DNA of 63,556 nt, the filler included, from Psammoneis japonica (lineage: Eukaryota), in assembly GCA_008632985.1 (NCBI GenBank). It is 7 parts of 7 records of this genome, joined end to end, with 100 filler letters (N's around TTAATTAATTAA, not from the genome) between each part and the next. Parts side by side here need not be neighbours in the genome. Positions count along the whole stretch, not along the records: positions 1 to 9,613 come from QPGO01000531.1; positions 9,714 to 19,447 come from QPGO01000532.1; positions 19,548 to 29,110 come from QPGO01000533.1; positions 29,211 to 38,937 come from QPGO01000534.1; positions 39,038 to 48,324 come from QPGO01000535.1; positions 48,425 to 57,546 come from QPGO01000536.1; positions 57,647 to 63,556 come from QPGO01000558.1. One strand, given 5' to 3'. Shown piece after piece: positions 1 through 63,556 of this stretch (position 1 is its first letter; the number at the start of each line of letters is the position of its first letter). A program made the position numbers and the translations under genes. The notes beneath the pieces were generated by a model that searched no databases, was not told the DNA's origin, and was given only the letters and a program-made list of their open reading frames with translations.

Positions 1-851
1 AAGAATGACCTGCATCCCGAAAGATTTAAGCCGGTAAAAGCTGTGACACCGCACCACCCTCCTGCAGCATGCTTGTGCTCACGATTTGTGGCTCTAAAAA
101 CGCAAAATCGAGAATTAATCATCATACTTGGCACATTAGAGAGTGACTTTAGAGTGCAAACCAAGATTAGAAAAGGCATTGCCACCGTGGTATAAAGCAC
201 CCAAACGTGGGTAGCAAGGATGACCTTCCCGAAAGATTTATTTTGAGCTCGCCAAATTGCCTCTGAATCGAGAATGGTTGCGCACGCCGAAGTGACTCTC
301 GAGTTTCATACGAACTATCACCAATTCCTACTGCAGCAACAAGCTCAACTAACGTAAATTGCCAGAATGCATGAGCCAGATCCATGGCTTGTTATCAAAT
401 TGTGAGCTACTGGGTTTGCTGTGATCTCTACCGCGCCACACCTTGCATGGGCGAAGGCTACTTTTCAGACTGATCTTTCCGTGTGTCGATGATATCTACA
501 TGAATATTCTTCTTGGGTTCGTCTTTTGATTCTAGGAGAACGACGGACTTGTCTTCATTGAGCAGGGTAAGTCTGAACTTGATCGAGTGCCGCATCGTGA
601 ACCTTGTTATCTACGTTGTGACAGCCGTGCTGTGTTTGCGTTGCAGGTAATATATCCTGGACGCCTGGAGAAGAAGAACAGGTCCCTGATGACAGCGAGA
701 GACTACTGACTACTTCGAACATGACTGAAGTATCAGACATTGTTGAACGGGATGTGATCGTATCAAAAAGATCTATATTGATACATCGGTTATTAACAAC
801 GTACCCCTTCCGATTTCCCGACGTGAGAAATACCCGTGGAATCATACTTTA

Positions 852-1968
852 TTAAAGTTCATCGACGGTGCTAATACCTGCGTTGTTTGTCACAAACACA
901 GTTCGATTGAACCGCGGGATGAATTCCTTCGTCCGTATTGACCTATATGCAAGTGGGTATAATGGACAGTAACATGAGTCCTGCCAGCTCAGGTCTCTTT
1001 CGACAGGCTCTTGATCTGACGGGGCGCCCAGTCGACGTGCAATGTGATCGTCAAAGAGCCGTGCAAATCTCTTGCAACCTCTACATATACCGGTGATGCG
1101 CAATCGCCATCTTCTCCTTGCCAGGTTCCTCCTCCCTGTACTAACATCTTCGCTTCTCACACTGACACCCGTAACTCTCCTGTGATAGGAGTCGCAGTAG
1201 TCACGGTTGCCCTCGTTGAAGGAATCCAAGAACCCGTTTACTAGGGCGTAGAGATCTTGCGGGTTCGGATCGGTGTCTAGCTTCACAATGACATTTGATT
1301 CGAATGTGTTCTCGTTCGACGCACATTTGACTTCCTCCATTTGGACGACATTAATGACATTCCTAGCAGCTCTTATCGAACCGTCAGCGCGTCTCTTGTC
1401 GAGTTGGTGCGCGAGTGCAACCTTAACCTCATTCTGACTGGGACCGCGTTTATCAGCTTTACCAGCGCATCTGCAGGGGGCGCCGTCTGGGGGGAGGCGG
1501 CATGGGATCTCCGGTCAGTTCATCATAGTCCGCTTCAGTGATTTCAGCGAGCTCTCTTCGAGGTTCAGGTGTCCAGTCCAACAGATTTGTATCCTCGGCA
1601 CAGTTCTTGCACGTGCCCGAGCAATAGAAAGAAAACACACGTCGGTACACTTTTTCACCGTTCTCGTACAGATAGAATGAGTCGGAAGCTTCTATCTCAC
1701 AGCTCTTGATAATTCTCAAGTTACTCCTATCACAGTTCACTTCATTGTTCGGGTTCACCACTGCCAACGAATTGTACGCGGATATGAATGCACTCTCTAA
1801 CTGAAGTATTTCTGGGAACCGCAGCCCTTTGTCATGATTCATTCCAAACTCTACTTGGACTTGTGAAGCAAATATGGAGTTTCTCTGTGTATCACATGCG
1901 TCAAGAGCTGTAGAGGTGGTGGTAATGGATGCCAGTGCGGCAACAAGAGGTATTAGTCGTTTCATCAT
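852..1968 (-). CDS. Secreted diatom-type protein with two copies of an uncharacterised Cys-containing domain; one apparent frameshift
   Basis: Signal-peptide-like start MMKRLIPLVAALAS at 1968. Two similar modules (AFISAYNSL..NCD..RII and GFLDSFNEG..YCD..RRV). ORFs 1459-2025 and 852-1340 join through a one-base shift in the G6 run at ~1489-1494, giving PDGAPCRCAGKADKRGP..VQMEEVKC. The 3' end is uncertain. Confidence 0.55.
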
Positions 1969-3701
1969 GGTGACAATGTTCAGTACCACTTTTGCGAATT
2001 TTCGATTGTAAGTGCTGTCCGACAACTTCCGGTCAATAATTGAGAGTCACGCGGTCACAGATCTCGATAGAATGGTTATGGACTCGAAAGCGGTTTCACG
2101 TAGCAGTCGTAAGACATGTGCGTGAGGTTCATTATTTGTCGTATAAGCCTGCACGTGACCTGCAAATATGATTATTTAACAACGAGACATGAAACATTTA
2201 TGCTAAGAGAGCATCTCGTTTTGTCAGGAACAGATATTCTTGATTTGAAATGTCTACAAATATAAAGAATGCTGCATGTCTATACATTTAATAAAAATAT
2301 CGCAATTGTCTTACTTAAAGATAACTGATCATGGCTGGCATTTTCAAGTAGCCACAAAGACTTATTGTTTTTCGCTCTTAATTATTTATGAGTATATATG
2401 GTCATCGGACGTGTAATTATGTCTTTTTCTTTTAATCCTACCACAAGTCTACGAATAAAAATACTTATGCATTGTGTCCGCCTGGGCACGTGGAAATGCG
2501 TCACTCCATCAGGGCAGGGGCATGCACAGCGAAGCGCAGTCGGTCTGCACCACCATGCCGTTCTTGCACGACTGTTCTCTCCCAGAGAAAGACTCACCAG
2601 GCAAGTGAGCATGGAGCCAGTTTAAATCTGCTGTGAGTCCCAGCCATCAGTCTGGCTGCCCCCCCCCCTCAGCAGGAGTTGGCAAAAATCAAAGCACGCT
2701 CTGGCTCCGGGGACGGAGCCTTGCACCCCTGGGCTGCGGTGTTGATTTTTTGCCATGTGTCTTGTGTCACACACCAATGTTTTTGCATGACTTTGGCGGC
2801 ATTTGGTGGCATTTTGCAGTGCAATCGATGTCTGAGTGGCCCAGTGCTCAACAAGAACACTTCTGGAATTTTTTGTGTGCAGTGCCACCCTCTCCATGGT
2901 TGGCTGTTTTGATGCAGCAAACTCACCTGATTTTGGCAAATGGAAAATCCACACATCCAGGTTTCTTTGAGCAGTTTTGACGTCATGCATGCCAAGCTCA
3001 CTGCAAACATCATCGCCACACAGTTGTTGGAAACAAGCTGTGCATTTTCACATGCATGGCCGCAGCACGTGCTTGTGCCCAACGCAGCAAACAACAAAAA
3101 TGCCGCCCTTGCTGCCACAGGGCTTGTTTGTCTGTGTGTCAATGGCCACATTGTTGATCAAAGAGAGAGCATCATCACACAGTGACAAGACAGTGCTTGG
3201 CTCAATGGCTGTGTCAGATGTTTCTCGCACTGACACCTGCCATCATTCTGCATCCAGACATGCCAACAAGCCAACAAGCAGCGCAATTGCTGACTTTTCC
3301 ATTGTTCTCACATCTGCTGTGCATGTGAGTCCATGAGCAGCACATTTGCTTCCAATTTGGGCAGCCCACTCCTGTGCATCTGATGAGGCAGTGTGCGTGC
3401 GCTGTCTCAGCACCATCATGATGGTCATTTTTTCTTCTTCTTGTGACAGGCACAGAAAACAACATTTTGGTTTCGAAGCGAGGCAGCAGTTTCATCAACA
3501 ACACACCACGCAAAACTTTTGGCAAGGAGCAAAGGTGTGTCCCAGCCAGCATGTGTCTGATGCAGCAACACCGTCAGATCTGTCATGTTGAGCTGGTCCG
3601 TTGGTGTGCCACAACTCCCCACCAGTTTTTTTTTTTGCCAAAACGTGTTCATTGTTTTGTTGCTGGCGGCAACCCAGATTGTCCCTGCTTGTTTTTCACA
3701 A

Positions 3702-4488
3702 GCTCTAATTTGCACAGAAGCCATGTGTTGGTTTCTGTGCATTTGCGTAGATTTTGCACCAATCGCATCGTAGAGGTGTGTTGTTCGCCGGCCCTGACGA
3801 ACTCTTTCTCAGACACAGCACATTTTTCACGATGGCCGGCACATGACTGCCAGCTCGGCGGACACGTTTTGAGTTCTTTTCATGCAGATCTCACCGCAGA
3901 CGCACAGTGCTCAGATTCATTTGGCACAAATCTGCGCAGCTTTGTCACAGATGGCACAGAAACCCGTGGCAAGGTTCTGTGCCATCAAAAATGCTCAGGA
4001 CCTCACTGCGCATTTCTGTGCACAAGCAGGGACATGCAATCAATGCTTGTGTGACATCATTGCATGAAGTTGTGACATTGCAAAAATGTGAATGCTCTGT
4101 GTGCATCAGAGTGCAGAATGTGAAGAACCCATGTCCCTGCTCATTTTTCATGAGAGCTCTAATTTGCGCAGAAGCCATGTGTTGGTTTCTGTGCATTTGC
4201 ACAGATTTTGTGCCAATCGCATTGTAGAGGTGTGTTGTTCGCCGGCCCTGATGAAATCTTTCTCAGACATGACACATTTTTCACGATGGCCGGCACATGA
4301 CTGCCGGCTCGGTGGACACGTTTCGAGTTCTTTTCATGCAGATCTTGCCGCAGACATGCAGTGCTCAGATTTGTTTCGGCGCAAATCTGTGCAGCTTTGT
4401 CGCAGATGGCACAGAAGCCTGTGACAAGGTTCTGTGCCATCAAAAAATGCTCAGGACCTCACTGTGCATTTCTGTGCACAAGCAGGGA
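3702..4488. repeat. Direct duplication of ~330 bp (3702-4033 and 4156-4488)
   Basis: Both copies run GCTCTAATTTGC..CACAAGCAGGGACA. Differences are mostly transitions, often TG versus CA at the same site. Confidence 0.9.
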
Positions 4489-5199
4489 CACAGAGCGATG
4501 CACCTCTAAACATGCATGTTTCACACTTCAAAATTTCCACGACTTGTCGAAACGCGATGACAGTGGCGACCGCAAACGCAACGTGCTCCATCAACAGCTG
4601 CAAACTCACCATGATGCTGACATGCATCAATGTCGCGTAATTCATTTCACATGCACATGCCTTGCTGTGCTTTGACATTGATTGATCGCAGCAAAAACAG
4701 CTGAAATGTTCAATTTTTTGCCCATCGCTTTTCGACCGCATGAGTCAACAATGAGCCCGTTGCACTCGCGTGCGTCAATTGCACCGCACATGAGTTCACA
4801 AGAGATGAAATGTGGTTGATTGTTGTGGCTCTTTAAGGTGATGCTGTTGAGGAAACGGCGACCGTGGAGTCGCCATGGTGTGGTGGTTTCCGTGGTTTCC
4901 GGCTGCGGCATTTTAGCGGCGAGTTCGCAGTGCTGAAACTGAGTTGTGCTTGTCGAGTTTGCATGGCTGCCGCTTTGCACATCATGTGCCCACCATTCTC
5001 AGTGGCGGGGCCGCCAGCAAAAAAAAAATGGACGTTTGGCAGAAAAAACAACAACTCAGCCACAACTCGCTGCTTTGGAAGCCTCGTGCTTGTTGCTTTT
5101 TCAACCAACACAGCAGCTGGTGAATTTTTTGTTCCTCTGTTGTGTTTTTTGTTCTTCCTCTGTTGTGTTTTTGTTCATCTGTTGACTGGATGATGTGGC

Positions 5200-8100
5200 A
5201 CATGCAAGAATGTGTGCTTCATGATGGGGCAATGCAGGGAAAACCAAGCTGTGCAATGGACAGGAGCTCCAAACCACTGGTGACCAGATCTGTTGTCATC
5301 TCAACAAGCTTGCTCCAAACCCATGCTCAAATGGCTCAGAGCAAGCTGAGTGGCTGCCCTCCCTTGCATCTGTGCATTGTCTGCACCAGAGCCAAATTTG
5401 CCACCTGCAGCTGGACATGCTTGCCAGCAGCCAACCACCCTTCTCTGTGGAGTGGTGCAGTGCAGGCAGATTTTCAAGAAGTGCAGCCACCAACAGGTGC
5501 AGCTGTGCTGCAAACTTGGTCATGTGGAGCTTGTGCACAGAATTTTGCAGGCTCTTGTCACAACATGGAGTCCTGCCCAGGGCCAGCTGGCTGGCTTGAG
5601 GGTTGTCAAACAAAGAAGCAGCACCCACTGATGGATTCCATCTCCTCCAAGGAGGTTCAAGCCAGAGCTGCTTGTGGTTCTGCCTTCTCCTGTCTTTTTT
5701 GCAGCAGCCTGCTGGCCATGCATGTCATCTCCTCACACTCTGCAACAAGGCAGCAATGCTGGGCTTGATGATTTGTTGGCCACTCAGCACTTTGTGACCA
5801 GCTGGTCATTTTCAGGGAAATGCAAGAGCTTCTTTGTGGTGGCCATGCAGAACAGCTTGGCTTGGAGCTCAACAAAAACACCAGAGCAACTTTTGTGCAC
5901 TGTGGCTGCAGAGTGCTTTTGTTTGTGTTTGACTTGCTTGCTGTGCAAAAGAAGCCCTTTGGAGCTGGCCACCATCAACCTGACATCTCATCCTCTGTTG
6001 ATGCTGTTTTGTGGCAACTGTGCAAAACAGCTTGACTTGGAGCTCATTGACAAAAGCACTTGATGCAAGTGCTGCATGAGTTGCTTTCATGCATGCTTGA
6101 TTTGCCCCACAAAAACTTGGGCTCATTTGGCATGCTTCCCACTTTGTTGGCCAAGTTTTGTGAGCAACTTTTGCAATGATGGAGTCATGTGTGGAGAATC
6201 CTCTCTCCAAAAGGCAGCCACAAAAGACCCTCAGCTTGAAACGTGGCTGGTTGGAGCAAAAATCTGAAACACACACTGAGTCACAAGCACCACACATGCT
6301 TCAACCAGGCATGTCCAGTGCCAAACCTCAAACAACCAGAGAGGTTTGCACTTTTCCCACAACAGGCAAGAATCAAGCACTGTGGTCATCAAGGATCAAG
6401 GTGGACAAAAGTGATTTGCTGAGACTTCACTTTTTGGCAACAGGAAGAGCCAGAAATGCAGCCATGATGGAACAACAGTGTGCTGGGGTCCAAGCACATT
6501 GCTGCAAATCTGAGATTTGAGAAAGCTGCCATGATTTCTCAAGAGGTGGCATGAGAACAACACCTGGGAAAAGGAATGCCCTCCAAGGAAGAGCACCAGT
6601 GCTCATCACCAGCAAACACCAGAGAGAAAAAAGAAAAAACCAAAAAACCAAAACACACGTGTGGTGCCAGATTCTTGGTTGCTCCATGAGCACTGCAAAG
6701 GAGAGCCAATGTTTGGACCCACCTAAATTTTTGCTGACAGCTGAACTTTGTCTTTTGTGCAGCTTGGTGAGAAAATGACAAGACTTTTTGAAAGAAGTGC
6801 AAAACTGTGCCCACAAAACACTGCATGAAAGATGGCATTTTTGCCTCTGAAAGCACGCACAAAGTGCTTTTTCATTTCCTGGACAGTCTGAACCTGCACA
6901 AGTGCTGGAGTGTGCACTCCACATTGAGACAAAAGACATCATCTTCTTGGACCTGCCATGGCACAACTCTGGGTCAAAGCTTGCCAAGTGATCTGCAGGC
7001 ATTTTTGGACTTCAAAAAGACAAGGTGCAACGACACCAACGTGGGGTGGAGCAGTGGCTGCTCCCATGAAAGACAGAGAAACAAACTCTTCCTTTTGGGT
7101 GCTTTTTTTGCCTTGATTGAGTTCAAGAATCTGGTGCTGTGGAGGATCCAAGCAGCTGTGTTGATGAGATTTTGGAGGGTGGCAGCCATTGTGCTGCAGC
7201 ACAGATTTGCGCACCACTGCAATCATCCACAAAGAAGCTGTGCACCAGACAATGGGTGAGCAAGCAGAAAAAGCTCAGCCAACTTTCCTCAGAACACAAG
7301 CACCCCTTTGGCAGCACTCTGGGAAAGAGGGGCAGTCAACTCCAGCCAAATTCCAGCTCCAAGGAGGAGCAAGGCTGTGCTGCTTCAAACCATGTGCCCG
7401 CTGCTCTGCACTTGTTGGAAGCACCAACATGAAAGGAAGTTGGCCAGCTGCGCTGAGCAGGTTGGGTGTTGCCACTTGCAAGGAAAATCACAGTGGCAGC
7501 TCATTTGTGTGATGATTTTTTCACATGTTTTGTTCTTTCATTTGTTGCCACCACACCTCCAGCCTGTCCCAACGAGACCAGCCCCAACTTGGATCAGGCT
7601 GGAGGTGCACAGAAACCATTTTGCACAGACAAACCACCACTGAGACTTTCCTTGCATGAGGCAACACCCAGAGCATGCTGCAAATTACCACAGTCCACTC
7701 AGAGCAGGTGGTGCCAACCTTCTCTTTGCTGAAAAAGATCAGGGGGCAAAGTGCGGCTCTGTGGCCCAGCTGTCATGAGATGAGAAGGTGTGTCAAATGA
7801 GAGGCATGTGTGTGACACGCTGAACACAGAGGATTCACTTTAGAAACTGGGAGCTGGCAATTTTCCCAAATGCCCAACAAACATGTGCAGAAATTCCAGC
7901 AAATCTGTGCATCCAAGTTTGCACACCCAAATTTGTGGTGCAAGCCTGGCTCCCATGACCACGCAGCTCTTGTCTCCCAAAGTGCTCAAATTTGTGTGTC
8001 AGCTGAGGTTCCTCTCTGAGGCAGAAAAGCCATGCTGTTGGAGAGAATCTTGCTTTCCAGAGCAAGCAAGTTTGACACATCCTGTGCAAATTTTGCAGAA

Positions 8101-8560
8101 GCTGTTCTGACACCTGCACATGAAATTGTGCGCAAGGTCAAGCCTGTGTGAGAAGAAAACTCACAAAAAAACAAGTTTTTGCACAAACTTGGGTTTGTCA
8201 TCACAATTTCCCATTGGAGATTTTTGGGACAAATTTGGACATTTGGAAAACACTGCCACCACTTGCTGCATCTTTGGACCCAAGTGTGGGTGCTGCAATG
8301 CCCCCCCTTTTTGGAGTGCACTTTGGAGCCAGAGCAGCAGGTTTTGACTTTGTTCGACAGAGTTTGTGCAGGTGACATGCTGCGTTGCATTCAACAGACT
8401 TTTGGTGGTGGTTTCAGAAATCAGAAGAAGTGCTCAAAAGAGCCAAGCAAGCCAGCAGCCCAAAAATTCAGCACCTGTGTGAACTCCAAAGTCTCAGCCA
8501 CCCACTTGGGGCCTCGCATTGTGAAAAACAGAGCCCAGCACAAGATGCAGTCTCCTGAGG
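5200..8560 (-). mobile_element. Possible heavily decayed non-LTR retrotransposon
   Basis: An FVDD motif resembling the RT catalytic motif in ORF 7123-7317, plus block length and decay pattern. No intact ORF. Confidence 0.3.
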
Positions 8561-9068
8561 TGCAAAAAGAGCTGCGGTGCTTTGTTGGTCAGCTGCGATG
8601 GCATGTGGCTCTAAAGGCCACATTTTTTTGGCCAACCAGCTGGCTCACCCGGCCTGCTCCAGCTCCAGGTGATCTGCTTTTCATCATGCGAAAGGCCGAT
8701 TTTCTGTGCAGTTTGGCGCAATTGACTCCCTCAATTTTGATCGTTTTGAAAATCGAAAGGTGAGTGCACACCCAAAAACACATGCAAAGTGCACACTTGC
8801 CCTTCGATTTGGCAAAAAACGGATTTGGAAAAAGTCAATTGCGCCAAATGCACAAATTTCCAAATGATGGGAATCGAACCCGCTCGGAGCACCTGGAGCT
8901 GGAACAGGCCACCCAATGCATTGAAAATGTCAAAGTGGCAGTGGGACAATTTGTAGAAAAAAGGAACCAAAGGCCACAAAAAAGCTGTTTTCAAGGAACA
9001 TGTCCTTTTCTTGTGCCCAGATTTCAGTGAGCCACCATTTGACACCTGCCCACATGCCACCGCAAATT

Positions 9069-9069
<1 letters not shown>

Positions 9070-9131
<62 letters not shown>
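9070..9131. repeat. (CA)n microsatellite, ~31 units
   Basis: Directly visible. Confidence 0.97.
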
Positions 9132-9133
<2 letters not shown>

Positions 9134-9146
9134 GCTCCAACAAGGC

Positions 9147-9414
9147 TGCACATTTTGTTCATGGGAGTTGGTGAGTGGCCCACAAGCACAACATGCAACA
9201 ACAAACAGAGAGAGAGCGGCTGTTGATGATGAAAACACTCAAGAAGTTGGGGAACATGTTGCGTGTGCTCTGCTCCAGAAACCCACACAGCACATTTTGT
9301 TCATGGGAGTTGGTGAGTGGCCCACAAACACAACATGCAACAACACACAGAGAGAGTGGCTGTTGTTGATGAAAACACTCAAGAAGTTGGGGAGCATGTC
9401 GCGTGTGCTCTGCT
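9147..9414. repeat. Tandem duplication of ~125-145 bp
   Basis: GCACATTTTGTTCATGGGAGTTGGTGAGTGGCCCACAA..GCGTGTGCTCTGCT occurs at ~9147 and ~9290. Confidence 0.9.
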
Positions 9415-9613
9415 TCTTGGTTGTTTGAGAGGCGCAGACCAAAAATCCACACGTTGTTGGAGCTGACAGAGCAGGCACACACAAGCTGTTTGCTGCCCCC
9501 GCCAGACTGCAATGGTGTCTTCCCAGCTGTTTGTGGTGCCAATGAGACCAAACAAGCAACAATTGAACAAAAAGCTGCCGCTCAAGCCACTTCAAGAAAA
9601 GAAGTGTGATGCA

Positions 9614-9713
9614 NNNNNNNNNNNNNNNNNNNNNNNNNNNNNNNNNNNNNNNNNNNNTTAATTAATTAANNNNNNNNNNNNNNNNNNNNNNNNNNNNNNN
9701 NNNNNNNNNNNNN
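9614..9713. other. Artificial scaffold linker
   Basis: N44-TTAATTAATTAA-N44, with stops in all six frames. Confidence 0.98.
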
Positions 9714-9719
9714 ACGGGG

Positions 9720-10297
9720 TAGTAAACACTCTTAGGAGCCTGGAGGCGGACGGGTTGGTGCAATTTAATGAACGTGCTCAGACGGGTTTTTTTCGTTTTG
9801 GGGTGTTTTGAAACGATGCGTGTTTGATGCTTGATTCCGTCCGGTGCTGGCGACTGTGTTCGCTATTTGCAGCATGCGGTACCGTACGCAGTAGTTGGAT
9901 TGCTGTAATGTTTTAGGTAGTAGTTTCACTGAGAGCTGTTCACTACTAGTAGAACCTACGACGAGTAATCCTCAGACATATTGTACGATAAAGTACCATC
10001 CGTGTGGGAAACTAGCCAGTAAAACTCTTAGGAGCCTGGAGGCGGATGGGCTGGTGCAATTTATTGGACGTGCTCAGACGGTCTTTGTCGGCTTTGGGGT
10101 GTTTTGAAACGATGCGCGTTTGATGCTTGATTCCGTCCGGTGCTGGCGACTGTGTTCGCTATTTGCAGCATGCGGTACCGTACGCAGTACTTTTATTGCT
10201 GTAATGGGTATTAGTTTCACTGAGAGCTGTTCACTAGCAGAACCCACGACGAGTAATCCTCAGACATATTGTCCGACAAAGTACCATCCCTGTGGGA
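9720..10297. repeat. Tandem duplication, ~298-bp unit, normal TpA content
   Basis: AGTAAA(C)ACTCTTAGGAGCCTGGAGGCGGA..AAAGTACCATCC starts at ~9720 and ~10018. Confidence 0.9.
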
Positions 10298-10499
10298 AAA
10301 TAGGCAGTTTACAAAAATATGCCGTGCCACAAGGATTACCGCCGGGTGGAACGTTTCCCGTGCCATACTAGCAAAACGATGGGCATCAGCAAAGCTACCG
10401 GTAGGAGCTGTATGCTGCAATATTTCTATAGTTTCAGTAGCTACTTCGTTACATCGCCGAATGCACAAATAATGCGTCTTCAAGACAAACGAATGAATC

Positions 10500-11722
10500 T
10501 CAAAGCTCGGAAAATAATTTCTTCCATTTCTTATCTTTCAAAACGGCATTGGTATCAACAGACGCCAGTTTCCCGGCGTTTGTATACTCGTGAAATCCAG
10601 ACTCAAGAATGTGCTTCGAATTGGTACTAGTAGGCGCCAACACCGACTCTACCTTTATGGAATGCAGAAGCAAATCATTGGCTTGCCGGTTCGACAACTG
10701 TTCGAGCGGAAAGTCCACAAGCTTATCGAGGTCCAGTTCCGACGCATATTTCTGCATGGCGCTCCTAACGTCTGCCCTAGATGCACTTTGCTGCTTTACC
10801 AGCCCTTGTTTAAAGGCGGCAACAGCAATCATGTCAAATCGCAAATACTTGGATGACGACGGATTGCTTTGAAGAGCAAGATAGTCATCGTATAAGTGGC
10901 GACATACCAGGGGAGCTTGAGGTATCTCTTGACAATAGAACCGCTGCAACAATGGACCATCCGAATGGAAATTAAAGACCGGCACTTTTTGGTTGGGGAA
11001 GCGCTCTTGCCAACGTGTGTGAATCGCAATGGGTTCATAGAAAGGGCGTCGTTCCTCCCATTTTTCTACGAATTGAGAAAAGGATGGATTCACCTTACCG
11101 CCCTCGCTCGGCCGCGTCTTGTACGCCCACATTTCCGGGACTATTGACTTGATAATACCGACTCGACATAGTTTCGTAGTGCCGCCTTTAGGTAAAGACG
11201 ATCTGTACCCTCCACCTCTCTAGGAGAGGAATCAAGTACTTGAACAGACGTTTGTCTTCCATGTTGCTGTTGAACGATGAAAAGTTTTCCTCCGAGACAA
11301 AAACCGTATGATTTTGCCCGTGATGGTAGTCAAGCAGCTCCCCGAATTCTTCCCAAGCAGCCTTGCATTCTTTTTGGCCTCCGTTACGACAGTACCTGAC
11401 CAAGGCGTGCGTGCAGTACCCTCCTTCCGCGTGAGAGCTGCCGATGTAGTAGACATTGTCCTCTTGGAGCATCGTCCGATACCGAATAGCAAATTCTTGA
11501 ATCGTCGTTGTACCGGTTTTAGCGGTTCCAATATGAAGAATAAAGAGAGGTTTTTCGCCATCGGCCATCGGCTGTCTTTTCTTTGGGACCGTCACTTTGA
11601 ATAGCTTGGAATTGTTGGGCGACATCAAATGCGACCCCCACCTGGAACACGACAAGAGCGATGCACAGACCAATCAATAAAATAACATGGTAGCACGTAA
11701 TGGGAGATTGCGGAGCGATCAT
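10500..11722 (-). pseudogene. Sulfotransferase-like type II membrane protein, disrupted
   Basis: N-terminal TM segment (VILLIGLCIALVVF), 5'-PSB-like motif LHIGTAKTGTTTIQ, VSEENFS, and IVFT*RRHYE with an in-frame TAA at 11188-11190 where Tyr is expected. Two further frameshifts at ~11580 and ~11135. Confidence 0.65.
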
Positions 11723-12219
11723 AGTGTCGTAATGTATTGAAAGAAGTTGGAAGAGCAACAACGTCAATGGCGCTATCGACCAGCATAGTGATGATGATTG
11801 ATCCATTGATCATTGATCATTGATCCCACAAAGAGCCGTTGCGTCACATTCGAAATTGAGTACTGTGTATGTACGTGGATCTTCACGTACGTACGACTTG
11901 CGTTTGAATTTCAAACTTCTTTATTTTGCTACACGGCAATTAATCCCAAGAATTCAAATTGATGAATGATGCGTATTCAATGCCTAAGATATCCAATACA
12001 TTTTATCATGATATTAAAATGTTTTTGACGTTAAAAATTGGGTGAGAGCAATCCTATAAATTAAAACTTGAATATATTATATTAAACGCACCAATGACCG
12101 ACTCAACAAAGCAACAACGATGAGCAACAAACAAGTCCTCAAGAGTTTGCACCAACGCCGACGGAACCACAGCCGCCATCAACCTTGCCATACAGTATCC
12201 TGTACAATCGTGTGCCACC

Positions 12220-13512
12220 ATGAATAATCAGAATCAATCCAATAACAACAACGCCGCTGGAGCGCCTCCGCAACAACCCAATCCGTTCATGACACCACCC
12301 CGCCGCTCGAATGCAATTGCGATGGGCACGCCGGGTTCGGCCATGTCGAATTACCAGGCTCGCGTGATGATAAATCAACAAGCGGTCGATGGTTTGAATC
12401 AGTTGGCAGGCCAACTTTGCCAAACATTAGAAGTCGTCAGCACCACCCTCGCACCCGACGTCCGTGAACCCGAGTAAGCACCAAAATATCTCATATTTTC
12501 TTCTTTTTGCATCGTTCCTTGCCTTGCATCTAACTCATTTTGTGTTTTGTACCGTGTTTGGTGAAGATGGGGACACGTTCCGGATGTCGACGGGGTGCCG
12601 AACGATGTTGTTGTGCCGGTCGGCGGTGGCCAGAGCACCAGTGGTGCTCGAGCTCTGCTACTACCGCCCTCTGCTTCAGGCACTCCCAATGGTGTGGCGC
12701 CTGGTCATAGCGCCGGACCTTCTTCGACGCCTTCTGGTGGGTCTGCCACGAGTGGGGGCTCTGTTGTGGCGCCTCCTGTACCTTCCAGGAGTGCGCCTTC
12801 TGGCGGATCGTCGTCCACGCCTGCCACGCGTGGGGTGCCTGTTGTGGCGCCTCCTGCACCTTCCACGTCTGCCACCATTGGGGGGGCTGCTGTTGTGGCG
12901 CCTCCTGCACCTTCCAGGAGTGCGCCTTCAGGCGGATCGTCGTCCACGTCTGCCACGCGTGAGGCCCCTGTTGTGGCGCCTCCTGCACCTTCCACGTCTG
13001 CCACCATTGGGGGGGCTGCTGTTGTGGCGCCTCCTGCACCTTCCAGGAGTGCGCCTTCAGGCGGATCGTCGTCCACGTCTGCCACGCGTGAGGCCCCTGT
13101 TGTGGCGCCTCCTGCACCTTCCACGTCTGCCACCATTGGGGGGGCTGCTGTTGTGGCGCCTCCTGCACCTTCCAGGAGTGCGCCTTCAGGCGGATCGTCG
13201 TCCACGTCTGCCACGCGTGAGGCCCCTGTTGTGGCGCCTCCTGCACCTTCCACGTCTGCCACCATTGGGGGGGCTGCTGTTGTGGCGCCTCCTGCACCTT
13301 CCACGGCACGTTCTGGCGGAGCGCGCAGGGGCCCTACCATTGTTTTTGGTTCCCCCGACAACAGATCCCTGCCCCCCTTCAATTTCCGTTCGCCCAACAA
13401 CGGTGTCGCGCTGCCGCCCGTTTACACGACGCCTTCTGGTCAGACCACAAACTCCAGTGGCATGACCCCCGAATCCACTTCACCGATGGATTATTCTCCC
13501 ACCTATCCCTAG
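12220..13512 (+). CDS. Two-exon Pro/Ser/Ala/Gly-rich low-complexity repeat protein (intron 12474-12566)
   Basis: ATG at 12220, GTAAG donor at 12474, CTAAC branch site, AG acceptor at 12565-12566. Splicing keeps frame with ORF 12595-13512. Confidence 0.65.
12762..13306 (+). repeat. Coding minisatellite, 129-bp (43-aa) unit built from 51- and 78-bp subunits, ~4 copies
   Basis: VVAPPAPSTSATIGGAA-VVAPPAPSRSAPSGGSSSTSATREAP, with units starting at 12841, 12970, 13099 and 13228. Confidence 0.95.
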
Positions 13513-13795
13513 AGAGGAATCGAGCACGGCTCCTACTCTTTCTCTGTCGGCTGTACTACGGTGCTATACAACATTGGGGACATGTAGGCATTGTTGGGTG
13601 CAATGTGCAATTTTTTGTGTCGGTATTTTTGCAATAGCTGCGACACTACTACAGAACCATGAGAATAGACCCATTAGGGGTTTTGTGAAAAAGCTGATGA
13701 CGAATCATCACTGCTCAAGCGTGCCAGTTTTTGCAATAGCTGCGACACTGTAGAACAATAAGAATAGACCTATAGAGGTTTTGTGAAAAAAGCTA

Positions 13796-14069
13796 CCGTG
13801 ATTATCATAGAAAATCTGTGCCACAGATTTTGGTTCAAAATTAGTACAGATTTTCAAGGATTCCGGAGAAATAGATACAGATCCTCAAAAAGTATAGATT
13901 TGCACTGATTCTGCCAAAACTGGATTTGGGTTTTCTCAGATTTGAAGAACCCCTCCCCTGCTGGGGTACAGATCCCAGATTTCCGTTCAGAACAGGCACA
14001 GATTTTCTGAAGCCCTGAAAAATAGGTACAGATTCTGATTTTGGCACAGATTTTCTATGACAATCACGG
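13796..14069. mobile_element. 274-bp MITE, Tc1/mariner-pogo-like
   Basis: 28-bp TIR CCGTGATT(A/G)TCATAGAAAATCTGTGCCA, flanked by TA on the left and CA on the right. Many internal ACAGAT motifs. Confidence 0.8.
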
Positions 14070-14071
14070 CA

Positions 14072-17000
14072 CCACCAAGGAGCTCGTGCAGGGAGGTGAC
14101 GACACTGCGCTGCCCGCATTTGCTGCAGGCCTGCAATCGTGCTGCTCAGACGGGAGATGGAAGTGCCTCTTTCTTTAGTTTCTTCATCATGGGCCGAAAA
14201 CATGTCACACTCCTTGGCCCCTGTCAGCCATGTGGTTTCCATTTCAGCGAGAAGGCTTTCTTCAATCATTCCATTCCCTCTCATGTGCCTGATGAAATCT
14301 CCAAGGAGATCAATGGAGCAGATGCTTGCGACCCTTCCAATCTCGGTGAAGTGGGAATTGGTCTTTTGAAGTTCTACAGACACTTTGCGCCTGTCATGAG
14401 CCGAAACAGAGAATGGAAAACCTCCTGTCTCCACGGTGCTTCTGGCGACAAACTTCAACCTTCGAATCGCCCAGAACTCAGCAAACCGAGTGTTCAGCCT
14501 TGTGCTGACAACGACACGTTCGCCGTTTCCCGACAACCTCACTCCTTCCATGTGCCAATGCCAACTTGTGCTAAATTCAAAAGAACATGAAACAGCCACC
14601 TTGCCTTTGTCGCTTTTGCCAATGCCAGCTGCAGTTGGAGCATCAAGAGCAATCTTCTTAAACCCCCTGATCAGATCTGCACCCCCCTTGTTCTCATTCT
14701 TTGAATTGTCCAGCAAACAAATTGCAAATTTGAGGTGAGCAAGCTCATCCAGGGGAGTGCCTCAGGGAGCACACTGAAAGCCTGTGTCCCTTCTCCAAAC
14801 TTCCCTTGTGATGACAGCTCTCCCATGGCTGGAACTGGAATTTCCAGCAGAACAGTGCCAGGTGTGACTGTCTGTGCTGGTGGTGCAGGACTTGTGGGCC
14901 TCAACCTTGATCAAGATCACCACGTGCAATTGGCAGGAGGAGATTTGAAATCTTCAGAATTTTGGCAGGCAACAGCTGGTGCTCCCTGTTCTTCTGTTGT
15001 CACAAGAATGCTTTCCTCACAACATGATGAAATCTTGTTGCCAGCTCTGAGAATTGTTTGAACTTCTTTGCCAATGGTGGCATCAAGTTGCTTGAGGTCG
15101 TTGCTTGCTGGCACTTCCCAGCAAGCAACAAATCACGGGTCGGCTGCATGCAATGTCATGCAAACCCTTTTCCAAATGGGTGGAATGTTGACCATGTTGT
15201 TTGTTTTTGGCACACCATCCCATCCAAGTTGAAGTCCGATGAGCAGCTGCAAGTGTGCTCAAGCTCTGGTCTCACCCCATCACAAGCAAGTGTTGCTGTC
15301 AACAGTTGGGTGCTGATTTGAACCTGCTCCAGCTTTGTCATTCAAACAGCTTGTTGGAAATGCTTTGTGTTTCCCATGCAAAAAGGCAGCGAACATTGAA
15401 TCAATTGGGATTGCATGCTCTCAAAATCCGTGCATTTGTGCCCAGTGGACTCAGAGTCTGAGTCCACTCAGAGCCCAAAAACCTTTTCCTCTGAGCTTTC
15501 AACATGTTTGCAAGTTGTTTGCTGACAGACAAAGTGTCTGTGGCCTTCATTTCCAGCAAACAGGCATCTTGGTCAACTGACGAGGCATGTGGGTGTTTGC
15601 AGACATTTGCACCATGACTCCCGCCACAACCATCATCTCTTTTTTCTTGTTTTCTTTTGTCTTGCCGCTGGCTCAAATGGCAAAAAGAAAAAAGAACACA
15701 AGGATGCAGCATGACATCCTGGCTCATGCAGATTTGCACCTGTCCCGTTTGTCACTGTGAGCTGGAAACAAACGTCCAACTCTGAACGCCGGTCACAAAG
15801 AATGTGCGCACCTCCATTGTAAGAAACCATTTGCTCAACATGAACTCAAACACACAAGCCCAAGGCTGTTCAAGCAATTGGTGCCACTGGACCTGGAGCC
15901 AACCCACATGGAACAATGAGGTTTTGTGGGGACACCAAGACAGGATGGATGACATTGGTGGATCCCAAAAGTTCAATGTCTTTTGGTGCCGGAACCCAGC
16001 AAGTGCCCCTTGTCATTGACACACATCACGAGTGTCTTAGAGCTGAAACTCTTTGTGTTCACAGTTCTTTTGCAGTGCTCATGCGGACATCATTGTGGAA
16101 GAATCGAACACCATTTTGCCATTGAAGGGTTCTGGGTGACTGCAATGAAGTCAATGAGAATCTCATGACAAGAGTGGCAGTGAATTGCCAAGAGGATTTC
16201 AGCTGTCAAGATTCCAAGATGCAAAAGGTCATGGAAACAGCAACAGAGTTGGATGACAACAATGATGCTTCTTCACAAGAACCCAGATCACAGTCATCAA
16301 CTTGTGTGTTGGAAATCAATGAAGAGTTCTGCAAGCTGTTTGCTCACAGCCAAAGCACCAGCTGACACTGTCATGGAGTGGATGAGCAGCTGTCAGATTC
16401 AGAAAAAATCCTGTCAAAAAATTGTGCTTGCCGTTGGTTCCAACCAATGCAGCTGATCCAAGTTGGTGCCTTTGTCAGCCCAAGCTCATGAGATGAGTTC
16501 TTGTGATGCTCATTTTCCAGCTGGCTAGATTTGCACTCCTGTGGACATGACGCTTTGCAGCTGGGCAGTCTTTGCAGGAGCATTTGTTGACATGTCATCA
16601 TTTGTGCAGAAAAAAGAGTGATTTGATTTGCCAAATCATTGTTGCTCATGGACCACCACAAGCTGTTGGTTGTGCAACAGTTTTTGCTTTCAAAGAAAAA
16701 GCTCCCTGTCAACATTTTTGTTGAAAAGAATCATGCCTCATGCCCTTGACTGAATCAATTCTCCATCAAAAGGAAGCAACAGTGTGAAAACAAACAGAAG
16801 ACAATGTTCAAGACATTGAAGCTTTGGCATTCCAATGGAATGGCAGTTTGACAAGATTGGGGAAAGAGTGCAAGTGGGACAGATCACTCTTGAGAGAGAG
16901 TGGGTTGAAAAGTGTCAGCGGGAATTCTCAGCAAAGTTGTGCATTCCTGAATGAATCTCAGTCACTCGTGGATGTTTTTCAGAAGGAAGCAGCCAACCAA

Positions 17001-19447
17001 GTGCTTTTGAAACTTGGGCAGCAAGAGGAGCAATTCTTGATCGTGGAGTTCAATGATGATGCAACAAAACAAAGAATCACACACGGTCGCATTGTCAGCT
17101 TGCAAAAGAATGTCTCATTCTCTGGGACGGGTTCTAATCAAGAGCAAGAACAAAAGAGGATGAGCATCCAGATGAAATTGCCTTTAAATTGAAAGCTCAC
17201 CTTGAAAAAGCAATGGATGCATGGTTTCGTCTCGGGTTGACAAACAAATTGTCGATCCACGGCCTTGGCGTGCACGGCAGTGACGACTTTGAATTTTGGA
17301 GTGGTCTTCACAAATGAAATGATGAAGAACTCATGGAGCAGGTGCATCATTGTGAGACAATGGATGCATTGTGCACTCAGGGATTTCACTCTCTCTCACT
17401 CTAAGCAGCTGAAATTCAACGCTTTCACATGTTCAGTGCAAGCAGCCAGAGTCACACGGAGGAGGTCAACGAAAGTTGAAAACGCAAGTTCAAAAGTGAT
17501 CGAGCTGAAGTGGGTGCGGCAGCCCGAGTTGAAAGGGAAAAAGCTTGGAATCACATCTTTGAGGCCTGCAAAACAGGGAAACCAGTTCTTGAAGATCCCT
17601 TGGTGGTGCTGACCAAGGGAACCTCAGCATGGTCCACATCCAAGCAATGACAATCATTCGTGCATGAAAATTTAAGCAAACAACATGTGTGAGGAAGACG
17701 TGACCGCAATGACGTCATTGAACTGCACTGTCATTGCTCAAAATCAGTTCAAAGCTCACGAATTCAAACTGCAACAATGGACAAGAACAGCGCGACTCTT
17801 TGACAGCCACATCGTTGACACAGAAAAAAAGAAATCTTTTGATGTCTTTCTTCAACTTGCCCCAACTTGTGTTTTCTTGTGCATCTCTCATTTCTTGACA
17901 ATTGCTCACTTCTTTCCTTGGAACAAACACCACACATGAGACACTGGCATTGCTGTCTTGGACAGGCCATTGTGTGGTCATTTGCCCTTGGAAGCCAGCA
18001 CCGCAAACGGAATCATTCGTGGCACATCGTTCATGGTGTTGCGCAACGTTGCTTGCATTGTGCATTGAGTGCATGCATGTGCTCGTTCCTCGTTGAGAGC
18101 ACAACGCACTGAAACAAACAAAGTTGAATCAGTGCGACGAAAATGCGTGCCATTCTATGCACGTGGCCAACATGCCAAGAATCGGGATGCTGAATGCGCG
18201 AAATGCACGTGAGCTCGAAGGAGAATCCGACACCGCGCCGCAAGCCACAAGAGCAAGCGACAACAATGCCAAAGCTTTGATCGACTGTCGCATTGTTGTT
18301 CGTTGTTTTCTTTGTCTTTGTCATTGTTGTCTTTGTCATGGACGCGGCGCCTTTGTTGGACTTTGGCGGTGAAGGAGATGAGACTCCCGAACGAGAGTGC
18401 ATGCAACGCTTGTTCCAAAGGATTGCGGTTCAAAACGAGCAGGAAATGGAGAAACTTGAAGAACCATTGCGGTCGCTGGTGCGACTGGTGCATCAGGCAA
18501 GGACACATTTTCTTTCAGCTCTGCACTCCCCATGGATGGAGAATTGAAACCGAAAAAAAGAGAATCAACTCACGTGCGCTGATTGCCTTTTGCTCAAAGC
18601 AAAAATGGGTCGAGGCAAAGGAGTGCATCCTGTTGCACCCACAAGCAATGCATGAGATCACAACTTTGTTTGCTGGCAGATCTGTCACTCACATGGCCTG
18701 CAGCAATTTGGCTGATGTTGAAGAATTCAATGAAGCAGCTCGTGTTCAAAAACTCAACCAAGATGATAAAACGGAACGTCAAACATGTGACTTTGTGCAG
18801 TCATTGTTTGATGCAGCTTTCAGTTCCGACGATTTAGATTCACCCTCGAAACGGGCACTCGCACAATCAATGTTGTTTTGTCGCGATTGCAAAGGATGCA
18901 CGCTGCTGCAAAGCCGCGTCATCTACAACTTCTGGAGTGCGACTGATCCAGCGCCGCCAGCAAAGATTCTTCTGGAGTCGGCTGGAAATGCCTCTCCCAC
19001 AACTCCGTGCGAATTGGTCACCGCTGCATGCGAGAGAGGCGGACAGTGTTGCACATTGCATCAGGGGGGGAGTTCCCGCACCAGATTTTTGAGCTTCTAA
19101 TGGCTTGTTGCGGAGGCGCTCCGTCAGAGAACCCACTTTAATTCTAGATGGAGATGGTCAATCCATTCTAGACCTTGCGGTTGTCAATGCTCTGTCGGGA
19201 AGGCGTTGGAATGGGATGTTGGAACAAGGTTTCGGAGGACTTGTGCATCAAAATGATGAGGGTTTGTTTCCAATTGACAGAGTGGTTCAGGTTGCTCATC
19301 GTTTTGAGAGACCGGGAGAGCACATCTGTGAAATTGTTTTTCTCATGTTGCGAGCTCACTTTGGAAAAGTCGAAGCAGCATCTGAAGACTGGTTTCCACT
19401 TCATGCTCTGGCGCAGGCACCCTTTTGTTGCCCGTGCGTGTCAAAGA
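14072..19447. mobile_element. TpA-depleted block of decayed coding sequence (unclassified element or silenced genes)
   Basis: TA is nearly absent. Fragmented, protein-like, Tyr-poor ORFs on both strands. Confidence 0.55.
18540..19447 (+). pseudogene. Ankyrin-repeat-like gene remnant
   Basis: Ankyrin-like motifs RSVTHMAC, DCKGCTLLQ, DGDGQSILDLAV, GLFPID and WFPLHAL, spread over frameshifted ORFs 18303-19100 and 19105-19447. Confidence 0.45.
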
Positions 19448-19547
19448 NNNNNNNNNNNNNNNNNNNNNNNNNNNNNNNNNNNNNNNNNNNNTTAATTAAT
19501 TAANNNNNNNNNNNNNNNNNNNNNNNNNNNNNNNNNNNNNNNNNNNN
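19448..19547. other. Artificial scaffold linker
   Basis: N44-TTAATTAATTAA-N44. Confidence 0.98.
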
Positions 19548-20273
19548 ATATAATCGCGGTGGATTGCGATCAACCTCTCTTTTCATTGGACTTTATTGCG
19601 GATGGATCTCGGTATACCTTGGAAAAGGAGATTTGATTATGCGAGTGGAGTCGAGGGCGAGAAGAAGTTTGTTTGTTGCGCGTTCAAGGAGACGACGGGA
19701 TTCCGGTAAGAGCACGCTTGCTCAGTGTGGCGGCTTCCTCCTTATTATTCATTGCTTACATCTCACTTTATGGTTTTTGTTAGGGATGGGTGCTGGTGAT
19801 CCCTTTCTGATTAAGTATTACGCTGCATTCGACTTTGGTAATAAACGTGTGGGATTTGCACGCGCCTCTCAACACAGTACCGATTCGTGTCCGGATGACT
19901 TTGAATTGAGTATCGGAAACTCAAACCAGCAAACACCGCCATCACTACAGCCACAGGATAGCAACCCTCTATGCCATCGCAACAAGAAGAGAAAGAGAGT
20001 ACTTCAGATCATGTCTACGTTCCACCTGAATCAAGTCACCATAAGTCCTCTGATGAAGATGATTCCTTGTGGAGCGCAGCACACAAATTTGTAGTCGGTT
20101 TTGTTATCGTGGCAATATTTTCTATTTTCATTACAATTCGAGTTCGTAAACGACAACGAGAACGACTCATGATTCAGTTTGCAGAACTGGCTGGAGACGT
20201 GGAGTTGTCGGAAACAACAACAGAGCATCAATTTACGATTGACGATGAAGCCGTGCCACCCAGTATAATATAA
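19548..20273 (+). CDS. 3' part of a pepsin-family (A1) aspartic protease with a C-terminal TM anchor
   Basis: GDPFLIKYYAAFDFGNKRVGFA is the typical A1 C-terminal motif. Intron at ~19706-19783 (GTAAG..TTAG). TM segment FVVGFVIVAIFSIFITI followed by RKRQR. Several single-base indels. Confidence 0.8.
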
Positions 20274-20514
20274 GCATAACATACATTATCATCCAGCTAG
20301 AGAGGTAGGTAAGGGTAATAATGAATAATGCGCTATTAATCTAGTCTCGTTAGACTGCTCTGCCAAGATAAGGAGGAGATGCTGATGGCATAGCTCGAAC
20401 TGCGAAGCAGAGCAAACACGCATGAAATCCCTATCCTTTTTGCTTTGCTGCTCCCTAATCACACGCTCGCGAGAATTAACAATGCAAGTAAGGGTATCGT
20501 TGTCAGAGCATCGA

Positions 20515-22980
20515 TCAAGAAGGTGCTTCTTCTTCTCCCTCTACAAGAAGAGTTGCCGTATCATTTTGCCTTGCGCAATTGGTGCAATTGCTATACGGTT
20601 GTTCAAAGTATGACGTAATGTTGCGAAGACATGGTCCACCAGAAATGTTGGTTCCATTCAAAAAGATCTCATTATACCGTTTCGAACAGACAGACAATGG
20701 AACGGATCCAGTCACATTCTTGGAGTTCATCAACCAGAGCAAACAGCCAACTCGATTGAATAGGGAGCCACCAGAAAAGCATGACAGATGGCCTACAACA
20801 TTAGGCAACGTACCCGTCAGCTGCATGCGTTCCAGAAAGGCATACCGGGTATTGCGAGGAAGAGACAGATGCCCCGAAATGGACGCAGCCGAGGAAGACC
20901 ACGGAGAAAGAGCAATCGTGTGTACTCTTGGCAACGCCTTTTCCAAATTAAAAAGCTTACCATGAATAAAATTCGACGAAAGGTCGATTATCTGCAACGA
21001 AGTTCCGAGAGCTCTAAATGCATCTTCAAGAAATGTGATATCCCCGCTCAAATTGTTGGACGCCAAAAGTAGAGCCGTAATGCCGTAGTTAGCTCCAGAT
21101 CCTGCATCGGGGAGCATTTGGTCCACTATAGGCTGGCAAGTAACACCATACCATTCACAAGCATTGTTGCTGTCGGTGATGCTGTCAGCACCGACCCATC
21201 CTTTGCTGTGTAGCCAGGACGGACCTCCCAGTGTGTCGTAGATTTGTCGGAGCGCGGCAACTTGCTCCCAAGGTACACTGGATGGTTGGATATCCAAACC
21301 TCCATGGATTTCATTGTCGGATACGACAATTGTTCCGACTGGTAACTCCCGCAAGCGTTGATTTCGCAGACATGAAACGTCCGTCTTCACGTTCGTTGTT
21401 CTCTTGTCAGTATTCGGTTGTTGCACGGCTAGGTCGTCGCTATCCTCCTTGAAATCATCTGGTTTTTTGGGCTTCGCCAGAGTGACCCGATGAGCTACTT
21501 GTCGCGTTGCGGAATGTACAGATTCAATCGTAAGAATCTCGTCAGTCTTGGTGGCAGGCCCAACCGACAGCGTAGCATGACCAAACATGTACGAGCGCCA
21601 AAGTGTCCATTCCCGACTGTCCTCAAAGTACGATGTGGATTCGTAATTGGAGGGATTACCAGCCACCACGTAGACGGGTTTGCTCGCATTGTAAATATAC
21701 GAAGCATTGTGAACAGCGCTATAGTCGGATTGGTTGAACGAGACGGGCGTGGTCAGTTCCATATTGTGAACGTGTCCAGCAAAAACCGCATCCACCTGAT
21801 ACTTGTGGAACACTTCCTCAAAGGCATCAAAAGGCTTGGAATCCTTTTCTGGATCACCCCAAGAAGAGTAGGACGGACGATGATAATGAACAACAATCCA
21901 AGGATACAATCGTCGCATCGTCGGAGAAGTGGCTTTTCTCAAATCTTGAACGAGCCATTGCATCATTCTAACTTTCATTTCGGGAGGTAAGGACGGCCAA
22001 TACCCCAAAAGTTCCGAGGATAGCGCAATCAAATGCATACCACCGCCCGTAGCACCCTTGCGATTGCTGTTGCTTTCGTTGCCGCCTATATTGATGGAGT
22101 ACCAGTGATTTTTGCAAAAGTGTTCTTGACCTGGGTTGCAAGGCATGAAGAAGCGATTGTGATAGTCGGAGAAGTTATTGTAGGCTTCCCCATTGCCCGG
22201 CGAAACCAAGAGTGGAACAATCCTTGTAGTGTCTGCCTTTCCAGTAGTACCCATGCTGGTGGTCATGTCTGACAAGTTTTGCATAAACCAAAGCGTATTT
22301 TGACGGTGATGGGTGACGTTTGTGTCGGATGTTTCTTGTCCCCAATAATAGACCATGTCTCCAAAGAGTGCAATGGCATCCATATCACCTTGATCCAATT
22401 GCGCTCTTGTTAAATGATAGATTTGATTGTTGGACCATCCCAAATCACCAAACATGCTCAGCCGAGGACATGTCGTGGATAGTAGATTGGTGGCTTGAAA
22501 GATTTTCTGACATGGTGCTGTGTCTAAATGGATCTTTTCACTATGAAAAGTAGAAGTGTCGAAGTGGTCGTAGAGTAGCCGAAAGTAAATTTGTGATTTC
22601 CCTTGAAACGGTAGGGTAGTATTGTGGAGGATGGTGACGGCCGTAGAGTTCTCGTCATTGATTTCTGGAGACACGAAGGACGTGGCGTCACTCTGAAAGG
22701 TCAGCTCTTGTTCCTTGTAACCCCACTGAACTCCAGCCCATGCTTTCGAAGAAAAGAGGCGGAAAGAAACATTACCGCTATCATGTAAATGGATTATAGT
22801 ATTCCAGCTCACCACAAGACCATCGTCGCCACCACCGACAGGACTCTTCGCGGCAGGTGCTGTCAACAAATTCCGGCAGAGGTGGTACTCGTTGCTTTGA
22901 TTTTTGATTCGAGCAAAAACAAACGAGACCGCAAACACCACCAGCAACAGTGAACAGAACTTGCAAGATTTAAACAGCAT
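20515..22980 (-). CDS. Secreted purple acid phosphatase-like metallophosphoesterase fused to a C-terminal LRR domain
   Basis: 821-aa ORF with a signal peptide. PAP blocks GDLG, GDMVY, GNGE, VHYH and GHVH. LRR N-cap (ALRQIYDTLGGPSW..CEWYGVTC) followed by LxxNxLSG-type repeats. Confidence 0.88.
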   Translation of the reverse strand: MLFKSCKFCSLLLVVFAVSFVFARIKNQSNEYHLCRNLLTAPAAKSPVGGGDDGLVVSWNTIIHLHDSGNVSFRLFSSKAWAGVQWGYKEQELTFQSDATSFVSPEINDENSTAVTILHNTTLPFQGKSQIYFRLLYDHFDTSTFHSEKIHLDTAPCQKIFQATNLLSTTCPRLSMFGDLGWSNNQIYHLTRAQLDQGDMDAIALFGDMVYYWGQETSDTNVTHHRQNTLWFMQNLSDMTTSMGTTGKADTTRIVPLLVSPGNGEAYNNFSDYHNRFFMPCNPGQEHFCKNHWYSINIGGNESNSNRKGATGGGMHLIALSSELLGYWPSLPPEMKVRMMQWLVQDLRKATSPTMRRLYPWIVVHYHRPSYSSWGDPEKDSKPFDAFEEVFHKYQVDAVFAGHVHNMELTTPVSFNQSDYSAVHNASYIYNASKPVYVVAGNPSNYESTSYFEDSREWTLWRSYMFGHATLSVGPATKTDEILTIESVHSATRQVAHRVTLAKPKKPDDFKEDSDDLAVQQPNTDKRTTNVKTDVSCLRNQRLRELPVGTIVVSDNEIHGGLDIQPSSVPWEQVAALRQIYDTLGGPSWLHSKGWVGADSITDSNNACEWYGVTCQPIVDQMLPDAGSGANYGITALLLASNNLSGDITFLEDAFRALGTSLQIIDLSSNFIHGKLFNLEKALPRVHTIALSPWSSSAASISGHLSLPRNTRYAFLERMQLTGTLPNVVGHLSCFSGGSLFNRVGCLLWLMNSKNVTGSVPLSVCSKRYNEIFLNGTNISGGPCLRNITSYFEQPYSNCTNCARQNDTATLLVEGEEEAPS

Positions 22981-23255
22981 TTATACAGTGTCGCTCTCCA
23001 TCAGCAATAATCTCATGCTGCAATAAAGCAACGATACGGTGAGGATTATGGGTTTGGGATTTTTTTGCCGCAGTAGATTGGAGGCGCCTGTGCTGCCAGT
23101 TCAGTCGTGACTGTAAATTACGCGTAGAATTGTACGGTAACGACAACACGACTCAAATTGGCGGAAGACGACCATCTTTGTTTGAAAAAGGCCGACAAAG
23201 CAACAACACAGACAAACGCAGAGAGCAGCGCAATAAGCGCCTCACTGTTTTGACC

Positions 23256-24930
23256 ATGGTGCCTCCGACGGCGGCAGCGACAAGGACACCGCAGGAGGTT
23301 CAGAATGCGTGGGACGACCTCAAACAATGTCTTTTAAAAACGTCATTACAAGATGCACATAATCAGCAGTCTATGGCTACGGACATGTATGAGCAAGAGG
23401 AAAAACAACAACAACAAAAAGAGGTGAAACAGCGTGGTGGCAAGACGGAGACTCGCAAATCAGAAACGAAAAGCGCAGCACCCATATCGAACAAAAGTCA
23501 ATCTCGCCCACAAGTATCGAATACTAAATCTACACCTACATCAACGCCATTCATGATACACAGTGATTGGTCCTTTGCTATTGAAGAAATGCCAAACATT
23601 TCGAGGTACAGCGTCACGCTTCGTCGAGTAAAGTCGATTTCAACAACGATTGATGCGACACAATTAAAAGTCACCATGAATTATTCAGACGCAAAGGATT
23701 CGACACGAGTGACCTTGACCAATCATCGAGACAAGATCGTGTTGTTTCAAGCGGTGTTTCCCGTGCGACTCGTCAATGCGACTGCAGGACTTGTAGTAGT
23801 TGCCGACGACGACATGATTAGCTTGCGACTCCAAAGCGAGACGCCTCTTTTGTCGACTCCTCGCTCCATTATTCCAACAAGTACTCTTAAAGGAATTTCC
23901 TGTCGGTTCTGTGGTCAGTCTCTTTGTAGTGCAGCAAAAATTGAAAAGATCGTGCCACTCCCAAGTGTTGATTGGAGTGAAGTAGCAGATTACCTCGTTT
24001 GTTACAATGGCGTAAGTAAAGAAACGAGGACCATATGCTTTCTTTCGAAACAAGCCTCTAATGATTTTTTTTTTTGTGTTGCAGCCACTGGCGGTCGACT
24101 TTGGATCCGTCAAACTGGACCGTGGTGTGGCCATGGAGGATTCTACCGTGTTTGTGCTGCATCGCGAGGACGTTGGGGAATCAGTCGCTGTGCTTGCCCT
24201 AGAGGGATATGGTACAGAATGGGAAGCGTCCATAGAACAGTCAGTAGAAAGCAATGACGAGTCGGTACCGTTGGAATGGCAAGATTCTGGCGGCAGTGCT
24301 GCGACCGTGTGTTGTAGCCAATGTTGTTCCGTGTTGGGATGTACGCCCTTGCAGGATACGGACAAGATTCGATTCTTGAAACATCGTCTATCGTATGAAA
24401 AGCAGTCCCGTTGTTCCTCCTTTGTGGCCCAGGAAATGATACGGTACGCGGAAAGCAAGGCAATCTTTACCTTTGCCATCATTGACAATGCCGTCCAACA
24501 CAGCAACGGCAATTGCTTGATTTTGAAAATTTTGAGCTGGGATGCACAAATGGCAGTGTCGTCTCGTGGCAACGGTGTGCTTGATTTTCAAAATGTGGTC
24601 AAGGTCATTTATGAGGTGACAAGTTCAGCGGCAGCACTATCATCACACAAACAAGCCGACAGTCCTTGGTTCCTTGCCGGAGGAACCGTAGACTTTTGCT
24701 GTCTTCCAAACATGGGAGGACCGTCGACAGCTCAAGAATCAAACAAGAACACATCCTCCATGGTTACTTTGTATCTAGATAGTGAGGAATGGGCTGAAGT
24801 GAAGCAGACTGTCACAGATGGTTCCTCGTTCTTCTCAAAAGCTGTGGCGGATACTACGATTCGGTTCAAAGTTGGTGCCATGGCAACGGCTAGCCGCAGC
24901 CTTGGTATGAGTGCACTATTTCTTCAGTAG
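23256..24930 (+). CDS. UBE3D/Ipa1-like HECT-like E2-binding protein (intron 24012-24084)
   Basis: CRFC..PLPSVDWSEVADYLVC resembles the HECT_2 family motif, with a second CxxC (CSQC). A phase-0 GTAAGT..TTGCAG intron joins the two ORFs. Confidence 0.7.
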
Positions 24931-25240
24931 AAGCAAGATCTGTGAGGCTGTGGCGGCGGGCTTTATCATTAATTCTCTAGAGAGTAAGTGTCCCCTTGTT
25001 TGGTGGGAATATTTGCGATCGTTGGGGTCCTGTATCCGGAACAACTGACGGACGATTCTCATGACGTCATCGATGTCAGGGTGGCAATTTTGATTTTCAG
25101 ATTTGTCGTGATTCGACGATTTGCATTCTTTTGATTCTTGTTTGTTGGGGTTCTCAATCTCATTTGATGTGACGCCAACGCGATGCTTTGCCACAAAGAA
25201 AGCACAACGAAATAAGAAGCAGCACATTTTGTTATCGGAT

Positions 25241-27812
25241 ATGTGGAGAAGCAGAATGGGAGGTCGTTTTGTGAAACCAGCGGCGATGGCTCTTCTTTCC
25301 GGACGGCTGGTCGAATCATCGTCGAGCATGTTGGGGAGGAACAAGATCGCCTTCACCTATCATCACCGAGGTTGTCTTTATCGCAATACGCAACTTCGCC
25401 AACTTTTGGCGCGGTCTGCTGGAGCTGCGCCTCTCCCCGCCGAAGAATTACGATGGACGTGTGATCCAGAACAATTTCATTTCAAGACTACCGCAGATCT
25501 TGATGATCTGGGGGGAGACGCGTTGCTTGGACAAGAGAGGGCAACGTCTTCAATCGAATTTGGAATCGGCATGCATCGAGATGGGTATAATCTCTACGTT
25601 CTGGGCCCTGCTGGTGCTGGAAAAAGAACGGTTGTTCAAAAGTACCTTGAACAGCGTGCAAAAGACTGCGATGTTCCGTCGGACTGGTGTTATGTGTACA
25701 ACTTTGAGGATGCCGACTGCCCAGAAGCTTTGGCAGTTCCTGCCGGTATGGGACGCATACTGAGCGACAATATGGATCAAATAATCGAGGATCTCAAAGA
25801 GGCTATCCCTGCCGCGATGGAGAACGACGAACACGTCAAAAGGGTGCAGGCGGCGGAAAAGGAGATTGCACAAGATTTTGAATCTACCTTGAAGGAACTC
25901 TCTGACGAAGCAAAGTCGTTTGGCTTTGAGATTACTCGCAGGCAGAACGGCTTTGCTCTGTTAATACCAAAAACAGTTGAAAACATGACCCAGCAGGAGA
26001 AAGTAGCACTCGAAAAGGCTTCTGAACAAATGGAACCAAAGATGCAGGAGCTCGTACAGAGATTGTCACAGGCCACCAAGGAAACCCGGGAGAAAGTAAA
26101 GGAACTGAATCGAGAAGCTGCGAAGGCAGTGGCACATGGACTGTTTCTTTCAGTCAGAGAAATGTACAAAGATCAATCCAATGTCCTTGAGTTTCTCTCG
26201 AAAGTCGAGGATGATGTTATTCAGAACTTTCGAGAATTTCTTGTATCATCTGAAGACACAGTCATGCCATTCTTGTTCTTGCAAGGTCGCCAGAAATTTG
26301 TTAACAGATATCGTGTTAATCTTATTGTTGATCACGGNAGACGGTTGGGCCCCGGTGGTGTACGAAGATCATCCATATTACCACAATCTCATGGGACGTG
26401 TTGACCATGAGAGCAGCCTTGGCTCGCTAACCACAGACTTTTCACTCATCAAAGCTGGGGCCTTACACCGTGCCAATGGAGGATTCCTCGTATTACGAGC
26501 ACGGGACGTCCTCCTCCAGCCGTTCTCGTGGGAAGCACTAAAGCGAGCGTTGCGTACGGGACGGGTTCAAATGGAATCCTTGGGTGCTGAGTTGAGGCTA
26601 ATCAGTACCGTATCACTGGAGCCCGAGCCCATCCCGCTCGACTTGAAAGTGGTACTGATTGGAGACCGTATGATATACTACCTACTTCAGGCTTATGACG
26701 AGGACTTCAATGAGCTCTTCAAGGTAGGGGCTGACTTTAGCGACGAGACTGACCGTTCAGAGGAGAGCTGCCAGCTATATGCACGGATGTTGGCAACACT
26801 CAGCAAGACGGAAGAAGCGAAACCAATGGATCGCGAGGCAGTCGCTTTGATGATTGAACAAGCCTCAAGGCATGTGGGGGACCAAGAGAAGCTATCAACG
26901 CACATGCTAAGTACAGCGGACCTTTTGCGAGAAGCAGATTATTGGGCTGAGACCGACTCTTCAGATGTCATCGGTGCGGCCCACGTTAGCAAAGCAATAC
27001 AGCAACATATCTATCGCTCTGATCGTGTGCGCGAACTAATACATGAGCAGATAAGACGAGGCACTCTTCTGGTTGATGTTGACGGAGAAAGGATTGGGCA
27101 AGTAAATGGCTTGTCCGTCATGTCACTGGGAAAGCTCGCTTTTGGACGACCATCGCGAATAACGGCTACTGGGCGATTAGGCCGAGGCAAAGTTATTGAC
27201 ATTGAGCGTGAAGTTGAGCTGGGGGGACCGATTCATTCAAAAGGTGTTATGATTCTTTCGTCTCTCTTAGCATCGAGATATGCTAGGGACTTTCCACTTT
27301 CTCTGTCGGCAAGTTTGGTGTTTGAACAATCGTACGGTATGGTGGAAGGTGACAGCGCCTCCGTAGCAGAATTCTGCGCTTTGCTGTCCGCCCTTGCCCA
27401 AGTCCCCATAAGGCAGAACCTGGCGATTACTGGTTCACTGAACCAGCACGGCGAAGCCCAGGCGATTGGCGGAGTCAACGAAAAGATCGAGGGGTACTTT
27501 GATGTTTGCAGTGCAATTGGTTTGACTGGCGAGCAGGGCGTTCTTATTCCGTCATCGAACCGGAAGCACTTGATGTTAAGGCAGGATGTCGTGGATGCGG
27601 TGCGTCAGGGTATGTTTGCGGTATATTCATACGATACTGTCGATGATGCCATAGCTCTTCTTACTGGAGTCGATGCGGGAGAACGGGATAGTAAGGGAGA
27701 ATACAGACCCGAAACTGTCAACTATCTAGTGGATCATCGACTCAAAGAACTTGCCGATTTGATGGTGGCATACTCTGCAAACTCCGAGAAAAATGAATCT
27801 TCGTCTTTGTAG
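25241..27812 (+). CDS. Bacterial LonC/LonB-type Lon-like (S16) protease with an N-terminal extension
   Basis: LGQERA..EFG..GYNLYVLGPAGAGKRT, IKAGALHRANGGFLV, GQVNGLSV, catalytic VEGDSAS and IGGVNEKIEG. The frame break coincides with the ambiguous base at 26338. No introns evident. Confidence 0.9.
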
Positions 27813-27941
27813 GTTTGATCAACCGTCGTATCATACTTTGAAGTACAACCGTCGTTTGATTCTTTTTTCTGGAAAATCTAGAAGTACTCGTAAGCTTCGA
27901 ATAAATCTGCCATTTATTGACAATTTTAAAAGCACCTCATT

Positions 27942-29099
27942 TTACAAGTGACGCACAGATTCACTTTCTTCATGAAAGAGCTCTTGCATCATGTTATCCA
28001 CCAAGTCATCGAGTGGTTTTCTTCGTTCTGATTCCACTTCGTCTTTGCCAGTTCCGTGTACAAGATCAAGGACTTGTTCCGCTTGAGTACGCGTCAACTG
28101 CCAACGATCTTCTCTCGTCTCAAGGAGATCCTCCAAGGGATCTTCAAGGGCTGGCAGCCAATCGCTGTGAAACCAACCATCAAAGCTCAAACGCTTTTCC
28201 TTAGCATGGGGGCTCACTTGAGTAGTGAAGTGTTGTGAGTTGGGTTGACGGCGAACAAAGCCAAGGTGTTGAACTCAGCGTGAACGTAGGAATTTGTGAA
28301 CTTTCTGGGGTCCAATCTGCAAGAATCAAACAAAGAGTAAGGCGCTAAATGAGTTTCAGTCAGAAATTTAAAAGCGAGCAAATCAGTCGCCAATGCGAAA
28401 CTTACAAAGTGCGCCACCCCATTCGGGTTGCCAGTTGTGACTCAGCAGCCACTGGTAAGAAACTGCACGTTGGCCCATATATTGATTGTGCGGAAGTGAA
28501 TAATCTCCAGACATGTGATAACATGCAGAGCCAGAAGGCGCTCTCGTTCCGCCCATACAGTTACGACCTGATAAAGTGGACATGAACTTCTTCGTGTCGG
28601 GGTGTTCGAAAACAGCAAGTGTAGAGTTCATCAAAGCTGAATAGTCAGCACGGTCTGTGACTGCATGTCGGCTGTATTGAAAGCCGTCTTCGTTGAAGCC
28701 TGTATCTAGGGGCCATTTTGCCATTCTTTCAAGTTCGCAGTGAAGTGCTTCGGCAAATTCAGGAATAAACGCGTCATGAATGACAACCAAGTCGTCGCCT
28801 CGCAAAGTCTCCGCAATATCTTCCAATATCTCTCCATCCTCGAACAAGTTAGGATTCAGATAGTGTTCGATACTGGCATACTTTACATCATACGTAGGGC
28901 AGGGTTTATCTTCTTTGTATTTTCTGGCACTTGGCGGGGGCTGGCATTTTTCACCTCGGCATGGCTTTGATTGCGACGACTCGCCGTCGTCGTCATCTCG
29001 TCGAACATACTTATTAGTTGATCTTTTACGAACAGCAAAGACAGGATTGATCGAGGCCAACGCAAATGCCACAAGTAGAAACTGTTGTTGTAATCCCAT
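27942..29099 (-). CDS. Secreted 2OG-Fe(II) oxygenase (prolyl-hydroxylase-like); one intron at ~28317-28405
   Basis: Signal peptide, GDYSLPH..RAV..WQPEWGGAL|YW, FNTLALF, SQHFT and KRLSFDGW. Two single-A corrections in A runs are needed to join the frames. Confidence 0.75.
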
Positions 29100-29110
29100 T
29101 TTTCTCGTGT

Positions 29111-29210
29111 NNNNNNNNNNNNNNNNNNNNNNNNNNNNNNNNNNNNNNNNNNNNTTAATTAATTAANNNNNNNNNNNNNNNNNNNNNNNNNNNNNNNNNN
29201 NNNNNNNNNN
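29111..29210. other. Artificial scaffold linker
   Basis: N44-TTAATTAATTAA-N44. Confidence 0.98.
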
Positions 29211-30062
29211 GTATGTGTTGCTGTCGGCAAACCCACTTGCAATACTCCCAATGGGACGCCGTGTTCTGGTGAAGGATACGAATGTATCGATGATCCGACG
29301 GACGATTGCAATCCTGAAAACAGCGACGTTGATTGCGCTTTAATATGTGCAAAAGCCCCTCCTCCTCCAAGTGTCGGTATGGATGATTGCTCTACGATAA
29401 AATGCCCGGAAGCTTGTGAAATGCAAGACGATGGTCCCGTATGTGTGACTAACAATGATCCAGGAATCCAGCCTGTACCACTTGACTGTTCCAATGAGAT
29501 ATGTACGGAAGGCACTATTTGTGTATTGGATGAAAATGATAACCCGAAATGCATTGTTGAACGTTGCGAAGGCGATACTTGCACTGCAGAAGGCTTTGTC
29601 TGCGTCGAGCCAGAATGCGAACAGACTCTTGGCCCTGATACGTGTGAACAAGGGTATTGCCGAAAGGTTTGTGACGGTAATGAGGCCAGTACTGCTACCG
29701 GTATTAAGGCCAGTACTGCTACCGGTATTAAGGCCAGTAGAGCTTGTCTCGACAGCCACGTCTGCGTTCAGCACCTTTGCGATCCGTCAGTCACTCCGGA
29801 CTGCACGGGCGTTTGTTTGGCTCGTTGCTCCCCTGAAGAAACGATTGAATGTGACGATGGCAGTACCTGTGTACAGGGCGGTAATGGTATCGAGTGCTTA
29901 GTCTCGTTTGATTCGGTAGAAAACTTGTTGTTGGGTCAGGATAATACTGCGAAAGCGACTGTTAATGATGGTTCTTCCTCTGGATCCTTTGACTTGCACG
30001 CTTGCAAGTGGTGGAGCACGACTCCTCTCCTTGTATTTGTTCTCGGCAAATTACTACAGTAA
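29211..30062 (+). CDS. Cys-rich extracellular protein with a hydrophobic C-terminus (possible GPI anchor), 5'-truncated
   Basis: Open from the scaffold start. Repeated C-x(3-6)-C modules (YECIDDPTDDCNPENSDVDC) and a Ser-rich then hydrophobic tail. Includes a 24-bp in-frame duplication at ~29682-29737. Confidence 0.75.
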   Translation, partial: VCVAVGKPTCNTPNGTPCSGEGYECIDDPTDDCNPENSDVDCALICAKAPPPPSVGMDDCSTIKCPEACEMQDDGPVCVTNNDPGIQPVPLDCSNEICTEGTICVLDENDNPKCIVERCEGDTCTAEGFVCVEPECEQTLGPDTCEQGYCRKVCDGNEASTATGIKASTATGIKASRACLDSHVCVQHLCDPSVTPDCTGVCLARCSPEETIECDDGSTCVQGGNGIECLVSFDSVENLLLGQDNTAKATVNDGSSSGSFDLHACKWWSTTPLLVFVLGKLLQ

Positions 30063-30153
30063 CTCTTACGACAGTCGAAACAATAGTTACACGTTGCACA
30101 CAAGAATATCTAGAATACGAAGTAAAAACACAATCCATACATTATTCAAAGTC

Positions 30154-30837
30154 TCAACAGCCACATGCAGCAGCAGCAGAATCCTGAGCATTGTCCGCCT
30201 GATCTAGTTGCACAGTATCGCCAGCCCCACTCTGCGCCTGTCCCGAAGCCGACATTCCCTTGATCCCCGCCTTGCTACTATTCTTTTGCGCCTGCAGAGC
30301 TCGATCGTGTACAATTCCAATGAGTTTTTCAAAGGCCTTGAGCACATTCTCTCCCGACTTTGCCGATGTTTCAAGCATTTCCATCCCAAACTCTTTGCAG
30401 AACTGTTCCGCACGCTCCTTGCTCACTTCTCGTGATGCTTCTAGATCACTCTTGTTGCCCACAAGCAACTTGGCTAAATCATCCGACGACGCATGGTCCT
30501 CCAGTTGCGTCATCCAGCGCTCGCTCAACGACTCGAACGACTTGGCGTTGGTAATGTCGTACACCAGAATCACTCCCTTGGCCTTACGAAAGTACGTGGG
30601 TAGTAGTACTCGAGCAAATCGCTCTTGACCTGCCGTGTCCCATATCTGAGCCTTCACCTTGCCGTGTTCCGTGTCGAGCATTTGCGTATCGAATTCAATG
30701 CCCATGGTGGCGCTGATTTCGGCGCTGAATTTACCATTCGTCAAACGAGCCACTAGACTTGTTTTGCCAACACCAGAATCTCCCAACAGTACTACTTTGT
30801 ACAGAGGCGGCTTGGCGGATGTAGCGCGTGATGACAT
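30154..30837 (-). CDS. Rab-family small GTPase
   Basis: GDSGVGKT, WDTAGQERF, GNKSD, ETSAK and a C-terminal CGC prenylation motif. Confidence 0.97.
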   Translation of the reverse strand: MSSRATSAKPPLYKVVLLGDSGVGKTSLVARLTNGKFSAEISATMGIEFDTQMLDTEHGKVKAQIWDTAGQERFARVLLPTYFRKAKGVILVYDITNAKSFESLSERWMTQLEDHASSDDLAKLLVGNKSDLEASREVSKERAEQFCKEFGMEMLETSAKSGENVLKAFEKLIGIVHDRALQAQKNSSKAGIKGMSASGQAQSGAGDTVQLDQADNAQDSAAAACGC

Positions 30838-32705
30838 ATTGTTGTTTTGTTTTGTTGTGTTGTGTAGTTGTTGCTGTCAATGTTCTTGTGTCGGGTCGCA
30901 ATCAACTCATCGCCTCTTTTTCGTCGCGTGTTGGCGTGTGCTGAAAATCGTGTGCCTGTCGTGTGAGCAGCCAACGGATTTATATGTTGAGAAATTTATT
31001 TAAAGTTTCTGAACTTAGTATCGCATTTATTGGTGTCACGGTCGTATCTAATCGTTGTGTATCCTTCAAATATGAATGTTATAATTGGAATATGTTTATT
31101 AGATCATTATAAAAATGACAACCAAAACAACTGCGTGTTTGTCAGCACAAATCTTTTTTTAAAATTGCACAGGTTTCCGTCCAACAAAGCTTCTGTCTGT
31201 GCAAGTTACCGGCAGACGACTCAACTGGCTGACTGACGGACGCGCGACGTCACCTGCATCATCTTTTTTTTGAGATGCTCCCTCCGACGCCATAACTTAC
31301 CTGCTGTACACGCCACCATGACAAAAAAGATGCACTGAAGACGGGATGCTGTTTTGTTTTCCCAAGAATTGACACTTGCACCAACACACCACTCATGAGA
31401 GTGCATGTGACAGGATTTGAATGGGATTTGGGTGCGCGCGAAATGTCGCGCGCCATTTAGTTTGCCGCACACAGTTTTGTGTGCTCTTTAGTTCCGCACG
31501 TGCGCTCGCGATGCAGTTTGCTTTCGAGCCACATGGCTCACAAGAACAACAACAGTGGCCTGATTGTGCCAACTCACACGTCTTTTGGCTCCTGCAATGG
31601 TCTCTGAGCGGAGACTCATCTGCTGTTTGGACAGCAGCAAGGAGTTGTTGCTTGAGATCTTGCCATTTGCCTTCAATTTCTGTCAGATTGACAGTCTTGC
31701 TCATTGTCAACTCATTGAGCAACCGCCATCATCGTTGTTGATTTGCCGACGATGCTGTTTCAATTCCACATGGACCTCCGCACTGCACATGTTCTGCGTG
31801 TGCATTGCCAAGTCTGCGTGCATTCAATGCCAGGCATCAGCAGGAATTTAACGTCGCCGTCAAGTCTCCTTGCTGCTGGACATCTGGATTGATTGTGCCA
31901 CCTTTTGTCGCTGCAGACATGCATTCAACGGTTGCATCCAAGTCCATCCTTGATCCTCATCCCTTGACATGCCCATTCAACGGTCAACAGTCAAGAACCC
32001 CACACATTCAAGGATCTTCGTCGACGCTGGAGACATGCACGCGTGTGTCTTCACGGCCAAGAACTTGAACCCACTCTTTGGACTGCGGCTTTGCCACCAC
32101 TCTACAAGCACACCGAGTCCATTGCACTTGATCTGCCCCAGACTGCTGGTGCTCCACAGTTCTGCCAGGTCCACGAGGACAACTGTGAGAGCAAGCAGCC
32201 GTGATTGCAGCCTGCGTTGGGGTGAGGGTGTTTTCCCGCGTTTGTTCGTTAGTCCACAGCGCCCAACGCCTGCGTCAACTGGCCAGCCTGATCGGGAAAT
32301 CCAACAGACATAAAACAAGAACGGCTCGGGGGTCTTGTCCACCTCCAGTCAGCTCACCTGCAGGGGTTTGCAACCCGCTGCTCTGCTCGCAAGCAACCCA
32401 AAGCGCCGCCAGCTGCGGGTTCGGATGTGCCGGCACAACTCTGCGGACCGGATGGGAAGTTTGGCACTTGACAACGAATGGGACAGCACAACCCGGCAAC
32501 TTCTGATTTTAAGATGGTTCAAGATTTCAAGTCAAGTCCATTTCAAGTCAAGTCCATTCCCACTCAAGTTTCAAGTCTGCCTCCGCGTCCTGACAAGAAT
32601 CGCTTGCCCTGACACCTTTTTTGTCTGCCATGGTTCTTGCTCGTCAGCAACAAACCGATGGTTTCAAGCACGTTGTTGGAACCGTGCTTGCCCAAGGTGC
32701 TGGAA

Positions 32706-33093
32706 GACGGGCTCCAGTCCCAGGTGGGACTTTTTGTGACATTTGCCCCGCAGAATTCTATGTGCGAGCTCTGCAGTTCGCACTCGGGTCAATGGACACA
32801 TTTGTCTTCGACACAAAATAAACAGCCAAGTTTGCAGTGCATGTGTCTCTGTTCGCACTCAAAGTTTTGGACAATGCGCCTGCCCTGCACCATTCTTAAG
32901 ACACTCGAGAATGGCGCAGAAGAAAAAATGTTAAAAGTTGTTGAATGGATCGCCTGATGATTGTGCTATAAAATGATGCAAAATTTCGCAAAAATCACGT
33001 AGAAATGCACGTGCGAGACATGCGACGCGATTCAAAAAACTGTCGACATCACAGTTCAGCAGTGCAAGGTCCCACCTAGACCTGGAATGCGTC
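32706..33093. mobile_element. ~390-bp MITE (GAC..GTC family), TSD GGAA
   Basis: TIR GACG(C/G)GTTCCAG....AGGTGGGA, with GGAA on both flanks. Confidence 0.9.
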
Positions 33094-33940
33094 GGAAGCC
33101 CTCTTTGTTTGGCTTTGGCCCATGACGGCACGGACTCGCACCAAGAACTGTTCACGTTCACACCTTCCCAAATCGACTCGCTTGAGTGCGACAATGGCAC
33201 CAATGTGATCCCATTGCCCCGAGGTCACAAGAACATGTCAACAGCTCCAGTCAGTCTGCACATTGTCAAAGCACACAAAGGCCTTGATGTTGCCAATGAC
33301 TTCTCATTGTCCACGCATGATGAGTTCCTTGCCTGCCGCCTCAGCCCCGACCACATGTCTTCTGTGTCCGTCGGCAGCTCACCTCTTGCACCTCCGCATG
33401 TCACCAACCCAACCAAGGCACGCAACCCAGTGCAAGACTTCAAGCGAGGCATCAAGCGTGACCCCACTGCTTTCACAGCTCTCAAATCCGACAAGCAGTG
33501 GCACACTTGGCACACCTCACTTGTGGCACAAGCCCGTGCCCAAGATGTTGAGTGCACTCTAGACTCGTCATACAAACCGACCAGCCCCGAAGACAAACTG
33601 CTCTTTTCTGAGCAGCAAAAGCACATGTTCGCCGTCTTCAAACGCGTCCTTCTCACCAACAAGGGCAAAGCTCTCATTTGCGAAAATGTGGGGTCTTCTG
33701 ATGCCCAGACCGTCTGCCGCGCCTTGTCCGAGCATGCGCTTGCCTCCAGCCGTGCATCTGTCGAGTCCTCCACCTTGCTCATGCACCTCACCACCGCACG
33801 TCTTGGTGATGGCACTTGGAAAGGTCCGACCCACGGGTTCATCCTTCATTGGCAGGATCAGTTGCGCAAGTGCGAGGCACTCATCCCGGCCAGTGACCAC
33901 TTCTCTGAAGGACAGAAGTGCGTCATGCTCAAGAATGCCG

Positions 33941-34329
33941 GACGGGTTCCAGTCCTGGGTGGGACTTTTTGTGACATTTGCCCCGTAGAATTCCACGTGC
34001 GAGCTCTGCAGTTCGTACTCTGGTTGATGGATGTGTTTGTCTTTGACATAAAAAAAACGGCCAAGTTTGTAGTGCATCTGTCCCTGTTTGCACTCAAAGT
34101 TTTGGACAATGCGCCTGCCCTGCACCATTCTCAAGACACTGGAGAATGGCGTAGAAGAAAAAAATGTCAAAAGTTGTTCAATGGACAGCCTGACAATTGC
34201 ACCATAAAATCACACAAAATTTTGCCAAAATCACGTAGAAATGCATGTGTGCGACATACGACGCGATTCAAAAAACTGTTGATGTCACAGTTCAGTGGTG
34301 CGAGGTCCCACCCAGACCTGGAGCGCATC
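33941..34329. mobile_element. ~390-bp MITE (GAC..GTC family), TSD GCCG
   Basis: Same TIR. Removing it restores the gag sequence MLKNAAHPVEELRAVKNQA. Confidence 0.92.
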
Positions 34330-35031
34330 GCCGCACATCCTGTCGAGGAACTCCGCGCCGTCAAGAACCAAGCTGATCAACATCGCACGCAGAGTGGCAA
34401 GAGCCTCACATGCGATCAACATTGTGGCTTGCTCCTCTCCGCGGTGGCTCAATGCGACAGCACGTTTCAACCCAAGACGACACCTCGAGCTCCCCACCGT
34501 GCCACATGCGCACACAACGTCCACTCCGAGGAACCATCCGATGATGTGTTCTGTGACATCGACAGCAAAATTGATGTCCTTCAGGCCAACGCTGCCTGCG
34601 CCTGCGGTCCCAGCCTCGCCGGCGACCAACAGAAACGCCTCCCTCCTGACCACCAATGGGTTTTTGGGATTCGTTGCCCAACTCCTCCAAGGCGATCATC
34701 CTTGAGCATTCTCGTCCGCCTCCTCGCAACCCATGAGCCGGCAACTGCCATGAGTCCATTGCGGTCAACCTTCACGACCAACGACTTGGGAGTGACGGTG
34801 ATGTCAACTTGTCCTCCACGACTCTTGCTGCCTCTGGTGATCCCACTCTGAATGTGGGTGCCACTTCAGACAATCCCATTCTGGCACATCTCACCAAGCG
34901 CAAGCCACTGCCACCCGGTGATCTGCAGTGCCTGTTGTCTCCTAACCAAGCCCCCAAAGCCAGTCGACCGGGCCCATCCGCTGCTCCCTCTACCTCGCCT
35001 GCTCCCCCAGATGACATGGAACTTAACGGCC

Positions 35032-35427
35032 AACGCGCTCCAGCCCCAGGTGGGAGCTCGCAGTGCTGATGTGTGACAACAATGATTTTCATCATCCGTC
35101 GTATGTTTCGTACGTAGATTTCTACGTGTGACATTTAAAAAAAATTGTCCAGACTCACTGTTTTGCGAAGCCCCAGACGTTTTGTGTGACAAATTTACAG
35201 AAACAACAGTGCGCCAGTTGCATTCTTCAATGTCTGAAGAATGCAACTGGCCAAGCAAAAAATGATGCACTTCAATCATGTGCGAGTTTGTGCGTTCGCA
35301 AAATTGCCTCATTTTCTGTTGGCGATCATTGACATTTTAATTGCCGTGTGATTTTGCTGCAGAGCTCGCACGCAGAAGTCTGCGGGCCAAATGTCACACG
35401 GATTCCCACCTGCGTCTGGAACGCGTC
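35032..35427. mobile_element. ~395-bp MITE (GAC..GTC family, second subfamily), TSD GGCC
   Basis: Reverse complement of 53573-53970. Removing it restores ELNGRTCHRVDNHNVVCSAS. Confidence 0.92.
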
Positions 35428-48324: not shown

Positions 48325-48424
48325 NNNNNNNNNNNNNNNNNNNNNNNNNNNNNNNNNNNNNNNNNNNNTTAATTAATTAANNNNNNNNNNNNNNNNNNNN
48401 NNNNNNNNNNNNNNNNNNNNNNNN
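48325..48424. other. Artificial scaffold linker
   Basis: N44-TTAATTAATTAA-N44. Confidence 0.98.
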
Positions 48425-48546
48425 ACGGAATCGGCGGCTTTCCGCTTCTTCATGGTCGTTTTGAGATTTGTCGGTCCACCAACATTTCGTAGTTTCGTTT
48501 CTGCAGATTTCGTCACCTCGCACAACATGCGGGAGTGACATTGCTG

Positions 48547-49417
48547 TGCCCCATGCATGTGCCAGGCGCTGAAAAAGAAGATGTGTTGCGACTTTGTCGT
48601 TGTGAAAATTGTGAGCTAGTTTAGAGCAGAGAAAATGGGATCGTGCGAATGGGGAATCTTGCCAAATCCCTGTTCGTTCGCATTTGGATCGCATCAAATC
48701 GATCGTGCGTTCGCATTGTGGATCGTGCGAATCAAGCCATCACGCGCNNNNNNNNNNNNNNNNNNNNNNNNNNNNNNNNNNNNNNNNNNNNNNNNNNNNN
48801 NNNNNNNNNNNNNNNNNNNNNNNNNNNNNNNNNNNNNNNNNNNNNNNNNNNNNNNNNNNNNNNNNNNNNNNNNNNNNNNNNNNNNNNNNNNNNNNNNNNN
48901 NNNNNNNNNNNNNNNNNNNNTGCATGCAGACAAAAGGTTATTTTGTCACGCCCTTTGTGACATTTAAAGGCTGCAACACGTCGCCGTGATGCGCTGGCTC
49001 TTGTCAGCAGCTGTGTGTTGCACTCCTCCCCATGTGTCACGCGACCCACGCTCGCGTGTGCTGACGCTGCACGGTTTTGGCAGAACAGCGTGGGTGCATG
49101 CGAAGGAACACACAGAACTGCACAGAGTTTTACGCGCTCGACAGTGACCAACGTTGCTGCAGACAACTCCCACTCGGGTTTCGAACCCCTGGCCTCCTGC
49201 CTGGTGGTTGCGATGCACCACTCCGCTGTGAATTCACAACGCAGCATGCATGCAGACAAAAGGACATTTTGTCACGCCCTTTGTGACATTTAAAGGCTGC
49301 AACACGTCGCCGTGATGCATTGGCTCTTGTTGGCAGCTGTGTGTTGCAGCTGCGTTGCCATGCACAAGAGGCTCATGCACGGTCTCGCCGTGTTGTCCAG
49401 CAGCGAGGCATGCTGCA
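48547..49417 (-). mobile_element. Probable solo or rearranged LTR of the Gypsy family at 56223-57546 (contains a gap and an insertion)
   Basis: 48547-48747 matches 56223-56420, and 49351-49417 matches 56588-56653. Confidence 0.6.
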
Positions 49418-49534
49418 CAAGAAAGTCATGTGGGTGGGCCGCTCCATCCAGGAACCAAACCACCAGCACTGGATCTTCTGCAATGTTGCCGGGGCGCAGC
49501 TGCTTGATCGCAGCAGAGGCTGCAATGACCGCTG

Positions 49535-50160
49535 TCATGTGGCCAGCCTCGATGGCCGCCGCCATGCTTGGCACTTGAACGCTGAAACAACCGGGCAGCC
49601 CAGCTCATCAAGCCTCCCCCCCTCACATGACAAATGGAAGCGGGGAAAAGGAAATGGGAAAGGGGAGCACGGACAACACAACACTGCCAAGCACAAAAAT
49701 CAATGTCAGGACAGCATGGAAATGACACACCCACAGACAAACTGACAAAAAATGACACCACCAAACAAAAAATTGTGCGTCAATTTGACAGGGTTCGGGC
49801 AGTGGACAGCAAGCAAAGGCCAAAAGGTGAGGCTGAAGGGAAAATGGGAAATGGGAAATGGGTGAAGTGCAGAGCTCAGCTCAAGCACAAAACAAACTTT
49901 GGCGAATGTTTGCAAAACTGAAAGAGAGAAACAAAATGCAGAAATGAGGTGCGCTGTGAAAGACACAGATGGAGCATGCAGCAAAGCAAGGAAGAAACTT
50001 CAGAGAGGAGCTGGCTGGTCTGAAACAACAGAAGAGTCATCGTTGGCTTCAAGGGCGGCGTTGTTCAGCTGCTGTTTGTTGGCATTGCCAAACATTTCCT
50101 GGGCTTGACGACAGAAAACCAGAGCTTCATGGCACTCTTGACTGAGTGGCTCAGGAATGA
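49535..50160. repeat. ~620-bp dispersed repeat; second copy at 55188-55808
   Basis: Near-identical CTCGATGGCCGCCGCCATGCTTGGCAC..GAGTGGCTCAGGAATGA. Confidence 0.9.
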
Positions 50161-50258
50161 CATCATCTGGGCAGATGAAAAGCCCGAAGTGGTGGAGGTG
50201 ATTGAGGCCGGGGTGGGAACGGCAGCACCGATGTTCTGGTGTCCTGGATCAGCTGGGA

Positions 50259-50569
50259 GACGGGTTCCAGCCCCAGGTGGGACTTTTTGTGACACTGGTT
50301 CTGCAGAATTCTGCGTGCAAGCTCCGCAGTGAAATTGTCAAGCAATGCATGTGCCCTTTGCAGTGTGTCCGGGCACACTCTTCAGTCACCAAAGAACACA
50401 CCCAGTGCATTTTCATTGTCACAGATGTGCACAACAGAAAGCATTTGGCTTCACAAAACAGGCAGTGTGGAACAATTTTTTACAACAGAACACGCAGAAA
50501 TGTGCACGCGAAACATGCGACGGATGACAAAAACGATTGTGTCGCAGCTCAGCAGTGTGAGGTCCCACC
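50259..50569. mobile_element. Shorter, truncated member of the GAC..GTC MITE family
   Basis: Left TIR GACGGGTTCCAGCCCCAGGTGGGAC. The right end stops at GAGGTCCCACC. Confidence 0.8.
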
Positions 50570-51496
50570 AGTGATCACATGGGCAATCGCTGCAATTGCC
50601 AGTGTTCGTTGGAGCCCTTGCATGAAAATTGGCTGAGGTGGCCAACCCAGCGGGCTGAAGGACAATTCTGAGAAGCCCGACAGCTGCAGAAGNNNNNNNN
50701 NNNNNNNNNNNNNNNNNNNNNNNNNNNNNNNNNNNNNNNNNNNNNNNNNNNNNNNNNNNNNNNNNNNNNNNNNNNNNNNNNNNNNNNNNNNNNNNNNNNN
50801 NNNNNNNNNNNNNNNNNNNNNNNNNNNNNNNNNNNNNNNNNNNNNNNNNNNNNNNNNNNNNNNNNNNNNNNNNNNNNNNNNNNNNNNNNNNNNNNNNNNN
50901 NNNNNNNNNNNNNNNNNNNNNNNNNNNNNNNNNNNNNNNNNNNNNNNNNNNNNNNNNNNNNNNNNNNNNNNNNNNNNNNNNNNNNNNNNNNNNNNNNNNN
51001 NNNNNNNNNNNNNNNNNNNNNNNNNNNNNNNNNNNNNNNNNNNNNNNNNNNNNNNNNNNNNNNNNNNNNNNNNNNNNNNNNNNNNNNNNNNNNNNNNNNN
51101 NNNNNNNNNNNNNNNNNNNNNNNNNNNNNNNNNNNNNNNNNNNNNNNNNNNNNNNNNNNNNNNNNNNNNNNNNNNNNNTTGGGGTTGGGTCAGGCAGAAC
51201 CAAGTGCTCTCGCGACGTCAACTCGATCGAGCTCCGCTCCGCTCCACTCTCTCTCGTTGAACTTGTCGCATCGAGCACTTCTGGGTTGGGGTCAGGGAAA
51301 AGGAAAAAAGGAAAAAAGAAAAAAGGGAAAAAAAGGGAAAAAGAAACAAAGGGAAACAAGGGAAAAAGGGAGGGGGGGACAGAGGGAAACAAGGGAAACA
51401 AGGGGAAAAAAGGAACAAAGCAAAACAAGAAAAAAATTTGGAGACCAAGGTTCGAGTCCTTGTCTCTGCCTTTTTTTACTTTTTTTTACCATTTTC

Positions 51497-54400
51497 ACAT
51501 TTGGTGCTGTTGATGAGGCTCGCTTTGCCAACTGGGGATCAAGAGGGCACGGAGGATGCGAGGACCTTGTTGCTGATCTCAACTTGAGCACAGTTGCCAA
51601 TGAGCTTGGGCGGGGCACGGCGATTGCGAATGTTGTCTTCAAGCGTGTTGACAAATTCTTGTCGGTTTTGACTCCGCACACATCCGTGACAAGGGATTTG
51701 GTGCCAACAAAGAGCTGGGCACTGGCGCAGCTGGAGTCAACAGCGGGGTGTCAGAGTGCACCATGTTGGGCAACGGGTTCGTTGCATCAGTGGACGTTGA
51801 GAGCCGGGTTGGGCAACTTGTGCACCTTTTTCAAGTGCGTGCTGTGCGTCATGCAATCAAAAGTGTGGTGGACAGTGTCCTTTGGAAGAAAGCCAAAACA
51901 AGGGTGCAGAGACTCAAAGTTGGGGTCCTTTGGATTGATCTCATGCTCATGGCATTTGCAGAAGAAATTGGACGTCGGGAGCAGGTGGTCATCAAGGACG
52001 GAGTCCACAAGCATGGCATTGTTGATGACATGATGGTGGTGATGGTTGCCGAACTTGTCAAAGAGGTTGGCAGTCGGTCGGCCTGGAGGTCAGATGCAGC
52101 ATCATGCTGCGTCTCATTGTCGGCGATTCTGGTGGTTGAGGGACAGATGGGTCCCAAGTGTTGTCACCTGTGAGGATGACGTGTGGCAAGGTGTCCCATT
52201 TGGCGTCAGTGTGTGGGAGCATGGCAATGTGCAGAAGGCCGCCTTTGATGTCAATGGGGATGACACATCCATCAATGTGGTGATGCACTGCAGACCACTG
52301 GGGACCTTGATGGGCCGATCATTGATGTCGTGTTTGTGCCGCTCAAGTTGACCGCAAGAGTGCATGGTCTTGCCCTCACCAGTGCAGGCATGCTGGTGAA
52401 GAGTGGTGATGATGGGGCCACGTTGGGTGTGGATGACACCACCCGCAGTGACAATGGGAACATCGACCAGCTGGTGATTGTCGACACCTTTGACATCAAC
52501 CTGGTGACCAGCGTGAGCAATGACATGAACATCGTCACCGGGCAACACCGCTGTTTGCACCGCAATTCACGTGGGTGCCTTTGCAAGTGGATTTGTGGGT
52601 CGAGGCAGAGCAGACGACATTGTGGTTGTTGACATGATGGTGTTCATGACCATTGATCTCAATGTCAGTGTCATCAAGCTTCTCGTCAGAGCAGACAGAA
52701 GGCACAGATCCGGGGGGTTTCTCTCCAGAATGGGCGGAAGGAGGCAGCTCAGGTGCAAGGAGACGTTGCAAGTCACTGGGTGGCAGAGGCTTGCAGCTGG
52801 TGAGATGAGCCAGAATGGGGTCAGCAACGCAGCATGGCATGGTGCGGAGCACAAGGAGCCGTCTTGGGGGCAAACGTGCTGTCGTGCTGTGCCATGGCAG
52901 AAAGCAGGAGTCCATGGCACTGCTCACAAGAAAGGCCCTTGCCATTCTGTGCGCGAAACTGATTGGCCTGATTCTTTGCCAAGCGCAGTTCTTCGACAGG
53001 GTGAACAGAGTTCTCAAGCATGACACGTTTCTGTCCAGCCAAGAAATGGTCCGTGCCCAGGATGAGAGCTTGCTTGAGCATCAGAGGAGCCAACATGTTC
53101 ACAAAAGAGTGCCTTGCCTTTGTCACTCTGCAAGATGCATTCGAGCACAATGACCATGTGCCCCCGTTGTTCATCGATCAGGGCCTTGTCCTCAGCTGCA
53201 GAGGGCTTGTGCTTCGGATCAAGAATGCGGTCAACTTCGTGGGAGCGGGCCTGTGCAATGATGGAGGTGTGCCACGTGTGCCACTGTTTGTCAGACTTGA
53301 GAAGCGCAAAGGTGAGTGGGTTGCGTTTGATGCCTTGTTTCAAGTCACGCATGGGGTCATGTGGTTTGGGTGGCAACAAGCCAGGAATGGGGGCAGAAGG
53401 TGCTGTGCCCATGGAGAGGGACGCTGCGTGCTCAGGACTGAGACGACAGTTGGTGAACTCCTCGTGTGTGAACAATTGGGGGTTGTTGCTGACATTGGTG
53501 CTGCCGCGCACTTTTGCCATGTGCAGGCTAATCAGCGCAGCTCTCTGTGCTTTGCAGCCATGTGGCAAGGGCGACGCGTTCCAGACGCAGGTGGGAATCC
53601 GTGTGACATTGGGCCCGCAGACTTCTGCGTGCGAGCTCCGTAGTAAAATTGTGCGGCAATTAAAATGTCAATGATCGCCAACAGAAAATGAGGCAATTTT
53701 GCGAACGCACAAACTCGCACATGATTGAAGTGCATCATTTTTTACTTGGCCAGTTACATTCTTCAGACATTGAAGAATGTAACTGGCGCATTGTTGTTTC
53801 TATATAAATTTGTCATGTAAAACGTCTGGGGTTTCGCAAAACAGCGAGTCTGGACAATTTTTTTTAAACATCACACGTGGAAATCTACGTGCGAAACATG
53901 CGACGGATGACAAAAATCATTGTTGTCACACGTCAGCACTGCGAGCTCCCACCTGGGGCTGGAACGCGTCGGGCATTTGATTGGCACCGTCGTTGCAAAC
54001 AAGGGCACCCAGTTGCGCAGGAGCAAAAGAAAAGAGGTCCTGATGCGAGTCAGTTCTGTCAATGTTGAGAGTGGAGTGCAGTGGACTGTCTGCGGCTTGA
54101 CCTCAGAACAGCACCCAGGATGTGCTCGAGGCCATCAATTTGTTGCTGTCTGGTCAGAACCATGTTGCAACTGGGTGAGTGTCGGGATTGGCCAGAGTGG
54201 GAAGGTGAGCTTGAAACAACTTGAAACTTGGCTTGAGTCTTGACTTGAAGTCTTGAGCCATCTTGCAAGTCAGAAGCCACCGTGCCATGACATCCCGTTT
54301 GCCTGCAGAGTTGTGCCGGCACGTCCGAACCCGCAGCTGGCGACAATTTGGGTTGCTTCAGAGCAGAGCAATGGGTTAAAAACCCCTGCTGACAAGCCAG

Positions 54401-55174
54401 CTGGAGGTGGACAAGACCTCCGAACCGTTCTCATTTTGTGTTGGTTGGATGACCCGATCAGGCCGGCCAAATTTGGCACTGTGGAGGGACGAACAAACAC
54501 GGGAGCTGCGCCCTTGCCCCAACGTTCGTGGACCTTGCAGGACTGCAGAAGACCAGCAATCCGGCACAGATGCAAGATGGTGGACTTGGCGTGTGCAAAG
54601 CAGGGCCAGAGTCAAGGGCTCATGTCGTGCGCACATGAGCACAAGCAGATGGATTGGTCTGTCTGCCAACCAGGGCAGAATCTGCTGCGGGGAATCCGGA
54701 ATCTCAGATTTCTGAGAATTCGGGAATTCCTGACCAAACAAATGTCCGTTGAACAAACACATGCAATGATGGGAGGTGTTGGACAAAACCAAATGTGTGG
54801 ATTTAATCCAGCATCCAGCAGCGAAGAAGGCAGACATGTGCTTCCACCGCCAGCTGTGCACGTCATCAAAAAATTTCTCGATGACAATGACGAACGCTCA
54901 GTGGACAAGAATGAGCAAGACTGTTGATCTGACAGAAGTTGAAGATGACTGGGTGGAAGAAAACAGTGACTCCTCGCTGCTGTCTGAGTGGCAGATGAGT
55001 CTCCATGTGGAGACTGTTGCAGGAGCCGAAAGACTGGTGTCGTGATGTCGGCACTGCTGTTGTTGTTCTTGTGAGCCATGTGGCTTGAAAGCAATTTGCA
55101 TTGCACGGTGTGCCCGGAGCTGAGAGCACACATGACTGTGTGCGACAAACTGAAATCTTGCTCAAATCCTGTCA
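51497..55174 (-). mobile_element. Diatom Copia-type LTR retrotransposon (LTR/leader, gag, protease, part of integrase), decayed
   Basis: TGACAGGATTTGA start at 55174. gag MVLTRQQQIDG and LKQGIKRNP..LKSDKQWHTW. pol motifs VDVKGVDNHQ, WDTLPHVILTGD..WDP, PALNVH and AQLFVGTKSLVTDV, with integrase following protease as in Copia. Confidence 0.9.
53573..53970. mobile_element. ~398-bp MITE (GAC..GTC family, second subfamily), TSD GGGC
   Basis: Complete TIRs, GGGC on both flanks, and an internal 16-bp perfect hairpin. Confidence 0.92.
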
Positions 55175-55809
55175 GCAATGACGACCATCATGTGGCCTTC
55201 CTCGATGGCCGCCGCCATGCTTGGCACTTGAACGCTGAAACAACCGGGCAGCCCAGCTCATCAAGCCTCCCCTCACATGACAAATGGGAGCGGGGAAAAG
55301 GAAATGGGAAAGGGGAGCACGGACAACATGACACTGCCAAGCACAAAAATCAATGTCAGGTCAGCATGGAAATGACACACCCACAGACAAACTGACAAAA
55401 AAATGACACCACCAAACAAAAAAATTGTGCGTCAATTTGACTGGGTTTGGCAGCAGACAGCGGGCAAAGGCCAAAAGGTGAGGCTGAAGGGAAAATGGGA
55501 AATGGGAAATGGGTGAAGCACAGAACTCAGCTCAAGTGCAAAACAAACTTTGGCGAATGTTTGCAAAACTGAAAGAGAGAAACAAAATGCAGAAATGAGG
55601 TGCGCTGTGAAAGATGCAGATGGAGAATGCAGCAAAGCAAGGAAGAATCTTCAGAGAGGAGCTGACTGGTCTGAAACAACAGAAGAGTTGTCGTTGGCTT
55701 CAAGGACGGCATTGTTGAGCTGCTGTTTGTTGGCATCACCAAACATTTCCTGGGCTTGACAGAAAACCAGAGCTTCGTGGCACTCTTGACTGAGTGGCTC
55801 AGGAATGAT

Positions 55810-56222
55810 TCAAGCCAAAAATGATCGCAAAGACATGGGCCATTTGGACTCGGAGTGAGGCAGTGTGGGCTGAACATCCTGCAAGAAGCTGACACCTGTG
55901 CCCAACTGAAGCTGCACCCACGCCACTGCAATGCATGACAGAACATGAGGCTGACCACAGCTGCGCCAGTGTCGGAGAAACTGCGCGCATTGGGATGTGC
56001 CCTGCTGCTCCACATCCAATGAACGAAAGCCACCTCCACCAAGAGCACATGGTCCAAACAGTGCATCATGTTTCGCACTGTGATTGCACCCACAGTTTGT
56101 GAAAATCGTGCACATTGCTTTCCGCTGGATCTCCAACAGCTCCTTTGGCAAGAAGCAAGTGTTCTGAAGATTGCAAGACACGGAAGACAAGTGGCGCACA
56201 AAGCAATGTGCCCAAGCTTCAT
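55810..56222 (-). mobile_element. Fragment of a non-LTR retrotransposon ORF (region downstream of RT)
   Basis: LFGP..LGGGGF..L..EQ..G..Q..FLRHWR..W.Q...G....L.D....LPH.E.KW..SLR.FL pattern, recalled from diatom LINE-like elements. Confidence 0.6.
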
Positions 56223-57546
56223 TGCCCCATGCATGCACCAGGCGCTGAAAAGAAGATGTGTTGCGACTTTGTCGTTGTGAAAATTGTGAGCTAGTTTAGA
56301 GCAGAGAAAGTGGGATCGTGCGAATGGGGAATCTTGCCAAATCCCCATTCGTTTGCATTTGGATCGCATCAAATCGATCGTGCGTTCGCATTGTGGATCG
56401 TGCGAACCAAGCCATCATGCGCTGTGCACGAGTGATGTCATCGTGTGGAATCACGCCACCATCGTGGGCCAGACGACGGGCTGGTGTGCTTCACACGGAT
56501 GCTCTCTTGGCATCCTTCTGGAATTGCCCAAGACCCAGAGCCACGCCCTCCTGTGGTCATGCTTCCCAGGTGCGTGTTGACAACACTGCGTTGCCACGTG
56601 CAAGAGGCTCATGCACGGTCTCGCCGTGTTGTCCAGCAGCGAGGCATGCTGCACACTCCCCATGATCAGGGCCGTCAAGTGACAGGATGTCTTGCTGGTG
56701 ATGGGGTGCAATCTGCCGTAGATTGTGCGCATCCATCAGCGCTCTGTTCTGGATGCACAACGTGCCATTGTCACACACACGGACAACTCTGGTGGGTCCT
56801 GCATGGCTGTCAGAACCGCATTTAGAGGATTGTTCCTGTTTGACAAGCACCAATTGCCCGACGGCACATTGATGCTCCTTGCGTTTCTGATGTTCATGCT
56901 TGTTGTTCAAGTGGACAAGCTTCTGCTTTCTGGTTTCTATGTGCTTCCACTTGGCACGATGGGCAACAGATGAAACCGCATTGCGTCCGAAGACCAATTG
57001 CATGGGACTCACACGCGTGGTCGCATGTGCCGCAGCTCCAATGGCGAAGGCCACTGCAGAGAGGATGCCACTCCATGGGTCATCTTCGTCCAGTTCCACA
57101 CCCTGTGCTGAAAAGGAACATGCATGTTGCCAAGTGTCTGGTGTGCACGTTCCACTGTGGCATTCGCCTGTGGATTCTGTTTGCTTGTGGGTTTCTTCAA
57201 AATCCCACAGTCATTTTTAATCATCTGGCTGAATTCTGCCATAAATTCTGTCCCACGGTCATAAACCACCTGGGTTGGCCACGGATGTCTGCATGGCCAC
57301 GTTTGTTCCACGACGTTTGCTGCGACGTCTGCGCGTTTCGTAGACACTTCTTCAATCTCGAACCATCGGTTGCTGGGTCAATCATTGTGACTGCCCACAA
57401 TTGCAAAGTGTCCTTTCCGCGTCTTTGAATTTTATGTGGCCCTGTCACATCCATGCATGGAGTCTCCCATGGAATTGTCTCTGCGACCTTTTCTGGTGGC
57501 TTCCCACAACGCTGCGTTCGGCGTTTTGTCTTCTGGCATCGATCGC
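56223..57546 (-). mobile_element. Gypsy-type LTR retrotransposon 3' end (integrase, PPT, ~430-bp 3' LTR at 56223-56653)
   Basis: Integrase motifs TMIDPAT, YDRGTEF, NPQAN..VER.HQTLGNM, SPMQLVFGR and a GPY/F-like tail. A purine tract GGGGAG precedes a TG..CA-bounded segment repeated at 48547-49417. Confidence 0.85.
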
Positions 57547-57646
57547 NNNNNNNNNNNNNNNNNNNNNNNNNNNNNNNNNNNNNNNNNNNNTTAATTAATT
57601 AANNNNNNNNNNNNNNNNNNNNNNNNNNNNNNNNNNNNNNNNNNNN
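57547..57646. other. Artificial scaffold linker
   Basis: N44-TTAATTAATTAA-N44. Confidence 0.98.
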
Positions 57647-58075
57647 GAGGTCTGGTGTCCTTTGGCTTGCAACCACAACCCACCTCTGCCACAGAGACAG
57701 AGAGTGTCCACAGAGTGATGCAGGCAATCAACTTGGCGACTGTGCAGGTGCGATCATATCGTCCGTTCGTTCAGGAGAGACAGGAACCCAAGCTTTTTGG
57801 GTCGCATTTTCGAGAAGAATGTGTTGGAAAGGGCTTGAATGGATAAAGCCATTCGGCTTTTGGGAACATTCATTGCTCGTGAACGACATGTTCAAACGAA
57901 CGATATGATAATGAGATGGAGAAGCGATGACAGTGCTTCTCAAACGACTACTTGATGATGTGAGTAAAAAAGTAGTTGCTTGCTTATGTTGGACGTAAGT
58001 ACTCGAACAGAATAGTTTTCACAGGATTTGCTTTCCTCATATCATTAGAGACGCTGCTTAGTTTTCCACCTATGC

Positions 58076-58568
58076 TTATACCGCGTTGAGAAGGACACCG
58101 CAAAGAACTATCAACAGTGTCCCAGCGAAAGCGAGCAACGTGCCTGTTGGTGAGTCTGGCGTCAGGAGGAGTATCGAATCGAAGCCATTCTTTGACTCGG
58201 AAGTCCAGCTTGGCTGGTCCCATGGCTTCCAAAAGAGATCCGGGTACTAACGTATGTTCCGTTGGCAAAGAAGTCTTGGGTGCACCTGCTTCATCAAACA
58301 GCGTCACTTGCACAGAAGCCGAACCGTCCAGCACGTACGCACAAGTCATTTTCCCATCATTGACCGTTTCCGACCAAGATCCCTTCTTGAGCTGCTGTGG
58401 CCAGTCGCGTACACCAAGCGAGACAGCTTCATTCTCGGAGGGCATCTTGACTTCCAGCATGGATTCCAAGAGCTGCGTTCGTGCGATCTGACATCTGGGC
58501 TTTGGACTTGTAAAGCCCTTGGCTTGAACAACGAGAAACAACGAGGCAACAAGAGCTTTTAGCATCAT
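58076..58568 (-). CDS. Small, probably plastid-targeted cupin-like protein with a C-terminal TM helix
   Basis: Signal peptide ending AKG-F, then LGVRDWP and YVLDG..V..L.PG motifs. A one-base shift in the A run at ~58190 gives ILLLTP..LLAFAGTLLIVLCGVLLNAV*. Confidence 0.55.
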
Positions 58569-59041
58569 CTTTACTATCTCAAAGCCACCTGAAACGGGAC
58601 TCTTTAAGTTGACGAGAGTTGCTTTTTAAAAAAGTATAGCACGGCTTGCTGTCCACCTCTTCGAACTGCTTCGATGTTATCAACTCTCAATGCTTACTTC
58701 CCTACTCTTTCGGATTCGCATGCATACACTGTAGGGCCTACTACTACTTGTGTTGTTGTCATTGACACCGAATCAATCCGTCAAAAGATATTTTTAGATT
58801 TGGAACGTCACCCATGACGTCATCTGTAGAAGCAATACTGTACTAGTGCCCACGTTGAACGTGATGGAGAAGATTGCACGCGCGCGACGGTGGACATCAG
58901 GCGCGCGCGACATTTTTTGGGATTGGCAACAGTTTTTGGTGTTCCTGCTGTTGCGGCAGAGAACGAAGCAAGGTGCATCTAAAATTGAAAAGAGTTGAAA
59001 TGTTCATTGTCAATACTAGGCGATGAATTGCTGCTGCTTTC

Positions 59042-60016
59042 GTGGAGAAAGAGAATCTTGAAATCATGCCGGGAGGGATTCCGATTTGCGTGCTCGAGAC
59101 ACAATTGAAACTGTTTCGTGTGGTGCATTGCAAGGGCAAAACCTTTGCTTCTGGCGGATTTGGCGTATCAATGACAAAAGAGGAGGAAGATCTTTTGAAA
59201 TCAAAATTGTCAACGTCAAACGATGATGTCGATGCGCAGCAAAGTTTTGACGGCCACGTGGAAAAGACAGATGCCCGAGCTTCACAAGACGAGGACGGGT
59301 CAGTCTCATCGTCGCAGTATCTCTTCATCGAGGAGGCGCTCTTTCTTCACGAAAGGGGACTTCTTGATGTGCACAATGACAAGGACCAAAAAATGGAATC
59401 AATTAATTTGTACAAGCTGTTACCGGAACTGGATGTGCCTCTTCCAATCTACTTGGCATATGCACACTTGAGGTCTCAAACCTTTATCGTTCTGCGGCAT
59501 ACTCCTCAACGACTTGAATTAGTGAGAAAAGTTGCGGATTTCTATGATAAAAGTTCATCATCTACACCTATTGGTACAGCCACTGGTGATGACAATTCCC
59601 AAACATGGAAGAAACGGAAGAATACAGCTACTCTTCGCAATCTCCGACGAGAGCTGCGCGATGATGCTCGAAACGCCCCGCCGCCCAGAATATGCAAGAG
59701 CGACAACACTGATATGATTGCGTTTCACGTCTATCAACCGAACTCTGCATTTCGAAAGACAAATCCTGGTCCACCCGATTTCTGCGTAGCCATTGCACAT
59801 TGCAGTCTGCCCTCGCCAACCATGACAGAGATTTTTGCAATGACTGCAGCTTGCGACGGGATTCCTCTTCGTATCGCAATTGTAGCGGACAGCGGAACTG
59901 TAATCATGTTTGGTATTTCCGACGTGGGCGTTCCCACTCTTGACAAACCGGCTACAAAGGACGCGCCATCCGCTGAGGACACGGGATCGTCAGCTGCGTC
60001 GGACTCGAACGAGTAA
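59042..60016 (+). CDS. TSEN54: tRNA-splicing endonuclease subunit Sen54-like protein (true start uncertain)
   Basis: KGK..G..YLFIEEALFLHERGLL, YLAYAHLRSQTFIVLR and FHVYQPNSAFRKTNPGPPDF. Confidence 0.75.
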   Translation: MEKENLEIMPGGIPICVLETQLKLFRVVHCKGKTFASGGFGVSMTKEEEDLLKSKLSTSNDDVDAQQSFDGHVEKTDARASQDEDGSVSSSQYLFIEEALFLHERGLLDVHNDKDQKMESINLYKLLPELDVPLPIYLAYAHLRSQTFIVLRHTPQRLELVRKVADFYDKSSSSTPIGTATGDDNSQTWKKRKNTATLRNLRRELRDDARNAPPPRICKSDNTDMIAFHVYQPNSAFRKTNPGPPDFCVAIAHCSLPSPTMTEIFAMTAACDGIPLRIAIVADSGTVIMFGISDVGVPTLDKPATKDAPSAEDTGSSAASDSNE

Positions 60017-60158
60017 TTCATCATCGTACCATCGAGAATAAGACAAGCAATGTGTTTCGGCCTGTTTAACGACGCAAGTAGAAGCTGGAAATGTTCCGCA
60101 CACCAACCATCACTCGAATGCACTTTGGAGAGGAAGAGAGAAGCGCTGATGAAAAACC

Positions 60159-60812
60159 TTAAACCCCCGACTGCTTGTCCTCGTCTAGTTCTATCGTCGA
60201 AACTGCGGGTGATTTTCGATCTAGCACAAACTCGAAATCCCCAAAATATGTTGTTGCGTCGCTTGGATTTGCCAATTCCTCGTACTGCCCCCAAAACCCA
60301 GTTCGCTTTGTAACAGTAATGTCACCACGTACTTGAACCTGGCAGGCCAGTCTCAGATTCGGCGACTGATCGTTCGAGCCGTGAGGAGGAAAATTCAGTC
60401 GAGCTCGTTCAATCTGATTTCGTTCGCTAGGCTCGACCAATGACTGCGGTTCAATTTCGACTGCACACGTGCCACAAGTTCCAAGACCGCGACAATTGAT
60501 GAGGCGTGCGCGGCCATTGTGTGGAGAAACAAGTTTTCGGCGCAAGGCTGCGGTTCGAAGGGTCTCGCCGTCGAAAGCTTCAAACGATACATCATTTTTA
60601 TTTGGGGTTGTCCAATGAATTGTGTGAGTTTTTGGATCCGTCTCTTGTGATTTTTGCGGCAGATTATCCTCGTCTCCAGACACTGCTGCCGATGTGGTCA
60701 AAGTGGAGTGCGATGCTTTTCGTAGACAGCTCGTGTAGCGAGGAAGAACAAGCCCTGACGACCGGCCAACAACAAAGTACATGAGTGTCAGAACTAGAAC
60801 AATAAGCTCCAT
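60159..60812 (-). CDS. 2Fe-2S ferredoxin-domain protein with an N-terminal targeting peptide
   Basis: NCRGLGTCGTCAVEI..RLACQV, preceded by a signal peptide and a Ser/Thr/Arg-rich transit-like segment. Confidence 0.92.
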   Translation of the reverse strand: MELIVLVLTLMYFVVGRSSGLVLPRYTSCLRKASHSTLTTSAAVSGDEDNLPQKSQETDPKTHTIHWTTPNKNDVSFEAFDGETLRTAALRRKLVSPHNGRARLINCRGLGTCGTCAVEIEPQSLVEPSERNQIERARLNFPPHGSNDQSPNLRLACQVQVRGDITVTKRTGFWGQYEELANPSDATTYFGDFEFVLDRKSPAVSTIELDEDKQSGV

Positions 60813-61114
60813 CCTTCAAAACCAAAGAGAGTAGACAACAACAAAGGCGCTACAGATCGGCCCATTCGCCATTGTTCTTGTTCCCTCTGCCCGAATCCGA
60901 TCCGTACATACGGACAGAAAAGCCACGTCACAACCGCACGCGATACCTGAGAAACCCGGAAGAAGATTTGCGAACTCCCTCCAACATCATCAAAATCATC
61001 GCATGCACACATCAGCCATCAGCATCATGGAACACACGCACATTCCGAGATGTCACACCGACGAGACATGAAGAGGATGCTGACGCCTTTTTAACTTCAG
61101 AAGAGAAATACACC

Positions 61115-62335
61115 ATGACTGGGACAAGTCTTGCTCTTCTAGTGTTCGCTTTGACCAATATTTGCTGCGTATTCGCTTTCTCCACGAATGCCATTCATCG
61201 ATCTGCTCGATTGTCTCCGACCAAGCCAACCAATTTTTATGCTCGTTCATCTGAAACACGGTTAATCCATCACCCAACGAGAACAGATGAGTCAAAATGG
61301 ATACTCAATGAGAGTCCAATGGCTCAAACTCCTGGTCAACACCCGTTTCAGATGACCAAAACGGATCAAGTGGTCATGTTGGCGACCACCAGCACCATGG
61401 TTCTGGCGATTGCGGCGCTGCTCCATATTTCTGGCCCAGGTGCCTGGCGATATTATCTAGCTGGGGGCATATGCGCTGCAACATCGCACAGTATTACCAC
61501 CCCCATTGATGTAGTAAAGACTCGTATGCAAGTTGAGCCTCACATGGCACACATGACAACACCTGAAGCGACCATGCACATTGTCAAGGAAGAAGGTGCA
61601 AGAACTCTGCTTGCTGGCCTTGGCCCAACAACGTTTGGTTACCTAATGGAAGGCGCTGTAAAATTTGGTATTTACGAGGTACTAAAGCCTACCGTGCGTA
61701 AATTGCTGGAGTACGTTTCATCTACCACCAGAGTTGCAGCGTTCAACTCTCAGCTGCTGGGGCTGCTCTTATGTGGCGCTGCATCCGGTGTCGCCGCCTC
61801 GCTCATGCTATGCCCCATGGAGGCACTACGAATTCGGCTCGTGGCAGAACCGGACTTTGCTCCCAATGGGTGGATCCAAGGAGGCTTCAAAATGTTGCGG
61901 ATCGAAGGAGTCAGGGGTCTTTGGAAGGGATTGCCACCGATGTTATGCAAGCAAGTGCCTTATACGGTCACAAAGAATGTTTCGTTTGATATCATGACCA
62001 AAGGCTTTTATTCAATCCTGAAAAACAGTGGATATGTTATTGGATCACACGTTAAGGTCGCGGTTCCGTTGGTTGCGGCCATGTTGGCGAGTGTCTTGTC
62101 GACTATCAGCAGTCAACCAGGCGATGTGTTATTGAGCCTGGTGAATGCGCACGAAGGAGATAGACCAACAAGATCTTTCTTGAAAGAAATATGGAAAAGT
62201 CCAGATGGAGTAAAGGGACTTTTTATAGGCATGAAGGCTCGACTCCTTCACGTTGGCATCATTGTGACGACCCAGCTACTGATTTACGACGTCGTCAAGC
62301 GCTTTTGTGGAATCGCAGCCACAGGCATGACTTAA
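61115..62335 (+). CDS. Mitochondrial carrier family protein, phosphate-carrier (PiC/MIR1)-like, with a bipartite presequence
   Basis: Three Px(D/E)xx(K/R)-type motifs (PIDVVKTR, PMEALRIR, PGDVLLS), plus GY..EGAVKFG.YE and KQVPYT. Confidence 0.92.
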   Translation: MTGTSLALLVFALTNICCVFAFSTNAIHRSARLSPTKPTNFYARSSETRLIHHPTRTDESKWILNESPMAQTPGQHPFQMTKTDQVVMLATTSTMVLAIAALLHISGPGAWRYYLAGGICAATSHSITTPIDVVKTRMQVEPHMAHMTTPEATMHIVKEEGARTLLAGLGPTTFGYLMEGAVKFGIYEVLKPTVRKLLEYVSSTTRVAAFNSQLLGLLLCGAASGVAASLMLCPMEALRIRLVAEPDFAPNGWIQGGFKMLRIEGVRGLWKGLPPMLCKQVPYTVTKNVSFDIMTKGFYSILKNSGYVIGSHVKVAVPLVAAMLASVLSTISSQPGDVLLSLVNAHEGDRPTRSFLKEIWKSPDGVKGLFIGMKARLLHVGIIVTTQLLIYDVVKRFCGIAATGMT

Positions 62336-62539
62336 GATAGCTAAAATAAGTCATTAGCATGTGCAATTTCATGAGACATTCCGGTAAGGATTAGAGTAGT
62401 TTTTCTTTGAATAGAGTAGCAGAGAACTAGAGAGAAAATCTCTAAAGTCGGTTTGTCAAACAACGACGAGAATGCAAAACACACGAATCTCCGACAAATA
62501 CAAATTCACTTCTAGTCTGAAAAGAAAAGGATGGTGCGT

Positions 62540-63556
62540 TTCATGACAAAAATGATTGCTGCAGTTTTTAGCTTCTTTTTCTTAGTTGCTGGATGGCCTT
62601 CTGAGTTCCATGATTAAATGAGCTGTCCCACTGGCTCTTCAGTTGGTTGCCCTGCCCCAGTGAATCATCAAGACAGCACATGCATCTGGGGTCAGAAAGT
62701 GGAGTTCTCCCCATTGCCAAATTGTGCTGAACCCCATGACTTGGACAGTTGGTCACGCAACCAACTGGTTCTTCAATTGGTTGCCCCACCACAATGGATC
62801 AAAACATGGCACATGCCTTTGTCCATTGCTGCAGTGTTTGCAAATGCTGCAGCAGCTCCATCATTGGCGCCACTGCCACTGGAGCCCTGGCCTTTTTCTT
62901 GAGGCACTTTTTCCTGCTCCTGCTCCATGAGCAGGTGTGCTGACAACAATGCAAACTTGACCATCGCCCCTGCCTTTCCAACTCCTGTGCACACAAAAGT
63001 CAATTGTGTCTCCCAAATGATTCTGGGCAAACTTAAAATCTGTGGCTGTCCACAACATCCTGGGTTTTGTGCTTGATCACCACACCAAATGTGCAAGCTC
63101 CTTCTTGTCCAAGCCAGCAATGTCGCTGCACACTTGTGACAACCAGCAACAAGATGAAAAAAAACACAAAATGGCAAAGGACTGGCATGCTGCTCTGCCT
63201 TCAACTGCACTTTTGTCCCAGCTGACAACATCAAACAGCTTGACTTGGAGCTTTCTCCTTGGATCTGTTGTGCGCACGCTGTGCACATTCCTTCTTTTTC
63301 CACAAAACAGCCAAGTGCATGGCATCATTGGCATGACACCTCCTCCCAGCTTCTGCTTGCTTGCCCCATCTGGAAGCACTGAGAGAGGCTCTGCTGTGAT
63401 GCTGCTGGCCACATTGTCAGATGGCAGAATCACAAATGTTTTCCCATCTTGCTGCTGGCATCAGAAGAAGTGGTTTTTCTGACCTTCAAAGCTGTGTCAC
63501 TTGCCACACCCTGCCTCATGAGTGTGAGAGCTGCTGTGCATCCACACAGGCACTGC
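62540..63556. mobile_element. Start of another TpA- and CpG-depleted repeat block
   Basis: TA is lost abruptly ~200 bp after the carrier stop codon. Cys/His-rich spurious ORFs. Confidence 0.6.

What the first reader, a model, noticed from the sequence alone, without database searches (positions are those of the whole stretch)
2470..63556. Candidate repeat-targeted TpA->TpG/CpA (A-to-G) hypermutation system, the reverse of fungal RIP
Seen: six of the seven scaffolds contain kb-scale transposon-rich blocks (about 2.5-9.6k, 14.1-19.4k, 31.3-38.1k, 41.1-43.9k, 48.4-57.5k, 62.5-63.6k) where TA is almost absent and TG/CA is abundant. Adjacent host genes and intergenic DNA keep plenty of TA. Paralogs differ by TA versus TG or TA versus CA, retroelement proteins have lost Tyr, and inner telomere units read TTGGGG/TCAGGG. 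Established: fungal RIP makes CpA->TpA and 5mC decay makes CpG->TpG/CpA; neither removes TpA. Inference: a chromatin- or homology-guided process mutates the A of TpA to G on both strands and inactivates TEs. Candidate mechanisms are a DNA-acting TadA/ADAT-type adenine deaminase, or error-prone patch repair by a polymerase-eta-like enzyme (known WA->WG signature) in methylated DNA. I know of no described mechanism of this kind, but I cannot search the literature, and no responsible enzyme is seen in this window.
Basis: partly seen in the sequence, partly recalled or inferred. Interest (0 to 1): 0.95.

Follow-up and report, generated by a model that had tools for sequence, protein, structure and literature searches.

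The report
Repeat DNA stripped of TA steps
In this microalga-like genome nearly every TA step in repeated DNA has been rewritten to TG or CA while neighbouring genes are untouched, which marks a targeted A-to-G mutation process reported only once before, in an unrelated alga.

Summary
Six of the seven scaffolds carry kb-scale blocks with TpA observed/expected of 0.02-0.13, against 0.50-0.73 in host DNA. TA-free runs reach 2,042 bp, against a mean host spacing of 24 bp. Block edges are sharp to a few bases.

Three polarised tests show that TA was the ancestral state:
- The 16 innermost telomere units are all TTGGGG or TCAGGG, and 120 TTAGGG-type units follow them.
- A 1.17-kb direct-repeat pair has 30 TG-versus-CA discordant sites, where CpG decay predicts about 2.
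- An integrase remnant keeps 0 of 11 conserved tyrosines, and 8 of them are now Cys or His. All 80 related elements fetched from metagenomes have normal TA.

The process acts on both strands without strand runs. It runs at about 150 times the background rate and about 9 times faster than CpG decay. It prefers an A followed by a pyrimidine.

The same signature was measured de novo in Bigelowiella natans in a 2026 preprint. This window's one informative marker sits nearest diatoms, and its genes lack introns, so it is probably a second lineage. The enzyme is unknown; a TadA/ADAT-type adenine deaminase is the best guess.

The parts
2470..9613 (.). TA-depleted block on scaffold 1. It holds 15 TA in 7,144 bp, with TA O/E 0.03 and CpG O/E 0.32. 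The left edge is sharp at 2466/2470.
14660..19447 (.). TA-depleted block on scaffold 2, with TA O/E 0.04. A partly depleted margin runs from about 14056.
31490..37579 (.). TA-depleted block on scaffold 4 (TA O/E 0.13, CpG O/E 0.77). It runs into a 447-N gap just before the telomere.
31404..32577 (+). Left copy of a 1.17-kb direct repeat (LTR-like, starting TGACAGG). It is 87.6% identical to the right copy.
35602..36767 (+). Right copy of the direct repeat. Against the left copy it has 30 TG/CA discordant sites, 7 TA-versus-TG/CA sites and 28 CG-versus-TG/CA sites.
38030..38131 (+). The 16 innermost telomere units, all converted: 12 TTGGGG-type and 4 TCAGGG.
38132..38937 (+). Canonical TTAGGG telomere tract of 120 units with one odd unit at 38586. 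Homopolymer lengths are noisy.
41900..43600 (.). TA-depleted block on scaffold 5 (TA O/E 0.13). The margins 41000-41900 and 43600-44000 are partly depleted.
48425..57546 (.). TA-depleted block covering all of scaffold 6 (TA O/E 0.07). Every covered bin is multi-copy in run X1.
53562..53972 (-). MITE-like element with terminal inverted repeats that still keeps TAs (13 TA in window 53501-54000). It has the highest summed depth in X1. A related copy lies at 35030-35442.
56689..57544 (-). Retroelement integrase remnant with frameshifts, cut off by the scaffold end. None of 11 conserved Tyr positions is kept.
62616..63556 (.). TA-depleted block on scaffold 7, with 1 TA in 941 bp and CpG O/E 0.10. 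The left edge is sharp at 62615.
32705..33094 (+). Copy of a roughly 390-bp MITE-like family with terminal inverted repeats. Other copies lie at 33941-34330 and 41508-41898. The copies differ mainly at YR steps.

Best explanation
Repeated DNA in this genome (retroelement remnants, LTR-like repeats, other multi-copy sequence and the telomere-proximal repeats beside them) undergoes a locally confined hypermutation. It converts 5'-TpA-3' to TpG or CpA, which is an A:T to G:C change of the adenine on one strand or the other. Genes and intergenic DNA a few bases away are spared.

Shown here:
- The direction is TA to TG/CA.
- The two strands are used about equally, site by site, without strand runs.
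- The rate in one repeat pair is about 150 times the background transition rate and about 9 times the CpG decay rate.
- The process reaches saturation.
- The adenine is hit more readily when a pyrimidine follows it (3' T >= C > G > A).
- CpG to TpG/CpA decay runs alongside but can be separated.

Inferred:
- The process works in place on chromosomal DNA. Two copies of one direct repeat and adjacent duplicates diverged by it, and telomerase-made units were converted.
- Its effect is to inactivate mobile elements (Tyr to Cys/His, Leu to Pro, Ile to Thr).

Most likely chemistry (inferred, about 45% on its own): enzymatic deamination of adenine to hypoxanthine in DNA by a TadA/ADAT2-type deaminase recruited to silenced repeats. 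Replication reads hypoxanthine as G. Such enzymes naturally take an A preceded by U and followed by C.

The same signature has been measured in real time in Bigelowiella natans, so this is most likely the same kind of system in a second lineage.
For: Direction of change:
1. The 16 innermost telomere units are all TTGGGG or TCAGGG, and 120 TTAGGG-type units follow them.
2. In the 1.17-kb direct-repeat pair the YR-step pairs are CA/TG 30, CG/CG 49, CG/mutated 28, TA/TA 3 and TA/mutated 7. CpG decay predicts about 2.0 discordant sites. That leaves about 28 from an ancestral TA, about 66 ancestral TA sites, and a per-copy conversion of 0.90.
3. Over all 12 pairs there are 98 discordant sites. CpG predicts about 8.5 (107 squared over 8 x 168, my arithmetic). 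Four control pairs outside the blocks have 1.
4. In the integrase remnant, of 11 columns where 60% or more of the relatives have Tyr, 0 keep Tyr, 4 are Cys (TGT/TGC), 4 are His (CAT) and 3 are other residues. There are also two Leu to Pro (CCA), three Ile to Thr (ACA) and one Leu to Ser (TCA).
5. All 80 related retroelement loci fetched from metagenomes have TA O/E of 0.52-1.11.

Specificity: non-YR transitions are 18 of 597 sites and transversions 20 of 597 in the repeat pair. A/G differences behind A or G number 4.

Both strands: block TG O/E is about equal to CA O/E. Runs of TG or CA outcomes number 20 against 17.8 expected and 18 against 16.3 expected.

Context: TA survival relative to host is TTAA 0.39, CTAA 0.28, CTAG 0.18, CTAC 0.10, GTAA 0.07, ATAA 0.07, ATAG 0.03, GTAC 0.026, ATAC 0.016 and ATAT 0.011. 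An additive model fitted on the four palindromic contexts predicts all six mixed contexts. In 4 of 4 asymmetric contexts the product of editing an A followed by a pyrimidine is the larger excess.

Confinement: the edges are at 2466/2470 and 62615.

Repeat status: 7,374 contigs of run X1 lie on scaffold 6, with summed depth of 218-127,184 against about 60-75 for single contigs.

Precedent: in B. natans mutation-accumulation lines, 230 of 231 mutations in two viral regions are A>G or T>C, and all of these fall on TpA. There are 124 TpA-depleted clusters genome-wide, and an ADAT2 homologue is proposed (sections read).

TadA context: TadA and ABEmax prefer a UACG(A) motif (passages of PMC8052359).
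Against: - No enzyme is seen. No whole genome is held, so no deaminase, methylase or polymerase can be tied to the signature.
- Majority-rule polarisation in the three-copy MITE-like family gave 18 'TG>TA' against 6 'TA>TG'. I read this as convergence under a saturating directional process, but taken alone it would also fit TG to TA in that young family.
- Only one element family has an outgroup.
- The context analysis uses host DNA as a stand-in for the composition of the repeats before mutation.
- Edges this sharp would also be expected if elements were mutated before they inserted. The case for action in place rests on the direct-repeat pair being two copies made in place, and on the telomere units.
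- Variant units TTGGGG and TCAGGG also occur in proximal human telomeres (recalled), so the telomere evidence is not unique to this process.
- A MITE-like element with the highest copy depth still keeps many TAs. A purely copy-number-driven trigger does not predict that.
- Run X1 is probably the sample the assembly came from, so it is not an independent platform check.
- The lineage rests on one marker protein. A second marker was uninformative.
Confidence: 0.7

Rival explanations
1. The change is a by-product of silent chromatin rather than direct adenine deamination. In this reading a TpA-directed base modification, or error-prone repair or translesion synthesis in methylated repeats (polymerase-eta type), raises A to G errors.
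For: TA loss and CpG loss occur in the same blocks, as expected if both follow the silenced, methylated state. TpA and CpG are both self-complementary steps hit independently on either strand. Block edges are sharp, like the borders of a chromatin domain.
Against: Polymerase eta's signature (recalled) covers WA, meaning both AA and TA. Here A/G differences behind A or G number 4, against about 63 TA events, in the repeat pair. Several TA-free windows keep CpG O/E of 1.0-1.2, so TA loss does not need CpG decay. I know of no TpA-specific adenine modification in eukaryotes (recalled; the 6mA motifs I know are ApT). None turned up in the searches.
Confidence: 0.17
2. The elements were edited before they integrated, as RNA (ADAR-like) or as cDNA (like APOBEC but on adenine), and mutated copies were then inserted.
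For: Block edges coincide with what look like element ends. At least one block holds a retroelement.
Against: Editing of one replication strand predicts a strong TG-versus-CA bias. The blocks instead have TG O/E about equal to CA O/E, and the outcomes mix site by site. Two copies of one direct repeat, and adjacent duplicates, differ at TA-derived sites. Telomerase-made repeats are converted. In B. natans a single-copy integrated virus mutates in place.
Confidence: 0.04
3. The repeats were TA-poor from the start, or selection removed TA. No directed mutation is involved.
For: Majority-rule polarisation in one MITE-like family points from TG to TA.
Against: All 80 related retroelement loci have TA O/E of 0.52-1.11. 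Conserved Tyr, Leu and Ile codons were destroyed, which selection on the element would not favour. Unrelated sequences, including telomere units, share the loss.
Confidence: 0.03
4. The pattern is a sequencing, base-calling or assembly artefact.
For: Homopolymer lengths in the telomere tract are noisy, so the underlying reads carry errors. The only run that holds the sequence is probably the source sample.
Against: Of the X1 contigs laid on scaffold 6, 1,681 match at 99% or better. The changes respect codon logic, repeat history and block edges. Host DNA on the same scaffolds is normal.
Confidence: 0.02

Closest known systems
TpA hypermutation of integrated viral and other foreign DNA in Bigelowiella natans (Mettrop et al., bioRxiv 10.64898/2026.01.13.699255; abstract, Results and Discussion read)
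   Same: Changes are exclusively A>G/T>C at TpA, giving TpG or CpA according to strand. They are confined to particular regions while the rest of the genome is normal. TpA-depleted, CpA+TpG-enriched clusters are enriched for reverse transcriptase and DDE transposase domains, and most carry no annotation.
   Different: There the rate was measured de novo, about 6e-7 per site per generation, in a single-copy giant-virus insert and a virophage insert that still hold many TpA (rho 0.45). Here the targets are multi-copy repeats at saturation (O/E 0.02-0.13), plus telomere-proximal units. CpG decay runs in parallel, and a 3'-pyrimidine preference is seen. The words context, trinucleotide, telomer and diatom do not occur in the preprint's main text. 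The host here appears to be a different lineage: its marker protein is nearest diatoms, its genes lack introns, and no protein 70% or more identical is in a library that should hold B. natans.
Repeat-induced point mutation (RIP) of fungi
   Same: A genome defence that riddles repeated DNA with transitions at one dinucleotide, on both strands, and leaves a dinucleotide footprint confined to the repeats.
   Different: The chemistry and footprint are opposite. RIP changes C to T, mainly at CpA, and creates an excess of TpA (abstract of PMC2621366, listed). Here TpA is erased and CpA/TpG accumulate. RIP's duplication sensing, its premeiotic timing and its RID-type methyltransferase-like enzyme could not be tested.
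5-methylcytosine deamination (CpG to TpG/CpA decay) in methylated repeats
   Same: It is also present in these blocks: 107 CG-versus-TG/CA sites across 12 pairs, and CpG O/E down to 0.00-0.22. Like the TA process, it hits a self-complementary YR step independently on either strand and ends in TG/CA.
   Different: It cannot remove TpA. It is about 9 times slower per site than the TA change in the repeat pair, and it is absent from some TA-free windows.
TadA/ADAT2-ADAT3 tRNA adenosine deaminases and TadA-derived adenine base editors
   Same: They carry out A to I, which is read as G. The natural target A34 follows U33. TadA and ABEmax prefer UACG(A) (PMC8052359 passages). That matches the 5'-T and 3'-pyrimidine preference found here.
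   Different: Natural enzymes act on tRNA loops. Activity on chromosomal DNA is engineered, or is claimed for a few ADAT2 proteins (as cited in the preprint). No such gene could be examined here.
ADAR hyper-editing of repeat-derived double-stranded RNA, and APOBEC3 editing of retroelement cDNA
   Same: Deaminase-based attack on repeats and retroelements. ADAR favours a U before the edited A (as stated in the preprint).
   Different: These act on RNA or on one cDNA strand and so leave strand-biased changes. Here both strands are used, unbiased and in place. ADAR's preferred 3' neighbour is G (recalled); here a 3' G is disfavoured.

Membership tests
TpA hypermutation of foreign or repeated DNA (B. 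natans type) | Changes are A:T to G:C transitions restricted to TpA | tested here: met
   Telomere units. Discordant TG/CA sites number 30, against about 2 expected from CpG. Tyr to Cys/His at 8 of 11 conserved columns, with 0 kept. Only 4 A/G differences lie behind A or G.
TpA hypermutation of foreign or repeated DNA (B. natans type) | Either strand is hit, giving both TpG and CpA | tested here: met
   TG O/E is about equal to CA O/E in every block. There are no strand runs.
TpA hypermutation of foreign or repeated DNA (B. natans type) | Confined to particular regions of foreign or mobile origin, with the rest of the genome normal | tested here: met
   Sharp edges. Host TA O/E is 0.50-0.73. 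Scaffold 6 is multi-copy. An integrase remnant is present.
TpA hypermutation of foreign or repeated DNA (B. natans type) | Elevated de novo rate measured across generations | not testable with these tools
   This needs mutation-accumulation or pedigree sequencing. Only a relative rate from repeat divergence is available, about 150 times background.
Fungal RIP | C to T at CpA (or another CpN) in duplicated DNA, producing excess TpA and depleted CpA/TpG | tested here: not met
   The footprint is the opposite: TpA O/E 0.02-0.13 and CpA/TpG O/E 1.5-2.2.
5mC-driven CpG decay | Loss of CpG to TpG/CpA | tested here: met
   107 CG-versus-TG/CA sites and CpG O/E of 0.10-0.77. This explains only the CpG part and not the TpA loss.
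Polymerase-eta type WA to WG mutagenesis | A to G at both TA and AA | tested here: not met
   RA-versus-RG differences number 4, against about 63 TA-derived events, in the repeat pair. The motif definition is recalled.
Pre-integration RNA or cDNA editing (ADAR/APOBEC-like) | Strand-biased changes acquired before insertion | tested here: not met
   There is no strand bias. Copies of one direct repeat diverged by this change. Telomere units are converted.
TadA/ADAT-type adenine deaminase as the agent | A deaminase of this family is present, nuclear and active on DNA | not testable with these tools
   No genome is held. The only support is a sequence-context match to UAC.

The most novel reading that the evidence does not exclude
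A dedicated adenine-editing genome defence, the A-to-G counterpart of fungal RIP, may be shared by distant branches of the SAR supergroup (a diatom-like stramenopile here, a chlorarachniophyte rhizarian in the preprint). It would recognise silenced repeats and integrated viruses and deaminate the A of 5'-T-A-pyrimidine in chromosomal DNA on either strand. Together with CpG decay it would drive every self-complementary pyrimidine-purine step to TG/CA. The enzyme would be a natural adenine deaminase acting on double-stranded chromosomal DNA, something known so far only from laboratory evolution of TadA.
Probability: 0.45. Interest if true: 0.9.

Novelty: new member of a known kind. Interest (0 to 1): 0.8.

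Why it matters
A mutation process that erases one dinucleotide from repeats at more than 100 times background would be a second, chemically opposite, RIP-like genome defence. It has been seen in real time only in one alga, in one preprint. Finding it at saturation in the transposons and subtelomere of what looks like a diatom relative has four consequences:
- The process may be widespread in marine protists.
- It shapes repeat evolution and base composition.
- It produces long stop-poor false ORFs that gene callers will annotate.
- It gives a sharper signature (TA followed by a pyrimidine, both strands, no strand runs) with which to hunt for the enzyme.

A natural enzyme that edits A to G in chromosomal DNA would also interest the base-editing field.

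Tried and rejected
- **Whole genome.** None is held, so I could make no genome-wide scan and no search for deaminase genes.
- **Pfam on block ORFs.** Of 150 ORFs of 90 aa or more and 129 further ORFs, 279 of the 367 ORFs of 55 aa or more listed, only one gave a meaningful hit. It is a weak integrase hit (E 7e-4, below the curated cut-off). Four other sub-threshold hits look like chance. Whole-frame translation was not accepted because of stop codons.
- **tblastn with relatives.** 54 relatives' polyproteins found only 56689-57544, plus a weak hit at 8386-8727. The other blocks remain unclassified repeats.
- **Majority-rule polarisation.** In a three-copy family it gave the opposite direction. 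I rejected it as a method because independent convergence under a saturating process fools parsimony.
- **Strand-run test.** Negative.
- **Lineage.** A bacterial-type LonC-like gene, a phosphatase with only diplonemid relatives at 31-33% identity and two Atlas look-ups were uninformative. Only the mitochondrial phosphate carrier pointed anywhere, to diatoms at 50-60% identity.
- **Metagenome scans.** One alignment was too loose to search with. The single protein found nothing. A tighter alignment worked, but none of its 80 loci is TA-depleted.
- **Sequencing runs.** No RNA holder is listed. Runs X2 and X3 laid only one contig each.
- **Earlier notes of this scan.** Nothing on this genome, and nothing that bears on it.
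- **RNA genes.** No tRNA and no Rfam family in the window.
- **Literature.** Searches found no description of TpA-specific hypermutation other than the B. natans preprint, and none for diatoms. PMC9258296 and PMC7884421 proved irrelevant when their passages were read.
- **Not used.** Structure prediction and complex prediction, because no candidate protein was at hand.

Full report
**What the window is.** The 63,556 bases are seven scaffolds joined by N44-TTAATTAATTAA-N44 spacers. Their bounds are 1-9613, 9714-19447, 19548-29110, 29211-38937, 39038-48324, 48425-57546 and 57647-63556. No whole genome is held.

The host genes are eukaryotic and sit in long uninterrupted ORFs:
- a purple-acid-phosphatase-like protein of 821 aa
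- a LonC-like protease
- a HECT_2 protein
- a Rab GTPase
- a 2Fe-2S ferredoxin-domain protein
- a mitochondrial phosphate carrier
- a weak Sen54-like match

Scaffold 4 ends in a TTAGGG telomere.

**Checking the observation.** TG and CA rise to 1.4-2.3 there, while host DNA stays at TA 0.3-0.9. Per block, TA O/E is 0.03, 0.04, 0.13, 0.13, 0.07 and 0.02; seven host segments give 0.50-0.73. The blocks hold 108 TA in 29,287 bp, and host DNA holds 1,206 in 28,799 bp. Host TA spacing averages 23.8 bp with a maximum of 206. The blocks contain TA-free runs of 2,042, 1,810, 1,488, 1,190, 1,161 and 1,083 bp, which chance cannot produce.

The edges are abrupt. AT-rich, TA-dense DNA runs to 2466 and the TA-free state starts at 2470; the same happens at 62615.

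The gain in TG+CA (frequency 0.19-0.24 against 0.14-0.16) and in GC matches the loss of TA plus CpG. CpG is depleted in the same blocks (O/E 0.10-0.77, and 0.00-0.22 over 5001-8500). Several TA-free windows keep CpG at 1.0-1.2, so the TA loss is not a side effect of CpG decay.

**Direction of change, test 1: the telomere.** Telomerase makes TTAGGG. The 16 units next to the subtelomeric gap are all TTGGGG-type (12) or TCAGGG (4). Then 120 TTAGGG-type units follow from 38132, with one odd unit at 38586. Here the starting state is known, so the changes are TA to TG and TA to CA. One caveat, from memory: the same variant units occur in proximal human telomeres.

**Direction of change, test 2: repeats that diverged after duplication.** Self-comparison found paralogous pairs inside the blocks. 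Across 12 pairs, aligned pyrimidine-purine steps show three classes of difference:
- 98 TG-versus-CA discordant sites
- 47 TA-versus-TG/CA sites
- 107 CG-versus-TG/CA sites

Four control pairs in normal DNA show 1 discordant site. The 12 pairs include three comparisons within one three-copy family, so they are not all independent.

A TG/CA discordance needs an ancestor that was TA or CG and was then hit on different strands in the two copies. In the 1.17-kb direct-repeat pair (31404-32577 and 35602-36767, 87.6% identical, LTR-like) there are 30 discordant sites. The counts CG/CG 49 and CG/mutated 28 predict only about 2.0 discordant sites from CpG. So about 28 come from TA. This implies about 66 ancestral TA sites, close to host density, and a per-copy conversion of 0.90.

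Non-YR transitions are 18 of 597 sites and transversions 20 of 597. Per site, TA is therefore lost about 150 times faster than background transitions and about 9 times faster than CpG. This assumes that CpG sites are equally mutable.

A/G differences behind A or G number 4 in this pair. The change is therefore TpA-specific and not WA-specific.

**Direction of change, test 3: a protein with outgroups.** Pfam found almost nothing in 279 block ORFs. One weak integrase hit (57012-57377, minus strand) has 1,550 homologues in the protein representative library, with a best E-value of 2e-28. Against 150 of them, the two conserved Tyr columns read His (CAT) and Cys (TGT) in the window. Conserved Leu, Ile and Ile read Pro (CCA), Thr (ACA) and Thr (ACA).

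I fetched 80 related retroelement loci from metagenomes. All have TA O/E of 0.52-1.11, so the family is not TA-poor by nature. Their polyproteins match the window only at 56689-57544 (E 2e-82), plus a weak hit at 8386-8727.

Over 235 columns where 60% or more of at least 15 relatives agree, the window differs at 92. Of the 11 Tyr columns none keeps Tyr: 4 are Cys, 4 are His, and 3 are other residues, which lie where frameshifted matches overlap.

In passing, 15 of the 150 library homologues also carry Cys or His at both Tyr columns and average 0.4% Tyr, against 3.5% in the rest. Their origin is unknown.

**A polarisation method that misled.** Majority rule in a three-copy MITE-like family gave 18 'TG>TA' against 6 'TA>TG'. 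Under a saturating directional process two copies often converge, so the copy that still has TA looks derived. I therefore set this method aside. It remains the one result that, taken alone, points the other way.

**How the process behaves.**
- Both strands are used. TG O/E is about equal to CA O/E in every block.
- At the known-TA sites of the repeat pair, TG and CA outcomes alternate at random: 20 runs against 17.8 expected, and 18 against 16.3. The changes are therefore many single-site events, not processive bursts along one strand.
- Flanking bases matter. TA survival relative to host is TTAA 0.39, CTAA 0.28, CTAG 0.18, CTAC 0.10, GTAA 0.07, ATAA 0.07, ATAG 0.03, GTAC 0.026, ATAC 0.016 and ATAT 0.011.
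- Taking minus the log of survival, the four palindromic contexts give per-flank terms of A 2.25, G 1.8, C 0.85 and T 0.48. Sums of these terms predict all six mixed contexts within about 0.35 (my arithmetic).
- Because TA is self-complementary, survival alone cannot say whether a purine two bases before the A or a pyrimidine after it is what counts.
- Product counts can say. In 4 of 4 asymmetric contexts the excess product is the one made by editing an A that is followed by a pyrimidine: ACAA/TTGT +2.19 against ATGA +0.29; TTGC +1.93 against GTGA +1.14; CTGT +1.86 against ATGG +0.95; CTGC +4.17 against GTGG +2.50, per 1,000 tetranucleotides.
- These proportions agree with the survival model if the 3' base sets the rate as T >= C > G > A. 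The caveat is that host DNA stands in for the repeats' composition before mutation.

**Are the blocks repeats?** Run X1 holds 82% of the sampled words of scaffold 1. It laid 7,374 short contigs on scaffold 6, of which 1,681 are 99% or more alike. Summed depth per bin is 218-127,184, against about 60-75 for individual contigs. Of the places that differ, 111 of 129 are transitions. Scaffold 6 is therefore multi-copy throughout. The other blocks were not tested.

X1 is probably the assembly's own sample, so this shows that the raw data hold the TA-free sequence but is not an independent platform.

The bin with the highest depth is a roughly 400-bp MITE-like element with terminal inverted repeats (53562-53972). 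It still keeps 13 TAs in its 500-bp window. Between it and its copy at 35030-35442, TA-derived differences dominate: 10 TA-versus-TG/CA sites and about 6 discordant sites, against 4 CpG-type differences, 3 other transitions and 3 transversions. This suggests that the process is recent or continuing, and that age or length, rather than copy number alone, decides how far an element is mutated.

**In place or before insertion?** Three observations argue for action on chromosomal DNA: the two copies of one direct repeat diverged by this change, adjacent duplicates (3671-4034 and 4126-4490) did too, and telomere units were converted. Lack of strand bias argues against editing of a single RNA or cDNA strand. 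The very sharp edges mean the process does not spread into flanking unique DNA, which fits targeting by element identity or by a sharply bounded chromatin state. Which of the two applies is untested.

**What is known.** Full-text searches found one description of this signature: Mettrop et al., bioRxiv 2026, on Bigelowiella natans. I read its abstract, Results and Discussion and searched its main text for context terms.

- In 15 mutation-accumulation lines, two integrated viral regions mutate at about 6e-7 per site per generation, roughly 1,000 times the genome rate.
- 230 of the 231 mutations there are A>G or T>C, and all of these fall on TpA.
[quoted passage not shown] Low-TpA gene models are enriched in reverse transcriptase and DDE transposase domains.
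- An ADAT2 homologue is proposed as the agent.
- The preprint's main text does not contain the words context, trinucleotide, telomer or diatom.

**Is this window B. natans?** Probably not.
- The mitochondrial phosphate carrier has 589 homologues at E <= 1e-20 and none above 69% identity. Every cluster that carries an organism name is a diatom or a diatom-bearing dinoflagellate: Fragilaria, Nitzschia, Seminavis, Cyclotella, Pseudo-nitzschia, Thalassiosira, Ditylum, Conticribra, Skeletonema and an entry beginning 'Kry', at 49-60% identity.
- That library draws on MMETSP, EukProt and JGI, which from memory include B. natans. Its own protein should therefore have appeared at about 100% identity.
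- The genes here lack introns, whereas B. natans genes are, from memory, intron-rich.
- A second marker was uninformative.

I put about 90% on a different lineage, most likely a diatom or a close relative.

**Mechanism.** The best-supported chemistry is deamination of adenine to hypoxanthine in DNA. Hypoxanthine pairs like G.
- TadA/ADAT enzymes take an A preceded by U. TadA and its base-editor derivatives prefer UACG(A) (PMC8052359 passages). This fits a 5' T and a 3' pyrimidine.
- ADAR prefers a 3' G (recalled), which fits worse.
- Polymerase eta should also hit AA (recalled), and AA is not hit.
- A TpA-specific base modification followed by miscoding cannot be excluded.

No deaminase, methylase or polymerase gene lies in the window.

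**Verdict.** The phenomenon is real and striking, and it is not an artefact. It is the same kind of process as the one just reported in B. natans, apparently in a second, distant lineage. It adds saturation-level targets (transposons and the subtelomere), evidence for action in place, independence from CpG decay, and a 3'-pyrimidine preference that can be tested directly on the published mutations.

Noticed in passing
window 32977-34851 (+) and the blocks in general: TA-free DNA has no TAA or TAG stops, so long ORFs arise in all frames. One example is a 624-aa ORF with no Pfam hit. One search listed 162 ORFs of 90 aa or more in the blocks. Gene callers would annotate many false genes here. The many unannotated low-TpA gene models in the B. 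natans preprint may be partly of this kind.
   Followed up: partly
window 5001-8500 and 62501-63556: CpG is almost gone as well (O/E 0.00-0.22), so nearly every pyrimidine-purine step is TG or CA. The two losses can be separated elsewhere, but it is open whether one machinery drives both.
   Followed up: partly
window 53562-53972 and 35030-35442; also 32705-33094, 33941-34330, 41508-41898: Two related MITE-like families of about 400 bp share terminal inverted repeats. One copy sits in the deepest bin of run X1 (summed depth 127,184), yet it keeps many TAs inside an otherwise TA-free block.
   Followed up: partly
proteins P0269, P0275, P0290, P0294, P0297, P0309, P0314, P0332, P0344, P0345, P0371, P0375, P0392, P0397, P0398: 15 of the 150 best integrase homologues in the public representative library have Cys or His at both conserved Tyr columns and average 0.4% Tyr overall. 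Tyr-stripped copies therefore exist in public data beyond this window. Their organisms and DNA could not be looked up.
   Followed up: partly
window 12754-13303: A 129-bp tandem repeat (4.3 copies, 98% matches) in a GC-rich ORF coincides with a 556-bp TA-free run in otherwise normal DNA. This could be chance, if the repeat unit simply lacks TA, or it could be a small target of the same process.
   Followed up: no
window 25112-27812 (+): A LonC-like protease gene of bacterial type (AAA_32, LonB lid and Lon_C domains) lies on a eukaryotic scaffold. Its relatives are mostly metagenomic and bacterial, at up to 65% identity. This may be gene transfer. A single N at 26338 breaks the frame.
   Followed up: no
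window 38132-38937: The telomere tract has very noisy G-run and T-run lengths (G runs exceeding ten bases), which points to homopolymer errors in the reads behind the assembly.
   Followed up: no
window 9070-9131: A perfect (CA)31 microsatellite lies inside the TA-free block of scaffold 1. It is probably native, because a converted (TA)n tract should give a mixture of TG and CA.
   Followed up: no

What the first reader, a model, noticed from the sequence alone, without database searches (positions are those of the whole stretch)
14072..19447. Surviving TpA sites are mostly YTAR, implying a TAY target preference
Seen: the few TAs left in old blocks are mostly TTAA, CTAA, TTAG or CTAG (e.g. ctttagtt, gctaaatt, cttaaacc, cttagagc, gctagatt, tctaatc, tttaaatt, tctagac). 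YTAY and RTAR are occasional, and I found no RTAY (GTAC, ATAT, GTAT, ATAC) here. The same pattern holds at 2.5-9.6k and at 48.4-57.5k outside young MITEs. YTAR is the only context with a purine 3' of the A on both strands. Established: TadA edits the A in UACG, and TadA-derived base editors favour YAC/TA contexts. Inference: this is an enzyme-like sequence preference that favours a deaminase. Poly-A tracts persist, which fits a pure WA polymerase-eta model less well.
Basis: partly seen in the sequence, partly recalled or inferred. Interest (0 to 1): 0.75.

Follow-up and report, generated by a model that had tools for sequence, protein, structure and literature searches.

The report
Context rule of diatom TA-erasing mutator
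In the repeat-rich DNA of this diatom an unknown process rewrites TA steps to TG or CA, and the few TAs it leaves show its neighbour-base rule (fast when the A is followed by C or T, slow next to purines and A/T pairs two bases out), a fingerprint that could help identify a natural A-to-G DNA editor.

Summary
Confirmed. The block 14072-19447 keeps 19 TpA of about 373 expected: 14 YTAR, 5 YTAY/RTAR, no RTAY (gene-bearing control: 15% and 32%). I measured the rule directly on edited versus unedited copies of two copia families and one MITE (283 sites). YTAY resolves to TG in 403 of 519 edits and RTAR to CA in 167 of 198. Rates by the base 3' of the A: C 1, T 0.87, G 0.38, A 0.19. Edits are pure transitions, on both strands, without strand-coordinated runs; TA is hit 56-155 times faster than other A contexts. 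This fits a chromatin-targeted enzyme acting on double-stranded DNA, most likely an adenine deaminase (about 0.55), but sequence cannot show which base is altered. Pure pol-eta and canonical ADAR preferences do not fit. The closest published case is TpA hypermutation in Bigelowiella natans, whose main text gives no flank rule. The scan noted the TAY rule before elsewhere in this genome.

The parts
14060..19447 (.). TpA-erased block of degraded repeat-derived DNA; left edge just after the TA at 14056, right edge at the contig end
   Evidence: TpA o/e 0.01-0.11 per kb, CpA/TpG 1.5-1.8; TA positions at the edge; fragments have homologues on other contigs, and less-edited homologues hold TA where the block has TG or CA; no Pfam family in six frames
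14176..19170 (.). The 19 surviving TpA sites: 14176, 14375, 14572, 14659, 15820, 16038, 16526, 17135, 17185, 17402, 17673, 18156, 18767, 18835, 18924, 19098, 19139, 19145, 19169; 14 YTAR, 5 YTAY/RTAR; all have T at -3 or A at +2
   Evidence: TA at 14176, 14375, 14572 and 18156 is shared with homologous copies, so these are true survivors; 17135 is not supported by short-read contigs
2700..9600 (.). Second TpA-erased block, also strongly CpG-depleted
   Evidence: 8 YTAR, 6 mixed, 0 RTAY of 14
48430..57540 (.). Third TpA-erased block with a younger, TA-rich MITE copy inside (53562-53972)
   Evidence: 11 YTAR, 12 mixed, 0 RTAY of 23 outside that MITE
35033..35427 (+). Partly edited copy of MITE family F1 (396 bp, terminal inverted repeats; 260 exact hits of an internal 23-mer in the genome), one of the three rulers used to measure rates
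32706..33093 (+). Partly edited copy of related MITE family F2 (not used in the rate fit)
38029..38131 (+). Innermost 16 units of a (TTAGGG)n telomere array, none with TA: 11 TTGGGG-type, 4 TCAGGG, 1 ambiguous; 120 of the 121 distal units keep TA
   Evidence: the fitted rates predict 67% TG for this context, 11 of 15 seen

Best explanation
An enzyme-driven mutator converts A:T to G:C at TpA in chromosomal double-stranded DNA after insertion. It works within chromatin domains (the same stretches in which CpG decays), on either strand, one site at a time; once one adenine of the palindromic TpA has changed the site is dead. Its rate depends on (i) a 5' T, nearly obligatory; (ii) the base 3' of the A on the same strand, C~T > G > A; (iii) an A:T pair two steps out (T-N-T-A or T-A-N-A), which slows both strands about 2.5-fold. 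YTAR survivors follow from (ii), and the missing T(-3)/A(+2) rule from (iii). Shown: direction, context rates, strand symmetry, patchiness, lack of strand runs. Inferred: the chemistry, most likely hydrolytic deamination of adenine to hypoxanthine by a zinc deaminase that flips the A out of duplex DNA (a 3' purine stacks on the A and resists flipping), fixed at replication; and targeting by silent, CG-methylated chromatin. The confidence given is for the deaminase chemistry; that a TAY-biased, TpA-specific, domain-limited mutator exists I put at about 0.95.
For: Copy L183 of a copia family differs from the least-edited copy at 92 of 132 TA (46 TG, 46 CA), 5 of 243 CpG and 10 of 3501 other sites. 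In 8 low-background copies TA outcomes were 240 TG, 211 CA, 2 CG, 1 TT, 436 unchanged: pure transitions, as deamination gives. Rates and site bootstraps agree in direction across three independent element sets. The +1 effect is strand-specific (+1 purine 0.28, CI 0.20-0.36; its mirror -2 pyrimidine 1.01, CI 0.73-1.28), whereas +2A/-3T is symmetric (ratio CI 0.68-1.19, LRT p=0.26). No strand coordination: 458 same-strand neighbours against 449.9 +/- 15.3 expected. The weak non-TA activity shows the same 3' rule: AAY 19 of 1489, AAR 1 of 1730. CpG decay co-localises with edited parts of patchy copies: 10/132 against 0/114, 19/196 against 0/53, 41/195 against 5/52 (cut points chosen by eye). Engineered TadA deaminases leave TA/TAT-motif A-to-G changes genome-wide (PMC9398351, PMC11983105, PMC13225742; passages). 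The genome encodes ADAT2-like, TadA-like and two ADAR/ADAT1-fold deaminases.
Against: No enzyme is identified. The deaminase genes found are single-copy and have ordinary tRNA-type explanations or are widespread in diatoms. Sequence cannot separate A-deamination from a change to the opposite T or from G misinsertion. ABE7.10 prefers YAY, whereas CA here is about 100 times slower than TA and AA ranks second. A natural enzyme that deaminates adenine in double-stranded DNA is not known to me (recalled, not searched exhaustively). Copies share ancestry in part (L181 and L184 share edits; dropping L181 leaves the rates unchanged), and the MITE offers only 23 usable sites. Many near-identical MITE copies sit unedited in fully erased flanks, so timing and trigger are unexplained.
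Confidence: 0.55

Rival explanations
1. A TpA-specific nick or glycosylase step followed by one-base gap filling by a pol-iota-like polymerase that puts G opposite template T; the context rule would come from the upstream enzyme and the polymerase together.
For: The genome has five Y-family polymerases, one with best solved match pol iota (L210, E=2e-26 against 2e-14 for kappa) and two eta-like. Mammalian pol iota inserts G opposite T more often than A (PMC3031609, abstract and passages). One-base patches would give both strands and no strand runs, as seen.
Against: It needs a second, unknown TpA-specific enzyme. Only 1 transversion in 454 changes at TA and 10 other changes in 3501 sites in L183 leave little room for a low-fidelity polymerase. 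L210 was assigned by best hit only.
Confidence: 0.2
2. The altered base is the thymine: a modification of T in 5'-R-T-A (for example oxidation to a base that pairs with G) marks repeats and is read as C.
For: Formally indistinguishable: A>G in TAY is T>C in RTA on the other strand. A heritable mark on duplex DNA would suit the symmetric +/-2 effect and the overlap with CpG decay.
Against: No TET/JBP match in the genome (PF12851, 0 candidates; the assembly may be incomplete). Near-complete conversion needs highly miscoding chemistry.
Confidence: 0.1
3. A TadA/ADAT2-type deaminase acting on transient single-stranded DNA (replication forks, R-loops) in repeats: the first reader's implied model.
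For: TA/TAT motif match with ABE8e off-target mutations; ADAT2 is present with the Asn that Mettrop et al. discuss; a distributive enzyme acting over many generations would also show no strand runs.
Against: The strand-symmetric +2A/-3T effect has no obvious cause on single-stranded DNA. No excess of same-strand neighbours even in heavily edited copies (only 1 of 15 copies at p about 0.01). The Asn is also in the vertebrate ADAT2 aligned, so it is not diagnostic. This is a sub-case of the deaminase reading and is counted inside its 0.55.
Confidence: 0.2
4. Pol-eta-type WA mutagenesis in repair patches.
For: AA is the second-best context (81 of 4899 against CA 41 of 5408, p=3e-5); eta-like genes exist; pol eta is error-prone at template TW (PMC6423074, passages).
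Against: TA is 25-56 times faster than AA, AAA changed in 1 of 733, there are no transversions and no patch-like strand runs.
Confidence: 0.05
5. Composition, selection or assembly artefact.
For: TT/AA excess in erased DNA raises the expected YTAR share to 0.33; one survivor is not confirmed by short-read contigs.
Against: The bias persists against that null (p=3e-4), appears as polarised changes between copies, holds in non-coding MITEs and telomere repeats, and short-read contigs confirm the block.
Confidence: 0.02

Closest known systems
TpA-restricted A:T>G:C hypermutation of integrated giant-virus and virophage DNA in Bigelowiella natans (Mettrop et al., bioRxiv 10.64898/2026.01.13.699255)
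   Same: Transitions only, at TpA, on both strands (TpG and CpA), confined to domains, not always active; ADAT2 proposed as candidate (parts 1-3 of 5 read).
   Different: Here a diatom, acting on copia elements, MITEs and inner telomere repeats, and about a third of sampled 500-bp windows are erased (107 of 340). The preprint's main text has no occurrence of 'context', 'trinucleotide', 'flanking', 'diatom' or 'polymerase'; its Table S2 could not be seen and may show flanks.
TadA-derived adenine base editors (ABE7.10, ABE8e)
   Same: A-to-G on DNA with 5' T; TAT motif for guide-independent ABE8e edits and YAY reported for ABE7.10 (PMC11983105); TA motif on both strands in rice (PMC9398351).
   Different: Engineered, act on single-stranded DNA. 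Here CA is about 100 times slower than TA, and there is a strand-symmetric +2A/-3T effect not described in the passages read.
ADAR (ADAR1/2) editing, including DNA strands of DNA/RNA hybrids
   Same: Acts on duplexes; 5' T/U is the best neighbour (PMC5389660); the order TA > AA > CA~GA is similar.
   Different: ADAR's best site is UAG/TAG; here a 3' G slows editing to 0.38 and both strands of one copy are hit equally.
Repeat-induced point mutation (RIP) of ascomycetes
   Same: Repeat-rich DNA is mutated after insertion, on both strands, at one dinucleotide, together with cytosine-methylation-type decay.
   Different: Opposite chemistry (RIP makes TpA from CpA; recalled, and PMC7296669 abstract start). 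Homology dependence is not shown: many 99-100% identical copies are untouched.
DNA polymerase eta WA hotspots and polymerase iota G-opposite-T errors
   Same: A-to-G after T or A; AA is the second-best context.
   Different: Here TA exceeds AA 25-56-fold, with no transversions and no patch clustering.

Membership tests
Bigelowiella-type TpA hypermutation | A:T>G:C transitions almost exclusively | tested here: met
   451 TG/CA, 2 CG, 1 TT among changed TA sites in 8 copies
Bigelowiella-type TpA hypermutation | Restricted to TpA, both strands | tested here: met
   Per-A hazard at TA 56, 103 and 155 times that of AA, CA, GA in 7 low-background copies; 46 TG and 46 CA in one copy
Bigelowiella-type TpA hypermutation | Confined to domains of foreign or repeat DNA | tested here: met
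   Sharp blocks beside untouched genes; patchy within single copies; also reaches inner telomere repeats, which are not foreign
Bigelowiella-type TpA hypermutation | Measured de novo rate about 1000-fold above background; same enzyme | not testable with these tools
   Needs mutation-accumulation lines; the enzyme is unknown in both organisms
TadA/ADAT2-type DNA adenine deamination | 5' T and 3' pyrimidine preference | tested here: met
   +1 C 1, T 0.87, G 0.38, A 0.19; compare PMC11983105
TadA/ADAT2-type DNA adenine deamination | CA as second-best context (YA preference of ABE7.10) | tested here: not met
   CA 41 of 5408, below AA 81 of 4899 and equal to GA 40 of 5447; ABE8e off-targets are however also TA-dominated
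TadA/ADAT2-type DNA adenine deamination | Single-stranded substrate (strand-coordinated edits, no cross-strand context) | tested here: inconclusive
   No strand runs and a symmetric +2A/-3T effect argue against, but repeated distributive rounds could hide runs
TadA/ADAT2-type DNA adenine deamination | Inosine intermediate and a causal deaminase | not testable with these tools
   Candidate genes exist; no activity data
ADAR-type editing | 3' G favoured (UAG hot spot) | tested here: not met
   TAG 0.38 relative to TAC against TAG best in PMC5389660
ADAR-type editing | One-strand A-to-G per copy if edited as RNA before reverse transcription | tested here: not met
   Both strands equally within single copies, and non-RNA MITEs are edited
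RIP | C-to-T transitions creating TpA | tested here: not met
   TA is lost; TG>TA seen in 1 of 3562 sites
RIP | Triggered by homology between duplicated sequences in the sexual cycle | tested here: inconclusive
   Twelve copia copies about 98% identical to the yardstick and about 30 MITE copies are nearly unedited; life-cycle timing unknown
Pol-eta WA mutagenesis | AA and TA both hotspots, with transversions and patch clustering | tested here: not met

The most novel reading that the evidence does not exclude
Diatoms carry a natural adenine deaminase that works on double-stranded chromosomal DNA, reads a six-base window around TpA (TAY on the edited strand, a strand-symmetric veto by A:T pairs two steps out) and is steered to CG-methylated heterochromatin as an inverse-RIP genome defence. 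One untested candidate is the second ADAR-fold editase of this genome (G000:C79, loci L206/L207): intact CHAE, PCG and SDK motifs, no dsRNA-binding domain found, a flipping-loop region unlike both ADAR and the genome's ADAT1-like gene, and 50-66% identical relatives across centric and pennate diatoms. I give that particular gene about 0.1.
Probability: 0.33. Interest if true: 0.93.

Novelty: new variant of a known kind. Interest (0 to 1): 0.68.

Why it matters
TpA-specific A-to-G hypermutation has been measured in one alga and has no known enzyme. A quantitative context rule turns that open question into a test: any candidate deaminase, polymerase or modifier can be assayed for TAY > TAG > TAA, near-indifference to CA, and the symmetric +2A/-3T brake, and the 231 Bigelowiella mutations can be scored against it to ask whether rhizarians and diatoms share one machine. 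If the agent is a natural double-stranded DNA adenine deaminase it would be a new genome-defence chemistry and a useful editing tool. The rule also lets repeat copies in this genome be dated by which TA classes remain.

Tried and rejected
Identity of the block: six-frame Pfam scan found nothing below E=0.08; the Atlas gave no usable hit for ORF 13841-14758. It is repeat-derived by homology only. BLAST-ranked MITE copies were biased to share the query's edited state (a palindromic CCTAGG site split 16 CA to 3 TG; 17 to 18 in the pattern-picked sample), so they were dropped for a pattern-picked sample. A +1-only model over-predicts YTAR at the observed depth of erasure; four positions fit better. 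Newly created TAs as the source of survivors: gains occur (28 in six old copies, 14 YTAR, 1 RTAY) but are filtered the same way, and four block survivors are shared with homologues. A nearby CpG as a cause: weak and inconsistent (0.73 overall), not claimed. Old copies (L189-L193) show a 5'-A excess for both A>G and G>A, so they were not used for the non-TA ranking. TET/JBP: no match. The deaminase-2OG oxygenase fusion (L199), dCMP deaminases and others look metabolic; not pursued. Differences between the window and its second copy L002 (5 substitution events in 5 kb, 3 of them at TA/TG/CA steps) may be alleles or consensus errors; short-read contigs side with each at different places, so they are not used as proof of ongoing editing. 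No RNA holder listed. Literature searches without a diatom report. PMC7884765 (passages) and PMC11983243 (passages) gave no usable TA:AA or 3' ranking beyond YAN.
Full report
Setting. The window is a string of contigs from a 91-Mb eukaryotic assembly (G000). Two single-copy genes of this assembly have their named relatives in diatoms. Gene-bearing stretches have TpA o/e near 0.4-0.8, while blocks at about 2.7-9.6, 14.06-19.45, 31.5-37.5, 41.5-43.9, 48.4-57.5 and from 62.6 kb fall to 0-0.3 with CpA/TpG at 1.4-1.9. The block in question has no recognisable protein family, but parts of it recur on other contigs. Less-edited homologues hold TA where the block has TG or CA, and a fully erased homologue differs from it by 32 TG/CA swaps in 849 columns.

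The observation. The block holds 19 TpA against about 373 expected: 14 YTAR, 3 YTAY, 2 RTAR, 0 RTAY. Control DNA of the window has 178 YTAR and 380 RTAY of 1173 (Fisher p=3e-8). The block's own TT/AA excess raises the expected YTAR share to 0.33, and the excess remains (p=3e-4). In the other two regions named, YTAR is 8 of 14 and 11 of 23, with no RTAY. In 17 stretches of 10 kb taken at fixed positions, 107 of 340 windows are erased; survivors are 101 YTAR and 6 RTAY of 174, against 618 and 986 of 3452 in TA-normal windows; TTAA and CTAA/TTAG are enriched 5.2- and 3.6-fold, ATAT and ATAC/GTAT nearly absent. Against the reading: one survivor (17135) is read differently by short-read contigs, and the second copy of the block has a GTAC at 18862.

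Direct measurement. End states cannot give rates, so I compared copies. Set A: a copia family with a least-edited copy as yardstick (L165, 132 stable TA sites) and 29 further loci; 15 were used, 12 nearly unedited and the 2 most diverged were left out. Set B: one copia pair, L095 and L121 (135 sites). Set C: MITE F1, 70 loci picked by an internal TA-free pattern, 74 aligned copies, of which 31 (at least 15% edited, at least 85% identical) were used at 23 sites. TATA sites and sites with changed neighbours were dropped, leaving 2160 site-by-copy observations at 283 sites. YTAY became TG in 403 of 519 edits, RTAR became CA in 167 of 198; survival was YTAR 202/361, RTAR 145/343, YTAY 325/844, RTAY 153/612. 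Counting each site once, the adenine followed by a pyrimidine took the majority at 112 sites and lost at 19, with 16 ties.

The rule is wider than YTAR. A competing-risk fit gives, relative to C at +1: T 0.87, G 0.38, A 0.19; A at +2 0.36; T at -3 0.42; pyrimidine at -2 1.03; the main directions are the same in all three sets. The +1 effect belongs to the edited strand (purine 0.28, CI 0.20-0.36; mirror position 1.01, CI 0.73-1.28). The +2A and -3T effects are mirror images of one duplex feature and are statistically equal (ratio CI 0.68-1.19; LRT p=0.26): an A:T pair two steps out slows both adenines. It is not merely an A-tract effect, since TCTA (0.36), TRTA (0.53) and TAYA (0.45) show it too. 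All 19 block survivors carry T(-3) or A(+2), against 502 of 1173 control sites (class-matched p=1.4e-6); so do 140 of 174 in the random sample.

Other properties. Outcomes at TA are pure transitions with one hit per site: 240 TG, 211 CA, 2 CG, 1 TT in 8 copies. Copy L183 has 46 TG and 46 CA among 132 TA, but only 5 of 243 CpG and 10 of 3501 other sites changed, so TA loss is not a by-product of CpG decay or age. Per-adenine hazard at TA is 56, 103 and 155 times that at AA, CA and GA in 7 low-background copies; the faint non-TA activity has the same 3' taste (AAY 19/1489, AAR 1/1730; CAY 11/1580, CAR 1/1966). Neighbouring edits are not strand-coordinated (458 against 449.9 +/- 15.3 over 15 copies). 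Editing is patchy inside single copies (L174 is edited at most of its first 33 sites and at none after), and CpG decay follows the same patches. New TAs do not last: TG>TA in 1 of 3562. The innermost 16 units of the telomere array at 38.0 kb have all lost TA (11 TTGGGG-type, 4 TCAGGG, 1 ambiguous) while 120 of 121 distal units keep it; the fit predicts 67% TG for that context. Such variant units also occur at human telomeres (recalled), so this is supporting, not decisive; it suggests that the target is a chromatin domain rather than foreign DNA as such, and that YTAR is slow, not immune.

Mechanism. Shown: a post-insertion, DNA-level, two-strand, domain-limited mutator with the context rule above. 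Inferred: adenine deamination with base flipping from duplex DNA (0.55 for any deaminase, of which about 0.2 a TadA-type enzyme on single strands). For it: purity of the spectrum and the match to TadA-derived editors, for which Selict-seq reports a TAT motif and cites YAY for ABE7.10 (PMC11983105, passages), and rice and mouse whole-genome data report TA motifs (PMC9398351, PMC13225742, passages). Against a plain TadA copy: CA is ignored and the +/-2 effect crosses strands. Canonical ADAR preference fails at +1 (TAG best in PMC5389660, passages; UAG hot spot in PMC10661471, passages), although its 5' order resembles ours. Pol eta fails on TA:AA ratio, transversions and clustering (PMC6423074, passages, for its TW bias). 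A nick plus pol-iota-type G insertion (PMC3031609, abstract and passages) and a thymine modification remain open, because sequence cannot say which base of the pair is touched.

Candidates in the genome. ADAT2-like (L200), TadA-like (L197), a deaminase-2OG-oxygenase fusion (L199), dCMP deaminases; two editase-fold genes, one ADAT1-like (L205/L208) and a second, well-conserved diatom clade with intact catalytic motifs and a distinct loop (L206/L207); five Y-family polymerases including an iota-like one; no TET/JBP match. Presence is not evidence of function, and none is expanded.

What is known. The Bigelowiella preprint (10.64898/2026.01.13.699255; parts 1-3 of 5 read plus a term search; supplements not visible) reports the same TpA-restricted transitions in a mutation-accumulation experiment, with no flank rule in the main text. 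Searches found no diatom report; the library lacks most subscription papers. Earlier notes of this scan describe the erasure many times in this genome and the TAY/YTAR rule twice; I re-derived the rule independently. The symmetric +/-2 brake, the strand-run test and the telomere case were not in the lines shown to me.

Verdict. A real, quantifiable signature of an unidentified TpA mutator: a new variant of a process known from one other alga. The deaminase inference is the best bet but unproven. Interest 0.68.

Noticed in passing
window 38029-38938: A (TTAGGG)n telomere array ends a contig; its innermost 16 units have no TA (TTGGGG and TCAGGG only), the distal ones are intact, as if the mutator reaches the part that telomerase does not renew.
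   Followed up: partly
G000:C79 about 344170-345890 (L206/L207): A second ADAR/ADAT1-fold editase besides the ADAT1-like gene, three exons, intact catalytic motifs, no dsRNA-binding domain found, 50-66% identical relatives across diatoms; substrate unknown.
   Followed up: partly
L210 (G000:C22:252628-253293): A Y-family polymerase whose best solved match is pol iota, alongside Rev1, kappa and two eta-like genes.
   Followed up: partly
L199 (G000:C79:88506-88676 region): A zinc deaminase domain in one open frame with a DIOX_N/2OG-Fe(II) oxygenase; probably nucleobase metabolism.
   Followed up: no
MITE F1 copies L065-L094, L125-L164: Editing is bimodal: 31 of 74 copies keep 80% or more of their TA and 42 keep 53% or less; unedited copies sit in fully erased flanks. 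Suggests bursts of editing or two waves of transposition.
   Followed up: no
L174, L181, L184: Editing stops abruptly inside single copia copies; L181 and L184 share edits at both ends, suggesting recombination or copying of a partly edited element.
   Followed up: partly
L096-L102, L104, L111, L116-L119: Copia families whose members are 95-99% alike yet all TA-poor (o/e 0.14-0.40) with long open frames: possibly families that multiplied after being largely TA-erased.
   Followed up: no
window 9614-9713, 19448-19547, 29111-29210, 38938-39037, 48325-48424, 57547-57646: N-flanked TTAATTAATTAA spacers join separate contigs; the TA in them is artificial and neighbouring blocks are not contiguous in the genome.
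   Followed up: yes
window 25112-27812 (+): A LonB/LonC-type (archaeal/bacterial-like) Lon protease gene among the host genes (Pfam).
   Followed up: no
L002 (G000:C215:21139-26138): A near-identical second copy of the block on another contig; single-base indels in the window against it and against short-read contigs suggest consensus errors in the window's contig.
   Followed up: partly

What the first reader, a model, noticed from the sequence alone, without database searches (positions are those of the whole stretch)
35032..35427. Two young MITE copies caught part-way through mutation, with complementary surviving TA sites
Seen: comparing 53573-53970 with the reverse complement of 35032-35427 gives tttTActtgg/tttTGcttgg, cagtTAcatt/cagtTGcatt and aatgTAactgg/aatgCAactgg. 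In the other direction it gives cacgTGgaa/cacgTAgaa, ctacgTGcg/ctacgTAcg and aacaTGcg/aacaTAcg. Each copy keeps TA where the other lost it, and both keep more TA than the Copia DNA they sit in. Inference: mutation is independent per copy, happens after insertion and accumulates over time, so residual TA works as an insertion clock.
Basis: seen in the sequence. Interest (0 to 1): 0.78.

Follow-up and report, generated by a model that had tools for sequence, protein, structure and literature searches.

The report
TA-erasing mutation caught midway in transposons
Two copies of a small jumping-gene relic in what looks like a diatom genome are part-way through a mutation process that turns every TA step into TG or CA, a process so far reported only in one unrelated alga.

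Summary
53573-53970 (+) and 35032-35427 (-) are two independent insertions of a ~397-bp MITE with 24-bp terminal inverted repeats and 4-bp target duplications (GGGC, GGCC). They differ by 28 substitutions, 27 of them transitions. Ten are TA versus TG/CA (7 kept by one copy, 3 by the other). Ten more form five TG-versus-CA doublets, against 0.31 expected from random transitions (0 of 20,000 simulations). The doublets imply an ancestral TA lost independently, on either strand, in each copy. The surrounding repeats are almost TA-free (1/1073 and 2/1230 bp beside copy A; 15 TA against 462 expected in 2501-9613), with TG/CA about 1.8-fold enriched, so the direction is TA to TG/CA, the opposite of RIP. 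A 2026 preprint showed this signature in mutation-accumulation lines of the chlorarachniophyte Bigelowiella natans, in integrated viral DNA. Here every organism-named protein hit is a diatom, and the targets are transposons at near-saturation. The "insertion clock" is not shown: TA loss did not track background divergence in 7 repeat pairs. The "Copia" host is unverified. I classify this as a new member of a very recently described kind.

The parts
53573..53970 (+). MITE copy A (398 bp), 12 TA retained
   Evidence: 24-bp TIR GACGCGTTCCAG..CAGGTGGGA at both ends. Contigs of run X1 stop matching exactly at 53573 and 53970 and continue into unrelated flanks, and one contig joins 53568 to 53971, which is an empty site.
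53569..53572 (.). Target-site duplication of A, left (GGGC); the right copy is at 53971-53974
   Evidence: The empty-site joint has 4 letters that fit on either side.
35032..35427 (-). MITE copy B (396 bp), 7 TA retained
   Evidence: 92.7% identical to A over 397 bp, with the same TIRs.
35428..35431 (.). Target-site duplication of B (GGCC); the other copy is at 35028-35031
32706..33093 (+). Family member C (388 bp, subfamily CDE), TSD GGAA, 8 TA
33941..34329 (+). Family member D (389 bp), TSD GCCG, 8 TA
41509..41898 (+). Family member E (390 bp), TSD CGGA/CAGA (one CpG-to-CpA change after insertion), 9 TA
50259..50575 (+). Family member F. It lacks a recognisable 3' TIR and has 1 TA (at 50481), so it is an older, fully eroded copy
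49292..56718 (.). TA-poor repeat block that hosts copy A. It has 7 TA in about 7 kb outside the MITE's TA-bearing part (53529-53886)
   Evidence: Summed depth of laid contigs is in the thousands against 31-87 for single contigs.
31404..32577 (+). LTR-like direct repeat L1. It pairs with L2 at 35602-36767 (87.6% by blastn). MITEs C, D and B lie between the two
   Evidence: Of 133 differences between L1 and L2, 60 are 30 TG|CA doublets. No TSD was established.
35602..36767 (+). LTR-like direct repeat L2
54226..55154 (-). Third, more diverged copy (73-80%) of the LTR-like repeat, next to MITE A

Best explanation
A and B are two independent insertions of an abundant, non-coding DNA transposon relic (a MITE: ~397 bp, 24-bp terminal inverted repeats, 4-bp target-site duplication). 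They sit in two diverged copies of an older LTR-like repeat.

Since A and B separated, both have been eroded in place by a mutation process that acts only on the self-complementary dinucleotide TpA. It converts the A on one strand or the other to G, so each TA becomes TG or CA, apparently at random.

Each copy has so far lost about half to two thirds of roughly 24 ancestral TAs, and it has lost them independently of the other copy. This explains the three classes of difference. Some sites are TA in one copy only. Some are TG in one copy and CA in the other. Some remain TA in both.

The older repeats around the two copies have been driven almost to completion, with TA virtually absent. The signature matches the TpA-to-TpG/CpA hypermutation of integrated foreign DNA seen in mutation-accumulation lines of Bigelowiella natans.

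Shown here: the dinucleotide specificity, the direction, the independence between copies, and the restriction to repeat blocks. Inferred: that the process acts on chromosomal DNA after insertion, and that it is a targeted genome defence. Unknown: the chemistry. Adenine deamination to inosine by a DNA-acting deaminase is the leading idea, taken from the preprint. From recall, modification of the T of TpA followed by mispairing is an alternative.
For: 1. Element anatomy. Five family members have 4-bp TSDs (GGGC, GGCC, GGAA, GCCG, CGGA/CAGA) and about 24-bp TIRs. Run X1 supplies an empty-site contig and many contigs whose match ends exactly at 53573 or 53970 before running into unrelated flanks (loose-end consensus agreement 0.37-0.41).

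2. A and B lie at different positions of host copies that are only 66-85% alike, whereas A and B are 92.7% alike.

3. Spectrum. 27 of 28 substitutions are transitions: 10 TA|TG/CA singles, 5 TG|CA doublets and 3 CpG. Random transitions would give 0.31 doublets (0 of 20,000 simulations reach 5).

4. CpG cannot be the source of the doublets. 23 CpGs are shared by A and B and only 3 differ.

5. Composition fixes the direction.
- 2501-9613 has 15 TA against 462 expected, and 784 TG plus 844 CA against 429 and 460 expected.
- Gene-like DNA at 20001-29000 has 355 TA against 625 expected.
- rho(TA) falls to 0.01-0.1 in repeat bins, where rho(TG/CA) is 1.6-1.85.
- G+C in the TA-poor blocks is 0.46-0.58, apart from one G+C-rich tandem array at 0.68, so this is not a general AT-to-GC drive.

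6. The same pattern appears in other repeats. The LTR-like pair has 30 doublets in 133 differences, C/D has 9 doublets, and 49522/55175 has 8.

7. The inferred ancestral TA numbers are those of ordinary DNA: 24 in A/B against 29 expected from base composition, and 70 in L1/L2 against 65 expected.

8. In the five-copy alignment, 3 columns carry TA, TG and CA together, and 8 columns carry TG and CA together.

9. In run X1, about 90% of the depth at 53879 reads A. That makes TA the family-majority state there, where copy A has TG.

10. Age rather than location determines TA content. Member F has 1 TA and A has 12, and both lie in the same TA-free block.

11. Precedent. bioRxiv 10.64898/2026.01.13.699255 (abstract, Results and Discussion read) reports that 230 of 231 de novo mutations in two integrated viral regions were A>G or T>C. 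It reports that all of these fell on TpA.
Against: There is no real-time evidence in this organism, and no whole genome was available. Family-wide states therefore rest on 6 in-window copies and a truncated table from one run (346 of 386 'other letter' rows hidden).

Two of the six quoted sites (53891 and 53900) show TG in most in-window copies and TA only in B, or in B and D. On naive parsimony this looks like TG to TA. I attribute it to parallel loss and to roughly one expected background reversal, but the window alone cannot exclude the naive reading.

The TA|TG/CA singles alone are only marginally above a transition-only null (P=0.047).

The sequencing technology behind the assembly and behind run X1 is not on record, so a systematic miscall at modified TpA cannot be formally excluded.

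The LTR-like pair lacks a demonstrable TSD. Its differences therefore show independent mutation after the two copies split, but not strictly after integration.

The telomere-like array at 38027-38937 and a short local repeat (9725/10021) keep their TAs. Repetition as such is therefore not the trigger, and the targeting rule is unknown.
Confidence: 0.8

Rival explanations
1. RIP-like or general cytosine deamination. Under this reading TG and CA (and CpG) are ancestral, C-to-T changes create TA, and TA is the derived state in each copy.
For: At 53641, copy A has TA where the five other family members have CA. All the differences are transitions, as in RIP.
Against: Mutated repeats would then be TA-rich and GC-poor. 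Here the oldest repeats have almost no TA (15 against 462 expected in 7.1 kb) and unchanged G+C. TG|CA doublets (5 in A/B, 30 in L1/L2) would need a CpG ancestor, but CpG is well retained (23 shared against 3 differing in A/B). Background transitions predict only about one TG/CA-to-TA change in A/B. This is my estimate from 4 differences at 183 non-target sites and the 34 TG and 35 CA in copy A.
Confidence: 0.02
2. RNA editing (ADAR-like A-to-I with a 5' U preference) of repeat transcripts, fixed when the host retroelement is reverse-transcribed and re-inserted. On this view the MITE copies were carried along inside retroelement copies.
For: A-to-G with a 5' T/U neighbour is the known ADAR preference (stated in the preprint's Discussion). 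Both MITE copies lie inside LTR-like repeats.
Against: A and B have their own 4-bp TSDs and lie at different positions of the host copies, so they inserted as DNA. The changes are symmetric between strands, with TG about equal to CA in every block, whereas editing of one transcript strand would give TG only. The MITE is much less mutated than the host DNA that would have been on the same transcript.
Confidence: 0.04
3. Base-calling or assembly artefact. Under this reading TpA in silenced repeats carries a base modification that is read as G, or as C on the other strand, so the TA loss is not in the DNA.
For: A palindromic modified motif read wrongly from either strand would give a random choice of TG or CA per site. 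The library type is not on record for the run or for the assembly.
Against: Run X1's contigs hold 52% of the sampled 31-letter words of the TA-free stretch 52000-57500. If nearly every ancestral TA (about one per 16 bp) were a miscall specific to the assembly, almost no 31-mer would be shared. This argument holds only if X1 is a different data type from the assembly. 539 of 4093 laid contigs are 99% or more alike. CpG decay and ordinary substitutions rise together with TA loss in the older repeats. In B. natans the same signature was found with Illumina reads (Results read).
Confidence: 0.05
4. No special process. The differences are ordinary neutral transitions plus CpG decay, and the repeats are TA-poor by origin or through selection against TA.
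For: TA is under-represented in most genomes; gene-like DNA here has rho(TA) of about 0.5-0.7. The singles alone give P=0.047.
Against: Doublets are 16-fold above the random-transition expectation in A/B. rho(TA) of 0.01-0.1 across unrelated repeat families with sharp borders (42 TA in bin 2001-2500 against 1 in bin 2501-3000) is far outside any compositional norm. The elements are non-coding relics on which selection is not expected.
Confidence: 0.03

Closest known systems
TpA hypermutation of integrated NCLDV and virophage DNA in Bigelowiella natans (Mettrop et al., bioRxiv 10.64898/2026.01.13.699255, 2026; abstract, Results and Discussion read)
   Same: The changes are exclusively A>G/T>C on TpA, giving TpG or CpA according to strand. 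They are confined to particular non-host regions. The long-term footprint is low rho(TpA) with high rho(CpA+TpG). TpA-depleted genes are enriched for reverse-transcriptase and DDE domains.
   Different: That organism is a chlorarachniophyte, whereas every organism-named protein hit for this window is a diatom. There the clearest targets are single-copy viral insertions with rho(TpA) 0.45. Here the targets are multi-copy transposons, including 400-bp MITEs, driven to rho 0.01-0.1. There the process was seen in real time; here it is inferred from copies. The preprint does not mention copy-by-copy TG/CA randomisation, context beyond TpA, or diatoms.
Repeat-induced point mutation (RIP) of ascomycete fungi
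   Same: A dinucleotide-specific transition process that hits repeated or foreign DNA on both strands, destroys coding capacity and leaves a compositional scar with sharp borders.
   Different: RIP is C-to-T, mainly at CpA, so it creates TpA and lowers G+C (abstracts of PMC2621366 and PMC7296669 seen in listings). Here TpA is destroyed and G+C barely changes. Dependence on a sexual cycle or on repeat length was not testable here.
Methyl-CpG deamination decay of transposons
   Same: The logic is the same: a self-complementary dinucleotide decays to TG or CA depending on the strand hit, so independent copies show TG|CA doublets. This process is also present here as a second, slower one (CpG|TG/CA: 3 in A/B, 26 in L1/L2).
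   Different: The dinucleotide and the base differ (C of CpG against A of TpA). In these MITEs CpG is not depleted (rho 1.08-1.25) while TA is.
ADAR hyper-editing of repeat-derived double-stranded RNA
   Same: A-to-G changes with a preference for a 5' U/T neighbour.
   Different: ADAR acts on RNA, so a genomic trace needs reverse transcription and would be strand-specific. Here the pattern is strand-symmetric and is present in a DNA transposon.
MITEs (miniature inverted-repeat transposable elements)
   Same: Small size, TIRs, TSD, no ORF, very high copy number, and subfamilies that share termini but not their internal sequence.
   Different: The superfamily is not assigned. From recall, a 4-bp G/C-rich TSD is unusual (for example Sola, Ginger or Academ-type). 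No autonomous partner was found in the window.

Membership tests
TpA-specific hypermutation of non-host DNA (B. natans type) | Changes are almost only A>G/T>C transitions | tested here: met
   27 of 28 A/B substitutions are transitions. Direction was inferred from composition and doublets, not observed.
TpA-specific hypermutation of non-host DNA (B. natans type) | Changes fall on TpA and give TpG or CpA | tested here: met
   20 of 28 A/B substitutions are TA|TG/CA singles or TG|CA doublets. In L1/L2 the figure is 67 of 133. AA, AT and TT are not depleted.
TpA-specific hypermutation of non-host DNA (B. natans type) | Local restriction: targeted blocks beside normal DNA | tested here: met
   TA-poor blocks have sharp borders next to gene-like DNA with rho(TA) 0.5-0.7.
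TpA-specific hypermutation of non-host DNA (B. natans type) | Low rho(TpA) coupled with high rho(CpA+TpG) | tested here: met
   rho(TA) is 0.01-0.17 where rho(TG/CA) is 1.5-1.85.
TpA-specific hypermutation of non-host DNA (B. natans type) | De novo occurrence at about 1000-fold the background rate in living lines | not testable with these tools
   Only a historical estimate was possible: TA sites were lost at 34-172 times the non-target divergence in 7 pairs.
TpA-specific hypermutation of non-host DNA (B. natans type) | Same enzyme or homologous machinery | not testable with these tools
   No genome is held. The enzyme is not known in B. natans either, where only candidates are named.
Fungal RIP | C-to-T at CpA (or CpG) that raises TpA and lowers G+C in repeats | tested here: not met
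   TpA is almost absent from the repeats, and G+C is 0.46-0.58 in the blocks against about 0.47 in genes.
MITE | Terminal inverted repeats | tested here: met
   22-26 of 40 terminal bases are complementary, with the first 24 nearly perfect, in all 5 full copies.
MITE | Target-site duplication and an empty site | tested here: met
   The 4-bp TSD is exact in 4 of 5 copies and has one mismatch in the fifth. One contig joins 53568 to 53971.
MITE | Short, non-coding, many copies at unrelated sites | tested here: met
   The copies are 388-398 bp. Summed contig depth over the element is 66,000-297,000, against 31-87 for the single contigs listed in table 8. Flanks beyond 53573 and 53970 disagree among contigs. 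Depth is not an exact copy number.
   No Pfam hit in 100 + 26 ORFs of the repeat blocks except rve (E=7e-4, below the curated cut-off) at 57012-57377(-). Heavy mutation may hide the domains.

The most novel reading that the evidence does not exclude
A diatom, which is a stramenopile and far from the chlorarachniophyte where the process was first seen, runs a TpA-specific DNA-editing genome defence. It erases TA from every transposon, including 400-bp MITEs, at tens to hundreds of times the background rate. It works fastest where the TA is flanked by a 5' A or a 3' T, and it leaves the TTAGGG array intact. If so, the system is widespread in (or has spread among) SAR algae. Partly eroded young MITE families would then be a natural read-out of its rate, strand choice and targeting rule.
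Probability: 0.55. Interest if true: 0.85.

Novelty: new member of a known kind. Interest (0 to 1): 0.7.

Why it matters
Until a 2026 preprint, no cellular system was known that mutates A:T to G:C at one specific dinucleotide in foreign DNA. That report rests on one species and on two viral insertions. This window shows the same footprint, close to saturation, in the transposons of an organism whose proteins look like a diatom's. Three things would follow.

First, the process would not be a peculiarity of one alga. Second, transposons as well as viruses would be its targets. Third, abundant young MITE families offer hundreds of independent replicates for measuring its rate, sequence context and strand behaviour without any experiment.

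There are also practical consequences. TA-free DNA has no TAA or TAG stops, which favours long false ORFs. Protein-domain searches fail on the eroded elements: 126 ORFs gave one sub-threshold hit. Dating of transposons by simple divergence is badly inflated, because half of the differences between the two LTR-like repeats are TA-derived.

Tried and rejected
1. Whole-genome search for all family members.

2. Two scans of metagenome contigs with TIR patterns. The first found 0 loci. The second found 28 loci, of which 27 match only 19-25 nt and are consistent with chance matches. One (L013) shares about 33 nt of the TIR and nothing more. This gave no extra family copies.

3. Read laying on 52400-54600. 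It was useful for element ends, the empty site and two majority letters, but 346 of 386 variant rows were hidden, so a per-site family profile could not be built.

4. The clock test. I compared -ln(TA retention) with divergence at sites outside TA/CG/TG/CA in 7 pairs. There was no correlation (rho -0.14, P=0.76). Counts are small and some alignments are poor (C/E, D/E), so this neither proves nor disproves a clock.

5. Strand-run test on TG|CA doublets. L1/L2 showed no clustering (16 runs in 30, P=0.73). D/E showed 8 of 8 in one orientation (two-sided 0.008, uncorrected for 7 tests). I treat this as a hint only.

6. Domain searches for the 'Copia' host found nothing above threshold.

7. Taxonomy from the ESM Atlas was uninformative: the best score was 0.77, to a bacterial cluster.

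8. The paralogous 'empty site' for B at 52630-52766. The host copies are too diverged for a clean junction.

9. A TSD for the LTR-like pair was not found.

10. Earlier-findings look-ups found nothing on this genome or this signature in eukaryotes.

11. Considered and rejected: GC-biased gene conversion, because only TA is affected and not AA, AT or TT. Also rejected: the compensatory change in the 16-bp palindrome (53756 with 53780) as evidence of structure, because given that both TAs mutated, a complementary outcome has probability 1/2.

Full report
**What is at the coordinates**

53573-53970 (+) and 35032-35427 (-) are two copies of one element, 92.7% identical over 397 bp. Each has about 24-bp terminal inverted repeats (GACGCGTTCCAG..CAGGTGGGA) and an exact 4-bp target-site duplication: GGGC for A and GGCC for B.

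Four more members lie in the window. C is at 32706-33093, D at 33941-34329, E at 41509-41898, and a 3'-truncated F at 50259-50575. They share the termini of A and B but not all of the internal sequence. C, D and E also have 4-bp duplications.

I laid the contigs of one public run on 52400-54600. One contig joins 53568 to 53971 with 4 ambiguous letters, which is an empty site. Many contigs match up to exactly 53573 or 53970 and then diverge from each other (loose-end agreement 0.37-0.41). Summed depth over the element is 66,000-297,000, against 31-87 for the single contigs listed in table 8.

The element is therefore an abundant MITE with many independent insertion sites.

**Where the two copies sit**

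A 1.17-kb direct repeat (31404-32577 and 35602-36767, 87.6% identical) encloses C, D and B. A third, more diverged copy of that repeat (54226-55154, reverse strand) lies next to A, followed by homologues of the enclosed DNA in the same order.

Relative to this host, A occupies the position next to the LTR-like repeat. B lies between segments that are adjacent in the other host copy (34875-34927 with 35450-35561, against 52767-52819 with 52517-52629).

A and B are thus separate insertions into host copies that are only 66-85% alike. I could not establish a TSD for the LTR-like pair.

I also could not confirm that the host is Copia. Of 126 ORFs from the repeat blocks, only one gave a retroelement signal: rve at E=7e-4, below Pfam's cut-off, at 57012-57377(-).

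**The observation**

All six quoted site pairs are present. In full, A and B differ by 28 substitutions and a 2-bp indel. 27 of the substitutions are transitions.

| Class | Count |
|---|---|
| TA versus TG/CA singles | 10 (7 kept by A, 3 kept by B) |
| TG-versus-CA doublets | 5 (10 substitutions) |
| CpG versus TG/CA | 3 |
| Other transitions | 4 (one is a CpG formed with the TSD) |
| Transversions | 1 |

**Is it more than chance?**

If 27 transitions are scattered at random on copy A, they produce on average 5.88 TA|TG/CA singles. This is because TA, TG and CA together cover much of the sequence. The ten singles are then only marginally unusual (P=0.047).

Doublets are different. The expectation is 0.31, and none of 20,000 simulations reached 5. 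Of the 17 non-doublet transitions, 10 are TA|TG/CA when 22% would be expected (P=0.001).

**Direction of change**

A TG|CA doublet needs an ancestor one step from both states, which means TA or CG. CpG is ruled out as the main source. A and B share 23 CpGs and differ at only 3, so sites where both copies lost a CpG should be far fewer than one.

The window's composition settles the direction.
- Repeat blocks are almost free of TA. 2501-9613 has 15 against 462 expected, and the flanks of A have 1 in 1073 bp and 2 in 1230 bp.
- TG and CA are both about 1.8-fold over expectation.
- G+C is hardly changed.
- AA, AT and TT are not depleted.
- Gene-like DNA has rho(TA) of 0.5-0.7.

A RIP-like C-to-T process would have done the opposite.

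Further support:
- The LTR-like pair shows 30 doublets among 133 differences, and other repeat pairs show 2-9.
- In the five-copy alignment, 3 columns carry TA, TG and CA together, and 8 carry TG and CA together.
- At 53879, where A has TG and B has TA, about 90% of the depth of the laid contigs reads A, so TA is the family majority there. At 53869, 91% reads T where A has C. If 53870 stays A in those contigs, the majority state there is TA too, but hidden rows prevent certainty.

Evidence against my reading should be stated as fully. At 53641 only A has TA and five other members have CA. At 53891 only B has TA. At 53900 only B and D have TA. With most TAs already lost in every copy, such patterns are expected from parallel loss. 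About one of the ten singles could be an ordinary back-transition; this is my estimate from 4 differences at 183 non-target sites.

**Independence and amount of loss**

I counted sites kept by both copies (4), kept by one (10) and visibly lost by both (5). I assumed as many hidden same-outcome losses as visible ones. This gives about 24 ancestral TAs in A/B, where 29 are expected from base composition. The same method gives 70 in the LTR-like pair, where 65 are expected.

The ancestors therefore had ordinary TA content. The kept/lost table for A and B fits independence (Fisher P=0.66). Per copy, 62% of TAs have been lost since A and B split.

Across 7 pairs, TA sites were lost 34-172 times faster than non-target sites diverged.

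**After insertion, and is it a clock?**

A is a TA island (12 TA) in a 7.4-kb block with 7 other TAs. Family member F, in the same block, has 1 TA. TA content therefore follows the age of the copy and not its location or small size. This supports erosion in place over time.

A usable clock is not shown. TA loss did not correlate with background divergence in the 7 pairs (rho -0.14, P=0.76; small counts and some poor alignments). In B. natans the process was active in only 11 of 15 lines (Results read), which argues for episodic activity.

**What is known**

Eight full-text searches were answered. They found one relevant paper: bioRxiv 10.64898/2026.01.13.699255, of which I read the abstract, Results and Discussion.

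In mutation-accumulation lines of the chlorarachniophyte Bigelowiella natans, 231 of 302 new single-nucleotide mutations fell in two integrated viral regions. 230 of those 231 were A>G or T>C, and all of them were on TpA. The rate was about 1000-fold above the rest of the genome.

[quoted passage not shown] These are enriched for reverse-transcriptase and DDE domains. They propose a DNA adenine deaminase of the ADAT2 type.

The paper does not mention diatoms, MITEs or context beyond TpA. None of the searches found the signature reported for a diatom.

**The organism**

No protein of the window has a near-identical match in the 5.8-billion-protein collection. The best identities are 33% for a phosphatase-like ORF, 69% for a mitochondrial phosphate carrier and 85% for a Rab GTPase.

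Every hit whose organism can be read from its name is a diatom. These include Nitzschia, Fragilaria, Seminavis, Cyclotella, Epithemia, Grammatophora, Cylindrotheca, Mayamaea and Bacillariaceae. Names truncated by the tool or given only as codes could not be read.

The genes are intron-poor, and a TTAGGG-type array is present. The window is therefore not from B. natans and is most likely from a diatom. That makes it a second, distant lineage with this footprint.

**Extra detail on the process**

The few TAs that survive in the TA-poor blocks are strongly depleted of the contexts ATA and TAT: 2 of 29, against 494 of 1059 in gene-like DNA (P=1e-5).

Within repeat pairs, ancestral TAs with a 5' A or a 3' T were kept in 11 of 83 cases. 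Other contexts were kept in 40 of 111 cases (P=5e-4). Both copies of a site are counted, so the cases are not fully independent.

The process thus seems fastest where the TA is flanked by a 5' A or a 3' T. On the deaminated strand this corresponds to an A with a T on each side. Survivors are enriched for CTAA/TTAG (9 of 29 against 70 of 1059), and the (TTAGGG)n-like array at 38027-38937 keeps its TAs.

CpG loss is a separate, slower process and is uneven between blocks.

**Verdict**

Its reading as a TA-destroying, copy-independent, post-insertion mutation is well supported. The clock and the Copia label are not.

The phenomenon belongs to a kind described in print only months before this search, in another supergroup. 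Its occurrence in a diatom-like genome, in transposons and at saturation, is new as far as my searches reach.

The main residual risks are a base-calling artefact at modified TpA (about 5%) and the small number of copies available to me.

Noticed in passing
window 38027-38937: An interstitial telomere-type array, (GGGTTA)n with about 150 units, lies directly after a 447-N run (37580-38026). It keeps its TAs (58-65 per 500 bp) although it sits between TA-free repeat blocks. Either it is not a target of the TA-erasing process or it is young or renewed. It could also mark a scaffold join of chromosome ends.
   Followed up: partly
window 4915-9658 and 62616-63556 versus 49292-56718: All of these blocks are TA-free, but CpG depletion differs greatly: 49 CpG in 4.7 kb and 6 in 0.94 kb, against 249 in about 7 kb. 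A second, slower CpG-to-TG/CA decay seems to run on top of the TA loss and might date older elements once TA is exhausted.
   Followed up: partly
TA-poor blocks listed; survivors listed: Surviving TAs avoid the contexts ATA and TAT (2 of 29 against 47% in gene-like DNA) and favour CTAA/TTAG. Within repeat pairs, TAs with a 5' A or 3' T were lost more often. This suggests an extended target motif beyond TpA.
   Followed up: yes
window 33941-34329 (D) versus 41509-41898 (E); also 3701-3922 versus 4155-4376: At all 8 TG|CA doublets between D and E, D has TG and E has CA. At all 5 doublets of the 3701/4155 pair, the first copy has CA. The long LTR-like pair shows no such runs. This is a possible hint that one episode hits many TAs on one strand of a short element.
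   Followed up: partly
window 53749-53787 and 35213-35251: A 16-bp perfect palindrome lies inside the MITE. In B the TA of one arm became TG and the TA of the other arm became CA, so the arms stay complementary. Given that both TAs mutated, this has a 1-in-2 chance, so it is not evidence of a structural constraint.
   Followed up: yes
window 9725-9910 and 10021-10206: A short local repeat (186 bp, 7 differences at 81 non-target sites) keeps all 7 shared TAs. Duplication as such does not trigger the TA loss.
   Followed up: partly
window 9070-9131: A perfect (CA)31 microsatellite lies inside a TA-free block. It could be an ordinary CA repeat or a former (TA)n converted on one strand throughout. 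This was not tested.
   Followed up: no
window 9614-9713, 19448-19547, 29111-29210, 38938-39037, 48325-48424, 57547-57646: Paired 44-N runs separated by 12 bases recur every 9.2-9.8 kb. This looks like regular masking rather than assembly gaps.
   Followed up: no
L013 (metagenome contig, 1108 bp), about 587-619: This contig carries a 33-nt match to the MITE's 5' TIR and adjacent bases (88-94%), with no further similarity and with normal TA content (62 TA in 1042 bp). It is possibly a related transposon end in another organism that lacks the TA erosion.
   Followed up: partly
window 12754-13303: A 129-bp tandem repeat (4.3 copies, 98% matches, G+C 0.68) lies inside long ORFs on both strands. 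It has no TA, which its G+C content alone may explain.
   Followed up: no

What the first reader, a model, noticed from the sequence alone, without database searches (positions are those of the whole stretch)
51497..55174. Copia polyprotein systematically recoded at TA-containing codons (Tyr->Cys/His, Ile->Met)
Seen: gag/pol reads HQHACTG..KTMHS, GCVIP, LPHTD, HPCFG and TDVCG, with essentially no Tyr. From my recollection of diatom Copia motifs these are HQYAYTG..KTIHS, GY.IP, RPYTD, RPYFG and TDVYG. Between copies in this window the same site alternates His and Cys: FKHV (~32665), FKCI (~36875), LEHI (~54130); NGRTC (~35430) versus NGHEH (~52640). That is expected if TAY became CAY or TGY independently. 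Inference: the mechanism disables TEs by missense load rather than by creating stops.
Basis: partly seen in the sequence, partly recalled or inferred. Interest (0 to 1): 0.8.

Follow-up and report, generated by a model that had tools for sequence, protein, structure and literature searches.

The report
TA-erasing hypermutation in diatom transposons
A dead Copia-type jumping gene in a diatom genome has had almost every TA step of its DNA turned into CA or TG after it inserted, the mark of a targeted mutator that so far has been described only in one unrelated alga.

Summary
The finding lies in a degenerate Copia-type LTR retrotransposon on the minus strand (LTRs 49522-50160 and 55175-55808). 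It holds 6 TA dinucleotides where about 174 are expected at the rate of the neighbouring host genes. At sites where relatives have Tyr, this copy keeps 0 of 13 and shows His or Cys at 10. A second copy keeps 1 of 11. Two host genes keep 23 of 24.

It is not codon recoding. It is a dinucleotide-level change, TpA to CpA or TpG, in every frame and in the non-coding LTRs. The two LTRs differ at 8 sites by CA against TG, so the change came after integration, in DNA. Ordinary CpG decay runs alongside it and explains the His/Cys at Arg sites (9 of 20).

TpA sites changed about 10 times faster than CpG sites and about 130 times faster than other sites. Surviving TAs are mostly in YTAR contexts, which points to a 5'-TAY-3' target.

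The host is a diatom. The same signature was shown experimentally in the chlorarachniophyte Bigelowiella natans (2026 preprint). I found no report for diatoms. Two of 80 related metagenome loci show it too. The enzyme is unknown; an adenine deaminase is my leading guess.

The parts
55175..55808 (-). 5' LTR of the element (in the element's orientation)
   Evidence: Direct repeat with 49522-50160: 93.3% identity over 641 columns. No TA in it. Ends are good to a few bases; no target-site duplication was found.
49522..50160 (-). 3' LTR
   Evidence: Against the other LTR there are 8 dinucleotide sites with CA in one and TG in the other, 12 CG kept in both, and 3 CG against CA/TG.
53990..55174 (-). 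Leader / upstream coding-like region shared with copies A and B (holds LEHI); TA-free except at 54377 and 54804
   Evidence: blastn to 31456-32553 and 35658-36754 at 73-80% identity. Motif. TA positions. No relative in the protein library covers this stretch of this copy.
53562..53972 (.). Inserted MITE copy (about 400 bp, terminal inverted repeats) that still has 12 TA and 28 CG: younger than the TA loss around it
   Evidence: 91.6% identical to 35030-35442. Six-copy alignment with inverted termini. Odds ratios.
53017..53667 (-). gag-like ORF piece
   Evidence: Aligned by 10-22 relatives in tblastn. Homologous to 33306-33707 of copy A. Tyr to His at 53211, where relatives have Tyr in 8 of 11.
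51480..53080 (-). Protease-like and integrase-side part of the polyprotein, in several shifted frames (HQHACTG..KTMHS, GCVIP, LPHTD, HPCFG, TDVCG)
   Evidence: The 150-aa piece 52117-52566 has 1406 relatives at E <= 1e-3. No TA between 51487 and 53529.
51221..51475 (.). Low-complexity purine/pyrimidine-rich stretch at the edge of the gap
   Evidence: Translations (KKGKK / FFPFF runs).
50693..51178 (.). Run of N (assembly gap) where RT/RNase H would be expected; no RT is present in the assembled copy
   Evidence: N runs; no tblastn match below about 51250.
50252..50569 (.). Second, older copy of the same MITE inside the element, itself stripped of TA (1 TA, CG odds ratio 0.56)
31404..35561 (+). 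Related copy A (leader, gag, protease start) with three MITE insertions; TA odds ratio 0.14-0.18
   Evidence: Tyr kept at 1 of 11 sites; Cys 7, His 2.
35602..37579 (+). Related copy B (leader), cut by an N run
   Evidence: 87.6% identical to 31404-32577 over 1179 columns. 30 CA/TG discordant sites.
2623..9659 (.). 7-kb block almost free of TA (odds ratio 0.02-0.33) and poor in CG (0.10-0.59); content unidentified
   Evidence: No Pfam family in the ORFs of 62 aa or more taken from it.
14659..19493 (.). 5-kb block almost free of TA; content unidentified

Best explanation
The region is a dead, truncated Ty1/copia-type LTR retrotransposon of a diatom. After it integrated, its DNA was hit by a mutator that turns the dinucleotide TpA into CpA or TpG. 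This is one transition, A to G or T to C, which are the same event seen from either strand.

The process ran nearly to completion and acts on transposon DNA while sparing neighbouring host genes. Ordinary decay of methylated CpG to TpG/CpA runs alongside it, about ten times more slowly. Together the two drive all TA and CG steps towards CA/TG. In coding sequence this reads as Tyr to His/Cys, Arg to His/Cys, Ile to Met/Thr/Val, and as loss of all TAA/TAG stops.

Shown:
- The specificity for TpA.
- The direction of the change.
- That it followed integration.
- That host genes are spared.
- That at least one MITE copy is hit as well.

Inferred:
- The process is enzymatic and targeted, as in Bigelowiella natans.
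- It prefers 5'-TAY-3' (equivalently 5'-RTA-3' on the other strand).
- It acted in an episode or episodes, because a younger MITE inside the element still has its TAs.

Most likely chemistry, at about 40%: deamination of adenine to inosine in DNA by a TadA/ADAT-like enzyme.
For: 1. Specificity. In the element only TA (odds ratio 0.02; 6 seen, 174 expected at the host ratio) and CG (0.52) are low. CA (1.62) and TG (1.70) are high. The other 12 dinucleotides are near host values. By my arithmetic on those counts, about 168 TA and 170 CG are missing and about 306 CA+TG are extra.

2. Direction.
- Relatives have Tyr where copy C has His or Cys (10 of 13 sites, 0 kept) and where copy A has them (9 of 11, 1 kept).
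- 77 metagenome relatives keep Tyr at 947 of 1169 such sites and show His/Cys at 36.
- Host genes keep 23 of 24.
- Where copies A/B still have TA (13 sites), C has CA 7 and TG 3.
- In the contigs of run X1, 6 of the 40 listed differences are TA elsewhere against CA/TG in the window.

3. After integration, in DNA.
- The two LTRs, identical at insertion, differ at 8 sites by CA against TG and have no TA, while 12 CG are intact in both and only 3 decayed in one. CpG decay alone predicts 0.09 such sites, P = 1.4e-13.
- Copies A and B show 30 such sites against 1.8 expected, P = 1.6e-26.
- A MITE copy, which is a DNA transposon with no RNA stage, is stripped too (1 TA against 7-12 in five other copies).

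4. Rates from A against B. Conversion probability per copy is 0.90 for TA, 0.21 for CpG and 0.017 for other sites, a rate ratio of about 134: 14: 1.

5. Targeting. TA-poor blocks alternate with host genes at normal TA (0.5-0.7). The maximum TA-free run is 206 bp in host sequence against 2042 bp here.

6. Context.
- Surviving TAs in TE blocks: RTAY 10% against 32% in host DNA; YTAR 38% against 15% (p = 4e-15).
- Among sites with an inferable ancestral TA, both copies converted at 7 of 7 RTAY, 22 of 26 mixed and 2 of 8 YTAR (p = 0.001).
- The 4-mer balance puts most of the gain from mixed contexts into RCAR/YTGY (+20.5 per kb) rather than RTGR/YCAY (+8.8 per kb).

7. Elsewhere. 2 of 80 related metagenome loci (L075 TA 0.02; L080 TA 0.10) show the same signature, with Tyr kept at 0 of 5 and 0 of 10 sites. 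Many others show CpG loss alone.

8. Precedent. Mutation-accumulation lines of B. natans gained 230 of 231 mutations as A>G/T>C, all at TpA, in two integrated viral regions (preprint 10.64898/2026.01.13.699255; Results and Discussion read).

9. Chemistry. TadA-based editors prefer a UACG(A) motif like their tRNA loop substrate (PMC8052359, passages). That fits T-A-Y.
Against: - No whole genome is held, so I could not test whether all repeats, or only repeats, are hit. I also could not look for a deaminase gene.
- No unmutated copy of this same family was read base by base. The polarity at individual DNA sites rests on protein relatives, on LTR logic, and on 40 of 600 differences that the read-laying tool printed. 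Among those 40, 7 were CG elsewhere against CA/TG here, and 6 were the reverse.
- Run X1 may be the data the window was assembled from, so it is not independent.
- The two largest TA-free blocks hold no recognisable transposon gene, so 'targets transposons' is shown for only part of the TA-free DNA.
- The context rule assumes that the ancestral 4-mer make-up resembled host DNA and that CpG decay is strand-symmetric. The direct test on Tyr codons goes the predicted way but is not significant: previous base R gives His 10, Cys 9; previous base Y gives His 2, Cys 7; p = 0.22.
- L012 (TA 0.27) keeps 14 of 19 Tyr, so low TA alone is not proof of the process.
- The metagenome scan used patterns that demand Tyr or Phe in the HQY motif, so it under-samples mutated copies.
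- Nothing here separates adenine deamination from a route through modified thymine.
Confidence: 0.75

Rival explanations
1. CpG decay alone. The His/Cys residues come from Arg CGY codons through deamination of methylated cytosine, and no process acts on TA.
For: CG is depleted in the element (odds ratio 0.52). 9 of 20 Arg-majority sites are His/Cys in copy C and 3 of 15 in copy A. 29 of 133 replaced sites fit CpG decay. Many metagenome relatives show CG loss with normal TA. TEs of Phaeodactylum are CpG-methylated through DNMT5a (PMC9998398, abstract and passages).
Against: It cannot remove TA (6 seen, 174 expected) or turn Tyr sites into His/Cys (19 of 24). It predicts 0.09 and 1.8 CA/TG-discordant sites where 8 and 30 are seen. 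It is a real second process here, not the explanation.
Confidence: 0.02
2. RNA or cDNA editing before integration. An ADAR/ADAT-like enzyme edits the retrotransposon transcript or its cDNA, and the edited copy is then inserted.
For: U before the edited A is the usual ADAR preference, as the B. natans preprint notes. Edited retroelements fixed in genomes are known in vertebrates (PMC4866542, seen only in a search listing).
Against: LTRs are copied from one template and are identical at insertion, yet here they differ by CA against TG at 8 sites. A DNA-transposon MITE copy is stripped too. Tyr goes to both His (12) and Cys (16) across four copies, so there is no sense-strand bias. Blocks with no retroelement gene are also TA-free.
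Confidence: 0.04
3. Native TA avoidance. This transposon lineage evolved to avoid TA, through codon use or escape from a TA-cutting nuclease or TA-targeting insertions, so nothing was mutated after insertion.
For: TA is under-represented in the host genome generally (0.57). L012 has low TA (0.27) yet keeps 14 of 19 Tyr.
Against: 75 of 80 relatives have TA odds ratios of 0.44-0.97. Conserved Tyr is lost. LTR-against-LTR discordance needs TA at insertion. Non-coding DNA is equally stripped. Other copies in run X1 have TA at some of these sites.
Confidence: 0.02
4. GC-biased gene conversion or a general AT-to-GC bias among recombining repeats.
For: GC is higher in the TA-free blocks (0.51-0.55 against 0.45-0.49). 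The family is highly repeated: 5782 contigs were laid at 80% likeness or more.
Against: The loss is confined to TA. AA (1.27), TT (1.23) and AT (0.82) are not removed. A general W-to-S bias has no reason to respect a dinucleotide or the RTAY/YTAR flank rule.
Confidence: 0.03
5. Same targeted DNA-level mutator, different chemistry. The thymine of TpA is enzymatically modified (for example oxidised by a TET/JBP-type enzyme) and then mispairs with G, giving T to C, rather than adenine being deaminated.
For: TA is its own complement, so T>C at 5'-RTA-3' and A>G at 5'-TAY-3' give identical data.
Against: No evidence here for any thymine modification. The TAY flank rule matches the known U-A-C loop preference of TadA, which mildly favours adenine deamination.
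Confidence: 0.14

Closest known systems
TpA hypermutation of integrated giant-virus and virophage DNA in Bigelowiella natans (Mettrop et al., bioRxiv 10.64898/2026.01.13.699255, 2026; abstract, Results and Discussion read)
   Same: Same signature: only TpA is hit and it becomes TpG or CpA. It is confined to foreign or selfish DNA while the rest of the genome is normal. The rate excess is of the same order: about 1000-fold there by direct measurement, and about 130-fold over other sites inside the same element here.
   Different: - The host is a diatom (stramenopile), not a chlorarachniophyte.
- The targets are an LTR retrotransposon and a MITE, not viral inserts.
- The loss is saturated (odds ratio 0.02). 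Their NCLDV region is at 0.45 and their virophage region is not depleted.
- The evidence here is historical (LTR pairs, relatives), not de novo mutations.
- The flank rule (TAY; YTAR refractory) is not in the sections I read.
Repeat-induced point mutation (RIP) of ascomycete fungi
   Same: DNA-level, near-saturating, dinucleotide-specific transition mutagenesis of repeated or selfish DNA that leaves host genes alone. Two copies of one sequence are mutated independently.
   Different: The direction is opposite. RIP turns CpA into TpA and enriches TA and stop codons; here TA is destroyed and stops are erased. Dependence on duplication, on a sexual stage, or on a RID-type enzyme could not be tested. 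Some diatoms have RID-related DNMT4 of unknown function (PMC9998398, passages).
Decay of methylated CpG in diatom transposons (DNMT5-dependent CG methylation; PMC9998398)
   Same: Present here as a second process: CG odds ratio 0.52, Arg to His/Cys, one CGA to TGA stop. It is common among related metagenome loci.
   Different: It does not touch TA. It is about ten times slower per site than the TA process in copies A/B.
tRNA adenosine deaminases TadA/ADAT2 and the DNA base editors derived from TadA
   Same: A to I next to a 5' U/T, with a pyrimidine after the A (UACG loop motif; PMC8052359, passages). The B. natans authors name an ADAT2 homologue as a candidate.
   Different: No natural genome-defence role on double-stranded chromosomal DNA is established for this family. 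No gene could be examined here.
Ty1/copia LTR retrotransposons of diatoms (the 'CoDi' groups; name recalled, no paper read)
   Same: LTRs. A gag-protease region homologous to 1406 proteins. One relative comes from Nitzschia sp. Nitz4. Intact relatives carry one long ORF with RVT_2 about 780 residues downstream.
   Different: This copy has no RT in the assembly, many frameshifts, two MITE insertions and no Pfam-detectable domain.

Membership tests
Ty1/copia LTR retrotransposon | Two long terminal direct repeats flanking an internal coding region | tested here: met
   49522-50160 and 55175-55808, 93.3% identity over 641 columns. gag-to-integrase-side coding lies between them on the minus strand.
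Ty1/copia LTR retrotransposon | Copia-type reverse transcriptase (Pfam RVT_2) downstream of protease and integrase | tested here: inconclusive
   Not present in this copy: no tblastn match below about 51250, and an N run at 50693-51178. It is present in relatives: P0148 (E = 3.7e-32), L042 and L029. Only 1 of 6 long library relatives showed it. No integrase family was detected even at E <= 1.
Ty1/copia LTR retrotransposon | Target-site duplication, primer-binding site and polypurine tract | tested here: inconclusive
   Reading the flanks in the alignment, I saw no clear duplication or tract. LTR ends are uncertain by a few bases and the sequence is heavily mutated.
TpA-specific hypermutation of foreign DNA (as in B. 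natans) | Changes are A>G/T>C transitions confined to TpA, giving TpG/CpA | tested here: met
   TA odds ratio 0.02 with CA/TG excess; CA/TG discordance between LTRs and between copies; Tyr to His/Cys.
TpA-specific hypermutation of foreign DNA (as in B. natans) | Confined to selfish or foreign DNA; host genes spared | tested here: met
   Host segments have TA 0.57 and keep Tyr at 23 of 24 sites. TE copies keep 1 of 24. Caveat: two TA-free blocks have unidentified content.
TpA-specific hypermutation of foreign DNA (as in B. natans) | Elevated de novo mutation rate measured in living lines | not testable with these tools
   Only historical inference is possible here: relative rates of 134: 14: 1 from copies A/B.
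TpA-specific hypermutation of foreign DNA (as in B. natans) | Responsible enzyme (ADAT2-like deaminase proposed, unproven even in B. natans) | not testable with these tools
   No genome is held for the window.
Fungal RIP | C to T at CpA (or other CpN), enriching TpA and creating stops | tested here: not met
   The direction is opposite. TA is destroyed and CA/TG enriched. TAA/TAG fall from 16.6 and 15.4 to 1.5 and 0.2 per kb.
Fungal RIP | Triggered by sequence duplication, at a premeiotic stage, needing RID | not testable with these tools
   The family is highly repeated in run X1, with 5782 contigs laid. Whether single-copy DNA escapes could not be tested.
Methylated-CpG decay | CpG depletion with matching TpG/CpA gain in methylated repeats | tested here: met
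   CG odds ratio 0.52. CG in A/B (116 sites) stands against CA 23 and TG 27 in C. Arg goes to His/Cys at 9 of 20 sites. Methylation itself was not measured.
ADAR-type hyperediting fixed by retrotransposition | Edits arise before integration, so both LTRs carry the same change; sense-strand A>G bias | tested here: not met
   8 CA/TG discordant sites between the LTRs. His 12 against Cys 16 at Tyr sites across four copies. A MITE copy is also hit.

The most novel reading that the evidence does not exclude
Diatoms, or at least this one, possess a dedicated genome-defence mutator that works as a mirror image of fungal RIP. It recognises transposon DNA after insertion. It deaminates adenine in 5'-TAY-3' on both strands until no TA is left, which wipes out Tyr codons and TATA-like or AT-rich signals while never creating a stop. 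The YTAR context, which includes the TTAG of the telomere repeat, is refractory. Its presence in both a stramenopile and a rhizarian would make it an old, shared SAR-group immune system rather than a curiosity of one alga.
Probability: 0.45. Interest if true: 0.85.

Novelty: new member of a known kind. Interest (0 to 1): 0.7.

Why it matters
Targeted mutagenesis of selfish DNA is established for cytosine: RIP in fungi and APOBEC in animals. A mutator aimed at TpA, pushing AT to GC, has one experimental description, a 2026 preprint on Bigelowiella natans, where the long-term genomic trace was weak.

This diatom window adds four things:
- The end state. Transposons with no TA left, at an odds ratio of 0.02.
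- Proof from LTR pairs that the change happens in chromosomal DNA after insertion.
- Relative rates. TpA changes about 10 times faster than methylated CpG.
- A flank rule (TAY) that narrows the search for the enzyme.

It extends the process to a second eukaryotic supergroup lineage, and to the ecologically dominant diatoms, which have genetic tools.

There are practical consequences:
- Such copies escape domain-based transposon annotation. No Pfam hit was found in any of the 11 pieces tried.
- They produce long false ORFs in all six frames, because TAA and TAG are gone.
- They raise local GC content.
- A natural TpA-specific DNA adenine deaminase, if that is what it is, would also interest base-editing research.

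Tried and rejected
- **Pfam on this copy.** 11 ORF pieces gave no relevant family.
- **Pfam on other TA-poor blocks.** 73 ORFs of 110 aa or more and 92 ORFs of 62-109 aa gave only a sub-threshold rve hit at 57012-57377 and three irrelevant weak hits. The content of blocks 2623-9659 and 14659-19493 stays unknown.
- **Integrase in relatives.** Pfam at E <= 1 on four long relatives found no integrase family.
- **Whole genome.** None is held, so there was no genome-wide scan and no search for deaminase genes.
- **Lon-like host gene for naming the organism.** Its relatives are bacterial-type and unnamed, with 75% as the best identity. That search did not help. The mitochondrial carrier did.
- **Atlas look-up.** It gave only a weak lead, a Bacillariophyta cluster at 0.91.
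- **Earlier findings of this scan.** Four look-ups returned nothing on this genome or this signature. The rows returned concern phages and bacteria and do not bear on this case.
- **Runs X2 and X3.** They hold next to nothing of the stretch.
- **Read laying.** It printed only 40 of 600 differing places, chosen for strongest support. It is a partial and biased view.
- **L012.** I first counted it as a third TA-poor relative, but it keeps 14 of 19 Tyr. I treat it as ambiguous.
- **Strand asymmetry.** On the + strand, A>G 13 against T>C 6 at Tyr sites of copies A and C, by my count. This is not significant and I dropped it.
- **Tyr outcome by preceding base.** The result goes in the predicted direction but p = 0.22.
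Rejected.
- **Literature.** Six searches found the B. natans preprint and no report of TpA loss in diatom or other stramenopile transposons. The library lacks most subscription journals, so this is not proof of absence.

Full report
**1. What is at the coordinates**

The finding lies inside an LTR retrotransposon on the minus strand. Two direct repeats, 49522-50160 and 55175-55808, are 93.3% identical over 641 columns. Between them, reading right to left, lie:
- a leader shared with two other copies in the window (55174-53990);
- an inserted MITE (53562-53972);
- a gag-like ORF (53667-53017);
- a protease-like and integrase-side region in several shifted frames (53080-51480);
- a low-complexity stretch;
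- an N run (50693-51178);
- a second copy of the same MITE (50252-50569).

Pfam sees nothing in 11 ORF pieces of this copy. The 150-residue piece 52117-52566 has 1406 relatives at E <= 1e-3 in the representative library. One of six long relatives (P0148), and two intact metagenome relatives with single ORFs of at least 1712 and 1738 residues (L029, L042), carry the Copia-type RT domain RVT_2 about 780-950 residues downstream of the matching region. One relative comes from Nitzschia sp. Nitz4.

The element is therefore a truncated, degenerate Copia-type element. No RT is present in the assembled copy.

Two related copies lie at 31404-35561 (A) and 35602-37579 (B), both on the plus strand.

**2. 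The host**

Host genes in the window are long ORFs without introns. The mitochondrial phosphate carrier at 60806-62335 has its best named relatives in diatoms: Nitzschia inconspicua 61%, Seminavis robusta 55%, Fragilaria crotonensis 54%, and Pseudo-nitzschia, Cyclotella and Thalassiosira entries. The best unnamed hit is at 73%. An Atlas look-up gave a Bacillariophyta cluster as first hit, which is weak evidence.

The window is therefore from a diatom whose own proteins are not in the library. It is not Bigelowiella natans.

**3. The observation**

All five quoted gag/pol motifs are present at the stated places, and KTMHS follows HQHACTG in the same frame. In the 150 best relatives the corresponding residues are:

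| Site | Relatives |
|---|---|
| HQ[H] | Tyr 134 of 152 |
| A[C]TG | Tyr 75 of 152 (Leu 32, His 20) |
| KT[M]HS | Ile 145 of 152 |
| G[C]VIP | Tyr 76 of 104 |
| LP[H]TD | Tyr 52 of 65 |
| TDV[C]G | Tyr 8 of 12 |

(consensus.)

The Cys of HPCFG is ambiguous, and its His stands at an Arg-majority site (13 of 21). NGRTC does not exist in the window. The text there is VGRTC, it belongs to the end of a MITE, and it is not homologous to NGHEH.

Counts over all sites where at least five relatives align and half agree:

| Sequence | Tyr-majority sites | Tyr kept | His/Cys |
|---|---|---|---|
| Copy C | 13 | 0 | 10 |
| Copy A | 11 | 1 | 9 |
| Host Lon-like gene | 17 | 16 | 0 |
| Host carrier gene | 7 | 7 | 0 |

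(Fisher p = 3.6e-11.)

Seventy-seven metagenome relatives keep Tyr at 947 of 1169 such sites and have His/Cys at 36.

**4. It is a dinucleotide effect, not a codon effect**

The window as a whole has a TA odds ratio of 0.38, but this is a mixture. Host segments are at 0.5-0.7. The blocks at about 2.6-9.7 kb, 14.7-19.5 kb, 31.4-37.6 kb, 41-43.5 kb, 48.5-57 kb and from 62.6 kb on are at 0.02-0.3.

In the element, without the young MITE and the gap (5355 bp), there are 6 TA. Base composition predicts 305, and the host ratio of 0.57 predicts 174. CG is at 0.52, CA at 1.62 and TG at 1.70. The other twelve dinucleotides are close to host values. By my arithmetic on these counts, about 168 TA and 170 CG are missing and about 306 CA+TG are in excess, so the books balance.

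The longest TA-free run is 2042 bp (51487-53529). In 21.5 kb of host sequence the median gap between TAs is 16 bp and the largest is 206 bp.

With TAA and TAG gone, the element has 1.5 and 0.2 such triplets per kb in six frames, against 16.6 and 15.4 in host DNA. All six frames show long false ORFs.

**5. Direction and timing**

The two LTRs of one element are identical when it inserts. Here they differ in 43 columns, 9 of which are gaps. Eight of the differences are adjacent pairs with CA in one LTR and TG in the other. There is no TA in either LTR. Twelve CG are intact in both LTRs and three have decayed in one.

A CA/TG pair needs an ancestor of TA or CG that changed once in each LTR. From the CG counts, the chance per LTR that a CpG decayed is about 0.11. 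That predicts 0.09 discordant sites, and 8 are seen (P = 1.4e-13). The ancestor was therefore TA. The element arrived with roughly 16 TAs per LTR, a normal density, and lost them all afterwards, in chromosomal DNA.

Copies A and B repeat the result over 1179 columns:
- 30 CA/TG discordant sites, which make up 60 of the 133 mismatched columns;
- 3 TA kept in both copies;
- 7 TA against CA/TG;
- 48 CG kept in both;
- 26 CG against CA/TG.

CpG decay alone predicts 1.8 discordant sites (P = 1.6e-26).

The conversion probability per copy is about 0.90 for TA, 0.21 for CpG and 0.017 for other sites. As rates this is about 134: 14: 1. The estimate assumes independent decay from a common ancestor.

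Further support for the direction:
- Where A/B still have TA (13 aligned sites), C has CA at 7 and TG at 3.
- Logan contigs of run X1 lay 5782 pieces on the stretch, with transitions dominating: 504 places against 95 for transversions.
- Of the 40 differences printed out of 600, six are TA elsewhere where the window has CA/TG. Seven are CG elsewhere where the window has CA/TG. Six are CA/TG elsewhere where the window has CG.
- X1 may be the source of the assembly and is not independent support.

**6. Two processes**

CpG decay is real here. Copy C keeps 8 of 20 Arg-majority sites and shows His/Cys at 9. Copy A keeps 8 of 15, with 3 His/Cys. Host genes keep 42 of 54, with one His.

The 133 replaced majority sites in C divide as follows:

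| Class | Sites |
|---|---|
| Fit a single CpG>TpG/CpA change | 29 |
| Fit TpA>CpA/TpG (Tyr>His/Cys 10, Ile>Val 4, Val>Ala 2, Ile>Met 1, Ser>Gly 1) | 18 |
| Other transitions | 14 |
| Transversions | 38 |
| Two or more changes | 34 |

The last two classes largely reflect ordinary divergence from the relatives.

The two processes are separable. Among 80 metagenome loci encoding relatives, many have CG at 0.05-0.25 with TA at 0.45-0.7. Only L075 (TA 0.02, CG 0.19), L080 (TA 0.10) and, doubtfully, L012 (TA 0.27) are TA-poor. L075 and L080 keep Tyr at 0 of 5 and 0 of 10 sites. L012 keeps 14 of 19, so I do not count it.

L075 and L080 are only 68-70% identical to the window's element over short stretches. 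The signature therefore occurs in other Copia lineages, in assemblies from other projects. Whether they come from the same species I cannot tell. The scan's patterns required Tyr or Phe in the HQY motif, which biases it against mutated copies.

**7. Which DNA is hit, and when**

A roughly 400-bp MITE with inverted termini occurs six times in the window. Five copies keep 7-12 TA and 16-28 CG. The copy at 50252-50569, inside the element, has 1 TA and 11 CG. A DNA transposon is thus hit too.

The other MITE copy inside the same element (53562-53972) has 12 TA, while the DNA on both sides has none. Either it arrived after the episode that stripped the element, or the process follows sequence families rather than places. 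Within MITE columns, TA, CA and TG alternate among copies.

The two largest TA-free blocks (2623-9659, 14659-19493) have no recognisable gene. 'Transposons' is therefore shown for the Copia copies and the MITE, and only presumed for the rest.

**8. A flank rule**

- Surviving TAs in the TE blocks (177) are 10% RTAY, 52% mixed and 38% YTAR. Host DNA has 32%, 54% and 15% among 830 TAs (p = 4e-15). The three metagenome loci go the same way (p = 0.001).
- At sites with an inferable ancestral TA in the LTR pair and the A/B pair, both copies converted at 7 of 7 RTAY, 22 of 26 mixed and 2 of 8 YTAR sites (YTAR against the rest, p = 0.001).
- In the 4-mer balance for mixed contexts, RTAR+YTAY falls by 18 per kb. 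RCAR+YTGY rises by 20.5 per kb, while RTGR+YCAY rises by only 8.8.
- If CpG decay is strand-symmetric, most mixed-context conversions are A>G in T-A-Y, which is the same as T>C in R-T-A.

One half-site rule, 5'-TAY-3', explains all three classes. RTAY has two targets, mixed contexts have one, and YTAR has none.

Tyr codons agree in direction but not significantly. With a purine before the codon, His 10 and Cys 9. With a pyrimidine before it, His 2 and Cys 7 (p = 0.22).

The rule rests on the assumption that the ancestral 4-mer make-up resembled host DNA.

**9. Mechanism**

Shown:
- a post-integration change at the DNA level;
- specificity for TpA;
- near-saturation;
- host genes spared.

Inferred: it is enzymatic and targeted.

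The only experimental precedent I found is the B. natans preprint. In its mutation-accumulation lines, 231 of 302 nuclear mutations fell in two integrated viral regions. Of those, 230 were A>G or T>C, all at TpA, and they arose in only some lines. The authors propose an ADAT2-like adenine deaminase.

The TAY rule found here fits that family. The natural substrate loop and the off-target motif of TadA-based editors is UACG(A) (PMC8052359, passages). I put adenine deamination at about 40%.

A route through a modified thymine in R-T-A gives identical sequence data and cannot be excluded.

RNA editing before integration, CpG decay alone, native TA avoidance and general GC-biased conversion are each contradicted by specific results (see rivals).

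**10. Comparison and novelty**

The process works like RIP in logic and is opposite in direction. It is not RIP, because that defining feature was tested and not met.

It matches the B. natans process in the two features that could be tested. The other two, measured de novo rate and the enzyme, cannot be tested here.

Six literature searches found no report of TpA loss in diatom or stramenopile transposons. The B. natans preprint does not contain the word 'diatom' (occurrence count).

I therefore file it as a new member of a known, very recently described kind. What is new is:
- a new supergroup lineage;
- new targets;
- the saturated end state;
- the LTR proof of timing;
- relative rates;
- a flank rule.

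**11. Verdict**

Interest is 0.7.

Noticed in passing
window 38027-38937: About 150 copies of GGGTTA (the telomere repeat TTAGGG) sit between an N run and a masked stretch, next to the transposon cluster. This is either a chromosome end joined in scaffolding or an interstitial telomere array. Its TA sits in the context T-TA-G, the YTAR class that the mutator spares (TA odds ratio 1.45 in that bin).
   Followed up: partly
window 32705-33093, 33941-34330, 35030-35442, 41508-41898, 50252-50569, 53562-53972: A MITE family of about 400 bp with roughly 24-bp terminal inverted repeats (GACGCGTTCCAG..CAGGTGGGA) has inserted repeatedly into the Copia copies. Read in frame, it adds spurious peptide repeats to the 624-aa ORF 32977-34851.
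   Followed up: partly
window 2623-9659 and 14659-19493: Two blocks of 7 kb and 5 kb are almost without TA and poor in CG. They have open frames on both strands but no Pfam family, no LTR pair and no similarity to the Copia relatives. They may be old transposons mutated beyond recognition, or something else.
   Followed up: partly
window 48547-49419 and 56223-56655: The DNA on both sides of the element is itself a direct repeat (48547-48747 with 56223-56422 at 95.5%; 49334-49419 with 56567-56655 at 90%). The element therefore sits within a duplicated or tandem older repeat. A sub-threshold integrase (rve) hit lies at 57012-57377 on the minus strand.
   Followed up: no
window 25112-27812 (+): The Lon-related protease gene (AAA_32, LonB lid, Lon_C) has its closest relatives, at 60-75% identity, among unnamed metagenome proteins and proteins named from bacterial MAGs. 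It may be a gene of bacterial origin in the diatom. A single N at 26338 splits the ORF.
   Followed up: no
window 12754-13303: A tandem array of a 129-bp GC-rich unit (4.3 copies, 98% matches) lies at the edge of a TA-poor block.
   Followed up: no
L075 (whole, 4147 bp) and L080 (whole, 2081 bp): Metagenome contigs from two other projects encode Copia relatives with the same TA-free signature (6 and 13 TA). L012 shows a sharp change from TA-normal DNA (first 800 bp) to TA-poor DNA, but it keeps most Tyr codons.
   Followed up: partly
window 9614-9713, 19448-19547, 29111-29210, 38938-39037, 48325-48424, 57547-57646: A regular pattern of 44 N, 12 bases and 44 N recurs about every 9.2-9.8 kb. It looks like masking rather than assembly gaps. 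The larger N runs (37580-38026, 48748-48920, 50693-51178) look like real gaps.
   Followed up: no
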